Below the pieces are notes generated by a model. It saw only the letters and a list, made by a program, of their open reading frames with translations. It did not search any database and was not told where the DNA came from. A stretch of 64,000 bases of DNA from Pecten maximus (Eukaryota), in NCBI RefSeq assembly GCF_902652985.1, contig NC_047017.1, forward strand, positions 19,592,001-19,656,000, in the 5' to 3' direction. A program made the position numbers and the translations under genes. This document shows positions 1 through 64,000 of this stretch, piece by piece. The first letter of the stretch is position 1. Every line of letters starts with the position of its first letter.

Positions 1-485
1 TTTACCAACCACCGACTTTATCTACCACTGACTTAATCTACCACCGACTTTATCTACCACTGACTTTACCAACCACTGACTTAACCAACCACTGACTTTA
101 TCTACCACTGACTTTATCTACCACTGACTTTATCTACCACTGACTTTATCTACCACTGACTTTACCAACCACTGACTTTACCAACCACTGACTTTATCTA
201 CCACTGACTTTATCTACCACTGACTTTATCTACCACTGACTTTACCAACCACTGACTTAACCAACCACTGACTTTATCTACCACTGACTTTATCTACCAC
301 TGACTTTACCAACCACTGACTTTACCAACCACTAACTTTATCTACCACTGACTTTATCTACCACTGACTTTATCTACCACTGACTTTACCAACCACTGAC
401 TTTATCTACCACCAACTTTATCTACCACTGACTTTACCAACCACCGTCTTAACCAACTACTGACTTTACCTTTCACCGACTTTAA
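1..485. repeat. 16-bp minisatellite (CCACTGACTTTATCTA / CCACTGACTTTACCAA variants), runs off the window start
   Basis: Tandem units directly visible, about 30 copies. Confidence 0.95.
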
Positions 486-3400
486 CGACAACCTGCAACA
501 TACATCACACCATATATTAAACAAATTGTGAAAATTTGCTGACATGAAAAAGATGAAATACTTAACACTGGTGGAAAATCTTCAAAACTTTGAAAGAAAT
601 AACTATTCTTAACACAGAGTCGGTGCAGCATCAAGTGTCTCTTGACAAGATCGGTGACTTTACTGACACACTATCGTATCTGACAAGGTAAAGTCAGGTT
701 TCACTGTATACAGAAACTTCAATTTACACAATCTTAATGTAGATGGAATGCTCTCAGCATTAAAGACCTGAAATAAGAAAACCACTAAAATATCCACATT
801 TACAGTATATGTGAAGTAGCACCAAACAGGGAATCTCGGGGAGGAATCATTAGAAATAAAACTATGAACTGGTAAGTACAATGCAACTGTTGATGGAATG
901 GCATTTACAAATGTCAATAATTCTGGATCTTTGATAATGGTACTAGTTTTGTAAAGTTACACAAATGATGGGACTGTACTTGTTATTTCTGTTAAAGAAC
1001 AAAAATTATCTGAGCACATCTGTGAATGAATAACAATATGCTAATATAACAGATCACACAACAAAACCAGTGTGGTTATATTAGTACCCCAAGGTAAGCT
1101 CCAGTCAAATCATGACATATCCTGTTCCATAGTTTTAATATCAATATAAAATGTGGCTAGTCTAAAATGATGCATTTTTCTTTTAGATTTCCTCACAATT
1201 TTAAACTAATATGATCAACAGTAAAGTTTAAACAAATTATTGGACCAATGAACTTTTGTTTATTTTCAAATCATTAAAAATACAAACAACATGATTATGA
1301 AGAACGTATTCACAGTATCTAGAAACAGAAAATTATGTCTTCATATGCTTAAAATATGTACATTATTATCTATGTAAAAGATATAAGCAAAAATAATATG
1401 CAGGTATAAAGCTTTTAGCATTAAAGTGAAGAGAGACCGGGTCATCTTGCATCATCAAATTAAAACATAGTACAACATCCCTTGGTTTATACAAGTAGCT
1501 CCTAGATTTATATAAAAAAAGATATTATGCTGAAAATCAATTATTAGATCTGAAAAATAGAAAAATTGCAATTTTTAAAGCAAAAAAAAAGCATGTCACT
1601 AACAACATTTTCCCACCACGACTATAACGGCAGGTGCCAAAGGCATACCGACGTTAATAATATATATATATATATATATATTGAAAGGCTTCCAAATGGT
1701 TTGTTGTAAGGCCAATGCATTAATCTAAGGATGTATCTGAGAAATAACAGATATTAGGAGTATTAGGAGATATAGTCACATAAGCAATACATTATGGTGG
1801 GACGGATGTTTTTTTTCTTTTAGTTAAGAATTTTGATCTCTACGGCATTTGATTACACTGTCAATACCCATTGTTTTATCCATTGAAGTGACTATTTAAT
1901 AAGTTTGAATTTAAACTATACTAACAGAATTATATATCCTTCTAAAGGGAGTATTGTGAAATTCTCATTTATAATACAATTAAATGTCATTTATTATATA
2001 CAAATCTATACTGTTAAATGTAGAGGAAAAACTAGGCATAGGCCTTGCCTGGCTATACACAGAATCAGATAACCTCATCGAACAGGTCATCTTGTAAATA
2101 GTAAAACTTATTATATGAGATTGCAACAGCTCCAGCATCACTTCTAAAAAATTGGTATAAAAACTTGAGAATCATTGTCGTACATTGTACGTATAGTGCA
2201 ATCGGCTGTGGATATTTCAACATATTTTATTGGAAATCAATTGGATTGAACATCAGGCTTAAGCCTATATTAAAGTTCTCTCCATAACATATTACATTTA
2301 TTTCAAATAATTAGTATCCGGCTGTGGATATCCAACAATAGTTAATTTACCAGACAATAGGCATTAATTAAAAAAACTAATAACAATGAAACCACACCAC
2401 AGAAACTGAAGATTCTACCTGTAATTATATTCTGATTTTATTATTCAGTGATGACTGTGCGGCTTTCAATCTCACAATATTCTTGGAATCTGTAAATACC
2501 CTAAGAAGGGACTTGTTCATCTCCTACATAAATAAAAGTAGAGTATTTAAAGCACTCCTTCGTCACCTGTTGGCCAAATTTTGGTATTTTGATCAATGAA
2601 GGGCAATAACTCTGTTTAAGTTAAGTTAAATAACTCCATTTCAGTACACATCAAAGTTGGCACATGTTCTTGGCAGAATATACAAGATGAACCACAGACA
2701 ATGTGTCACACACTGAACAAAAGGCCAAAACTCTGTATAAAAGGTGGCCTGAATTCTAAGTTCTTTATATGTTACAGACTACATAGCATAAAACTCTAGT
2801 TATCTCCTGTAGTAATGTGGGGGACTAATTATGCATGGTAAACAACTTGGTACTTTTTTTATTGCAGATTTAAATCTACCTTTAAAACTGAATTGGTCAT
2901 AATGGTAGATATAAGAATCAAATTTTAAACATAGATACCAAATCAAACATTACTATCTATCTATAACAAATATTTCAAAAAAAATTCAATAAATGGCTCA
3001 CTGCTGGTAGAACAAGAAATTAAATTTCAAGCATAGATACCATATCAAACATCACTACTATCTATCTATAACAAATATTTCAACAAAATTCCAATAAATG
3101 GCTCACTGCTGGTAGACAATGATATGTATCACACATAAGATATACTTTATTAAACAAAAATAAAGCTATTTTAAAGTTTTAAATAAGGTTATACAGCAAG
3201 TCTTCAAGGGTAAATAAAAACAATATAATTTGTACATCAACAGATGGTACAAACTGTAGTTGTATTCAACATCGTGGAATGTGATCTCCTCCTTATCACC
3301 ATTTTTTATTAAAGGACAATTAATATATAATAAACATAATTATACTAAATAAATAAATTGGAATTAACACTCTATAAATCTCTACTCTACTTATTGATCT

Positions 3401-3916
3401 GTCACTTTTGGTATAATGACGAGATGAATTTCTTAAGTTGAAACTAGATTTTTTACTTCTATCTTGTCCAAGGCTATTAGAACAATGAGGCTCCTTATAC
3501 TGTACTATATCAAATTTAATACACAATAATTGGTATTTTTTATATGTTCTAGGTTTTCCTCAGACCAAACTGTTACTAAAAAGATTGAATTAGTTACACT
3601 GACTTTCAGATACAAAAATGTATTTGATGGCAAACACATCACAAATTTGATCTACCTGAATCAGTTCTTTGTGTACTAAAACATATCCCTCTAAATAATT
3701 TTAACTTAACCATATTCAAATATGACAAAACTTTTACCAATACATTTTGTAAAACAATGGTCTGTAAATCAAATTTGAAATGAATTGTTGAACTTACAGC
3801 TAAAAGTTTACTTCCAATGTTTTCAAAATAAGTCTCACCTGTGGAAATGGATAAAAAGTAATAAAAAAAATATTGGCAATGAAAAAACGATATCTCATGA
3901 GACAGTAGATATTAAA

Positions 3917-6900
3917 CTATAACTCCAATTCCTCTGTGTGGATATCTATGGTTTCCATCTCTATAAGGTCTCGACTCTCCTCTACCAGATGGTGAGTGCC
4001 ATTAGGAACATCTCTCCTACCCTTTGGGTGGTACTTTCCATTGTGAATGGTATTGTGATTAGGCTCTATCTGTTTACCAGGAAAATGGGTCTCTCTGCTA
4101 AATATACTGGTCTCCTCCGGGTCATCAATATCCAGCAAACCTGTAGCATAGCCAGAAATCCTCTATAAAGCATATACATTGTCAAAATATTATTTAGAAA
4201 GTACGTCATAATACCTGCACCATATATAAAATTAATCTACAGAGTATATCACAAACCTGCACCATACATACATTTACATACCCCATTTCATGGTGGGGAC
4301 ATAAAAAACCTGCACCATAAAAGTTATCTACACAGAATATCACGCAACCTGTACTTCCAGGTATATAATTATTATGTAATCTATTTTTAGATTATACCAC
4401 AAACTTCACCAAATAAATAATCTATCTACTATGCACTAAATCAAGATGATTAATATCCCCAAACAGCATAATAAACTAAATTTTCCTTCTAAATACATGC
4501 TTACCACAGAATCTTCAGTAAAGATATTTATTATCTGTAAAATATATCAAAGAGCCTGTCCTGGTCATAACAAATACATGTTGTCTATTAAAGATATAGT
4601 CATTTCTAGATCTATTAAAGGTCTACTACCCTACATGTACAAAACGGCAGTCATTTTCCTAGACTTCAAGTAAAGATAACATGTCTCAATGAAGACATCA
4701 GTCAAATCACTCAGCGACACCATCACTCACCTGTACACTTCTCTATACAAATTACTACTACAGACATCACTCACCTGTACACTTCTCTATACCAATTACT
4801 ACTACAGACATCACTCAGCGACTCCATCACTCACCTGTACACTTCTCTATACCAATTACTACTACAGACATCACTCACCTGTACACTTCTCTATACCAAT
4901 TACTACTACAGACATCACTCACCTGTACACTTCTCTATACAAATTACTACTACAGACATCACTCACCTGTACACTTCTATATACCAATTACTACTACAGA
5001 CATCACTCAGTGACTCCATCACTCACCTGTACACTTCTCTATACAAATTACTACTACAGACATCACTCAGCGACTCCATCACTCACCTGTACACTTCTCT
5101 ATACCAATTACTACTACAGACATCACTCAGCGACTCCATCACTCACCTGTACACTTCTCTATACCAATAACTACTACAGACATCACTCAGCGACTCCATC
5201 ACTCACCTGTACACTTCTCTATACCAATAACTACTACAGACATCACTCAGCGACACCATCACTCACCTGTACACTTCTCTATACAAATTACTACTACAGA
5301 CATCACTCACCTGTACACTTCTCTATACCAATTACTACTACAGACATCACTCACCTGTATACTTCTCAATACCAATTACTACTACAGACATCACTCACCT
5401 GTATACTTCTCTATACCAATTACTTCTACAGACATCACTCAGTGACTCTATCACTCACCTGTACACTTCTCTATACAAATTACTACTACAGACATCACTC
5501 AGCGACACCACTCACCTGTATACTTCTCTATACCAATTACTACTACAGACATCACTCAGTGACTCCATCACTCACCCGTACACTTCTCTATACCAATTAC
5601 TACTACAGACATCACTCACCTGTACACTTCTCTATACAAATTACTACTACAGACATCACTCAGCGACTCCATCACTCACCTGTACACTTCTATATACAAA
5701 TTAATACTACAGACATCACTCAGCAACACCATCACTCACCTGTACACTTCTCTATACAAATTAATACTATAGACATCACTCACCTGTACACTTCTCTATA
5801 CCAATTACTACTACAGACATCACTCACCTGTATACTTCTCTATACCAATTACTACTACAGACATCACTCACCTGTACACTTCTCTATACAAATTACTACT
5901 ACAGACATCACTCACCTGTACACTTCTCTATACAAATTACTACTACAGACATCACTCACCTGTACACTTCTCTATACCAATTACTAGTACAGACATCACT
6001 CAGGGACTCCATCACTCACCTGTACACTTCTCTATACAAATTACTACTACAGACATCACTCACCTGTACACTTCTCTATACCAATTACTACTACAGACAT
6101 CACTCACCTGTACACTTCTATATACCAATTACTACTACAGACATCACTCACCTGTACACTTCTCTATACCAATTACTACTACAGAAATCACTCACCTGTA
6201 CACTTCTCTATACCAATTACTACTACAGACATCACTCACCTGTACACTTCTCTATACCAATTACTACTACAGACATCACTCAGGGACTCCATCACTCACC
6301 TGTACACTTCTCTATACAAATTACTACTACAGACATCACTCACCTGTACACTTCTCTATACCAATTACTACTACAGACATCACTCAGCGACTCCATCACT
6401 CACCTGTACACTTCTCTATACCAATTACTACTACAGACATCACTCACCTGTACACTTCTCTATACAAAGTCCTTAGACATCACTCAGTCGCATCACTATC
6501 CTGTATACTATAATAGACATCACTCAGTCTCATCACTATCCTGTATACTATAATAGACATCACTCAGTCACATCACTATCCTGTATACTATAATAGACAT
6601 CACTCAGTCACATCACTATCCTGTATACTATAATAGACATCACTCAGTCACATCACTATCCTGTATACTATAATAGACATCACTCAGTCACATCACTATC
6701 CTGTATACTATAATAGACATCACTCAGTCGCATCACTATCCTGTATACTATAATAGACATCACTCAGTCACATCACTATCCTGTATACTATAATAGACAT
6801 CACTCAGTCACATCACTATCCTGTATACTATAATAGACATACCACACGTTACAATTCCTACCTGTTATCTCCAGGTCATATGTAGATATGGTGCTCTCAG

Positions 6901-9900
6901 TCTTGATGAGATACAGGATGGATCTACTGGGCCATAGTAAATGGATCATCACCAGAACACACAGTAGATCTGATCCGAGTGTTATCGCTGTAAAATCAGT
7001 ATTAATTCTTTATAGTCATTGATTATGATGGTCAACTACTTTACAATGTAAAACATTTATGAAACCGTAAAAAATATGTACATTATTGATAAGTCTAAAG
7101 AAAGTAATCCAAATTCAATATTTGATTAATTTTCTTCAACTTCCATAATCAAAGCCATGTTTATTTAGATCTTCCAAGAAGACAAGTGTTTATATCATTT
7201 GAGACAAAGTTTTGAGTTTAAGTGTGTGACTAGATCACTAATTTCTAAAACTACACACTGTGACTTGTAGGCCCTATTCCTCAAATATAACAGTCTATTC
7301 TTAGATTTTCTAATGATCTTCTCAACACAAAACGTCTGAGAAATCACTCCGAAATCTGTAGGAGGGACCTGTATCTGAGAAATCACTCTGAAATCTGTAG
7401 GAGGGACCTGTATCTGAGAAATCACTCCGAAATCTGTAGGAGGGACCTGTATCTGAGAAATCACTCCGAAATCTATAGGAGGGACCGGTATCTGAGAAAT
7501 CACTCCGAAATCTGTAGGAGGGACCGGTATCTGAGAAATCACTCCGAAATCTGTAGGAGGGACCGGTATCTGAGAAATCACTCCGAAATCTGTAGGAGGG
7601 ACCGGTATCTGAGAAATCACTCCGAAATCTGTAGGAGGGACCTGCATTAGTTGTCTCTTTTGACATGCAGTAGGAAATAGCAGGTTTAGTTAAAACTAGC
7701 AACACACCATTAACACTACAAATATTTTATGCTCTATTAAACACTTTTATTCATATTCTTGAAAACAAAATTATCATTTCGACAACAATACAAATTATCT
7801 TGAAGCAATCATATTAGTGTTGACTCTTCTCCAACGACATATGATCAAAGAATTAACTTAACCTCAAATTATCATAATTTCAATTTCTTCAGTTTGGCTT
7901 TATTTATCATTTAACATCCTATCAACAGCCTATAGGTCATTTAAGGATGGCATTATGTGGGTACGACATGCATTTGTGTGGTGAGTGTGTATGTGTTTTA
8001 GGAGGCTGCGTTATGTTCATGTTAAGTATGTGCTAGTCCGGAAGTTTTGCCAATTATAATAATTAGTGCTACCTGAATGAAGCATGCTGCTGAAGACACC
8101 CAACAGGACACCCGGTCACATTAAACTGACAACAGGCAAATTTAAACCAGCCGTCCCACTCCCAAAATGCTGAGTACTAAGCAGGAGTAACAACTACCAT
8201 TTTTAAAGACTCGGGTCTAAGCAAGGGGGCAGAACTGGAAGCCTTCCTTCCAGTGTCAAACACTCAACTTAAGGCCAAAAGTGAGGCATTGTCAAGGGAG
8301 ACATTAGGAAGAAGAAAGTTACTAAGAAAAGATAAGATCCCAAGTTAAGTTGCCTCTTACGATCAAGCAATGGGGGCAGCAAGTACAATTCTTAAGCCCT
8401 ACCTGCTGGGTTATCAATTTCCTCAAAGCTTATAAGATCTTTTATATGCACTATGTTCAGTTTATTCATTATAATTTTCACACAATAACTTACTTAGAAT
8501 AGTTTTATGCTTCCACAATGCTGAGATCTGTGTGCCAATGATTGCTAGGACAGGCAGGTATATAAACCACACGAGGAAAAATGCTCCAAACTGTTGAAGG
8601 AAGTTCAGTCTGTCTGGATGTTTGCTATGGAATACTGTGCGTCTAAGCTCTATGACAAACCATATCATAATCACCACACGTAAACCTAGTGTTATGTAGC
8701 CTGGCCATGTCTGCCATTCATCTATGTTGGAGATTTCATCAACTTCAGTCTGTAATTCAAAGAGAAAGATGGATCACAATTTTTATTTACAAAATGAAAA
8801 AAACATTGTGAGATAGTGCCTGAATTAGTATATACATGAATTATTTCTGAAATTATGATCGATAAAAATATATATATATAGAGCTGTTTATTATGCAAAA
8901 GTGTGTTTGGGTTGCTGAGAAAAATATCTTCTAAGTTTGAGCAAAAATACCAAACAGTTTTGTTTATCATACATTAACTATATTCTCAACAAAATTTCCA
9001 TTGATCTTAAATTTTAAGTAATTACATGTGTATATAAGGTTACCATGAATATGAATATTTGCTAACAAAGAGTCTTACCAGGTTCCAAAAATACAGGACA
9101 GAGTTTGAGAGAGTGTATACACCCCAGATGGAGAAGACCACAGCACGTCCCTTTATCTCCATGTGTGAAATTGTCCAGCCACGAGCAACCAGCAGTAGAA
9201 ACAGCATGAACAGGCACTGTGATATTGTGTCCACTGCATTCCCAACTATTTCCAATGGGAAGAAACCAACTCCATTGAAAGAAAATATCAACAAATGTAG
9301 GAAATTCAGGGCTATACCTATCACTTCCAAAGCTATCACAGATGTAAACAATTGTGTTATGGGATGTTTCTGTTTGATAAATGCATAAAACCAAATAGGA
9401 GATATTATGCCATAGATTATGAGGAAAACTAAATAAATTTCAAAAATATCATGGTCGTCAAATGAAAACTGATGCTCAAATGGATTCAAATGTTTGGATG
9501 CTGGATTTCCATTGACCAGCCAGATGTCATAGTCCAGATTGAATGGCTTGTCATCATTCCGCTCCCACACACAATGGTTACGCTGGCAGGCAACTAAACT
9601 TACATACCAGTACCTGAAAAAAAAAAAAAAAATCTTCAACTCAAGCTTTTACACAACATCAATTATAGAGCGTAAGCATGATTATTGACTTTATAAATTC
9701 CATTGAAGATATTCTGTAATAAGAGGCCCATGGCCCTTAATGGTCATCTGACTCTAAATACCCTTGTATGTACTATTGTATATACATGTAAACTCAATCT
9801 TATTTCAAATATAGTGGTACTGTTGGCCATGGTGGCCATCTTGGATTTTGGACTGACCAGAATATTTTTATAACATCACTTGGTCAGGGCCATCTCAAGA

Positions 9901-11180
9901 TCATTGTAGCCAAGTTGAAAGCCACTGGTGGAACTTGGGAAGTAGTTTGAAATGGGTGTTGTTCAGGAAAACCATGATTGTGCAATCATTTTACAAAATG
10001 GCCACAGTGGCTGCCAAGTTAAAGTTTTTACCAGGCTGAAAAATAACAACACTTTGCTGGTTCCCCTTTCTTAACATCCTCACCAATTTTCAGCTCAATG
10101 GCTCCAGTGGAACTGGAGAAGAAGATAAAAATGTGTCTTTCAAAATAGTTGCCATGGTGGCAGCATGGTGCACGTGGCCATCTTGGCTTTCAGACCGACC
10201 CGAAAAATAACAACACTTGGTGATGGTCAGGATTATCTCAGGATCATTCCAGGCAAGTTTCAACTCAATCCCATCAGTTGAACTTGAGAATTAGTTTGAA
10301 ATGTGAAAAGTTTACGCACTGCTGACGGCGGAAGGCACATGACGACGGACGAAGCACGATGGCTACAAGTCAGATAACCTAAAAATCAACTTTTGCTTAC
10401 GATATATGATCACCTTATATCTTTCCTTATATTGAATCATGAATCTGTATACATTGTATACTGTGTAGTAAGTTCAAAGAATCACCATGGGGTACAAATT
10501 TCAAAAAGTTAACTTTAGAGTACTATTTTTAGTAACAAAACTCTACTTCAATTGTCATATAGCCTAATGGGCATGGTTGCGTATTACGCACAATTTGGTG
10601 ATTTTTCCCAAACTGATAATATATCATATAGCCAACATATTTCTACAACAGACATGGTGTCAGGGCCAGATGAAACTCGGTCTAGTTACCTTGGAGACCT
10701 AAAATCCTGTACTTTGTATGTGAACTGATATCCTGGCATGACGTTAGCTGGGTTATCTTCGTCATAACAAAGTTTTCCTTTAATACACGGGACCTTTCTT
10801 AAGAAATCCTCCAAACCGTGTTTCTTGCACTCGAAGTCAAACGCAATGGTATCAATCTTGTTAAACATACGTGCGCAGGTGTGTTTGTGTAGCTTTCGAG
10901 TACTGTTTCCGTGAAACTCCATAAAATATTCACTATCTACGACAACTAAAGTGACGATTGAAGAGGAATTATTTCTTGAAGTAATATTTCCATAAATAAA
11001 TCCTTCTGTATCCAATAAATCTTTCGTGTTTGTTTTTTGAATACCAAATTTTGCAAGATATTTGTAGAAACTGCCGGTGTTCCATGTCCCTTTGAGATGT
11101 AATGCTGATATTTTTATGTCAACAAATAAACTAACTAGCATTAAAACCAATGTAGCTATTCGAAATGGAGATGATTTCAT
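3917..11180 (-). CDS. GPR180/TMEM145-family (GOST) seven-TM membrane protein, 5 exons, about 543 aa
   Basis: Exons 11180-10690, 9613-9079, 8749-8494, 6987-6862 and 4140-3917. All introns are GT-AG with matching phases; total 1632 nt ending in TAG. N-terminal signal peptide, luminal domain with YLAKFG and PRYWYVSLVAC, then YDIWLVNG...HQFSFD and TM helices with LLLVARGWTI and FLVWFIYLP, typical of the family. Confidence 0.88.
4712..6470. repeat. 44/60-bp minisatellite (CATCACTCACCTGTACACTTCTCTATACCAATTACTACTACAGA, with or without a 16-bp module) in intron 4 of the GPR180-like gene
   Basis: About 35 tandem units; accounts for the spurious 432-aa ORF at 4689-5987. Confidence 0.95.
6478..6840. 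repeat. 40-bp minisatellite (CATCACTCAGTCACATCACTATCCTGTATACTATAATAGA), about 9 copies
   Basis: Near-perfect tandem copies. Shares CATCACTCAG and CCTGTA with the adjacent array and ends about 20 bp from the exon-4 donor. Confidence 0.95.
7335..7645. repeat. 39-bp minisatellite, about 8 copies, in intron 3 of the GPR180-like gene
   Basis: Unit CTGAGAAATCACTCCGAAATCTGTAGGAGGGACC(T/G)GTAT. Confidence 0.95.
7890..8300 (-). mobile_element. Degenerate tRNA-derived SINE
   Basis: Tail TTTAACATCCTATCAACAGCC..GGTCATTTAAGGA is shared with the elements at 32390 and 52065. Internal CCGGTCACATT and GCTGAG..AAGCAGGA resemble mollusc SINE bodies; family not assigned. Confidence 0.55.
9717..10386 (+). mobile_element. 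Non-autonomous Helentron-like element (HINE/pearl-like) in intron 1
   Basis: Starts AAGAGGCCCATGGCCCTTAATGGTCATCTGA, has internally repeated blocks (GGCCATCTTG, AAAATAACAACACTT), a GACG/CGGA microsatellite near the end, and an ACCTAAAAA terminus. This layout is typical of bivalve HINEs. Confidence 0.6.
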
Positions 11181-11275
11181 AGTGAACGTGTAGTTAGTTG
11201 TTTTGTTGTTTTCACTATCATTCCATCGCTTCGGTCACCTCCATCTTGGATTATTACAACTTCCTGTTCGAAATT

Positions 11276-11284
11276 ACTTCCGGT
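11276..11284 (-). promoter_or_regulatory. ETS/GABP-type site (ACCGGAAGT on minus strand) about 100 bp upstream of the GPR180-like ATG
   Basis: Consensus motif at a proximal-promoter position; function not demonstrated. Confidence 0.4.
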
Positions 11285-11337
11285 AAGATAACTCTGTGGT
11301 TTTATGTTGTTGATGTTGGAAAATATGATTTATTAGA

Positions 11338-12222
11338 TATGGAAAGTCGTTACGACATGCTTAATGTTTCGTGCGAAATGCTTAATTTTAAAGTGCAAAC
11401 TTTTTAATGAAGAAATCCTTTGTAATTGAGCATAATCTAGCTAAAAGGGATAAGTTGTAAACAAAGCAACCATACATGTTTTGCTTCAAAGCGGATAATA
11501 TCTCCATCTTCAAGTTAGATGACTGGTCTAACGTTAGAAATCATTTCGCATACAGTAAAGCATTTAGCATGTCGCATTTATCATGAAGCATTTCGCTTTC
11601 AACAGCATTTTTCATTTTGTATCGCATTTAGCCAAAATGCTAAACGCTTATTGCAAAATGTTGTTTTGTTGTTGGCCTCGGTATTTTGAAATGCTGAATA
11701 CTCTCTAGCTGCTCAGGGCCTACTGTCTATTTGCCATGAGTGTTTAAACTGTTTCTGGTATTGTTATCCTCAAATTCATCGTCGGATACCCACGGTTCGG
11801 TGTACTAATTTAAGCTACACTTATCACGCCGTGATGAATTTAGCATGGTGATATCCGACGGTGTCCTCAATTACAAATGAACATTTAACGTTGTTAATGA
11901 GGATTAACAACGTTTGATATGTAATTTAATAGAAAGAAATCAAAACAACAACTCAAGCTTTAACCATTTCGCATTAAACAATTAGCATAAAACATTCTGC
12001 ATTTAGCAGTAAACATTTAGCATAAAGTATTTCTCATTTAGCAGTGAACATTTAAATGTTAGCATGTCATACCGGCTTTCCATAATTAAAATACAATGAA
12101 ATGCTTTTTGCTAAAAGTTTTATGCGAATTTTTTACTTTTGCTAAATGCTTATGCGAAATGCTTTAAGCATTTAGCATTCCTCATCAGGCATTTAGCATA
12201 TCGTACCATATCGATTTCCATA
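11338..12222. mobile_element. Old non-autonomous TIR DNA element with dispersed (GCATTTAGCA)-type subterminal repeats
   Basis: Left end TATGGAAAGTCG..TACGACATGCTTAATG is an imperfect inverse of right end CATTTAGCATATCGTA..CGATTTCCATA. Confidence 0.5.
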
Positions 12223-12404
12223 GAAAATAATTCATTCACAAATTTCTGTTTTCAACTAGATGTTCGCAACAAAAAAGGCTTTAAAATAAATTCCTTGGTT
12301 TCAAATCTTAATGTCACTCTTATTTAGATATTGCTGGAAAAATTATATTTCTTTAATGGTTCGCTTTGATTGACAATTTTTGAACCTTAAAAACATGATC
12401 AAGA

Positions 12405-12915
12405 GTGGATGGGGATAAGTGTGTCAAAAGTTAGCTACGATGTGTGGAGATGGAGGAGTCAACCGGTACCGAAGATGGGTGGAGAGGGAGGTGTCAAAAG
12501 TTAGTCAGGGTGGTTAGAGATGGTTCAGTGTGGGTGGGGTGGCGATAGAGGTGTCAATAATTGGCTCGTGTAGGTTGAGATGGGGGTATCAAAAGTTAGT
12601 CAGGGTTGGTGGAGATGGAGATGTCAAGAATTGGCTTGGGTAGGTTGAGATGGAGGTGTCAAAAGTTAGTCGGGGTGGGTGGAAATGGAGATGTCAAGAA
12701 TTGGCTTGAGTAGGTTGAGATGGAGGTGTCAAAAGTTAGTCGGGGTGGGTGGAAATGGAGATGTCAAGAATTGGCTTGAGTAGGTTGAGATGGAGGTGTC
12801 AAAAGTTAGTCAGGGTGGGTGGAGATGGAGATGTCAAACGTTAGCTAGTATGAGTGGATATAGAGATGTCAAAAAGTGTGTTATGGTGGATGGAGACAGA
12901 GCTTTAAAAAGTTAG
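12405..12915. repeat. G-rich 35-bp minisatellite with a 70-bp dimeric higher-order unit
   Basis: GAGATGGAGGTGTCAAAAGTTAGTC units alternate with GATGTCAAGAATTGGCTT units between 12590 and 12840. Confidence 0.9.
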
Positions 12916-13540
12916 CTAATAAAGATAGAGACTTCTTCCACAGTTTACAGATTTATCTCCAGTTTTAGACGTAAGAAATGTCTCTGTCAACCCCTAGGGT
13001 ATGACAAACCGCACTGAACCGGAAGTACTTACGGAACTTCTTTTTGAGTGACGTCACTATTGTCCCCGCGTTGTTATTTAATGTTAAATATCCGTATGAG
13101 ACACAAGTTTTATGAAATGACAAGATGTATTGTTATAAATATTAGAATAGTATCATCGATACCTTATTTTAGTGTCTATTTGAATGAATATTGTTGATTA
13201 ATTTTAGACCTATGTTTTCTTGTGTAATGAAATTGGTATGCATTTTTGGGGTCGTGATGGTACTTCTTCAAATGAAGTTATTTGTGCGCCGACCATATGT
13301 ATTTGTTTAATACAAACAAACCTTGATCACCGATGGGTGTGGAGGTGTCAGAATATACATTGTAGTAGGGATAGAAGTGCATAATGACGCTTTCATAAAC
13401 TCATGTGAGACATAGCACTGATAGATAACACCAGGAAGTGTGTTCTTATATACCGCTTATCGGCCACCGTATTTTGTGACGTTACATTTGATTTGGGTGA
13501 TCATCCATGACCGATTAACAGACTGTTAAGTTGTATAGAC

Positions 13541-13934
13541 ATGTCCGAAGTACCAGAAGATGTCGAAATTCGAACAAAGGAGATGCATACGGGCGGGGAA
13601 CCATTGCGAGTGATAGAGTCTGGCTTCCCCTCCCTCGGGGGCGACACCATACTGGATAAAATTCGTTTCATCAGGGAAAATTTTGACGCATACCGAAAAT
13701 TTCTGATGTATGAACCACGCGGTCACTATGACATGTACGGAGCATTGGTAGTACCAGCCGACAACAAGAAAGCTGACATAGCCACGATCTTCATGCACAA
13801 TGAAGGGTACAGTACGATGTGTGGACACGCAGTTATCGCCCTTGGACGATACGCTGTAGATTCGGAATTAGTCCGGAACCCTTCCAGTCCGGAGACCCGT
13901 GTGGCCATCAGTGGCGTAGGAAGTCGTCAAAAAG

Positions 13935-13966
<32 letters not shown>

Positions 13967-15037
13967 AAATTTTTTTAACCTTAAATTTTACGCACTAAAC
14001 AAATCGTATGCCATCTCCGCAAAATTAGCCAATAATTATCATTTCAACATCCCATGATAATTTTGATAATTTATGTAGTACAAAATAAGTTATTTACGCA
14101 AATCAGGATATATCATTTATGGCAAAACATGATTCACCAGGCCCGGCCAGGATTTTCGAAAGGGCGGGGGGTTCAGTAATTTAGTAATAATGTTAGCGCC
14201 GTAGGCGCGAGACGATTTTTTTTGCTTTTTTTTTTTTTTTTTTACGAGGGGTCTGAGGGGCCGCCCAGCGGGTCCAGGGTAGCGCCCTGATAGGGGGTTC
14301 AAGGGGGTCTAAGCCCTCCGCGGAAAATGAAATATAGCACATTTCCAATAATTCGGGATCAGGCGCGGATCCAGGAGTTTTCGAAAGGGGGGTCCAGTAA
14401 TGAAGTGATCATGCGAGCGTCGTAGGCGCGAGCCGATTTTTTTCCCCTTTTTGTGAGAGGTTTGGGGGCCGCTAAGCGGGTACCAGGGTGGCGAAGCCCC
14501 CCTGTGGATCTGCAATCGAAAGGGGGGGGGGGGCAGTAATTTAGTGATAAAGCGAGCGCCGTAGGCGCGAGCCGATTTTTTTTGTATTTCCTCGTACCTG
14601 TTGGTAATTAGTATCACTCGATTCACGTTAAAACCGCGCATTCTTATTCATGTTGTGTTTCTGTCTTGTTCTCATTATGAACTCAATTAACTTCACAAAT
14701 TATCATCAACTTATTGAATCTATGAGATGAAGTTAAGCAAAATTTTGTATTAAGATATAAATATTGACTTACCAGGCTAGTGCAGACGACCGACACACAG
14801 ACCTGTCTGAGGATTGATATACTAGTATAAAAGTCGGAATGTTCCGGAATTACAAGATAAAGTTTTTATCGTTGCCTTCAAGAAAACATTATCGGTTCGA
14901 AAATATACAGATATTTATCGAAATGAATATATAAATTCGTGTTTTTCCCCTTTTTTAGATTTTGGATGGCAAAAAGTGGGGGGGCAAAAAGATATGTTTG
15001 CCCCCCCACTGAAAAAAGTGGGGGGGGGGGGGGCAAT

Positions 15038-15103
<66 letters not shown>

Positions 15104-16413
15104 CTTCCTACGCCACTGCCATCCAGTGTCCGTGTGGACTGGTAGAAGCGTTTGTGGAGTATGAAAATGGAAAGACCGGAAACGTCCGGTTTAACAGTGT
15201 GCCGGCTTTTGTCTTCGCATCAGGTATGTTTGTCACACGTGTATATGTAACGGTTTGATTTATGCAATGAAGACGGGGTATGAAATACAAAACAGGATTT
15301 ACTTAATTCAATGACAGCTAGTTCACAAAAATTACAACATAAATAGCACCACAGAACATACATATTAGACTCGTCTATCAATACACTCAATACCAGATAT
15401 TGAGAGTCTCATACCTTTGCACAGAGTAAGACCAACTACATACACCAAAACTTGTACTATAACTAAACCATGTTTCAATAACGTGTAAGCCAATGGCTTC
15501 TTCACTGTCATTCAACTACATTTCCCCCACACACTTACTACACGTATGTACAATGTTGCACATAGATAAGCATACAACCACAACTGCAATAGACGATTGT
15601 AAAGTATTATCTCTCGAAACTCTCTCCCAAACTAGGTTAAGATTCTCATGTTACATAGTATTGTGTCCTACATTCTGGATAAAAAAAATATTATAATTTG
15701 ATAAAACCACAGGGGTTAGGCGCGGACCCACGTCACAAAAACTAATTGTCAGACAATTATTATTATAGGATTTTACGTCCATGCTCGACGGACTTCATTA
15801 ACATATCCTTATTTACAGGCGTCTGCATCTGGTTTGCAATTGCAGAAACAATCAGCACCCTTCTACTTTATGATACATATTACGTCAATGTCGAATAGCG
15901 AGATGATTCGTATCGCTTGAGATGCCTTGTTTCATTACGTAACAATATCATTACATTATACATGCATACAGATATATATTTTCCAAAAACACACGTCATA
16001 ATTCTGAATTATATTCATTGACAGTTATTAATAAAAAAGGGAAATTAATTTTAAAAACACCACCAAAAACTTTTAAATGTGTATTTTTAAGGTTCTACTG
16101 ATAATGTGTATTTATGGGTAAATAGATTCAGAAACCTAGCCCTAGTAATCTCGCGGATGCGGCAGCTGTGCATCGCTACGTTATCTATTTGGTATATACA
16201 TGTTCATGAATATTCATTCATACCTATACTGGTACGTGTATAATATTTATATGTTTCAAGATGTTTCTGTGGATATCCCGGAATATGGAAACGTGACCGT
16301 AGACATAGTCTACGGAGGAGCATTCTACGCCTTCGTAGCCGACGCGCAGTACAACTTCCGGTTGGGAGAGGTTCCCATACAGGAAGTTAGGAACGCAGCC
16401 GGAGCTACTACAG
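13541..16413 (+). pseudogene. L3HYPDH/proline-racemase-like cassette A (exons 1-2 only; exon 1 interrupted by a transposon)
   Basis: Exon 1 is 13541-13908 and resumes after 15118 to the donor at 15223; exon 2 is 16261-16413. No own exons 3-4. Motifs MHTGGEP, EPRGH, MCGH. Confidence 0.9.
13909..15118. mobile_element. 1.2-kb non-autonomous TIR DNA transposon (hAT-like termini) inserted in exon 1 of cassette A
   Basis: 15-bp perfect TIR CAGTGGCGTAGGAAG / CTTCCTACGCCACTG. Target duplication CCAT (GCCATC if the ends are shifted by 1 bp). Empty site visible in copies B and D. Subterminal poly-G and poly-C. Confidence 0.92.
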
Positions 16414-16435
16414 GTGTTTTTATACATAACAAATA

Positions 16436-17417
16436 ATACAAAATGACAAAAACATGACAAATCATGACAAAAATGACAAAATCTTGACAAATCATGACAA
16501 AAATGACAAAACATGACAAAATCATGACAAAAATGACAAAACATGACAAAAACGACAAATAATGACAAAATCATTACAAAATCATGACAAATAATGACAA
16601 AATCATTACAAAATCATGACAAAAATGACAAAATCAGGACAAAATCATGACAAAATCAGGACAAAATGAGGACAAAAATGACAAAATTAGGACAAAAATG
16701 ACAAAATCAGGACAAAATTAGGACAAAAATGACAAAATCAAGACAAAAATGACAAAATCAGGACAAAATTAGGACAAAACATGACAAAATCAGGACAAAA
16801 ATGACAAAATCAGGACAATATAAGGACAAAAATGACAAAATTAGGACAAAACATGACAAAATTAGGACAAAACATGACAAAATCAGGACAAAAATGACAA
16901 AATCAGGACAAAAATGACAAAATCAGGACAAAATTAGGACAAAAATGACAAAATCAGGACAAAATCAGGACAAAATTAGGACAAAAATGACAAAATCAGG
17001 ACAAAAATGACAAAATCAGGACAAAATTAGGGCAAAAATGACAAAAATCAGGACAAAACATGACAAATAACGTCATGAAAACCAACACGGCTAGCCATTT
17101 ACATACTATACTAGCATGCCGAAAGTCAATAACGTCGTGAAATCCAACCCGGCTAGCCATAAATCATCAACAACAGATATTGAAAGAAGATGTCCAAAAC
17201 AACCTAAAAAGATAAAATCTCAAGAAAATACAACTAAAGAAAGGTATGTCACTTCTGTATTTGAAAACCAAGATACAGGGGAGAGAATTGAAGGCATCTA
17301 TGGGGTTTTTTTCTCTCCCAGAATACCTCATTCAAGATGGCTACCAATATTGGCAGCCATCTTGAATGAGGCATTCTGGGAGAGAGAAAAAAAAAACACA
17401 GCGCCTTCATATCTCTC
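16436..17417. repeat. Spacer 1: 10/11-bp (ATGACAAAA / ATCAGGACAAA) array, about 210 bp non-repetitive, then a 137-bp palindrome (17281-17417)
   Basis: The same spacer recurs at 19210-20231 and 22022-23126. It is absent upstream of cassette A and absent from intron 2 of gene D. Confidence 0.9.
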
Positions 17418-17521
17418 AGTGTGTTCTTATATACCGCTTATCGGCCACCGTATTTTGTGACGTTACATTTGATTTGGGTGATCATCCATGACCGATTAAC
17501 AGACTGTTAAGTTGTATAGAC

Positions 17522-19186
17522 ATGTCCGAAGTACCAGAAGATGTCGAAATTCGAACAAAGGAGATGCATACGGGCGGGGAACCATTGCGAGTGATAGAGT
17601 CTGGCTTCCCCTCCCTCGGGGGCGACACCATACTGGATAAAATTCGTTTCATCAGGGAAAATTTTGACGCATACCGAAAATTTCTGATGTATGAACCACG
17701 CGGTCACTATGACATGTACGGAGCATTGGTAGTTCCAGCCGACAACAAGAAAGCTGACATAGCCACGATCTTCATGCACAATGAAGGGTACAGTACGATG
17801 TGTGGACATGCAGTTATCGCCCTTGGACGATACGCTGTAGATTCGGGATTAGTCCGGAACCCTTCCAGTCCGGAGACCCGTGTGGCCATCCAGTGTCCGT
17901 GTGGACTGGTAGAAGCGTTTGTGGAGTATGAAAATGGAAAGACCGGAAACGTCCGATTTAACAGTGTGCCGGCTTTTGTCTTCGCAACAGGTATGTTTGT
18001 CACACGTGTATATGTAACGGTTTGATTTATGCAATGAAGACGGGGTATGGAATACAAAACAGGATTTACTTAATTCAATGACAGCTAGTTCACAAAAATT
18101 ACAACATAAATACATGTAGCACCACAGAACATACATATTAGACTCGTGTATCAATACACTCAATACCAGATATTGAGAGTCTCATACCTTTGCACAGAGT
18201 AAGACCAACTACATACACCAACACTTGTACTATAACTAAACCATGTTTCAATAACGTGTCAGCCAATGGCTTCTTCACTGTCATTCAACTACATTTCCCC
18301 CACACACTTACTACACGTATGTACAATGTTGCACATAGATAAGCATACAACCACAACTGCAATAGACGATTGTAAAGTATTATCTCTCGAAACTCTCTCC
18401 CAAACTAGGTTAAGATTCTCATGTTACATAGTATTGTGTCCTACATTCTGGATAAAAAAAATATTATAATTTGATAAAACCACAGGGGTTAGGCGCGGAC
18501 CCACGTCACAAAAACTAATTGTCAGACAATTATTATTATAGGATTTTACGTCCATGCTCGACGGACTTCATTAACATATCCTTATTTACAGGCGTCTGCA
18601 TCTGGTTTGCAATTGCAGAAACAATCAGCACCCTTCTACTTTATGATACATATTACGTCAATGTCGAATAGCGAGATGATTCGTATCGCTTGAGATGCCT
18701 TGTTTCATTACGTAACAATATCATTACATTATACATGCATACAGATATATATTTTCCAAAAACACACGTCATAATTCTGAATTATATTCATTGACAGTTA
18801 TTAATAAAAAAGGGAAATTAATTTTAAAAACACCACCAAAAACTTTTAAATGTGTATTTTTAAGGTTCTACTGATAATGTGTATTTATGGGTAAATAGAT
18901 TCAGAAACCTAGCCCTAGTAATCTCGCGGATGCGGCAGCTGTGCATCGCTACGTTATCTATTTGGTATATACATGTTCATGAATATTCATTCATACCTAT
19001 ACTGGTACGTGTATAATATTTATATGTTTCAAGATGTTTCTGTGGATATCCCGGAATATGGAAACGTGACCGTAGACATAGTCTACGGAGGAGCATTCTA
19101 CGCCTTCGTAGCCGACGCGCAGTACAACTTCCGGTTGGGAGAGGTTCCCATACAGGAAGTTAGGAACGCAGCCGGAGCTACTACAG
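17522..19186 (+). pseudogene. L3HYPDH/proline-racemase-like cassette B (intact exons 1-2, no own exons 3-4; possible alternative 5' cassette of gene D)
   Basis: Exon 1 17522-17990 (469 nt) and exon 2 19034-19186 (153 nt); frame and splice sites intact, nearly identical to D. Confidence 0.75.
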
Positions 19187-19209
19187 GTGTTTTTATACAT
19201 AACAAATAA

Positions 19210-20231
19210 TACAAAATGACAAAAACATGACAAATCATGACAAAAATGACAAAATCATGACAAATCATGACAAAAATGACAAAATCATGACAAAAATGAC
19301 AAAATCTTGACAAAAATGACAAAACATGACAAAATCATGACAAAAATGACAAAACATGACAAAAACGACAAATAATGACAAAATCATTACAAAATCATGA
19401 CAAATAATGACAAAATCATTACAAAATCATGACAAAATCAGGACAAAATCATGACAAAATCAGGACAAAATGAGGACAAAATGAGGACAAAAATGACAAA
19501 ATTAGGACAAAAATGACAAAATCAGGACAAAATTAGGACAAAAATGACAAAATCAAGACAAAAATGACAAAATCAGGACAAAATTAGGACAAAACATGAC
19601 AAAATCAGGACAAAAATGACAAAATCAGGACAATATAAGGACAAAAATGACAAAATTAGGACAAAACATGACAAAATTAGGACAAAACATGACAAAATCA
19701 GGACAAAAATGACAAAATCAGGACAAAAATGACAAAATCAGGACAAAATTAGGACAAAAATGACAAAATCAGGACAAAATCAGGACAAAATTAGGACAAA
19801 AATGACAAAATCAGGACAAAAATGACAAAATCAGGACAAAATTAGGGCAAAAATGACAAAAATCAGGACAAAACATGACAAATAACGTCATGAAAACCAA
19901 CACGGCTAGCCATTTACATACTATACTAGCATGCCGAAAGTCAATAACGTCGTGAAATCCAACCCGGCTAGCCATAAATCATCAACAACAGATATTGAAA
20001 GAAGATGTCCAAAACAACCTAAAAAGATAAAATCTCAAGAAAATACAACTAAAGAAAGGTATGTCACTTCTGTATTTGAAAACCAAGATACAGGGGAGAG
20101 AATTGAAGGCATCTATGGGGTTTTTTTCTCTCCCAGAATACCTCATTCAAGATGGCTACCAATATTGGCAGCCATCTTGAATGAGGCATTCTGGGAGAGA
20201 GAAAAAAAAACACAGCGCCTTCATATCTCTC
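19210..20231. repeat. Spacer 2 (GACAAAA array plus palindrome 20096-20231)
   Basis: Near-identical to spacer 1. Confidence 0.9.
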
Positions 20232-20335
20232 AGTGTGTTCTTATATACCGCTTATCGGCCACCGTATTTTGTGACGTTACATTTGATTTGGGTGATCATC
20301 CATGACCGATTAACAGACTGTTAAGTTGTATAGAC

Positions 20336-21998
20336 ATGTCCGAAGTACCAGAAGATGTCGAAATTCGAACAAAGGAGATGCATACGGGCGGGGAACCATT
20401 GCGAGTGATAGAGTCTGGCTTCCCCTCCCTCGGGGGCGACACCATACTGGATAAAATTCGTTTCATCAGGGAAAATTTTGACGCATACCGAAAATTTCTG
20501 ATGTATGAACCACGCGGTCACTATGACATGTACGGAGCATTGGTAGTACCAGCCGACAACAAGAAAGCTGACATAGCCACGATCTTCATGCACAATGAAG
20601 GGTACAGTACGATGTGTGGACACGCAGTTATCGCCCTTGGACGATACGCTGTAGATTCGGGATTAGTCCGGAACCCTTCCAGTCCGGAGACCCGTGTGGC
20701 CATCCAGTGTCCGTGTGGCCATCCAGTGTCCGTGTGGACTGGTAGAAGCGTTTGTGGAGTATGAGAATGGAAAGACCGGAAACGTCCGGTTTAACAGTGT
20801 GCCGGCTTTTGTCTTCGCAACAGGTATGTTTGTCACACGTGTATATGTAACGGTTTGATTTATGCAATGAAGACGGGGTATGAAATACAAAACAGGATTT
20901 ACTTAATTCAATGACAGCTAGTTCACAAAAATTACAACATAAATAGCACCACAGAACATACATATTAGACTCGTGTATCAATACACTCAATACCAGATAT
21001 TGAGAGTCTCATACCTTTGCACAGAGTAAGACCAACTACATACACCAAAACTTGTACTATAACTAAACCATGTTTCAATAACGTGTAAGCCAATGGCTTC
21101 TTCACTGTCATTCAACTACATTTCCCTCACATTTCCCCCACACACTTACTACACGTATGTACAATGTTGCACATAGATAAGCATACAACCACAACTGCAA
21201 TAGACGATTGTAAAGTATTATCTCTCGAAACTCTCTCCCAAACTAGGTTAAGATTCTCATGTTACATAGTATTGTGTCCTACATTCTGTATAAAAAAAAA
21301 TTATAATTTGATAAAACCACAGGGGTTAGGCGCGGACCCACGTCACAAAAACTAATTGTCAGACAATTATTATTATAGGATTTTACGTCCATGCTCGACG
21401 GACTTCTTTAACATATCCTTATTTACAGGCGTCTGCATCTGGTTTGCAATTGCAGAAACAATCAGCACCCTTCTACTTTATGATACATATTACGTCAATG
21501 TCGAATAGCGAGATGATTCGTATCGCTTGAGATGCCTTGTTTCATTACGTAACAATATCATTACATTATACATGCATACAGATATATATTTTCCAAAAAA
21601 CACCGTCATAATTCTGAATTATATTCATTGACAGTTATTAATAAAAAAGGGAAATTAATTTTAAAAACACCACCAAAAACTTTTAAATGTGTATATTTAT
21701 GGGTAAATAGATTCAGAAACCTAGCCCTAGTAATCTCGCGGATGCGGCAGCTGTGCATCGCTACGTTATCTATTTGGTATATACATGTTCATGAATATTC
21801 ATTCATACCTATACTGGTACGTGTATAATATTTATATGTTTCAAGATGTTTCTGTGGATATCCCGGAATATGGAAACGTGACCGTAGACATAGTCTACGG
21901 AGGAGCATTCTACGCCTTCGTAGCCGACGCGCAGTACAACTTCCGGTTGGGAGAGGTTCCCATACAGGAAGTTAGGAACGCAGCCGGAGCTACTACAG
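20336..21998 (+). pseudogene. L3HYPDH/proline-racemase-like cassette C (exons 1-2; 19-bp frameshifting duplication in exon 1)
   Basis: Exon 1 20336-20823 (488 = 469 + 19 nt) with CCGTGTGGCCATCCAGTGT duplicated at 20692-20729; exon 2 21846-21998. Confidence 0.9.
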
Positions 21999-22021
21999 GT
22001 GTTTTTATACATAACAAATAA

Positions 22022-23126
22022 TACAAAATGACAAAAACATGAAAAATCATGACAAAAATGACAAAATCATGACAAATCATGACAAAAATGACAAAATCAT
22101 GACAAAAATGACAAAATCATGACAAAAATGACAAAATCATGACAAAACATGACAAAATCATGACAAAAATGACAAAACATGACAAAAATGACAAATAATG
22201 ACAAAATCATTACAAAATCATGACAAATAATGACAAAATCATTACAAAATCATGACAAAAATGACAAAATCAGGACAAAATCATGACAAAAATGACAAAA
22301 TCATGACATAACATGACATATCATGACAAAACACGACAAATCAGGACAAAATGAGGACAAAAATGACAAAATTAGGACAAAAATGACTAAATCAGGACAA
22401 AATTAGGACAAAAATGACAAAATCAAGACAAAATTAGGACAAAAATGACAAAATCAGGACAAAATTAGGACAAAACATGACAAAATCAGGACAAAAATGA
22501 CAAAATCAGGACAATATTAGGACAAAAATGACAAAATTAAGACAAAACATGACAAAATCAGGACAAAACATGACAAAATTAGGACAAAAATGACAAAATC
22601 AGGACAAAAATGACGAAATCAGGACAAAATTAGGACAAAAATGACAAAATCAAGTCAAAATCAGGACAAAATCAGGACAAAATTAGGACAAAAATGACAA
22701 AATCAGGACAAAAATGACAAAATCAGGACAAAATTAGGGCAAAAATGACAAAATCAGGACAAAACATGACAAATAACGTCATGAAAACCAACACGGCTAG
22801 CCATTTACATACTATACTAGCATGCCGAAAGTCAATAACGTCGTGAAATCCAACCCGGCTAGCCATAAATCATCAACAACAGATATTGAAAGAAGAAGAT
22901 GTCCAAAACAACCTAAAAAGATAAAATCTCAAGAAAATACAACTAAAGAAAGGTATGTCACTTCTGTATTTGAAAACCAAGATACAGGGGAGAGAATTGA
23001 AGGCATCTATGGGGTTTTTTTCTCTCCCAGAATACCTCATTCAAGATGGCTACCAATATTAGCAGCCATCTTGAATGAGGCATTCTGGGAGAGAGAAAAA
23101 AAAACCACAGCGCCTTCATATCTCTC
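22022..23126. repeat. Spacer 3 (GACAAAA array plus palindrome 22990-23126)
   Basis: Same structure as spacers 1 and 2; the array is more divergent. Confidence 0.9.
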
Positions 23127-23230
23127 AGTGTGTTCTTATATACCGCTTATCGGCCACCGTATTTTGTGACGTTACATTTGATTTGGGTGATCATCCATGA
23201 CCGATTAACAGACTGTTAAGTTGTATAGAC

Positions 23231-26200
23231 ATGTCCGAAGTACCAGAAGATGTCGAAATTCGAACAAAGGAGATGCATACGGGCGGGGAACCATTGCGAG
23301 TGATAGAGTCTGGCTTCCCCTCCCTCGGGGGCGACACCATACTGGATAAAATTCGTTTCATCAGGGAAAATTTTGACGCATACCGAAAATTTCTGATGTA
23401 TGAACCACGCGGTCACTATGACATGTACGGAGCATTGGTAGTTCCAGCCGACAACAAGAAAGCTGACATAGCCACGATCTTCATGCACAATGAAGGGTAC
23501 AGTACGATGTGTGGACACGCAGTTATCGCCCTTGGACGATACGCTGTAGATTCGGGATTAGCCCGGAACCCTTCCAGTCCGGAGACCCGTGTGGCCATCC
23601 AGTGTCCGTGTGGACTGGTAGAAGCGTTTGTGGAGTATGAAAATGGAAAGACCGGAAACGTCCGATTTAACAGTGTGCCGGCTTTTGTCTTCGCAACAGG
23701 TATGTTTGTCACACGTGTATATGTAACGGTTTGATTTATGCAATGAAGACGGGGTATGGAATACAAAACAGGATTTACTTAATTCAATGACAGCTAGTTC
23801 ACAAAAATTACAACATAAATACATGTAGCACCACAGAACATACATATTAGACTCGTCTATCAATACACCCAATACCAGATATTGAGAGTCTCATACCTTT
23901 GCACAGAGTAAGACCAACTACATACACCAACACTTGTACTATAACTAAACCATGTTTCAATAACGTGTCAGCCAATGGCTTCTTCACTGTCATTCAACTA
24001 CATTTCCCCCACACACTTACTACACGTATGTACAATGTTGCACATAGATAAGCATACAACTACAACTGCAATAGACGATTGTAAAGTATTATCTCTCGAA
24101 ACTCTCTCCCAAACTAGGTTAAGATTCTCATGTTACATAGTATTGTGTCCTACATTCTGGATAAAAAAATATATTATAATTTGATAAAACCACAGGGGTT
24201 AGGCGCGGACCCACGTCACAAAAAATAATTGTCAGACAATTATTATTATAGGATTTTACGTCCATGCTCAACGGACTTCATTAACATATCCTTATTTACA
24301 TGCGTCTGCATCTGGTTTGCAATTGCAGAAACAATCAGCACCCTTCTACTTCATGATACATATTACGTCAATGTCGAATAGCGAGATGATTCGTATCGCT
24401 TGAGATGCCTTGTTTCATTACGTAACAATATCATTACATTATACATGCATACAGATATATATTTTCCAAAAACACACGTCATAATTCTGAATGATATTCA
24501 TTGACAGTTATTAATAAAAAAGGGAAATTAATTTTAAAAACACCACCAAAAACTTTTAAATATGTATTTTGAAGGTTCTACTGATAATGTGTATTTATGG
24601 GTAAAGAGATTCAGAAACCTAGCCCTAGTAATCTCGCGGATGCGGCAGCTGTGCATCGCTACGTTATCTATTTGGTATATACATGTTCATGAATATTCAT
24701 TCATACCTATACTGGTACGTGTATAATATTTATATGTTTCAAGATGTTTCTGTGGATGTCCCAGAATATGGAAACGTGACCGTAGACATAGTCTACGGAG
24801 GAGCATTCTACGCCTTCGTAGCCGACGCGCAGTACAACTTCCGGTTGGGAGAGGTTCCCTTACAGGAAGTTAGGAACGCAGCCGGAGCTACTACAGGTGT
24901 TGTTATACATAACAAATAATACAAAATAACAAAACTACGGTAAATTTTACTATTGGCGTTACATTACATACAGACATAGTAGCACGCCTTGATCCGTATT
25001 TCTCGGGAAGCTGAGACTACGGACTATCTTGTGCTGTCATATGTTGTGTTCTTGGGGAAGATACTAAAATACACTATACCACTGTGGGAAGTATTCGCCT
25101 GCATTGTGTTTGTGAGGTAGCCACCAGCTACTACAAGGATAGACCGTCTCACAATTAAATGAATTGTGAGACGATGATGTCGATTTACCGACACATTTTC
25201 ACGTTTCTACAACTGCTCGACTTACATTAATGACATCATTAGATGTCAAATTGTGAATTATCATTAATGTTTGGTGACTTATTTTGATAAATGCGATGTT
25301 GGTAATATATGTACATGAATCATTCAATCGTTTGAAGAGCACCAAAAAGGAAGATGGAGCCCGCGAGAAACTTTTCTTCAGTCATCTTCCTGTCTGTGTC
25401 TACAAAGACATAAGTTTATTTTATCAAGTGTACATCCCATTGTTCTGCATTGTCTCCGCTAAGATGTAAATGGTTAATGGGCACCGCAACACAATGTCTG
25501 TGTCTTCTGCTGTTGGCGTGGATTTTTGTCTCTGCAAGTGTCTTGAACCACCATAAAACATCAATGTGTAATGCTGTCGTTGTAGTTCTGGTCGAGTTTT
25601 ATTGTTACTATCTAAATGTTGATTATCCTTAATTTAAGCTGATGTGTTTTGTTGATGTTCTTTACAACCAATGTATTTATCTGTGTTACTCTTTTTTGCT
25701 TTTAAATAAGACGCCCTTAAGAAGCAGTTAAAGCTAAGTCATCCGGACAGTGATGACCTCGCCTTTCTGTATGGGACCATCGTAACGGACGGACAAGACG
25801 GACAGGACGGATCCAGCGATAAACTTTCGTCTAATGTCTGTGTTTTCGCGGAAAGACAGGTATGAACTCCATGTAATTCAAGGCAAAGTACATACACAGA
25901 GTAGTCTATTGGTTATTGTATTATTATCATTATTATTTGTATATAATCATTTATACATGTCGGCACATCTCGGCCGATTCTCTACGATCATTACCGGGAT
26001 CGGCCGAGGTTAGCCGAATGATACTGTAGTTACAGTAATAGCACAATGGTATCTTCCTTAATTAAATTTCAACGAGTTGCATGAGCCCCTAGCTGTCATT
26101 GTTTGCCGATAATGAGATGTTTATAGTGAACCAATATATGAAAAAGAGCAAGCAAACCCATTCCCATTTATACATTTTTGATTGTTTGAATTTCTGTTTA

Positions 26201-26511
26201 ATGCCCTCTCCACTGTGACCATCTTCATATTCCCCCTTTCTTCTACACAGATTGATAGGTCACCCTGCGGTTCTGGAGTAACGGCCAGAATCGCCAGACA
26301 GTACCATAAAGGTTATGTCGGACTAGGACAAGCCAAGGAATTTCTGGGACCATCTGGAGCCAAATTCACAGCCAAGGCCGTAACGGAAGTGACGTATGGC
26401 GGATTCAAGGCAGTAGTGGTCGAGGTTTCCGGTAAAGGACACTACTGTGGCTCATCAACATTTTCTTTGGAGAAGGATGACGTCATAGGTCGTGGCTTTC
26501 TCCTTAAGTAA
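23231..26511 (+). CDS. L3HYPDH: Proline racemase family protein, trans-3-hydroxy-L-proline dehydratase-like, Cys/Cys type; gene D, 4 exons, 343 aa
   Basis: Exons 23231-23699, 24744-24896, 25711-25859 and 26251-26511; GT-AG, phases 1/1/0, 1032 nt. Motifs EMHTGGEPLR, EPRGHYDMYG, YSTMCGH, DIVYGGAFYA, FLYGTI, DRSPCGSGVTARIA, GFLLK*. The symbol denotes the orthogroup only. Confidence 0.92.
25030..25155 (+). mobile_element. CORE-type SINE fragment in intron 2 of gene D
   Basis: GTTGTGTTCTTGGGGAAGATACT...GTGAGGTAGCCACCAGCTACTACAAGGA matches the reverse complement of the element at 51530-51740. Confidence 0.55.
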
Positions 26512-26859
26512 TTTCTGGCCAACATGGCCATGATGGGAGCTGCTTTACTTGAGAATTTATTTGCAAATGGATTGTTAATACAAAAGGTATCCTATAACTT
26601 CTTGCGATTAATAGGCCTAACCATAGTTTTGAAAACACTTAATTTGGAAATCAATCAAGGAAAGTTGAAAGTGTAAAGTGGTTTTGTCCAAAATTGACTA
26701 ACGAAAAACAAAAATCTAGCTTTTATGTCTTTTTTCTGCATGTGCGCCAGGCTTTCTTTTCACCCTTTAGTAATGTATGCAGACGAAAACCCCAATGCGC
26801 TTACATCTTTGCATTCAATTCTTATACAACTTGCCAATTAAAACATACTTATATATGTA

Positions 26860-26940
26860 GTTTACATTGTGTTTGTATTATTGCTGGTTTACATTGTGTT
26901 TGTATTATTGCTGGTTTACATTGTGTTTGTATTATTGCTT
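26860..26940. repeat. 27-bp unit x3 (TTTACATTGTGTTTGTATTATTGCTGG)
   Basis: Direct tandem copies. Confidence 0.9.
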
Positions 26941-28239
26941 TAACATTTTCTAAAACCATATTCCAAATAGATACGGCTGACGCTTGTTATTCTTAGACAT
27001 CGTACAAGAAATTCGCAGTCCGGTTTGCGTACAAATTAGAATTGTATTCAGTAAGGACGAATTAAGATTATGACGAGGTAATCAATTATTCTTGCCCTTT
27101 CCTTAGTTCAGCCATGTCTGTTTGTCAGTTAGCAGTTATTTGCCGACGGGGTACCAGCTGTGTATACATGTATGAATGTTTATAAGTCGGTATCTTGTGT
27201 TGGTGTCGCCCCGATCACGCAGTGCCTTTAGCTTAACAACATTCGAGCTTATTTCTGATTCTGAATATAGAAAAAAAACTGGCTGCTTTGTCGTTGATTT
27301 GCTAATTATTAATTAACCGTCAAAAGCGTGCAGCTCCGTTAGATCTTCTGTTAATAGATTACATGTGTGTATCGATTAGTATCGATGACCAGCATATATA
27401 GGGGACTATTTTAATCCCCTGATTCTGAATTAATGGGTGAAAGTTTTAATACTACATGTAATCAGAAAGTGTCTGATGTTTTATTAAACATATCAGAAAC
27501 CTTTGGATTATATAAATAATGAATTCAGTATTTGTGTGTTTATGTGGGGGGGGGGGGGGGGGGGGGGGGCACAATTATCGCCTAGTCCAGTATTTCTTTT
27601 ACCCATCTAAATCTAGAGAGCTCAAAATATTTTTGTGCATAGTCTTATTTTTAATTCGTATTAACAGTGACCATAATCTTTGACATCTAAGCCCGAAAAT
27701 CTATCCAAAGCAAGCATTTAATTCGAAAAAAGCACCGGATAAAATAGTACCAAAGATAAAGTGCAGAAACCAAAAACTGACTCCCGGGGCACTTATGAAC
27801 ACGCTTCTGCATGCTCAGACAAACAAACTCTTGTCCACGTAGATTTCACAGGTGCATTCTATGGTTTTTATTACACAGGCAATCCCTGGTTATCTTATTT
27901 TTTATCGTTGACACAAGGTCAGTAATGAATTGATCTCTCCCTCAGTCGTCTATGTGAAGGTTGTAAACTTGTATGTTTACATTGGGGTGTAGTAGGTTTG
28001 AGAGATAATATACATTTTGTATACACCAGGATGTATTAATATGCAGGGGCACGTCAAATACTTTTACGATTTGTGTTTCTCGGGAATTTTAGATCGCGGA
28101 CATGTCTATGGTGTGGTTAGGTCATGTCGTGAGACACGCTTTCCCAATATTACTCTGGATAGCATACGACTGACCTTCTACAGCTACTACTAAAAATATG
28201 GAAACTCTACCTCAAAATGACCCTGGCTTGTCATGGACA

Positions 28240-28446
28240 CAGGGACTTGATAACTTGTTACAGTCTACATGTATTTGGACCTCTAGTGTGTATAGCACAT
28301 TTTCAGACGTTTTGGGGGGCTATATTTGAACACCGGGGATGTCAATTTTAGGGAATTCTAATCTAGCCCCACAAAACGTCTGAAAATGTGCTATACACAC
28401 TAGAGGTCCAAATACATGTAGACTGTAACAAATTATCAAGTCCCTG
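28240..28446. mobile_element. Fold-back MITE with about 85-bp arms, inserted in a SINE tail
   Basis: CAGGGACTTGATAA...TTATCAAGTCCCTG with near-perfect arms. The flanks TGACCCTGGC.. and ..GTGATAAACCC rejoin as a SINE 3' end. Confidence 0.8.
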
Positions 28447-28885
28447 GGTCAGGGAGTGATAAACCCTGCAACAGGCCATCAATAGGATACCGCAAAACTG
28501 TATAAGGGACTAGACCAGGTAATACAGGTACACAAAGTTAGACCAGGTAATACAGGTACGCAAAGTAACCAAGCGATGTAACCCAGGCTGACATTAAATT
28601 CCATTCCTATAAATCTTGCAAAATATGACAAAAGTTGTCCAAAGATTGTTCCTATGTAGCATTTTCAATTTCATGAAAAAACAAACGAACTAATAAAAAG
28701 TAACCATGTTTTTTTTGTGAACACAGATGTATTCGATGTATTGTCGCTTATCTTACGCTACCAAAATTGCGATAGTGATCACTCGGACACTAAACATGAT
28801 AAGGGTCTTCGATATATCTCACATGTAGGACATTCAAACTGATGAAACTCAGATGAAGATCCGAGCCTTGGTACAATCTCAGTCA

Positions 28886-28975
28886 CAGGGGCTTGACATA
28901 TTCCTATGACCAAGAATGAAAAAAAAATCAAGTCCGACCCCTAAATCTGGGTCATAGGAACGTGTCGAGCCCCTG
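28886..28975. mobile_element. 90-bp hairpin MITE-like element
   Basis: CAGGGGCTTGACATATTCCTATGACC ... GGTCATAGGAACGTGTCGAGCCCCTG; no clear target duplication. Confidence 0.6.
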
Positions 28976-31900
28976 TAGTTTTTATCATCTGTCAATAAAC
29001 GTGACACCGATTGCTCTGGATTATGGTGGCTGATTACGGTCATCTCGTGTTGTCGTTATGTCGCGTTCAGAAATGCGCGACAACACGACTGGGCTTTAGG
29101 TGTGTTTTCGAGAAAAATCGCAGTTACTCTAAAACTGAAGCCGCTATGAAAGCCGGACTTTCAGCATTTTAAGTTTCATCCTAAACCACATTTTTCGGCA
29201 TAGCCGTATGATAATCTTTTGTCCCCGGAAATGACGCGACAGGTGGCGTTACTGGTCAAGACGAAGTATGTGATTGGTCAATGTAGCGGTAAATGCAAAA
29301 TGCAGTTATGCAGTTAAAAACGGAACAAAGTTAAGGTTGAATGCAAGCTGAATAAGTGGATACATCTTTTCAAATGACACATTAATACAATTATATTCCT
29401 GATAGAAATGCAGTCGTATTCAGGCACGTAGCTGCCTATACGCAAATACGCAGTTGCGTACACATCAGTTTTCAACAACAACAAAACAAAAACAAAAACA
29501 AAACACTCAAAACAAAACAACAACAAAACAAAGAAAGAAAGAAAGAAAAAACTCTGTTATTTATATGAGCTTATCTATACACAAACTATGAATGCTGTCC
29601 CTAGGTGATGGTTCTAGTCAAACCCACTAATTGATATAACTATTCATTACGTGGTAGGGAACGCAATCAATCGGTCGGTTAAAGTGGGACAAAGAAAAAT
29701 CCCAAGACCTGTTTCTTTGGAAGAAATTTCAGCTCGCCCCGCAGGAACCATCAGCATCAGAAACAAGTCAAAATGGTACACCAGATGTAACAAAGCTCCC
29801 TGGTGGTTGTCAGAATTGCAAAATGCTTACGCTAACATTTTAGAGCATTCAGGACATAAAAGATCAATGGCAAATTATGCATTTTATATACAAAATTTGC
29901 AAGATATATGTATATATGAGAGGTTGAAGCAAATTCTAAATAGCACACAAAACTTAGTTTTGATATCCAACGGTTTACACAAAATATGGAGAAAATGAAA
30001 ATAAATCCAAATAATTTCAAAATTAGTTGTCAAATAAAAAAGATGCCAGATACATATGCATGTACTAATATAGACTTAAAATCTTAATATAGACGTAAAA
30101 GTGTTTCGATCAGTTTAAAATGAGCTTTGATACAAAAACGTTAAGTCCTAAACATAGGAAACTTAAATTAAAACAAAAAAATAGAATAATTCAATAATAT
30201 TTTTTTGTAACTTTACTCTAATAAATGATTATTAACTTAATTCCTGTTTGGCGTCCTCCACCTCTCTTGTCTTGATCAATCAGTCTATTTGGTATTTTAC
30301 CTTCAAAATAGAGCAAATTATTTTCTAAATTCTCCTAATTTTCTTCTGTTTATCTCTCCTACCATTCCCTTTTACAATACATATTTATTTTATACAATTC
30401 AGATTATCTTTTTTTTATACTAAACAGATTATATTTTAAATATGTCTCAAATACACGTATTTGCTTTTTTGCAGTTAGACGTACATGTAAAACCATTTCA
30501 GGTAAAAGTAGATTCCAATTGATTCCACGAGGAAAAGGGGTATCTGAAAGCTCTTTACACATGTCAGACACTCTAACAGCTATATTCAGATACGTGCTGA
30601 ATGTAAACTATATAGCATTGTTAGATCTCATATCCCTTAAAATGTATTATCTTATTATATAAGATATGTTATCACAATAATATGCCGAAACACAATACAA
30701 CATAGAATTATAATTGAAATCATTCCATTATAACAATTATACACAACGAGAAAAACTTTTTTTTCAAATATATGTGTGTATTTCGGCACAAATTGCATGA
30801 AACTTGTAGAAAAAATAAGTGCCTACATCATCTATTGTTAAACGTACATGTAGTGAATGAGCGAACACTGGAGATAATATCTCATTTACATATTTAAATT
30901 GCTCATTTAAATATGATTTAAAATTTGGGCATAGTAGTTAACATTTAATTTTTTTCTGGAGTCTGATCTAACCCTCCATCCTCCCTTTGGTGCCATTCCT
31001 ATAAAGGACTACTTACAACCGGAAAACAGGGTAAAGTCTGATTTACATATTTGTTACTGTTAATCTTAAAATGAAGAACAGGTCCGGAGTTATATATGCG
31101 CATAGAGTACAAAATTCACTATTGGAATTTTCGTCACTACATGACAGTTGATAAGATGCAGGCATGAATCAATACTTTTAAGGAAATCGTTTGCTTTCAA
31201 ACGTTAGGTGAACGTTACTATACGTATGCTTAGAAATGTTATTGAATACATGAAACACAGCTTTCTGAACGCAGATAGACACAGAAATCTTATTTTGAAA
31301 TGTACAGATTTTGATATTATATATGTACCCTTTGTCTGATCTTCAATGAAATTAGTAATTTAATGTATTTTTAAATCATTAGGTTTGCACACCAACGCTG
31401 TCACGAATGTTTTGCCTTGTATATCAAGGTTGCTAAATAGTGGGATTAACGTCTCCAAACGAGACCAAGCGTGGCTTACCTGGGTTGTCACATGAACACA
31501 GTTCACTGGTAGTTAAGCTTCTGAACTCTGACCCCTATCTGAGAGAGTGTCCTAGGCTCGGCTCTAACCGGAGCAAGGACATTAATCCTCGTCAATCAAC
31601 CCCTATCTGAGTACATGTATAATGATAATCATTATAATTCCAACTTTTAACTTAACTCTAGAACACATGTCGTGCTATGTTATGACCACCGGTACAATTA
31701 AAAGATTCATTTATATTAAATTCAATTCGACTTTACTGGAACTGTTATAACTACAATTGCATTTTTATATATAAATGTATTTTACCTACACATACCGTCA
31801 TGAAAACATCCCCCATTGTCGCAATGATCATCCCAAAACGTCGTTTACGCGCCACTTAAATACAAGGTTGATCTCAGATTTTTGGTCTTGATTTCTTTCT

Positions 31901-32389
31901 TTTACATCCCTTCCCACAGGAAAGGTTATGTACATATGGTTATTGAACACATATTCGGACATTATGTAAACGTGTTCCAAGCGTGGAAAATAAGGTAAAG
32001 TCAACACAAATTATCAATCTAAATGCTGTACAAGGCTCGTCGTTTCAAGAAAACAGGACAACGTAACTATTCGGACATCGTTAAATGAAGGACTTAAATT
32101 GGCCAAACACTTAACTGTATATCATAATACGGTACTCATTCACCCCTCATTTCATTTCTCTGCATACACATACAAAATAACTTGGCTACGCGCATGGTAT
32201 TATCACCAAACTGATTCAAACTGATATCATTTTGTTATCTGTGCTGAAACACATTAGTTCGTTCATTTATTTCACCAGCAGTTTTATATTATAAACACCA
32301 GCATTTAAACTATGCTAAGCTTAACATAGCAAATCGTTCCGGGCACACTTTAAGGAATATTGATGAAACTTGTCCCAGTTCCATAATTT

Positions 32390-32570
32390 TTGTTTTGTTT
32401 AACGTCCTATTAACAGCCAGGGTCATTTAAGGACGTGCCAGGTTTTGGAGGTGGAGGAAAGCCGGAGTACCCGGAGAAAAACCACCGGCCTACGGTCAGT
32501 ACCTGGCAACTGCCCCACGTAGGTTTCGGAGGGCTAGTGATAAAGTGTCGGGACACCTTAACCACTCTCC
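32390..32570 (-). mobile_element. tRNA-derived SINE with V-domain-like motif
   Basis: GCCGGAGTACCCGGAGAAAAACCACCG motif, (TTTTG)n tail, and ACCTTAACCACT (A-box remnant on the minus strand). Confidence 0.7.
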
Positions 32571-32806
32571 CCTCACGGTTTCTGCCGATAAGTGATAAGT
32601 TATATCCCAATAATTGTATTGCTGATCTGGTCGCCGGTGGTTAGTTAAACAATATCTTATTTGATAACAAGTTGTACAATACAATAAATCAAACGTGTAC
32701 AAGAGGATTTGAGTTAACAAGCTTAGAGCTTATGTAAAACCGTCTCCTTAAATGTCCATCGCCTGATTAAAATAGCATGTTCTTGGCATTAGTTACTGCA
32801 TGTAAC

Positions 32807-32968
32807 CAGAGACATATATACAGAATAGTTATCTCTGCTCCAGAGTCCATCCTTGCTGTGATTGGGACGTCCCCGACGATTATCGGTATGGATGATGATC
32901 CTGGACGTACCCTAAATACCTGTTCTACCTCCACATCTGAAGCTGTATCCTCTGTATATATGTCTCTG
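32807..32968. mobile_element. 162-bp MITE, P-element-superfamily-like
   Basis: Perfect 18-bp TIR CAGAGACATATATACAGA and perfect 7-bp TSD ATGTAAC (32800-32806, 32969-32975). Confidence 0.85.
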
Positions 32969-33101
32969 ATGTAACGTCCGAACAGATAATGTCAATAAGA
33001 TTGTAAATATACGGATAAACATGTACATATCAACATTTCTTATGTATAAACCAATTTACATATCTCCTAAAATTCTCAATACCGTAACTCTCCTTATAAA
33101 A

Positions 33102-35859
33102 TTACAATAGAAACCCCCTCCCTATGACGTCATCTTCCTCCAAGGAAAACTCGGAAGAACCGCTGTAGTACCCCTTCCCGGAAACTTCAATGACTACCGC
33201 TTTGTATCCGCCCCACGTTACTTCCTGTACTGGTTTTGCCTGGAACTCGGATTGAATATGGCTCCTGAAAGTCCTGGACTGGCCGAGCTGGACGAACCCT
33301 TTGTGGTACAGAAGCGCCACTCTGGCAGTCGTACCGGACCCACAGGGAGATCTGTCAAACTGTACAAAAAATGTAGATATTACAATGCTTATGTTAGCTC
33401 ATAAGTATTTCCACAGAAATATTTCTACACGATTACATCTTTATTTTATTATTCATGTGGACAAGGTACGTTTTTCAAGAATCTTGAAACGGCTTTAATA
33501 CGCTGAGATGGAGAGGACAATGCCCCCAGGAAAGGTTGTACAAATGCTTACGAACTATAAATTTGAACACAGGCGTTGGATTTGGTTAGTTATAGCACAG
33601 GCGTAAGTTTTGTCTCTATTGATACTAACCAGAAGCAGACGCCTGTGGTTATAGAAAACACCCCCACTACTATTATATTTATTGTAAATATGTTTTTCTC
33701 TATACGTCCTGTCAGTATGTGAAAAGAGAATAACATGAATTTGAATTTGTACTATGTTTTTCCTATAAATACTAATCAGATTCAGGCGCCCGTGAGTTGT
33801 ATTCACGTGCACCGCCAATACTTGGAATAGTCGCATTGCCGAGAAAGAATATTATTTGCAGAACATTAATGTGACATTTTTATAATGTATGTGAATAATA
33901 TCGCGACCTGTTTCTCTGCAAACACACAAACATGTGTTGACGGGATGTCAGCTCGATCGTCTTGTCCATCCGTTACGATGGTCCCATACAGAAAGGCCAA
34001 ATCGTCACTCTCCGGGTGGCTTAGTTTTAACTGCTTCTTTAGAGCGTCTGAAATAACAGCACTACTTGAATTCAAGTAGGAAAATACCAAGAAGGGAAAC
34101 ATTTACATATTGGTTTGATATGAGTTGAAATCACCAAAAACGTATGTGTCGGAGCGACACGCATACCCCGACGGTTACCAAGGAAACGTCTGGAACTCTC
34201 TAGTGTGTTAACTGTTCAACTTTGTTAAGAGATGTAGGCATGACTTTTCAGAACAGTATCATATGTCTTAGTAACATATGTTTTAGTAACATATGTCCTA
34301 GTATTACATGTCTTAGTAGCATATGTCTTAGTAACACATGTCTTAGTAACACCTGTCTTATTGTCATATGTGCTAGAATTAGATATCTTAGTAACATATG
34401 CCTCAGCATCATATGTCTTAGTATCACATGTCTTTGTAACACCTGTCTTAGTGTCATATATGCTAGTATCATATGTCTTAGTATCATATGTCTTAGTAAC
34501 ATGTCTTAGTAACATATGTCTTATTAACATATGTCTTAGTAACATATATATTAGTATCATGTCTTCGTAACATGTCTTAGTATCATATGTCTTAGTAACA
34601 TATGTCCTAGTAACATCTGTCTTAGTATCATATGTCTTTGTAACATAATTGTGTCCTTGTTACACGTGTTCTAGTATCAGGCATATATATATACACACTT
34701 ACCTCAAAGGCACACTGTCTTATAGATATGTACACGTGTCGTAGTTGCATGCGTTCGTCTTAGTAATATATGTACACGTATCGTAGTTGCATGCGTTCGT
34801 CTTAGTAATATTTGTACACGTGTAGCGGTTGCATGCATTCGTCTTAGTAATATATGTACATGTGCCGTAGTTGCATGCGTTCGTCTTAGTAACATGCATA
34901 AAATAACAAACCAGTGAGTTACCCGTCGTGGCCGCTGCCGCACTCCTGATGACGTCAGGGGCTACGTCTCCTAACCGGAAGTTGTACTGAGTGTCGGGCA
35001 CAAAGGCAAAGAACGCCCCTCCGTATACGATGTCTGCTACGATACATCCGTAACCCGGAACATCCACGGACACACCTGGACCGAAATAATAGGAAATCAA
35101 CAGTACAGCCAACACTTATAAAACAAGGCTGAATATCACCAGATAATGGTGTACCTGTTCCAAACATTCTCCGGAAGATCTCTTTCTATCGTAATGACCA
35201 TATTAATTGTTATCATAATTATGTATATCACATATTGTGTTAGGAAATAAACAAATTATCGTGGAAAACTATATGTCATCAAAATATACTGAAATACTAA
35301 AATAAGTATCTGGTCAAGCAAAATAAAACAGAATGTAAATCTAATATATATATAATCAGCATTTGTATGGCCTTTGAATAATTATACCTGTTGCGAAGAC
35401 AAAAGCCGGGACACTGTTGAATCGGACGTTTCCGGTCTTTCCACCTTTATACTCCACGAACGCCTCCACCAGTCCGCATGGACACTGGATCGCCACGCGG
35501 GTCTCCGGACTGGAAGGGTTCCGGACTAATCCCGAATCTACGGCATATCGTCCAAGGGCGATAACTGCGTGTCCACACATCGTACTATAGCCCGCGTTAT
35601 GTATAAACATTGTGGCCAGGTCGGCGTCCTTGTCATCCGGCTCTACCAACAACGCGCCAAACATGTCACGATGGCCGCGAGGTTCGCTCATCAGTAATTT
35701 CCTGTAAGGGTCGAGATGTTCCCGGGTGTAGCGAATCTTATCCAATATGGTGTCGCCCTTTGGAACAGGGAATCCAGACTCGACTATCCTTAAGGGTTCT
35801 CCGCCTGTATGCATCTCCTTGGTTTTGATGACAACAGTGTTAGGTGTTGGTTCCGCCAT
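33102..35859 (-). CDS. Proline racemase family protein (L3HYPDH-like paralogue), Cys/Cys type; gene E, 4 exons, 340 aa
   Basis: Exons 35859-35388, 35075-34923, 34047-33908 and 33359-33102; GT-AG, same phases as D, 1023 nt. Motifs EPRGHRDMFG, YSTMCGH, FLYGTI, FDRSPCGSGTTAR. Confidence 0.92.
34250..34895. repeat. About 18-bp (ATGTCTTAGTAACAT) array at 34250-34650 and 42-bp x4 array at 34725-34895, in intron 2 of gene E
   Basis: Tandem units visible; both arrays share GTCTTAGTAA. Confidence 0.9.
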
Positions 35860-36116
35860 TGCTATCTGTAGATACTATCTTCCTATGTAGGTAATGTCGT
35901 CCTTTATATGATAACACTGGCCATCGTCGCTGACATACATACATATAGTATGGGAGCTCGAGGGTGGAACAACACGACGTTTGTATCATAGGCACTTCAC
36001 GGTATTTGGTAATTGTTAAAATCCAATACTATACAGTACATATCGAGGGTATTGCATTTTAACTCGGGGTGTTAAAGTGTACCCGATTTGCTATACCAAA
36101 GACCTATATTAATATA

Positions 36117-36937
36117 GAGCAAGGGTACGTAATTTCGCACAGTACGTAAATTCGCATACCTGACGATTTTTTGCGTTTTTCCTCCAAGTGGTCGAGGACT
36201 GTGCTTTTTTGTTTATATGTTGACTATTGCCAACCTTTAATGGAACATTTGCCGTTTTAAGTACATCTTTTCAGATTAAGTTCGTTTTGAAAACAAATTT
36301 TAACTGATACGACTCTCGTCCGATAAAATTGATACCGGATGATTAAATATTTTATTTAAAATAATCCCAGTTATTGATTGGCATGTGAATTCGCAAATAT
36401 TTAAAGAAAATACAATTTGATCAGATTATAAACAAAACTTATTACAAATCCACCAAGTATAACTAATAACAGCGCTGACCTGCAGACACCCCGTCATTTT
36501 CACCGCCTTGTTTACATTTACCTTCGTAGGGAGCGGTCATTATTAAAAGCAAAAATAGCGGTAAATTGGCACTTTCCAATTTTACATTATTTTGTTTTTA
36601 AAGATTTTTTTTTTAATTATGGCATTGGGCTTTATCTTAGTTTAGAATGTTGTTTGTCTACAAAATGGCTGAAAACTATTTTTACCAACAAAATTAAAGA
36701 AGTTAGATGGGTGTGCGAAATTACGTACCCGATCGTCTTCAAACCCAGCAATAAACACAAGTTTACAACAGCTCCCTTTCGCAGTGATACGTGTGCGCAT
36801 ATCAGGTTGCACACATGTATGTTACGAAGCATTTGTACATCTAACAATGTGACGTATTCTTTCTTGATTTGAAATTGATTTGACGGAAATGTATTTCAAA
36901 ACATACCGAAAGTGTGCGAAATTACGTACCCCCACTC
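36117..36937. mobile_element. TA-flanked MITE (Tc1/mariner/pogo-like) nested in a short P-type palindrome
   Basis: TA|GAGCAAGGGTACGTAATTTCGCACA ... TGTGCGAAATTACGTACCCCCACTC|TA, with extra copies of the motif at about 36142 and 36712. Confidence 0.75.
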
Positions 36938-37389
36938 TAGGTCTCTGGCTATACTAAGCTTATAAAATGTGATTTAGGATGAAACTATAATATGCTGAAA
37001 GTGCGAGTTTCATAGCGACTTTAGTTTTAGAATACATATTTTTTGTAATTGCGATTTTTCTCGAAAACACACCTGAAGCCCAAAGCTGTTGACCTCGTTT
37101 CGGTGACCTCTGACCTGTGACGTCACAGGTTTAACGGGATCAGAGCCGCCATAGAAGAATTAGACAGGCATCATGTAAGTGCTGAATAAACCTTTTGAGT
37201 TATATTTGTGAATAAGTTAATAACAAGTGCTACCGAAACCGGGGACATCTTATTAATATTCTATTATAACGGGCCAAATACAACGAGTATCATATTACTA
37301 ATTTTCTATTATAACGGCAATCAACGTGTAAAATTTGAATAATTTTCTACTTAAACGGGTCGAATAACATGTATAACATTTGAATAATT

Positions 37390-38577
37390 ATGTATTCCCA
37401 AGACTAACTGTATTTGAAAGACCATTTATACCCGATACAACAAAACTATGGAACAATCTTGATATTCAAACCCGCTTATGTAATACTGTTTCTACATTTA
37501 AAAGTAAAATTGCTCTAAAATGAAAATATGCTTCAAAGTTGTATTCTTCAGGTGCTCGGAAATTGAATATCTTGCATACAAGGCTTAGGTATAAATGTAG
37601 CGCTTTAAGTGCAGATCTAAAACGTATTAATTTAATCGAGTCGCCTATGTGTAGATGCTCTGATGGTATAGAGAATGCAGAACATTTTTTGTTAGAATGT
37701 CCATTATTTGTGGCTTCTAGAAATATATTGATACACAAAATTACTAACGTGGTGAATCAGAGAGATAGGTCTCTGGGTGAATGTACTCGATATATCAACA
37801 GATATGTTGCTATTTGGTTCTGACATGCTTTCTGAAAACGAAAACCGTACTTTATTTTTATTAGTCCAATACTTCATTGGCCATACTAAACGCTATTTGT
37901 GTAGTGAGTTTCTGGAAGTGTCTAGCGGTCTGCGGTGTACTCTGTCAATTGGCTATCAGGATGCAAACTAATGATTTGGTTGTTTTTAATATGTTATTTA
38001 CAGCACAAGTGCAAAAACTATTTTCCTTCTGTTAAATCAGAGACATATATACATGTCTCTGGTTAAATGTAATGTATTTCAATAGTCTATCGAAACTAAT
38101 AATCTGTTGGTATATTTATTTATATTATCTGGAATTGCATACATGTATACATATGAATATGTTAATCAGTAATAAAGTCATTTACTCTGATAATTGAAGT
38201 TTATTTGTGATACATGCAGCACGTTTCGTGTATATGTGCAGCATTCACTATTGTTGCTCTATTCTATTAGAGCAAGAAATTTAGCTAAATGCACTTAATA
38301 TATTATATGTATCTCCATAGCTTTACATTGTAAATTAACTCATATTCAATCTAGACATGCGGGTACAGTGACTTTATAATATGACATATGTATATGGTAA
38401 ATTTTATCTTATAGCTATTTTTGACATGTTCATATCATCATCAATTGTCTTTATTATTTTCGGTCATGTTTATTCATTTAATCATTTATGTTATACGGGA
38501 AAAGACGGATTATACGTTTTATACCTGTGTCTAAACCCATTTGAGTTTTGACAGTAAAATATGTTTAAATAAAAAAA
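37390..38577 (+). mobile_element. 5'-truncated, degenerate CR1/L2-group LINE (end of ORF2 and 3' UTR)
   Basis: ILHTRLRYKCSAL...MCRCSDGIENAEHFLLECPLF (C-terminal CCHC region) with stops and frameshifts; A-rich end near 38577. Boundaries approximate. Confidence 0.7.
38038..38061. mobile_element. 24-bp P-type excision footprint
   Basis: GTTAAAT|CAGAGACATATATACATGTCTCTG|GTTAAAT; termini identical to the MITE at 32807. Confidence 0.75.
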
Positions 38578-39303
38578 GAATGTTCTAGTATAACGGGCCG
38601 TTTATAACATGTAACGACTAACATCATATCCTTTATTATGAGGGCATGGTTTGTTGCATACCAATATTGTTTTCGGTTATAATACTTCTAGTTATAGAAG
38701 TTTAAAATGCAGTTCATTCATGATGTGAAATAAATGCTAAGAATTTGAATTCTTACTAGCCGAAACAGCAATGGATACGTTGCAAATCCACTTCAGTACA
38801 CTTTCGGATAATTGTCCGAAATTGATAAAACTTGTCCATGAAAGATAAGTAATATAACCCAGACAAGATTCATAGAGTAAATTTTCAGCATCGTGGGTAT
38901 ATGAATGAGCCAACTTAAGTAGGTTAATTATTCTATAGGCAAACCTTTGCGATACGAATTTGGTTTGCTTGTAGGGAAAACGAAACTCACTGAATTAAAA
39001 AAAAATCAAGCTCAATTTACGTACAACTTATATTTATTTTATATAATTATAAAAGCATATCTTCGGAACATTTTTGATGTGCATGGAAATCAAACGCGTC
39101 AACTCACAAATTTTAAAAGCAATTATCGGTGCGTGCCGATTAGAACGCCAGAAATCACAGACACCTGTGGTGCAGTGACAGGTATGACGAGCTTGTGGAC
39201 CGTAATTTCACACCTGGTAATTGTTTAGCGGTATACTAACCCACTCAAACTTGTCTGTAGTTTGGATACTTCTTCGTCGTAGATGTCGGGTATGGGTTTG
39301 AGT

Positions 39304-40718
39304 TTGGGTCGTAAAGCTCTTTTTGCCCTACGTTCAAAGTGTAATAATTTGAACTTAAATGTAAAAACTATGTTGCATTTGTTTGATACTTATATTAGCA
39401 GTATTCTTTGCTATGCCTGTGAAGTATGGAGTACTCATAATGCTTTGGAAGTTGAAAAGGTACATTTAGAATTTTGTAAAAACTTACTGGGCGTTAAAAA
39501 ATCTACCTGTAACGCTATGATTTATATCGAACTTGGGCAACTCCCACTGAAGAATATGCAACTTAATAGAATGTTAAAATTTTGGTTTAAATTGTTGAAT
39601 TCTGATAATTGTATACTAAGAGAGGCTTACAACTTGCTCTACATGGAAATTGAGAAAGAGAATCCAAAACAGAATTGGCTCTTGCATGTGAAGCACAAAT
39701 TATTTAAACTTGGATTTGGATATAAATGGTTACGTCAGTTACCTTCTGATATTGTTTATATGCCTATTATAAAAGAAAGAATTAATGACCAGGCCTCTCA
39801 GACATTGTTTAACTCATTACATATGTCGAGTAAATGTGATCTATACAAACATATGGTTAATAAAGTAACACTGCAATTCTACCTCACCAAATCATTACCA
39901 AGTCAATTGAGAAAAATGATAACAAAATTGAGACTTTCAGCACACAATCTAGCTATAGAATCAGGAAGGTATAGGAATATTCCCAGGTGTCATAGGTATT
40001 GCATTAACTGTAATTCTTTAGAAGTTGAGGATGAATTTCATTTTTTACTCGTATGTCAAAAATATTCAACTCTTAGAGGAAAATATATAAAGATATATTT
40101 TTGGAAAAAACCTTCAGTCTTCAAAGTAATAGAATTACTGAACACAAATAGTCATAAAGAATTGAATTTGCTAGGAAGATTTATCAAAGAAGCTTGTGGT
40201 TGCAGAATTGTGTAAATATACTCGGTTTGTGTAGGTGTTGAGTTTTGATGTAACACGTTATTGCATAATAGTGTACTTATAATTGTTTAACCTCCCGGTG
40301 TCCGTCTGTCGTGTTTACCAAATGGTATTATCTGATACTTTTTTGCCATGTCTCTCTGACTGACTGTTATAAAAGTTCTCCTAGAATCCTTATTCTGTAA
40401 CAGTGTAATATAATTAGTATCAATTCTGTGATTGGGCGCAGCCCTTGTAAGCCCTTGTAAGATTAAGTGGAATAAAATGTATTTTTTGCTGATGTTGCCA
40501 GTAGACAATATGGTTGATTAATACTCCTCATAATATAGTACATATGTCGGTTAATCGGTTTCCGTATTTAATTATAATAAGTCAATTACGTTTTGTAATT
40601 TTATTATAATACATGTTGTATCCATTTATATATATATACATATATAAATACATGTATATTAATTTATGTACTGATGGGTCATAGACCTAAAGTCAATAAA
40701 TTAATTGAATTGAATTGA
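39304..40718 (+). mobile_element. 5'-truncated non-LTR retrotransposon (RTE-X-like): post-RT region, CCHC finger and 3' UTR
   Basis: ORF to 40215 with YACEVW, FCKNLLGVKKST, LRLSAHNLAIESGRY and CINC..EDEFHFLLVC; ends AATAAA followed by an (ATTGA)n tail. Confidence 0.85.
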
Positions 40719-41152
40719 GTTCCTTCCTACACCTCTTCTTGTTGTACTTGATAGTTAGCCATACTGAGAATGATGCATTTTCTGGTGATAGACTGTTATA
40801 TATACTTATTTTTAAACTTGGGTGTTCAGTGCATGGCATGTAGCTTGGGTGTTCAATTTTCTTCATTAGCTTAAATTAGTTACAACATCTCTCCTGAAGA
40901 TGAAGATAGCCTAATTAGTGACACCTCTCCTGAAGTTGATGATTTGTAATATGGGGGATACATATAAAAATAAGTCAATTATATCAAAAATGTTAAAATA
41001 TAAATAACTTAAAACAATTTATCATCTTATTAAAGTGCACGTTTTATTTTTTAAATTCAAACCATCTGTGAATATATGGATAAATCTATTATTTTTTATT
41101 TATTTGTCAACTGATATATTCAGTAATAGACACCTTAATTTACCTGTACAGG

Positions 41153-43750
41153 AGGTGCTGGACGCAATATGTCGTACCAAAGTAGGTAAGGCGGCTGGAG
41201 TCGACGGTATTCCGGCGGAAGTGTTAAAAAACGACGCCTGCGTGGATATCATGTTCTCATTGATCAGCTATTGTTTCGACCATGGAATCGTCCCTGATAA
41301 ATGGAAGCAGGGTATCATCAACCCTCTTGTCAAACCAAATAGTACTGATCCTATGGACCCTTTGTCTTACCGAGGTATAACCCTATTGTCCGTTCCTTGT
41401 AAAGTTTATTGCGATATCCTCAACCGTCGTCTTTCTTCCTGGCTAGAGGAAAATAATATCCTACACGACGCGCAGAATGGTTTTAGGAAGGATAGAAGTT
41501 GTCAGGACCACGTGTATTCGCTATACAGCGTCGTGAAAAATCGCATCAACGCTAAACAGTCGACCTATTCATGCTTTATAGACCTACGCAAAGCCTTTGA
41601 TACGGTCGTCAGAGACTGTTTATGGTATAAACTTCTACAGACTGGAATAAAAGGTGAGATTTTCAAGGCTGTTTTTGCTCTTTATGATGGTGTTTCTTGC
41701 TGCGTGCGCGTCAACAACCTACACACTGATTGGCTATCTGTGTCACGTGGGGTAAAACAAGGTTGTTTAGCCTCCCCAACACTCTTTACAATTTACATTA
41801 ATGACTTGACTGAGGAACTTAACGCTTCAGAATTTGGTATTGACATCGATGGTGTCTTGCTTAGCTGTCTCTTTTACGCCGACGACATTGTGTTAATGAC
41901 GTCATCAGAAGAGGGTCTCCAATCCCTTCTGAACATTGTCTCATCTTGGTGTTCTCGATGGCGCCTTTCTGTTAACGCTGGAAAGACTAAAGTCATGCAT
42001 TTTAGACATAAAAGTAAACCTGCTACTCAGTTTTCGTTCACCTGTAATGGACACTCTCTTGAACGTAAAGACCGTTATAAATACTTAGGACTCTGGTTCG
42101 ACGATTACGCCGATATGAACATCGCGGTGAAAGAACTGTCTAAATCCGCAAGCCGAGCCCTCGGTCTCCTCATCTCTAAGTTTTATAGTGCCGGTGGAAT
42201 GACTTATTCAGTATTCACAAAGTTATATGAGAGTCTTGTTGAGCCTGTCCTTCTTTACTGTTCCGGTATTTGGGGACAGCCCCAAAGAAAAGAGATAAAC
42301 AATGTCCAAAATCGCGCTATGAGAGTTTCATCCAAGAACACCTCTAACGTCGGCATGTTTGGAGACATGGGATGGTTATCTACGCAAAGTAAGCAACACA
42401 TCGAAGTATTTCGTCTATACTGTCGAGTTAACTCTGTTAATAGTGATCGTTTACTCAATAAAATTCATTTGTGGTCCAAGCGGAGAGGAACTTCCTGGGA
42501 TTCGCGGGCACTTCGGCTTAGCCGCAAATATGATTCCCAAGACATCGTAGGATCTGGATCCAAACCCACGAAACAAATCATGAACATGATCAAATCTAAA
42601 ATTAGACATAAAGACGAAAGTGAGTGGTTTGGCCAGATGTGGAATGACCGTGGCAACCCTAATGGAAATAAATTACGGACTTACAGGATTTATAAGAAAG
42701 ACCGAATAACCGAGCAATATGTGAACATTTACATGCCTAGAGCTTACCGAAGCGCGCTAACCAAGGTGAGATGTGGTAGTGCACCATTAATGGTAGAGAC
42801 TGGTCGCTACAATAGACCTCCTACTCCATTAAACGAGAGATATTGTCCGTTCTGTGAGGATGTAGTCGAAAACGAAATGCATTTTTTGTGTGTCTGTAAT
42901 ACATATAGTGACTTAAGAGTTAATCTTTTTAATCAAATGGAACATAGTGATGTAAATTTTAAAAATTGTGATCATATTGGAAAGTTTAATTTATTAATGA
43001 CAAATTCAGATGTCCAATTTTTACTTGCCAAAACTGTATTTTTAATGTTACGTAGAAGAAGAACGTTTATGCAATTTATTTAATATCTGTTTCTTATTTT
43101 CCGTGTCTGTTAATAGCCTTTTAATTCATAAAATTGATATAGTTAAGACACATTTTATAATTATTTTATGTTGTCTATGTTTTTTTAGTCATAATGATAT
43201 CCACATATATCTTATGTATAAATTTATAAATTTTATGATGATAGTATTAGCATGTACATAAATGATAGAGATGTTGATATTTATACCATATCTAACCTGT
43301 CACTCTGAAAGAGTATTCAGTGATGGGATTTGTGCGACTTGTCGGTAGGGATAGGCTCAACCACTCTCGTACTTCTCCCATCACTGGCTTTGGTACAAGT
43401 GTATTTTCAAACAAGTACTAGTCATAATATAGTTGCTATCATTTTTAATTATTTATACATTCCGTCCATATATGTGCGTATGCAGTTATATTTTAAACCC
43501 GATAATGACTCTTTTAAGAACTAGATCTTTGTACTTTTAGTTTGTCTATTATGATTTCTGATTCGTATTGATATATTGTATGATATTATATATTTATTTA
43601 ATAGTGTATATAGATAATGTTCTAATAGTGTCTCATAAGCCAAAATTGGCTGGATGTCGATATCAATTTTATGCTAAGTCTCAAATGCTGTTTTATTATG
43701 ATTGTATTGACATGTGACACTTTAATAAAATATGATTGATTGATTGATTG
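41153..43750 (+). mobile_element. 5'-truncated non-LTR retrotransposon (RTE-X-like) with an open RT domain
   Basis: ORF to 43083 with KAAGVDGIP, YRGITLL, QNGFR, FIDLRKAFD, GVKQGC, YADD, YKYLG and a CCHC finger; no endonuclease domain. AATAAA plus (GATT)n tail. ATTTACCTGTACAGG occurs on both sides (41138-41152, 43766-43780). Confidence 0.92.
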
Positions 43751-43959
43751 GTAACTGGAACGTTGATTTACCTGTACAGGTAGCAGTTAACTTAAATGTT
43801 AAAACAACACTCCTCCTAAATTGTTTACATAAGGTTTTGGGAGAACCAGGATATATATTTTTCAGTTTTGGGAGAAACAGGATGACACCTTCTAACGAAC
43901 TCACTTTAATCATTGCCTTCGGCCTCGGGAAACAGTTCACCTGGTACCAACACCTCGTG

Positions 43960-44495
43960 AAAACAGTTTTTATTGAAGACGTTTGCACGAAATATGAAAT
44001 TTTAACAGATGCTAAATTCGGGTTTCGTCCTGGATTGAGCACTATTGATGCTATTATTCGCATTACATTCAATTATAACCAAAACATTATCGTCTAAGAA
44101 ACGTTTACACTGCTGTTTTGTTGATTTTAGACAAGCTTCTGACTTTGTAGATAGGTTAAGTTTATGGCGTAAGTTGACTAGGCTTGATATTCGCGGTAAC
44201 ATTTTACTTATTTTTAAGTCGCTTTATAAATCAGTCAAATCTTGCGTTTCGCATAATGGTCGATGTTCTATTTTTTTCGAAAACAATGTCGGATTAATGC
44301 AAGGGGAAATTCTATCACCTCTTTTGTTTTCACTTTTCGTAACCGATTTTGAAACTTCTTTTATAGAGAGTGGTGCTAAAGCCTGTGATTTCGGTGAATT
44401 AAGCTTATTTCTCCTTATGTACGCAGATGATATTGTCATGATTTCTGAATCGGTGGAAGGTCTTCAAAGTCTTTTAGATAGCCTATATGATCTAT
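43960..44495 (+). mobile_element. Frameshifted internal RT fragment of another RTE-X-like LINE
   Basis: FGFRPGLSTIDA / CCFVDFRQA / GLMQGEILSPLLFSLF / YADD spread over two frames. Confidence 0.85.
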
Positions 44496-46148
44496 ACATT
44501 GCATATATTAAGCATCACTCATACATGATTTCTAGTGTTTTGTTTGAACAAATACGAACATGTAATTCGAAAAAAATGTTTGTTACATTTAGTAATGGGT
44601 TGAACTTTGACAAATAATGACACGAAAAACATGTAACGTGTCCTTTTGTAGGTTGAAAGTCGACACACCAACCAATGAAAGCTAAAGAAAAAGTCCAAGT
44701 TTGAGTAAATTTTAATTCCGGAGACGTCGGCATGTTATAATGACGTGACGTCATCGTTCTGTCCATTGTTCGATTGTTCTACGTCATTTATTTTCAAATC
44801 CAAGTTTGTTCAAAATCTCGCTTGGCACTTCCTAAGGAGAATCCTGTGGCACTCAATGGGTTTGACAACGTAACATATCAAAATCATGAAGAAAGGATCT
44901 TCAAACTCAATGGTGAGATATTCTATTTAACCTGGTTCATTCTGGCGAGTACATTTATTTTTTAAGTAAAACGACAGGGAGCGATATCATAATTGTCAAC
45001 GCGTCGGCAACATAACATTTCAGTGAAATCACGCTATAAAATGGAACTTTTACGCTTTCTGATTGGTTAAGATTTTTTTTCATACCACTCTGAAAAGAAT
45101 TCCGAGAATGGCGCGGAAAATGTGACGTCACAATACGACAATTGACGTTGCGTATTAATTTGAGAAAAAGAACCCCATATAAAACCAGTAAAATTGTACA
45201 TAAAACATGTTTTAAATTAGAGAATTATTTTCAAAAATAAATTACAAAAAAATGTGTATAAGCGTTGATGTCAATTATTTTTAGTTTCATAGGGGTATGA
45301 ACCTTTTTTTGTGATAACCATCTGTTGATAAGATATTATTGTGTAAACCACAATTACCTGTTTATGTCTCGCCCGTCATGTTGGTTCAGGTTTGGTAAAT
45401 GATGTTGAAATAACAGAAAAAATAACATCAATATGTTGAAAATGAAAATGTTACTAGATTGGTACCCTTTGACTTTTTAACTGATTAGTTTTAAATTGAA
45501 ATTTACAAAATTAAAATTAAGAGTAAACTCATCTGTAAATCGAGATGTCCATACTATGATAAATTATATAGGCTTGATTGTCACTGCAACTAGATAGTCA
45601 GACAAAATTTACCGAACATCAAACATAAACAAAATATTGCACTACTCGTGTTGTCATGTTCAAAGTAAATTGCAGGCGGTGTTAAATGAGAAACATGGTT
45701 TAGATAGACTTGCTTGTGTGTCTTCTAATTAAGGGACACTGAGAGAGCAGAACTATCCCATTGTAATGCTCGTGATCTTCAATCTCTCCTTCTTTTCCTC
45801 ACTACTCAGATTTTGTGTTTTGTTTTCTTCTCTAGGTGTCCCCTTGACACTTGTCCTCATACGACCCTTCATGACTGTTGCGAGAACGTCCCAAAACAAA
45901 ACAAATCATTGATTGTTATATGTGCGTGTCCTATGTGCAATGGTGAATTCATTTGTAGCTTGTAAGAAATCGAGTTACGCGACCTATGCTATTTTTGTCC
46001 TGTTCTATAAATGATTCATGGGTATTATGTTTCAAACAGAAGTGTTTAAAATATGATCGAAGTGAGAAACAGACCGTAGCGATAATTCACGGGCATCTTA
46101 ATAGAGCGAAACCACACCACTTGACAACATCCAGAGAGAAAGACGACA

Positions 46149-49100
46149 ATGGCAAAACGTACACCAAACAATGTCCTTATCAAGACGAAGGAGATGCATA
46201 CGGGCGGAGAACCCTTAAGGATAGTCGAGGCTGGATTTCCTGCTCCTAAGGGCGACACCATATTGGATAAGATTCGCTACACCCGGGAACATCTCGACCC
46301 TTACAGGAAATTACTGATGAGCGAACCTCGCGGCCATCGTGACATGTTTGGCGCGTTGTTGGTAGAGCCGGATGACAAGGACGCCGACCTGGCCACAATG
46401 TTTATACATAACGCGGGCTATAGTACGATGTGTGGACACGCAGTTATCGCCCTTGGACGATATGCCGTAGATTCGGGATTAGTCCGGAACCCTTCCAGTC
46501 CGGAGACCCGCGTGGCGATCCAGTGTCCATGCGGACTGGTGGAGGCGTTCGTGGAGTATAAAGGTGGAAAGACCGGAAACGTCCGATTCAACAGTGTCCC
46601 GGCTTTTGTCTTCGCAACAAGTAAAACTGGCTAGGTTATTTCTTTAAAATAAGCGTTCAAAATACACACAAGATATTAGAACATTTCAATTCAAATTGGT
46701 AGTCAGATAGAGCATGGTCAAAATTTGACATTAAACTTCTTTTCTTGCATAATTTAATGGCTAAAATACAGTTATCAACATGTTTAATTTGAACTGTTAC
46801 GTCGACTTCAATATAGAAATGTTGCAGTTGATTACATGGTCAACGTAATGACCAACGACACAAATCAACAAACAAACGTAACCGGTCAGCTTAGAAACAG
46901 TTAAACAAACAAATAACGTGTGTTGCAAACAAAAATCAAATCAAAATGTTGATAAATATAAAATTATTTTTGATCAGTGCTTGGTTTATCATCTAAACGG
47001 GAAAGATTTACTGTCAATATTTTATATCTACAGTCACATGTTAACGACATTTTGACTATGAGTGCGAAAGCATTATGAAGGTGCTTTTTTTTCTCTCACT
47101 AAAAAGCATAAACGAGGTCAAGCTTTTGTTAATATATATGAGGCGTGAAGTAATTGTCTGCTTTATCGTACATAAATGTGGGACAAGTCGGGACCTTTTC
47201 AATATTTATGCCCTTAATTGCTATTTACTTAATATTCTTCCTACTCACGACTTTTTATCTGAGAGATCTTCACGGCCCGCTTGTGAAGAGTGCTATACTA
47301 TTTATTAGTCAGTTCGGTCTCGAGCTGGACAAAACGATAGTCCTGTAACACAAGAGGCAGCTGGTCGGCGATAAATTACCTGACGTTATCGTTCTGTCAA
47401 CCTCTGCGTAGTAGACAATAATTGGTAGTGTAAATATGAAATATTAAATCGCATTGAAAGGCTCTTCTTTCATAGGCGACGAACATGTGGCAACCCCGTT
47501 ATTCGCGTCAAAAACAAGAACTATTCGTAATTTTATGCCTTTTCTCTCCCGTATTATCAGTATGACAGTCCAAATTCTGAGAAGCAATTGAGTTCTTATG
47601 CCAATGTCTCAAAAAGGTTTTTATCCCTAAATACACCGAAATTTATTATATCTGTATGGGGCGTGTTATGCATAACATAATACAATGCATTTATTTTCGG
47701 TTTTGTTTGAATAAAAATGATAATTTTAGAGAAGCTGACTCGTCCATTATCCTTAATTTCGAGACATTCGACCATAGATTCTGGTTGATATTCCGTAAAA
47801 GATGTTTACAATGTGATCTAGATCTAAATATGTACACACGCGAAACTTTAAAGTTAAACGTTGACATCGACGATCTAAGTACCAATAGTCTCTTTGACGG
47901 CGACTTGCAGGCCAGACAAAACTAGCAATGGCGAAAATGACACTAAAAATAAATGTTGGACGTCATGGAGACAAGGGAAAAACAAACGAATAAGGTCAAG
48001 TTTGGGATCAATTATTGGTAGGATAATTTCCATCGCTCCTCCCATAAAAGTGAAAGTTATAGGAGATTGAGAGACTTCCTTGTTGAGCTTAAGAATCTGG
48101 GTTGTGGTTGTCGCCAAAGAGGAATCCTTCGTGAAAGAGGAAAGAGTGTAACATATAAAGTGTGGGTCACCTTACTAGAGCATATGGTTGAAGTTGTACG
48201 CTTAGAGAGTATGCTAGAGGTCGCTAGTTTGGTCCCAGATAAGATAGGTTATTGATACACTGATTCCATGAAAATCACACTCAACACAATTCCCAACGTT
48301 TCGGAACATCCTGCAAGTCTTTAGTGGAGTCACCAATCACATTCTCTTAATGATGTCAATTTGATTTTCCGTGTTCATAGACATTTTATCTTTTGCATTC
48401 AGGTATAAATGTGGAGGTTCCGGGGTATGGTCACGTGATTGCAGACATTGCTTATGGAGGGTCTTTTTTCGCCTTTGTGACTGACAGCCAGTTCAACTTC
48501 CGGTTGACAGAGGTTGCTCCGGAAGTCGTTAAAGCTGCTGCAGCGGCCACAACGGGTAATTCAAATTATCGATAATGCCGAGTTTGACCACCACCACGTG
48601 CGATTTTTAACATATTGTTGCAAAAGCTACAAAGACCAAGGATACTTTTAAAACATAAACCACACCAATTTCTAGTAACAAAGACAAAGTTGAAACAGAG
48701 AATATGTTTTCTGATTTTGATCTTGACCATGTTTAATTCTAATCCGGCCCAAGTGACCGTACCTCTCTTTAACATTCAATACTCCAATCTAGCTACACAA
48801 TTTGTATTTTACCTAGACGCCCTGAAGAAGCAGCTGAAACTTAGTCATCCCAAGAGTAACGACCTCGCCTTCCTGTTCGGTACCATCATAACAGACGGGC
48901 AGGATGAGCGGACGGACATTTCGTCAACACATCTGTGTGTTTGCAGAGAAACAGGTGTGTTACCATCGGCTACATTTTAATTTTAGTTAAGACAGGAACG
49001 GGGCACAAATCCCTAACCAACGATCCATATATTATGTATTACACAGGCAAACATGTCTTCATGTTAATTCAGGTCAAATTGAGGCCAAGCTCAGGTCTTA

Positions 49101-49938
49101 TTGACCTAAATAGAGCAGAATAGTCGATTCATATCAAGAAATTGATCTGAATTTGACCTGAAATTGACATGAAAATTTCACCTCAATTCACATGAAGATT
49201 AATGACCTTGAAATTGACCTCGTTTTCAGGTTATTTTCAGGTCAATTTCAGTTCAATATTTGTTCATGTCAAATTTACCTCAAGACATTTTTCGTGTGTA
49301 TATGCTACATATAAGTTGATATGGACCGTGGGATGGGAATTTGTGTCAAGACCCTGTGAGGCTAGGAGTAATCCTTTACGAGACCCTGTGGGGCCTAGAA
49401 TAATCCTTAACAAAATGAATGGGGCGCCGTTTTACTTTCTGTTCCATTTAAGCGATACCACTAATATCATGAAGCATACATTCTGATTAAGCATTTTATG
49501 TATTTTTTCGAGGGCGTCGGGTTGGGGTAGTAGAATTTTTATAATTGTATTTTTGCGTTGGATTATTATTAACTATTTCACTACAATGAGTGTGGGTTAA
49601 GTGAAAACTTAAATACAAATTAGAAAATGTATATAATAAGATTGTTTTTCTCGTGATTATTTTCGGAAACTTTACAGCTTGACAGATCCCCTTGTGGTTC
49701 TGGCACGACTGCTAGGATGGCGCTACTGTACCACAAAGGGTGCTTCCAGCTCGGCCAGTCTAGAACTTTCAGGAGCCATATTAAATCCGAGTTCCGGGCC
49801 AAGGCTGTACAGGAAGTGACGTGTGGCGAATACAAAGGGATTGTGGTAGAAATATCCGGAAAAGGGTACTACTGTGGATCTTCAGAGTTTTTCGTGGAGG
49901 AGGATGACGTCATAGGACGGGGGTTCTTAATTGAATAG
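46149..49938 (+). pseudogene. Proline racemase family gene F (L3HYPDH-like paralogue, Cys/Cys type); 2-bp deletion in exon 3, otherwise intact
   Basis: Exons 46149-46620, 48403-48555, 48817-48954 (138 nt versus 140 in E) and 49678-49938 (LDRSPCGSGTTAR). May be a functional gene if the deletion is a sequencing error or if the GT at 48957 is used as donor. Confidence 0.7.
49042..49298. mobile_element. Non-autonomous CAC-terminated TIR element (CMC/EnSpm-like) in intron 3 of gene F
   Basis: TA|CACAGGCAAACATGTCTT ... AAGACATTTTTCGTGTG|TA, with many TGACCTGAA / TTCAGGTCA subterminal repeats in both orientations. Confidence 0.6.
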
Positions 49939-51529
49939 TGTTGATTTAGAATTAAAGGATAATCGCACACACAATGACAAACACTACAAAAACGCACGTG
50001 TTCGATAATGACAATCATTAAAGGGTTTTGGACACAGAGTATTTTTCCATTTTCTGTTAGCCCGACCCCATAAATGTAGAAACCGACCTCACGTATAGAT
50101 CCGAGGTTTGTGATTCGATCCCTACATGGGCTTCCGAGGAAGATGAAATTACCGAACGTCTTCAAGGTCCTGCAATGTTATGGTTTTGACCTTGGAAAGA
50201 CATTTTGCTCATGTTGTTTTGGTTAGGGTGTGGCGCCTATTTTACTAGGGTGTGGCAGGCCTGCTGAGTGTTGTTCCGTGTTGTTGCCACTAACTACTAC
50301 AATCAGACTCCTGCATCGAAATGACACTGGCTAAAATACGAGTAAGGCTGGACATTTATAAATTACATGAGTTTTTGTGACTGATGTATATGTAACTTCA
50401 ATAAAATATATTTTATCAAAATAAAACTTAGCATACCAAGGAATCGGGTGTGTGCTGGGTGCCGGTCAGGTGCGGGATGAGGAGGACAGAAAACCCACTC
50501 ACTTCACCCACTACCATTGACAACACGTGCATAAATAGTGGTGAGCTGTTAGAGTTGTCTCTCTTTGACCACAGGCAGTGATTGATGATCTTGGTCAAAG
50601 TTTTCACTATTACTATATTAGAAAATCATTTGGCAAGTCGACTTCAGTAACGATTTTGCAAGTCACTTGCTGGACAGAATAATTTTATGAACATATACAT
50701 AATAAATATGGATTAAATCTGTTGAGGTGTTCACAACTTTCGACATTGATATTATTGTGTCCTCTTCAGGAAGTGCTAAACAAACGTGACGGGAGAATTT
50801 GGCTACTGAATGTGTTTTGATGTCAGTCCTCTGCCCAAACTCATCCCGGTTTCAAGCGGTCCTTAGTTTAGAGAAATTGTTTAAATTTAAATTTTTCGTA
50901 GGAAATCATTACAGAATTTAAGGCAAAATAGCTAAAGAACCTTCCATAAACTCTTAATTTCCTATGGGACACGTTAAGTCAGAAATTTCCTTGAGTTAAG
51001 GAATGTGGATGAAATCGGGGCTTGGTGCCAGGTGTAGAACTGGTGTTATGGTACTATGTTGTAACTATGCCACGGGTACTCGAAAACTATAGGTCATTAT
51101 TTCAGAACGGAACGGACGGGACAGGCGAACATGGGTATCACTAAATGTCCCCTCCCCATTCCACACTTTCTAAAAAAGATCGGGCATAAAGTCAAAGCGA
51201 TAACCGATAACCAATTCGCACACTTTTGATAACACCTATATGTTAAGTGTAGCTCTAAATGCCGATATGACCGTCTTCTCGAACATTTTAAAAATAACGG
51301 CGCTTGCCAACAATTGGAAGTGTGGGGAGGGGGAAGTGGGATCGCATAATGGTGATATTGAGGACACTTTATGGAATCCTGACAAAATGACTGTTTTTTT
51401 GTTTTTGTTTTTCTTTTTTTTTCTCTCCATAAAATAACAGATTATCCCGATTTTATGCCACATCTGATGACTGTGTGAAAGAACGTGTAAATGTTATGAC
51501 GCAACTATAAGTTCTTTACAGTGTGTTTG

Positions 51530-51740
51530 CTGGGTTTATCACCCCGTGAACAACCAGGGTCATATATGAGGTTTCCTTGTAGTAGTTGGTAACTACCTCA
51601 CTGAAGAAAATACGGGAGGCCCGTCAGATGTTATCCAGAACAATAAGGGTAAAGTGTCTTGCCCAAAGACACAATCATGACAGCAGAGACCGACACGGGA
51701 AGGGAGGGTCGAACCACAGCGGAACCATCGGACGGATAAC
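51530..51740 (-). mobile_element. CORE-type SINE
   Basis: GGTAAAGTGTCTTGCCCAAAGACACAA core, GGGTCGAACC B-box remnant, and a tail shared with copies near 28200 and 62560. Confidence 0.65.
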
Positions 51741-52109
51741 AACACGTCCGACTTCATATCGCTAAGGAAATAGATTATTCCCATCAAACGACATCACTGT
51801 TTCGGCCATAAACTTTCAGGTAGTTTTCATACCACATGTATCTTTCAAAACCACGTGTTGTTGGGTATTTTTTTCCGTTGGTAGTCGACATATCCCATAG
51901 AAATCATGATAATGGGAACAAACCCTTTAATATCGAACTAACAAATGGGAAACAGAAATAATTACGCTCTGTACCATACAATTTAGCTGTAAAGATCGAG
52001 GTAAGCTGGTGTTAAAGTATTTGGTATCCTTTAAGAGCTCTACAGGGTATCAGATCATTTATGATTGTTAAACGTCCTATCATCAACAGCTAAGGTAATT
52101 TAAGGAGGT

Positions 52110-54835
52110 CTGGATTTGGATATGTCGATACGTATCTGGAGGTGATATGTGTAATGAATCTGGAGGTGATATGTGTTATGAATCTGGAGTTGTATATGTG
52201 TTATGAATCTGGAGTTGGATATGTGTTATGAATCTGGAGTTGGACGTGTTATGAATCTGGAGGTGATATGTGTTATGAATCTGGAGTTGGATATGTTTTG
52301 TGAATCTGGAGTTGGATATGCGTTATGAATCTGGAGTTGGATATATCGTTATGAATCTGGAGTTGGATATGTCGTTATGAATCTGGAGTTGGATATGTGT
52401 TATGAATCTGGAGGTGATATGTGTTATGAATCTGGAGTTGTATATGTGTTATGAATCTGGAGTTGGATATGTGTTATGAATCTGGAGTTGGACGTGTTAT
52501 GAATCTGGAGGTGATATGTGTTATGAATCTGGAGTTGGATATGTTTTGTGAATCTGGAGTTGGATATGTGTTATGAATCTGGAGTTTGATATGTCGTTAT
52601 GAATCTGGAGTTGGAGGTGTCGTTATGAATCTGGAGTTGGATATGCGTTATGAATCAGGAGTTGAATATGTCGTTATGAATCAGGAGTTGGATACGTTAT
52701 CTGCAGTTGGATATGTGTTATGAATCTGGAGTTGGATATGTTGTTATGAATCTGGAGTTGGATATGTGTTATGAATCTGGAGTTGGATATGTGTTATGAA
52801 TCTGGAGTTGGATATGTCGTTATGAATCTGGAGTTGGATATGTCGTTATGAATCTGGAGTTGGATATGTCGTTATGAATCTGGAGTTGGATATGTGTTCT
52901 GCATCTGGAGTTGGATATGTGTTCTGAATCTGGAGTTAGATATGTGTTCTGAATCTGGAGTTGGATATGTTATCTGGAGTTGGATATGTGTTATGAATCT
53001 GGAGTTGGATATGTCGTTATGAATCTGGAGTTGGATATGTTATCTGGAGTTGGATATGTGTTATGAATCTGGAGTTGGATATGTCGTTATGAATCTGGAG
53101 TTGGATATGTGTTATGAATCTGGAGTTGGATATGCTATCTGGAGTTGGATATGTGTTATGAATCAGGAGTTGAATATGTCGTTATGAATCAGGAGTTGGA
53201 TACGTGTTATGAATCTGGAGTTGGATATATCGTTATGAATCTGGAGTTGGAAGTGTCGTTATGAATCAGGAGTTGGATATGTCTTTATGAATCTGGAGTT
53301 GGATATGTGTTATAAATCTGGAGTTGGATATGTGCTATTAATCTGGAGTTGGATATGTCGTTATGAATCTGGAGTTGGATATGTCTTTATGAATCTGGAG
53401 TTGGATATGTCGTTATGAATCTGGAGTTGGATATGTCGTTATGAATCTGGAGTTGGATATGTCGTTATGAATCTGGAGTTGAATATGTCGTTATGAATCA
53501 GGAGTTGGATACGTGTTATGAATCTGGAGTTGGATATATCGTTATGAATCTGGAGTTGGATATGTCGTTATGAATCAGGAGTTGGATATGTCTTTATGAA
53601 TCTTGAGTTGGATATGTGTTATAAATCTGGAGTTGGATATGTGCTATAAATCTGGAGTTGGATATGTCGTTATGAATCTGGAGTTGGATATGTCTTTATG
53701 AATCTGGAGTTGGATATGTCGTTATGAATCTGGAGTTGGATATGTCGTTATGAATCTGGAGTTGGATATGTGTTCTGAATCTGGAGTTGGATACGTTATC
53801 TGCAGTTGGATATGTGTTATGAATCTGGAGTTGGATATGTTGTTATGAATCTGGAGTTGGATATGTGTTATGAATCTGGAGTTTGATATGTTATGAATCT
53901 GGAGTTTGATATGTCGTTATGAATCTGGAGTTGGATATGTGTTCTGAATCTGGAGTTGGATATGTCGTTATGAATCTGGAGTTGGATATGTCGTTATGAA
54001 TCTGGAGTTGGATATGTCGTTATGAATCTGGAGTTGGATATGTCGTTATGAATCTGGAGTTCAATCTGGAGTTGGATATGTGTTCTGAATCTGGAGTTGG
54101 ATATGTGTTCTGAATCTGGAGTTGGATATGTTATCTGGAGTTGGATATGTGTTATGAATCTGGAGTTGGATATGTCGTTATGAATCTGGAGTTGGATATG
54201 TTATCTGGAGTTGGATATGTGTTATGAATCTGGAGTTGGATATGTCGTTATGAATCTGGAGTTGGATATGTGTTATGAATCTGGAGTTGGATATGCTATC
54301 TGGAGTTGAATATGTGTTATAAATCTGGAGTTGGATATGTCGTTATGAATCTGGAGTTGGATATGTGTTATGAATCTGGAGTTGGATATGTTATCTGGAG
54401 TTGGATATGTGTTATAAATCTGGAGTTGGATATGTCGTTATGAATCTGGAGTTGGATATGTTATCTGGATTTGGATATGTCGTTATGAACCTGGAGTTGG
54501 ATATGTGTTATGAATCTGGAGTTGGATATGTGTTATGAATCTGGAGTTGGATATGTGTTATGAATCTGGAGTTGGATATGTGTTATGAATCTGGAGTTGG
54601 ATGTGTCGTTATGAATCTGGAGTTGGATATGTCGTTATGAATCTGGAGATGGATATGTGTTATGAATCTGGAGTTGGATATGTGTTATGAATCTGGAGTT
54701 GGATATGTGTTATGAATCTGGAGTTGGATATGTCGTTATGAATCTGGGGATGGATATGTCGTTATGAATCTGGAGTTGGATATGTCGTTATGAATCTGGA
54801 GTTGGATATGTCGTTATGAGTCTGGAGTAAGATAT
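52110..54835. repeat. 2.7-kb 25/26-bp minisatellite (GAATCTGGAGTTGGATATGT(C)GTTAT)
   Basis: Roughly 100 tandem copies with blocks of shared variants. Confidence 0.97.
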
Positions 54836-54898
54836 GCCAGTAACCTGTATATATATATATATATAAGAACAATGAACAGGTATAAGTTTCTTCAACCC

Positions 54899-54904
54899 TT
54901 TATT
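54899..54904 (-). terminator. Candidate poly(A) signal (AATAAA) ending a long NCX 3' UTR
   Basis: AATAAA on the minus strand at the edge of a 4.7-kb repeat-poor stretch below the NCX stop codon. Other AATAAA sites exist in the stretch. Confidence 0.3.
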
Positions 54905-57900
54905 GAAATGACAACCAAATTCAAATCAATTTCCACAATCAAGTCATAAGAAACACCACAATATCTAACGTGGAAAATAAACAGTTGTGGAATGGGAATA
55001 CCAAAAGGTTCAATGTTACTCTCTATAGTGTTGTGTTCAAAATATTCCAAACCATGCTAAACGTAAAAGTGAGAAAGCTTCAATGAGGTAACATCTGGAA
55101 ATTATAACATGTATAAATATCATAGCAATTGCACCAGCGAAAGCCGAAAATTAGCAGTATAGAAAATATTCATTAGCAGATTTCTCTGGTATTACAAACA
55201 TTGTTGGCCAAGTCTGTATATATCCCTAATTTTTTCTTGCTCATACCATGAGTATAATTTTGTTCATAAATGAGCTTATTTGCTCATGAAAAGATGGACT
55301 TACCAAATTAAGGGCATGGTCCCAATTTGACACATTACAAGTCAATAATTGTCTTTGTGTTACACCATTGTCCAGTTTAATTGATTTAGCAGTATCATTT
55401 AAATTTCATTGTTAAAATCTGGAAAGTATTAAAAATTTCATTATCACTAAAACACACACTTCTCATGAGCAAATATTTTAAAATAAACCTCCTGGTTATA
55501 ACATTGACCAACTTCCTCATTATTATTTTTCATTATAGTTAAGATAGAAAACAATCTGTTAACATAAAAATACTGATAAGACAAAATGAAAATGAAATCT
55601 AAATGATACTGCTCAAATCAATTAAACGATTGAATCTTGTTCAATAAGGTGATCAAAACTATAAGGGATTGTCTTTTCAAGGTCTGCCAGTGCAGCACTA
55701 ACATTTGGATTTCTGAGACAGTGCCATGAGCACAAGAGTATATATTGTCAGGCCACTTGACACCCTGTATAGTAGTACATGTTCAGCAGTCAAGGTGGAT
55801 ATTGTGGTCTGCCTCGCTACTGGTCAAACCTACACAGTAGACTGAAAACCACTGTAAGTTATAAAAATCTCATTGAACATGCAAAAATCTGCAGAGAATA
55901 TTGAACATTTACTGGTTAAAATAAGTACAATCAAAACATGTACAGGTCAAACAAAGTACGTTGAAAATATGTACTAGTAAAACCATGCACATTCTACACC
56001 GTGGATGTGAACTGGCAAAAAAACCTGCAAAAATAGACAAGAGACTCTACCAATTCTTACGTATAGTGGAGTGAATATCACTAATTTGAACATTCACGTC
56101 TAGTTATAAAACTGCAGATTAGAGAGCAGTAAAACACCAGTATATAAATACCACTCCTGGTAGATCGCCTATAGAAAGTTACCATAAACAAAACGCTGGG
56201 AATGCGACTACAGGGCTCTGAAATACATGCCTAAAATTATCTAGAAACATGTACAATAAGTTTGATAACCAACACAAATAGAATTCTAAATAGAGTATTT
56301 ACAGTAATAGTAATCTCTTTAAACAATTATAATCTGCATAGCTAAAGGACCGCTAAGAGGCCTACCTTAACCTTCGAACGTTCTCAACATGTACTGTGTA
56401 AATGATCAAAATTATGGACAATTTTTTTTTTTTATTAAAATCACTAACAGGGGAATAGGGGCACAATAATAATAATAATAATATAATAAGTCATCACATT
56501 TGATACAAAGGAGCAAATCATATGGACATTATATACATAGATGTGTGATGGAGTAAGGAAGACTATATACAAAGATGTTTGATGGAGAAGGAATGTAACA
56601 ACCATTGGTTAATAAGGTTGGGTATACACAGTTGCATGATTCAAGATAAAAAGTCAAGATAGGTCCCCTACTGACCATATACATTTTCATGCCCAAAAGA
56701 TCTAACTTCAAACAAAATTTTACTATGATATAATATTGTATTAAGGTGACACATACCCGAAAATGTCATAATTAATAGCTTGCATGTTATATGTAATTAA
56801 TTCTCTATGTACAGTGTCTATACAAAACAGGATTTAATAATATTCCAAACATCAGTATTGGACAGAAATGTTTGAACTCATTTTTATCTTAAATACAATG
56901 CATTAGTATATTTATTTTACAGAATATGCTATGCAACAGCTGTAAATAAATAACTATATATTGGCTACATGAGAGCATGATTAAACATTGTAATTTTAAA
57001 CTATTTAAAGTTATCCTAGAAAGTTAAGATCACTACAACAGTACTACAGTCGGATATTTCAGAGCAATAACGATACATGCGTATATAGTAATATAACTTT
57101 AATAATTGCTAATTAGCAGAAAGCTTATTTCTGAATCTACTTTTGATAATATTTTCATAAAGATGAAGTTGAAATTGAGAAATTTCATAAAGTATAATTA
57201 AAGTCTGTGCTAGTTTTGTTGATAATAACAACAAATATCAACGATAACAGCCAGTTGATCATTCAAACTGATCATTGTAGACCTTTCAAACAAATTACTG
57301 ACACGTTTTAACAGGAGTATATATACATTTTAAAGCTTTGGATAACAATTTTCATATTACAATTTCTGCAAAGTAAAAATTGTATAGTATACAACAATAA
57401 TTAAGATCACCAAACTGTTATGACTGTATTATATGCGTTATTTAAAAGTAACATCCTGTCATGGTAAATAAACTATAGTATTGTGTGCTATAATTCTACA
57501 GATAACTATTAATCCCACACGCAATAAATAAGACACTAACACATTCAGATTTATCAACAAACATTGTATAAATAAATTGTCACTTAATTGCAATTTTCAT
57601 GTCGTGAACAATAACATATTTCTTCACCAGAATATCAAAAAAAAAAAAAAAAAACATGTTAAAATACACTCTAGATTGTAATGGAGCACAGAAAACAGTA
57701 GTTCTTTGTGCAGCACTAACAAGTTCTTTTGCAAAAAATCACGGACATTCTTTGTATACATGGACACTATCTCATATTTTTTTCATGAATTTTCCTGTTT
57801 TTACTACAAATAAATTGTTTCATCATCAACTCTAAAAACATTCCTTGTACACTATAAGCTATGACAGGTTTTTGGAGCAATGAGTTATCACAAATCACCA

Positions 57901-59613
57901 AGAGTGACAGTTTAAAACAAAACTGTTCACACCAGTGCAAAATGGAACTGGGAGATCACACTATGTACAAAAACAGTTTATATACATCAACACTAGATTC
58001 TACTGGCTCCTGAGACAAAAAAAAAAACTTGCTGACTTTTGTTTCCTCGTTAGAATCAACGATTTAAAGTATGACCTTTGTTAATCACCTCAATAAAAAC
58101 ACACACTGAAAATCTAGTCATGTGACGATGAAACGTAAAATGCGAGTGATTTATGGGGTAAACAATGACTTAAATGCTGGAGACTGATGTGTTTAGATGA
58201 GGACTTAAATACAACTTTGATTATACACTGAAATCATAAATGAATATTTGATTTGTAACTCCATTTGTAATAAATACATCATATTAATTCAGACTTATGT
58301 TAATATTTTTTGGAAGTACCCGATATTTACTTTGCCTTTCAATTACATACATTTTAATTTTTTCTCTGGACAGTCGTCTTCAAGCAAGCAACTGACAACT
58401 GCTTGTTATAATGGTTAGAATGAGTATCACCGATTTAAATGGATGTTTACAGAAATTGTTTATGTATAATGCAAATAAACAAGTAAGTGGGCCACAGGGC
58501 AAATAAATAACTTAAATATCAATCATTATATAATTGTCTTTTGTATAAAATGATCTTTACAACTGCCACGAAAAATTAATCACTTTTTAATTTTCACAAA
58601 TCTATCCCAATCAGTTAGACTTCTACCGGATGTAGTGGATACCTACATTTATTACATAAATAATCTTAGGTTAATTATTATTTTCAATGTTATCCTGGCC
58701 TTATGAAGCTTTGCTTCTGTTCAGGTGTAAAAATTTTAAAAGAAAATAATAAATAAATAAACAAACAAAAAATCTTGCATTCACCTCTCAACAAACACTG
58801 GATGGAAATATTATTAAATTAGGATTCTGAGCAAATTTATCAACATCACTAGAGACAAAGCAATCTTTATGTTACTTTTGAGACAGGCCACTCAGTGTTC
58901 ACATATCTACATGCAATAAGGACGTTTCAAAAGAAACTCTAAAAAGTGAATTTAAAGCCCCTGATTTATTTTGTTCGCTCAAATTCGTCAATTCTAAACA
59001 GCAAATTAAACATAAATAAACTAAACAAAGTTTTATTTTTATTGCTAGATGTAGTACAACCCTTTTGGGTAGCAATTCATCATCTGTGACTAAGCGAACT
59101 ATGGATCTTACACTCTGTTTAGGTAAGTAAATCTACTACTTCCTGATTAATTACCACGGTAGACAAAAATTGACAATTACCCCACAAACTGAACACCAGT
59201 TGAATGTATGATATTTAAAATGAGTTAATACTGTAACATACCATTCTTTAACCACATCGCCATATAGACACACTTGTTCTGAACCACTCATTCAACACTG
59301 ATGATGTATCCGTATCATGAGTCACCACAGGCAGGCTGTACCACTGCCTCGTATTATCATCGACGTCTGTGAGAAACCTCCACGTTGTCATCCCGCTGTG
59401 GTTCCCTACACCACACCTCATCACCGACGTTAACCTCAATGTCCTTGGCATGACACTTCATTTTTGATTCAGCAAACTGGGCTGAAAATCTACACATCTT
59501 TGATGCATCATGGGCATCAGTCCTAGACCAAACTCTGGCCCTGCGGACTGGCACCTACTCAAGCTTAAGACATTCAGCTGGGTGGTGTGTATTGTCATGT
59601 TTAGAAACGCTAT

Positions 59614-62600
59614 TTAAAATCCAGGAATATAACAATAACTGACCAAGGAAGAAATAACGATGTAAATTAGCCACAATCCAACCAAAAACATGGAGGTTAA
59701 GTATTTCCTACGGACAGGTCCTCCGAGTTCTCCACCGAACTTACGACGGATCAAAATGATGATAACAGTGACGACTGCCTCAACACAGAAGACCGTTACT
59801 GACATAGCCAGAGTTCCTGGTACTACATTGAAGGTGTTGCCATTTGATGTGTGGTAGATGGCAGCCATGGACCAGGCTAGACCAATACCAAGGAACACAT
59901 TGACGGCGTTACTTCCTGTCACGTTACCGATGGACGAGTCGGCATACTCATCGTTAATAGCTGCTACCTTACTGGCAAATGTGTCTGAAATAAGAGAACA
60001 TCAAAAGTCAGCATCAAAGAGTGAAGACATAACGTTTTTGTATTTTTTTTCTTTTACAGAGTTAATTAAGTCCAATTGGTAAATCAATGCTATAGCATAA
60101 CTGATTTACTTCATATGTAGACTATAGCCCAACAGTTTGCTTGTCACCCTATCAAGATATTATGTTCAGAATTTGATAATAATGTACTATGAGTATGAGC
60201 TAAATCTGCCGACGATTAATATATTTTAGAGATACCATGTACAACACACAAGGCTTCATATATTTTAGAGATACCTTGTACAACACTATTTCATTTCAAA
60301 GGTGTTCCTAGTATTACCATCGACCATTTCACAATGACCATCAAAAATAATCAAGCGTTGAACTTGATCAGTGGGGGAGGGGTTGTATAATAAATAAAAT
60401 GACTGTATGTTAATTTGTTACTGATAATACCTGTAGTTTTCTATGAAGTAGCTTACATTATGTCTTAAGAGTTAACTCCCTTTGTTCAATTTGGAAGTTT
60501 TTCACAATTTGTCCTAACTGGTACATTTTGGCGATTTACATACATAGCTTCAAAACCCATATCACAAAATCAATCTCTTGACAAATATCAGTTATACATT
60601 ATCGCAATGTAATCTCCCAAAAATTATTGCTTATCAGCCATCCTTGCACCAGCCAGGCAATGTTTACTATGTCTGGTCACAGATGGGCTAATAAATAAAT
60701 TCAGTAGTAGAATTATAACATGATGTTAAAGTTGTAAAAAGGCTCCTGTCTTTCTGCCTTGGTTACCTGGAATACTGGTTCCAAGGGCAACAAAGGAGAT
60801 GGCAGTGACAGCATCCTTAAGTCCAATTGTACAACCAAAGCTTGAAGCCAGATCACCAATCAATCCGGTCAGTAAACCAATCATGAGAATGGAAACTGTG
60901 AAACACGCCCATCCACCGAAGTAGTCTGCAAGTAATTCACAAAGAATGTAGGACAAAATATCTTATATAACTAACTCTTATTTCAAAAAGAATGTAATAC
61001 AAAATTTCTAATATTTCAAAAAGAATGTAATACAAAATTTCTTATATAATAAACTCTTAATTCACAAAGAATGTAGGACAAAATTTCTAATATAAATAAC
61101 TCTTAATTCACAAAGAATGTAGTACAAAATTTCTAATATAAATAACTCTTAATTCACAAAGAATGTAGCCTATCTATAATTTCAATTGGGAGCTCAGCCC
61201 GTTATCACCTCAAAATGCCCTCAGAAAAAGCCACTGGTCAACATATTTCATTTCAATAATAAGCACCCACCTTAAAACAAGTATCATATATCCTTTCTGT
61301 CTGTTGTATAAATGCAGCAATATGTAGTGATAAGTATCACATAAAACAATATATATATATATATATGTGTGTGTGTGTATTGTAGTTAGCTGTAGTATAG
61401 TCTAAACAGTATCAGGTAACAGTCTGGAAACTGATATTCCCACTATCACTATATCAGTCTGATTCATGTCATGTAATATCTAATGGTTATACCTCAGCTC
61501 ACATCCAGCAGGATTAATACACATAATTTTCAATTCTGATTTCCATTCATATTTTTCTGTGAAAATAACACATTTTGTCAAACCTGGACTGAACACCATA
61601 TCATTGTACTACACTGTATCCATATTTAGACTTCAAAAGTAAAAACCTTTTATCCATGCATTATTGGTCTCACCTGTAGGAGGTACAAAAGCAAAGGTAA
61701 GTTTCCAGAACAGTGTGAGGAAGTGCATAACGTAGTCCATACAAGACGGAAGTTTCTCCTCTGCTTCTTCATCATCATCCTCACCTGAATAAAATATAAC
61801 CAGGTTTAATATAACAGTGCTCCATAGACTTCAATACATCACTCTTAAGATGTTTTACACTAATTACATGATATAGACAATAATGTACAAATATAGCATT
61901 CAACAATAAATCATAAATTGAAAAGTACATGTATATATATATTTTTACCATCCTTACATAACAACAAAAACAAAAATTAAAATTTTGTGCTGGAAAGTTT
62001 AAAAGAACAATAATATCAGATGAATTTTCTTCTCAAGAGGCCAGTAGCATGCTTGGACAAAGGGCTACCTATATTGTGCAAATGAATGTGTGAAATACTG
62101 CTTTAGCTGGGCCTCAAGCAAGTGACCTCACACTGGGCCTCAACCTTGCAACTTTTTGCTCTCTGAGTGAACATCTGACCACAAGCTAGGCTAAAGGAAA
62201 ATTACTGCAAGTCTTGATGTTTGGCCATTAGCCTGCTTGGATGAAGGGCTTCCAAATTTGTTCAAATAAATAGATTTGGTCTACTTTCAATGTCACGGGG
62301 GTCAAACATGTTGAAATCTTTCAACAGATTTTGATTTTTCACCCTATTTACCAATTGGTCATGGCACAAGGTCGTGACATTTGGCTAGTAGTATTAATAA
62401 CCATGACCTACTTTCAAGGTTACAGGGGTAGAATTAGTAAAGATCTAACACAGCTTTCTACTATAGAACCAGGGGATTTTGGAGTCATTATATTGAGTCA
62501 GTTTGAGGCAGGAGAAAAGGCTATATGTCAGGTAGACACCAGCTTTTACTACTACAAGGACGCCTCACCTCAAAATGACCCTGGCTATATTCTCACAGCC

Positions 62601-62864
62601 ATTAACCTAGCAAACAAATAACCAATGACACATGTTTTACATTCCCTCTTTCTAATTGTCTAGTAAAGGTGTACTCTGACCTTTTCCAGTAAGCTTCTGC
62701 ACTGTCATGGGGAATAATTAAGGCCTGTTGTCACACAACACTAGATCACCTGGAGTATACTTACCAGCACTGACTGTGATAGCCTCAACAAACTGCTCCC
62801 TCCAGGAAGACGTTCCAACAACCAGGGAAACATTAGCCTTCTTCAACAGCTTGTCGACCACATT
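59614..62864 (-). CDS. SLC8A: Sodium/calcium exchanger (SLC8/NCX family), last four coding exons; the gene continues beyond the window end
   Basis: Exons 62864-62765 (NVVDKLLKKANVSLVVGTSSWREQFVEAITVSA), 61784-61674 (LPSCMDYVMHFLTLFWK), 60925-60767 (GCTIGLKDAVTAISFVALGTSIP) and 59984-59614 (DTFASK...SIGNVTGSNAVNVFLG...YCYIPGF*). Alpha-2 repeat present and phases consistent. Confidence 0.95.
60934..61168. repeat. About 46-bp tandem repeat x5 abutting an NCX splice acceptor
   Basis: AATTCACAAAGAATGTAGGACAAAATTTCTAATATAAATAACTCTT units. Confidence 0.85.
62010..62450 (-). mobile_element. Degenerate Helentron/HINE-like fragment in an NCX intron
   Basis: Repeated GCTTGGA..AAGGGCT.CC..ATT.GT.CAAAT and CTACTTTCAAGGT.AC.GGGGT blocks. 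Confidence 0.45.
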
Positions 62865-64000
62865 CTGAGGAGAAAAACAATGAAAGTTCAACAAATGAAG
62901 TTAAAAATTACCAGAGGAATCGGTCATGAATTCTTCATCTTTTCACATATCTGCTCAGATTGAAGTAAATCGTATTTTGTACACAATGCTTGCTACATTG
63001 TATGTACAAAGGTAGTTAAAACAAGGATGTGATGGCACCATATAATTTGACCATATAATTATCTCCAAAGACTTTGCAGCACAACATTTCAACATATTTA
63101 CTGGGTACAATGCTTTAACATACAGTGAATTGTAAACAATTGAAGAATAACTAATAACAAAATACATGTTTACTCAAAAGTTTAAATTCAGCCCCCAAAA
63201 CAGCAGTTAATAGATTATAAACCTTCAAAATGAATGTAAAATATTTGCTACTTTTTCTTTCTTAACTTTCATTTTCTCTTTTTTTTTGTTTATATGGTCA
63301 TGAAACATTTCAAAGTCTTTTAACAAAAGAGAGATAATTTAATTTCTTGAAAATAAAGTCAGATATCCTATAGCTACTGTTTTTTTTCTACATTTGAAAA
63401 TTTTCTGAGAACAAATGATTGATTTCCCAATACACATGTACTTCAGAGAGATTGTTCCAGAACAATTTCCACTTGGAAAATATTTCCTTGTAATAATTCT
63501 TTGTTATTTTTCCATAACAACATTTGTATTGATATTGGTTTATTCTAAGGCCATATAAACACAAATATAAACAGTTATCTGCTTTAGGACATATTCAATC
63601 CTTTCATTTCATGGTATCTGATCTGTAATGCATTATTTCGTATTTCATTATAAATTCTGTAACCCAACATTATGAGAAATTTTGGCAAAAGAAGGGTAGT
63701 GACATTGTGTCATAATTTCAACATAAATCAACAGTCTTGATTACATTTGTTGGTTAGGTACACATTTTTATAAGTGGTTGTTTGGTGCCATAATTGTATG
63801 TGTGACTAGTCCACAATATATTTACTTCAAAACTTTGCATCGATGACAGCCCCATGTCATTTGACTAAACTTTGAATGAGAGTATCTATGACAGCCCTTG
63901 TTCATTTGACCATTTTTAGATAATTCTCAAAACTATCTGATTTGAAAATCAATTTGTATGACTTGAGTATCATGATAGATTGTGTATAGGTGGTAATGTT

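Follow-up and report, generated by a model that had tools for sequence, protein, structure and literature searches.

Three linked genes of the scallop Pecten maximus, which we call D, E and F, encode proline-racemase-family proteins in which the Thr that defines the family's dehydratases is replaced by a second catalytic Cys, and we put it at about an even chance that they are cofactor-free two-Cys 2-epimerases or racemases of 3-hydroxyproline or proline. The DNA analyzed, called the window here, is the 64-kb stretch of NC_047017.1 from 19,592,001 to 19,656,000 on the forward strand, and all positions below are window coordinates.

Gene structures and family content of the genome

The window is predicted from the DNA to hold three four-exon, spliced genes of the family, whose intron junctions are all canonical GT-AG with phases 1/1/0. 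The PF05544 profile scores 155 bits on exon 1 and 69 bits on exon 4 (gathering cut-off 27), and the superfamily signature motifs MCGH and DRSPxGxG are present in D, E and F. Searches were run exon by exon, with full-length orthologues standing in for the complete proteins.

Gene D (23231-26511, + strand) is intact, with 343 codons. Its exon 1 (23231..23699) runs from the start codon to the donor CAG/GTATGT in phase 1, matches PF05544 at 3.2e-45 and the human L3HYPDH structure 7qpo at 3.3e-51, and encodes MCGH at 23507-23518, with the first catalytic Cys codon at 23510-23512. The 153-nt exon 2 (24744..24896; phase 1 to 1, AG/GT junctions) covers PF05544 positions 144-197. Exon 3 (25711..25859) encodes FLYGT and ...NVCVFAERQ and matches 7qpo over residues 242-288 (3.4e-12), while exon 4 with the stop codon (26251..26511; 7qpo, 7.5e-25) encodes DRSPCGSGVTA, aligned to DRSPTGSGVTA of human L3HYPDH, the second catalytic Cys codon being TGC at 26266-26268.

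Gene E (33102-35859, - strand) is likewise intact, with 340 codons. Exon 1 (35388..35859; 7qpo, 5.3e-53) has its donor, MCGH at 35569-35580 and GHRDMFG, with Phe at the pocket position termed site 1. Exon 2 (34923..35075) is supported by frame and junctions, exon 3 (33908..34047) encodes FLYGT and ...THVCVFAEKQ, and exon 4 with the stop codon (33102..33359) encodes DRSPCGSGTTA, with the Cys codon TGT at 33342-33344.

Gene F (46149-49938, + strand) begins with an exon 1 (46149..46620) that has MCGH at 46428-46439 and Phe at site 1; its final 300 nt are identical to those of E, which we read as gene conversion. Exon 2 (48403..48555) again fits by frame and junctions, exon 3 (48817..48954) encodes FLFGT, and exon 4 with the stop codon (49678..49938) encodes DRSPCGSGTTA, with the Cys codon TGT at 49693-49695. 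Compared with E, however, exon 3 of F is 2 nt short in a TG-rich run close to its 3' end (near 48933-48945), which shifts the frame ahead of the conserved donor at 48954; the coding sum is 1021 nt, so with this donor the reading frame of F is not intact. A GT two bases farther downstream restores the frame, but turns VFAEKQ into VCRETG. Of the three genes described in the initial annotation, F is frameshifted in the assembly.

Across the 918-Mb assembly, the PF05544 profile gave 15 exon-level matches, all inside the window, so that D, E, F and the truncated copies described below are the genome's sole family members, and no separate Thr-type copy, a possibility that the initial annotation had raised, was found. 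The genome also contains a gene of the OCD/mu-crystallin family, which supplies Pyr2C reductases and makes this gene a candidate for that role. The cluster's neighbours are GPR180/TMEM145, reverse-transcriptase fragments and a Na/Ca exchanger; as there are only these, a pathway hint from the neighbourhood was dropped.

Truncated duplicates upstream of D

Upstream of D lie three tandem duplicates, A, B and C (13437..22036, + strand), of a 2.85-kb unit, identified by blastn (93.5-99% identity to 22105-24934), blastp and TRF. The unit comprises an 11-bp microsatellite, a D-type exon 1 and exon 2; exons 3 and 4 are missing from all three copies. Exon 1 is interrupted by an insertion of about 1.2 kb in A, intact in B and frameshifted in C. 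We dropped a reading of these copies as 'variable/constant' cassettes, because B differs from D by one residue in exon 1, while A and C are disrupted. The window has six sites that encode MCGH (+ strand, 13817, 17798, 20612, 23507 and 46428; - strand, 35580); the motif had been correctly noted in the exon-1 copies, which number six rather than three.

It is very improbable that the cluster is for the most part a set of decaying duplicates or assembly artefacts that lack enzymatic function. The frameshift in F and the broken or truncated state of A to C favour this reading. Against it, D and E are intact genes whose splice sites are canonical, other scallops have intact orthologues of D, E and F alike, and the defect in F sits in a TG-rich stretch that could plausibly have suffered slippage or a sequencing indel. 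Moreover, the paralogues are under purifying selection (dN/dS between them is 0.12-0.16, F included).

Catalytic pair and pocket residues

A degenerate DNA pattern for DRSPCGSG has exactly three matches in the window (26254 and 49681 on the + strand, 33356 on the - strand), where shuffles expect 0. This agrees with the initial annotation, which had read the motif in three exon-4 copies, the Cys codon being TGC for D and TGT for the other two genes, and alignment with 7qpo supports its statement that Cys stands where human L3HYPDH has Thr. Its remaining motifs divide among the genes: FLYGTI occurs in D and E, but F has FLFGT; GSGVTARIA is found in D only, E and F having GSGTTAR; and the GFLL end is shared by D and E, while F ends in GFLIE.

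According to the published typology, a Cys-Cys pair marks a racemase or epimerase and a Cys-Thr pair a dehydratase (PMC3958920, PMC4364671). With Cys at the second catalytic position, D, E and F depart from the DRSPTG of the dehydratases. As the initial annotation stated, the Thr-to-Cys mutant of the human enzyme, C14orf149, is reported to have T3LHyp epimerase activity (PMC3958920, citing Visser 2012; also PMC4364671, PMC9309405). The pair alone does not dictate the reaction throughout the superfamily, which includes a Ser/Cys 4HypE and a Ser/Thr t3HypD (PMC4113996).

Beyond the catalytic pair, the three genes differ in their pockets. D has the pocket of a dehydratase: site 1 is Tyr, position -10 is Asn, GSG is followed by Val, and the first motif reads YSTMCGH. 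Its difference from dehydratases is essentially the replacement of Thr by Cys. In E and F, site 1 is Phe, position -10 is His and GSG is followed by Thr, and in F the FLFGT motif additionally replaces the second pocket Tyr with Phe. All three have Ser three residues ahead of the first Cys, as dehydratases do, where proline racemases have Leu. D and E have Phe at site 5, a position that the frameshift removes from F.

These residues bear on the main rival reading, namely that D, E and F have remained physiological trans-3-hydroxy-L-proline dehydratases, tolerate a second Cys for Thr and carry the right names in the databases, which we hold to be doubtful but worth serious weight. The pocket of D speaks for it, as does the limited predictive value of catalytic pairs across the superfamily, and the genome offers no other family member for the job and contains the candidate Pyr2C reductase gene. 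On the other side stands the lone change that reportedly sufficed to give the human enzyme epimerase activity. In addition, Tyr at site 1 (the equivalent of human Tyr76) is present in 258/258 Thr-type proteins examined, but has been replaced by Phe in 15 of the 49 Cys-type proteins, namely E, F and 13 others. Positions R41, A100, N249 and V267 follow the same pattern, invariant in Thr-type proteins and relaxed in Cys-type ones; because the Cys-type sample comes mostly from one clade, the molluscs, the relaxed positions may partly be lineage effects. When site-1 Phe was tested against the Val/Thr position on independent pairs, the power was too low (p = 0.25).

Phe at site 1 has been reported only in ProR and ProR-like enzymes, which are marked by Phe at both site 1 and site 5 (PMC4364671), and among solved structures it occurs in three proline racemases (7pb3, 6j7c, 1w61), with Tyr in two dehydratases. 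It is nonetheless improbable that E and F, the pectinid 'b' paralogues, are true proline racemases yielding free D-proline while D handles 3-hydroxyproline. Such a role would suit their site-1 Phe, their Thr after GSG, as in DRSPCGTGTSA of AsProR (7pb3), the altered second pocket Tyr of the F lineage, and the NCBIfam scores of exon 4 alone, for which the proline racemase equivalog model is best (63 bits versus 57 for the dehydratase model in E; 73.9 versus 63.5 in F). The genes as a whole, however, are nearer to dehydratases than to ProR, they have Ser rather than Leu ahead of the first Cys, F is frameshifted, and our literature search gave no report of D-proline in bivalves.

For full-length orthologues, the best NCBIfam model is the dehydratase (321-340 bits versus 253-271 for proline racemase), by a margin like that of Thr-type animals, which favours continued dehydratase function. 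These scores lie below the 540-bit cut-off of NF045511, but since a Thr-type Xenopus protein also reaches just 372, this cut-off does not discriminate among animals.

Phylogeny and distribution of the Cys/Cys state

In the tree, the exon-1 sequences of the window nest among pectinid and other bivalve orthologues inside the animal L3HYPDH/T3LHypD clade (SH-aLRT 100 and 95), a placement with which the outgroup tree agrees and which is itself a point for dehydratase function. By solved structures, NCBIfam models of full-length orthologues and tree alike, D, E and F fall outside the ProR subfamily and nearer to dehydratases. From their sequences, they are Pectinidae paralogues of the animal L3HYPDH gene, the lineage to which the initial annotation had assigned them. 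The three paralogue lineages are kept across Argopecten, Mizuhopecten and Ylistrum, where every orthologue with the motif retained is Cys/Cys. Contamination, already thought unlikely from the spliceosomal introns, and recent horizontal transfer are ruled out by those introns together with the pectinid orthologues.

The Cys/Cys state is far from peculiar to this cluster, which had been presented as special. It is found in 22/22 bivalve homologues sampled (16 species), in all eight cartilaginous fishes sampled (sharks, rays and chimaeras, with a single orthologue each), and in two barnacles, one limpet, one abalone and one sea cucumber; Haliotis has both Thr-type and Cys-type proteins. The databases name these homologues 'trans-L-3-hydroxyproline dehydratase(-like)', the automatic annotation that had been anticipated. 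The initial annotation had allowed that Cys/Cys might be the ordinary, already characterised state of invertebrates; ordinary it is, but our literature search turned up no publication on Cys/Cys members from molluscs, barnacles or sharks, although Visser 2012 may mention animal ones, and natural animal members have apparently never been assayed.

Thr and Cys switched at least three times on the tree, and a single Cys clade is rejected (AU p = 1.6e-57). Because the outgroup grade is all Thr, the Cys state looks secondary, having arisen repeatedly at the catalytic site. Thr to Cys takes two nucleotide changes in the standard code, and if the proteins remained dehydratases, neutrality would hardly account for such a two-step change recurring in the codon of a catalytic residue.

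Predicted function and significance

In the reading that we prefer, two-Cys epimerases or racemases, the dehydratase-defining Thr would secondarily have become a second Cys in paralogues of the animal L3HYPDH gene. The reactions and substrates that we infer differ among the genes. Since D retains the entire dehydratase pocket, its most likely activity would be 2-epimerization of trans-3-hydroxy-L-proline, which would make it the natural equivalent of the human T273C mutant; some dehydratase activity may be left. The pocket of E, and that of F if this gene is functional, resembles proline racemases in part, and their substrate preference would probably be shifted towards proline or another hydroxyproline isomer. 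Two observations run against an epimerase assignment: the genome combines an OCD/mu-crystallin gene with the lack of a Thr-type copy, and the pocket of D is otherwise dehydratase-like, with Ser before the first Cys in all three proteins. If scallops use the known degradation route for collagen 3-hydroxyproline, one of D, E and F would have to dehydrate.

More broadly, and with confidence short of even, we propose that animals may repeatedly have turned L3HYPDH back into a two-Cys racemase/epimerase that makes D-imino acids (cis-3-hydroxy-D-proline, perhaps D-proline), both in molluscs and in cartilaginous fishes and perhaps also in barnacles and the sea cucumber, and that scallops may have kept three conserved paralogues with different pockets while the dehydratase was lost. 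To our knowledge, the racemase/epimerase class has been thought confined, among eukaryotes, to trypanosomes.

The window's cluster is in itself unexceptional, and the interest lies at the level of the family. Should natural Cys/Cys proteins prove to be epimerases or racemases, the name 'trans-L-3-hydroxyproline dehydratase' would be wrong for hundreds of animal genes, among them every bivalve copy sampled and the orthologues of the eight cartilaginous fishes. Such animals would possess a PLP-independent route of their own to D-imino acids, and their 3-hydroxyproline catabolism would have to run otherwise, for example through an epimerase and then D-amino-acid oxidase. The recurrent change from Thr to Cys would offer a clean natural experiment on how a superfamily can be switched between elimination and 1,1-proton transfer by a single residue.

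Comparison with known systems

Among solved structures, each exon tested matches human L3HYPDH (7qpo) best. This enzyme shares with the window's genes MCGH, the QCPCG cysteine, the same length and the same animal clade, as well as FLYGT and the GFLL(K) end in the case of D and E. It differs in having DRSPTGSG where D, E and F have DRSPCGSG, and in the pocket, where the equivalent of Tyr76 is Phe in E and F and that of Tyr241 is Phe in F. In function, the closest analogue is the T273C mutant engineered from this enzyme, which is reported to be a T3LHyp epimerase (PMC3958920).

A second comparison is with the T3LHyp dehydratases of bacteria and archaea (T. litoralis 6r76/6r77; alphaproteobacterial homologues). 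Marine alphaproteobacterial homologues are 58-62% identical, interleave with the animal sequences and have the pocket residues of D, but the group is Cys/Thr in 108/111 members and in 7/7 named ones. Proline racemases (T. cruzi PRAC, 1w61; AsProR, 7pb3; T. litoralis ProR/HypE, 6j7c) share with the window's genes the Cys/Cys pair in MCGH and DRSPCG and a Phe six residues ahead of the Asp, and with E and F the site-1 Phe and, in AsProR, the Thr after G-x-G. In contrast, they form a separate subfamily on the tree, match exon 1 at 3.8e-25 to 5.2e-34 as against 3.3e-51 for 7qpo, and have YLNMCGH and GTG where the scallop genes have YSTMCGH and GSG.

The 4-hydroxyproline 2-epimerases (P. aeruginosa PA1268, 2azp; P. 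protegens, 4j9w/4j9x) have the Cys/Cys pair and the superfamily fold, but are distant, at about 1e-16 to 1e-18 on exon 1. Their reported markers are Ser or Val at site 1 and Cys or Tyr at site 5 (PMC4364671). We rejected this identity for D, E and F, in which site 1 is Tyr or Phe and site 5, apart from the residue that the frameshift removes from F, is Phe.

Three four-exon loci and a tandem array

The window holds three proline-racemase-family genes, D (23231-26511, plus strand, 343 codons), E (33102-35859, minus strand, 340 codons) and F (46149-49938, plus strand, with 1021 nt of coding sequence, which is not a multiple of 3). According to their frames and junctions, each gene has four exons with canonical GT-AG introns in phases 1, 1 and 0. 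The initial annotation had described these genes as encoding Cys/Cys enzymes, whose first catalytic Cys lies in MCGH and whose second replaces the Thr of DRSPTGSG to give DRSPCGSG. The Cys/Cys observation is real: a degenerate DNA pattern for DRSPCGSG matches once each in D, E and F and nowhere else, while shuffled sequences are expected to give 0 matches, and the second Cys is encoded by TGC in D and by TGT in both E and F, in agreement with the original reading. The MCGH motif is also present in the exon 1 copies as claimed, but it is encoded six times in the window, from more copies than had been used.

The additional copies belong to A, B and C, partial exon 1-2 copies upstream of D that are tandem repeats of a 2.85-kb unit (13437-22036; 93.5-99% identical to the D unit). 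Including D's own, four tandem units span 13437-24934, each composed of an 11-bp microsatellite (ATGACAAAATC, 60-73 copies), a D-type exon 1 and a 153-nt symmetric exon 2. Exons 3-4 are absent from A, B and C, and only the last unit, that of D, has them downstream. Exon 1 of A is interrupted by a ~1.2 kb insertion with a long poly-G/poly-C run (about 14880-15220), that of C is frameshifted, and that of B is intact, with one residue different from D.

Gene F carries its own defect. A TG-rich run that ends its exon 3 is 2 nt short, and exon 4 falls out of frame if the conserved donor is used. Alternatively, a GT two bases downstream would restore the frame, at the cost of the conserved VFAEKQ strand leading into the catalytic loop. 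Across all pairs of D, E and F, with exons summed, dN/dS is 0.12-0.16, evidence that purifying selection has acted on each of the three lineages, that of F as well, during most of their history.

Over its last 300 nt, exon 1 is 100% identical between E and F (35388-35690; 46320-46620), and dS between these genes is 0.10 in exon 1 but ranges from 0.75 to more than 1.3 across exons 2-4. The pattern indicates that exon 1 underwent gene conversion. In the final 200 nt of exon 1 (23500-23699 in D), D shares 90-94% identity with E or F, compared to 64-72% further upstream. Exon by exon, E pairs with Ylistrum_b and Mizuhopecten_b, and F with Argopecten_b and Ylistrum_c; E and F are consequently older than exon 1 implies.

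The interval between E and F contains, at 39283-44614, open frames for reverse transcriptase (RVT_1) from a non-LTR-type retroelement, one of them 691 aa long. A 26-bp minisatellite of 110 copies occupies 52109-54836 (GC skew +0.62), minisatellites with 44-, 104- and 192-bp units occupy 4.7-6.5 kb (within 4706-6840; GC skew -0.57), and further arrays, with units of 16 bp and 39-40 bp, belong to 1-484 and 7335-7642. The flanking exons encode a GPR180/TMEM145-type transmembrane protein (8465-11234, minus strand) and a Na/Ca-exchanger (59617-60000, minus strand), with no metabolic link to the cluster evident.

Family assignment and genome census

Each exon was searched separately, with no joined spliced model, and orthologues from other scallops, whose proteins were the closest in the protein collection searches, served as full-length proxies. 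Against Pfam Pro_racemase, exons 1 and 4 score far over the cut-off, and the top solved structure for each exon tested is human L3HYPDH (7qpo), the trans-3-hydroxy-L-proline (T3LHyp) dehydratase, whose DRSPTGSGVTA aligns column for column with the DRSPCGSGVTA of D. The full-length orthologues score nearer to the NCBIfam dehydratase model than to its proline racemase model, with the smallest margin in E-like and F-like proteins, though the curated cut-offs are uninformative here because the Thr-type Xenopus protein fails them too. For exon 4 alone of E and F, the proline racemase model gives the top NCBIfam score.

We then searched the whole assembly (918,306,378 bases, 3,983 contigs) in six frames, using the Pfam model and then a Thr-type abalone protein. 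All 15 and 20 matches, respectively, fall within the window, and thus these searches of the 918,306,378-base assembly found no separate Thr-type copy, which the initial annotation had proposed looking for. The assembly has one OCD/mu-crystallin-family gene, on contig C1, from the family that supplies pyrroline-2-carboxylate reductases. The lack of a Thr-type gene, together with the retained OCD-family gene, is compatible with the alternative that D, E and F are still the scallop's dehydratase, which we consider possible but less likely.

Distribution and origin of the Cys/Cys state

Large protein collections were searched with exon 1 and full-length relatives, and the second catalytic motif was read in the matches. 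It contains Cys in all 22 bivalve homologues from 16 species (including Solemya, Argopecten, Mizuhopecten, Ylistrum, Mytilus, Pinctada, oysters, Mercenaria, Ruditapes, Mactra, Mya and Potamilus), in all 8 species of cartilaginous fishes, in the barnacles Pollicipes and Amphibalanus, in the gastropods Patella and Haliotis asinina, in a sea cucumber (Holothuria) and in a Glomeromycete fungus. It contains Thr in the gastropod Haliotis cracherodii, bony vertebrates, two hemichordates, a crinoid and 108 of the 111 nearest bacterial homologues. The Cys/Cys state is therefore not unusual but an ordinary bivalve feature, and the cluster is that feature plus local duplication debris, with one gene of three frameshifted.

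The cartilaginous-fish L3HYPDH orthologues (P0312, P0334, P0375, P0384, P0416, P0418, P0419 and P0425) read DRSPCGSG in 8/8 cases and the sampled bony vertebrates DRSPTGSG; their pocket is otherwise unchanged, making them a clean natural counterpart of the human enzyme with a single residue changed. The H. asinina (Cys) and H. cracherodii (Thr) proteins, P0321 and P0358, are sister rows on short branches (SH-aLRT 99-100); either the residue switched inside Haliotis, or both species carry two paralogues, one with Thr and one with Cys. Gene models P0001 (Batillaria attramentaria, 480 aa) and P0167 (Solemya velum, 560 aa) each join two tandem copies from the family, indicating that other molluscs have also undergone local tandem duplication of the gene; MCGH has been lost from the Batillaria copies.

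In a tree of full-length homologues, with the window genes represented by exon 1 only, D and B group with pectinid 'a' paralogues, while the pectinid 'b' paralogues take in E and F; both groups lie within a bivalve/mollusc clade of animal L3HYPDH, which supplies the proposed phylogenetic placement. The Thr/Cys state requires at least three changes on the tree, and under the standard code Thr to Cys takes two nucleotide changes. One clade of all Cys-type rows, a group defined after seeing the tree, is rejected (AU p = 1.6e-57; likelihood gap of 240 units). With more distant homologues included, the grade toward the animal clade is all Thr, so the simplest view is that molluscs and cartilaginous fishes acquired Cys secondarily. 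Marine alphaproteobacterial T3LHyp dehydratases (P0318, P0357, P0175, P0209 and others) are 58-62% identical to animal L3HYPDH and interleave with animal lineages in the tree instead of standing apart as a distant outgroup, a hint that the family may have passed between bacteria and animals at some time.

As anticipated, the animal Cys/Cys proteins go by "trans-L-3-hydroxyproline dehydratase(-like)" in the source databases. Our literature search, with Visser 2012 outside its reach, found no papers assaying or discussing them. It is at the family level that the matter is worth following, as a repeatedly evolved, uncharacterised Cys/Cys animal L3HYPDH now annotated as a dehydratase.

Predicted reaction and substrate pocket

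In proline racemase (ProR) and hydroxyproline 2-epimerase (HypE), two Cys on opposite faces perform a 1,1-proton transfer; the dehydratase has one Cys, the other being replaced by Thr (PMC4113996). Replacing Thr by Cys in the human enzyme gives T3LHyp epimerase activity, according to a passage of PMC3958920 citing Visser 2012. The initial proposal of racemases/epimerases is reasonable, and we judge this reading of D, E and F to be an even call. D would be a natural T3LHyp 2-epimerase, possibly bifunctional, and E and F would have shifted specificity. However, Ser/Cys epimerases and Ser/Thr dehydratases were both shown in an eLife study (PMC4113996), so the catalytic pair is no safe predictor of the reaction, a point in favor of a retained dehydratase.

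Turning to the pocket, substrate-contact sites have been defined for the superfamily (PMC4364671): ProR-like enzymes have Phe at site 1, where HypE has Ser or Val, and at site 5 ProR has Phe where HypE has Cys or Tyr. Among 307 retrieved proteins with all three motifs readable (258 Thr-type, 49 Cys-type), site 1 is Tyr in 258/258 Thr-type and Phe in 15/49 Cys-type proteins. Val follows G-x-G in 249/258 Thr-type proteins, and another residue, mostly Thr, does so in 28/49 Cys-type proteins. A column scan found 13 further positions, including R41, A100 and N249, that are ≥95% conserved in Thr-type and ≤75% in Cys-type proteins. D has a "minimal switch" form (Tyr, Asn, Val), shared by the shark proteins; E and F have a "derived" form (Phe, His, Thr), with FLFGT in F additionally.

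Within the epimerase/racemase reading, the sub-case that E and F are true proline racemases appears improbable. In HMMER alignments to solved structures, site 1, the human Tyr76 equivalent, is Tyr in two solved dehydratases (human and T. litoralis), as in D, and Phe in three solved proline racemases, as in E and F. AsProR (7pb3) has Thr after G-x-G, as do most non-Val Cys-type proteins. In contrast, proline racemases have Leu where D, E and F, which keep YSTMCGH, have Ser.
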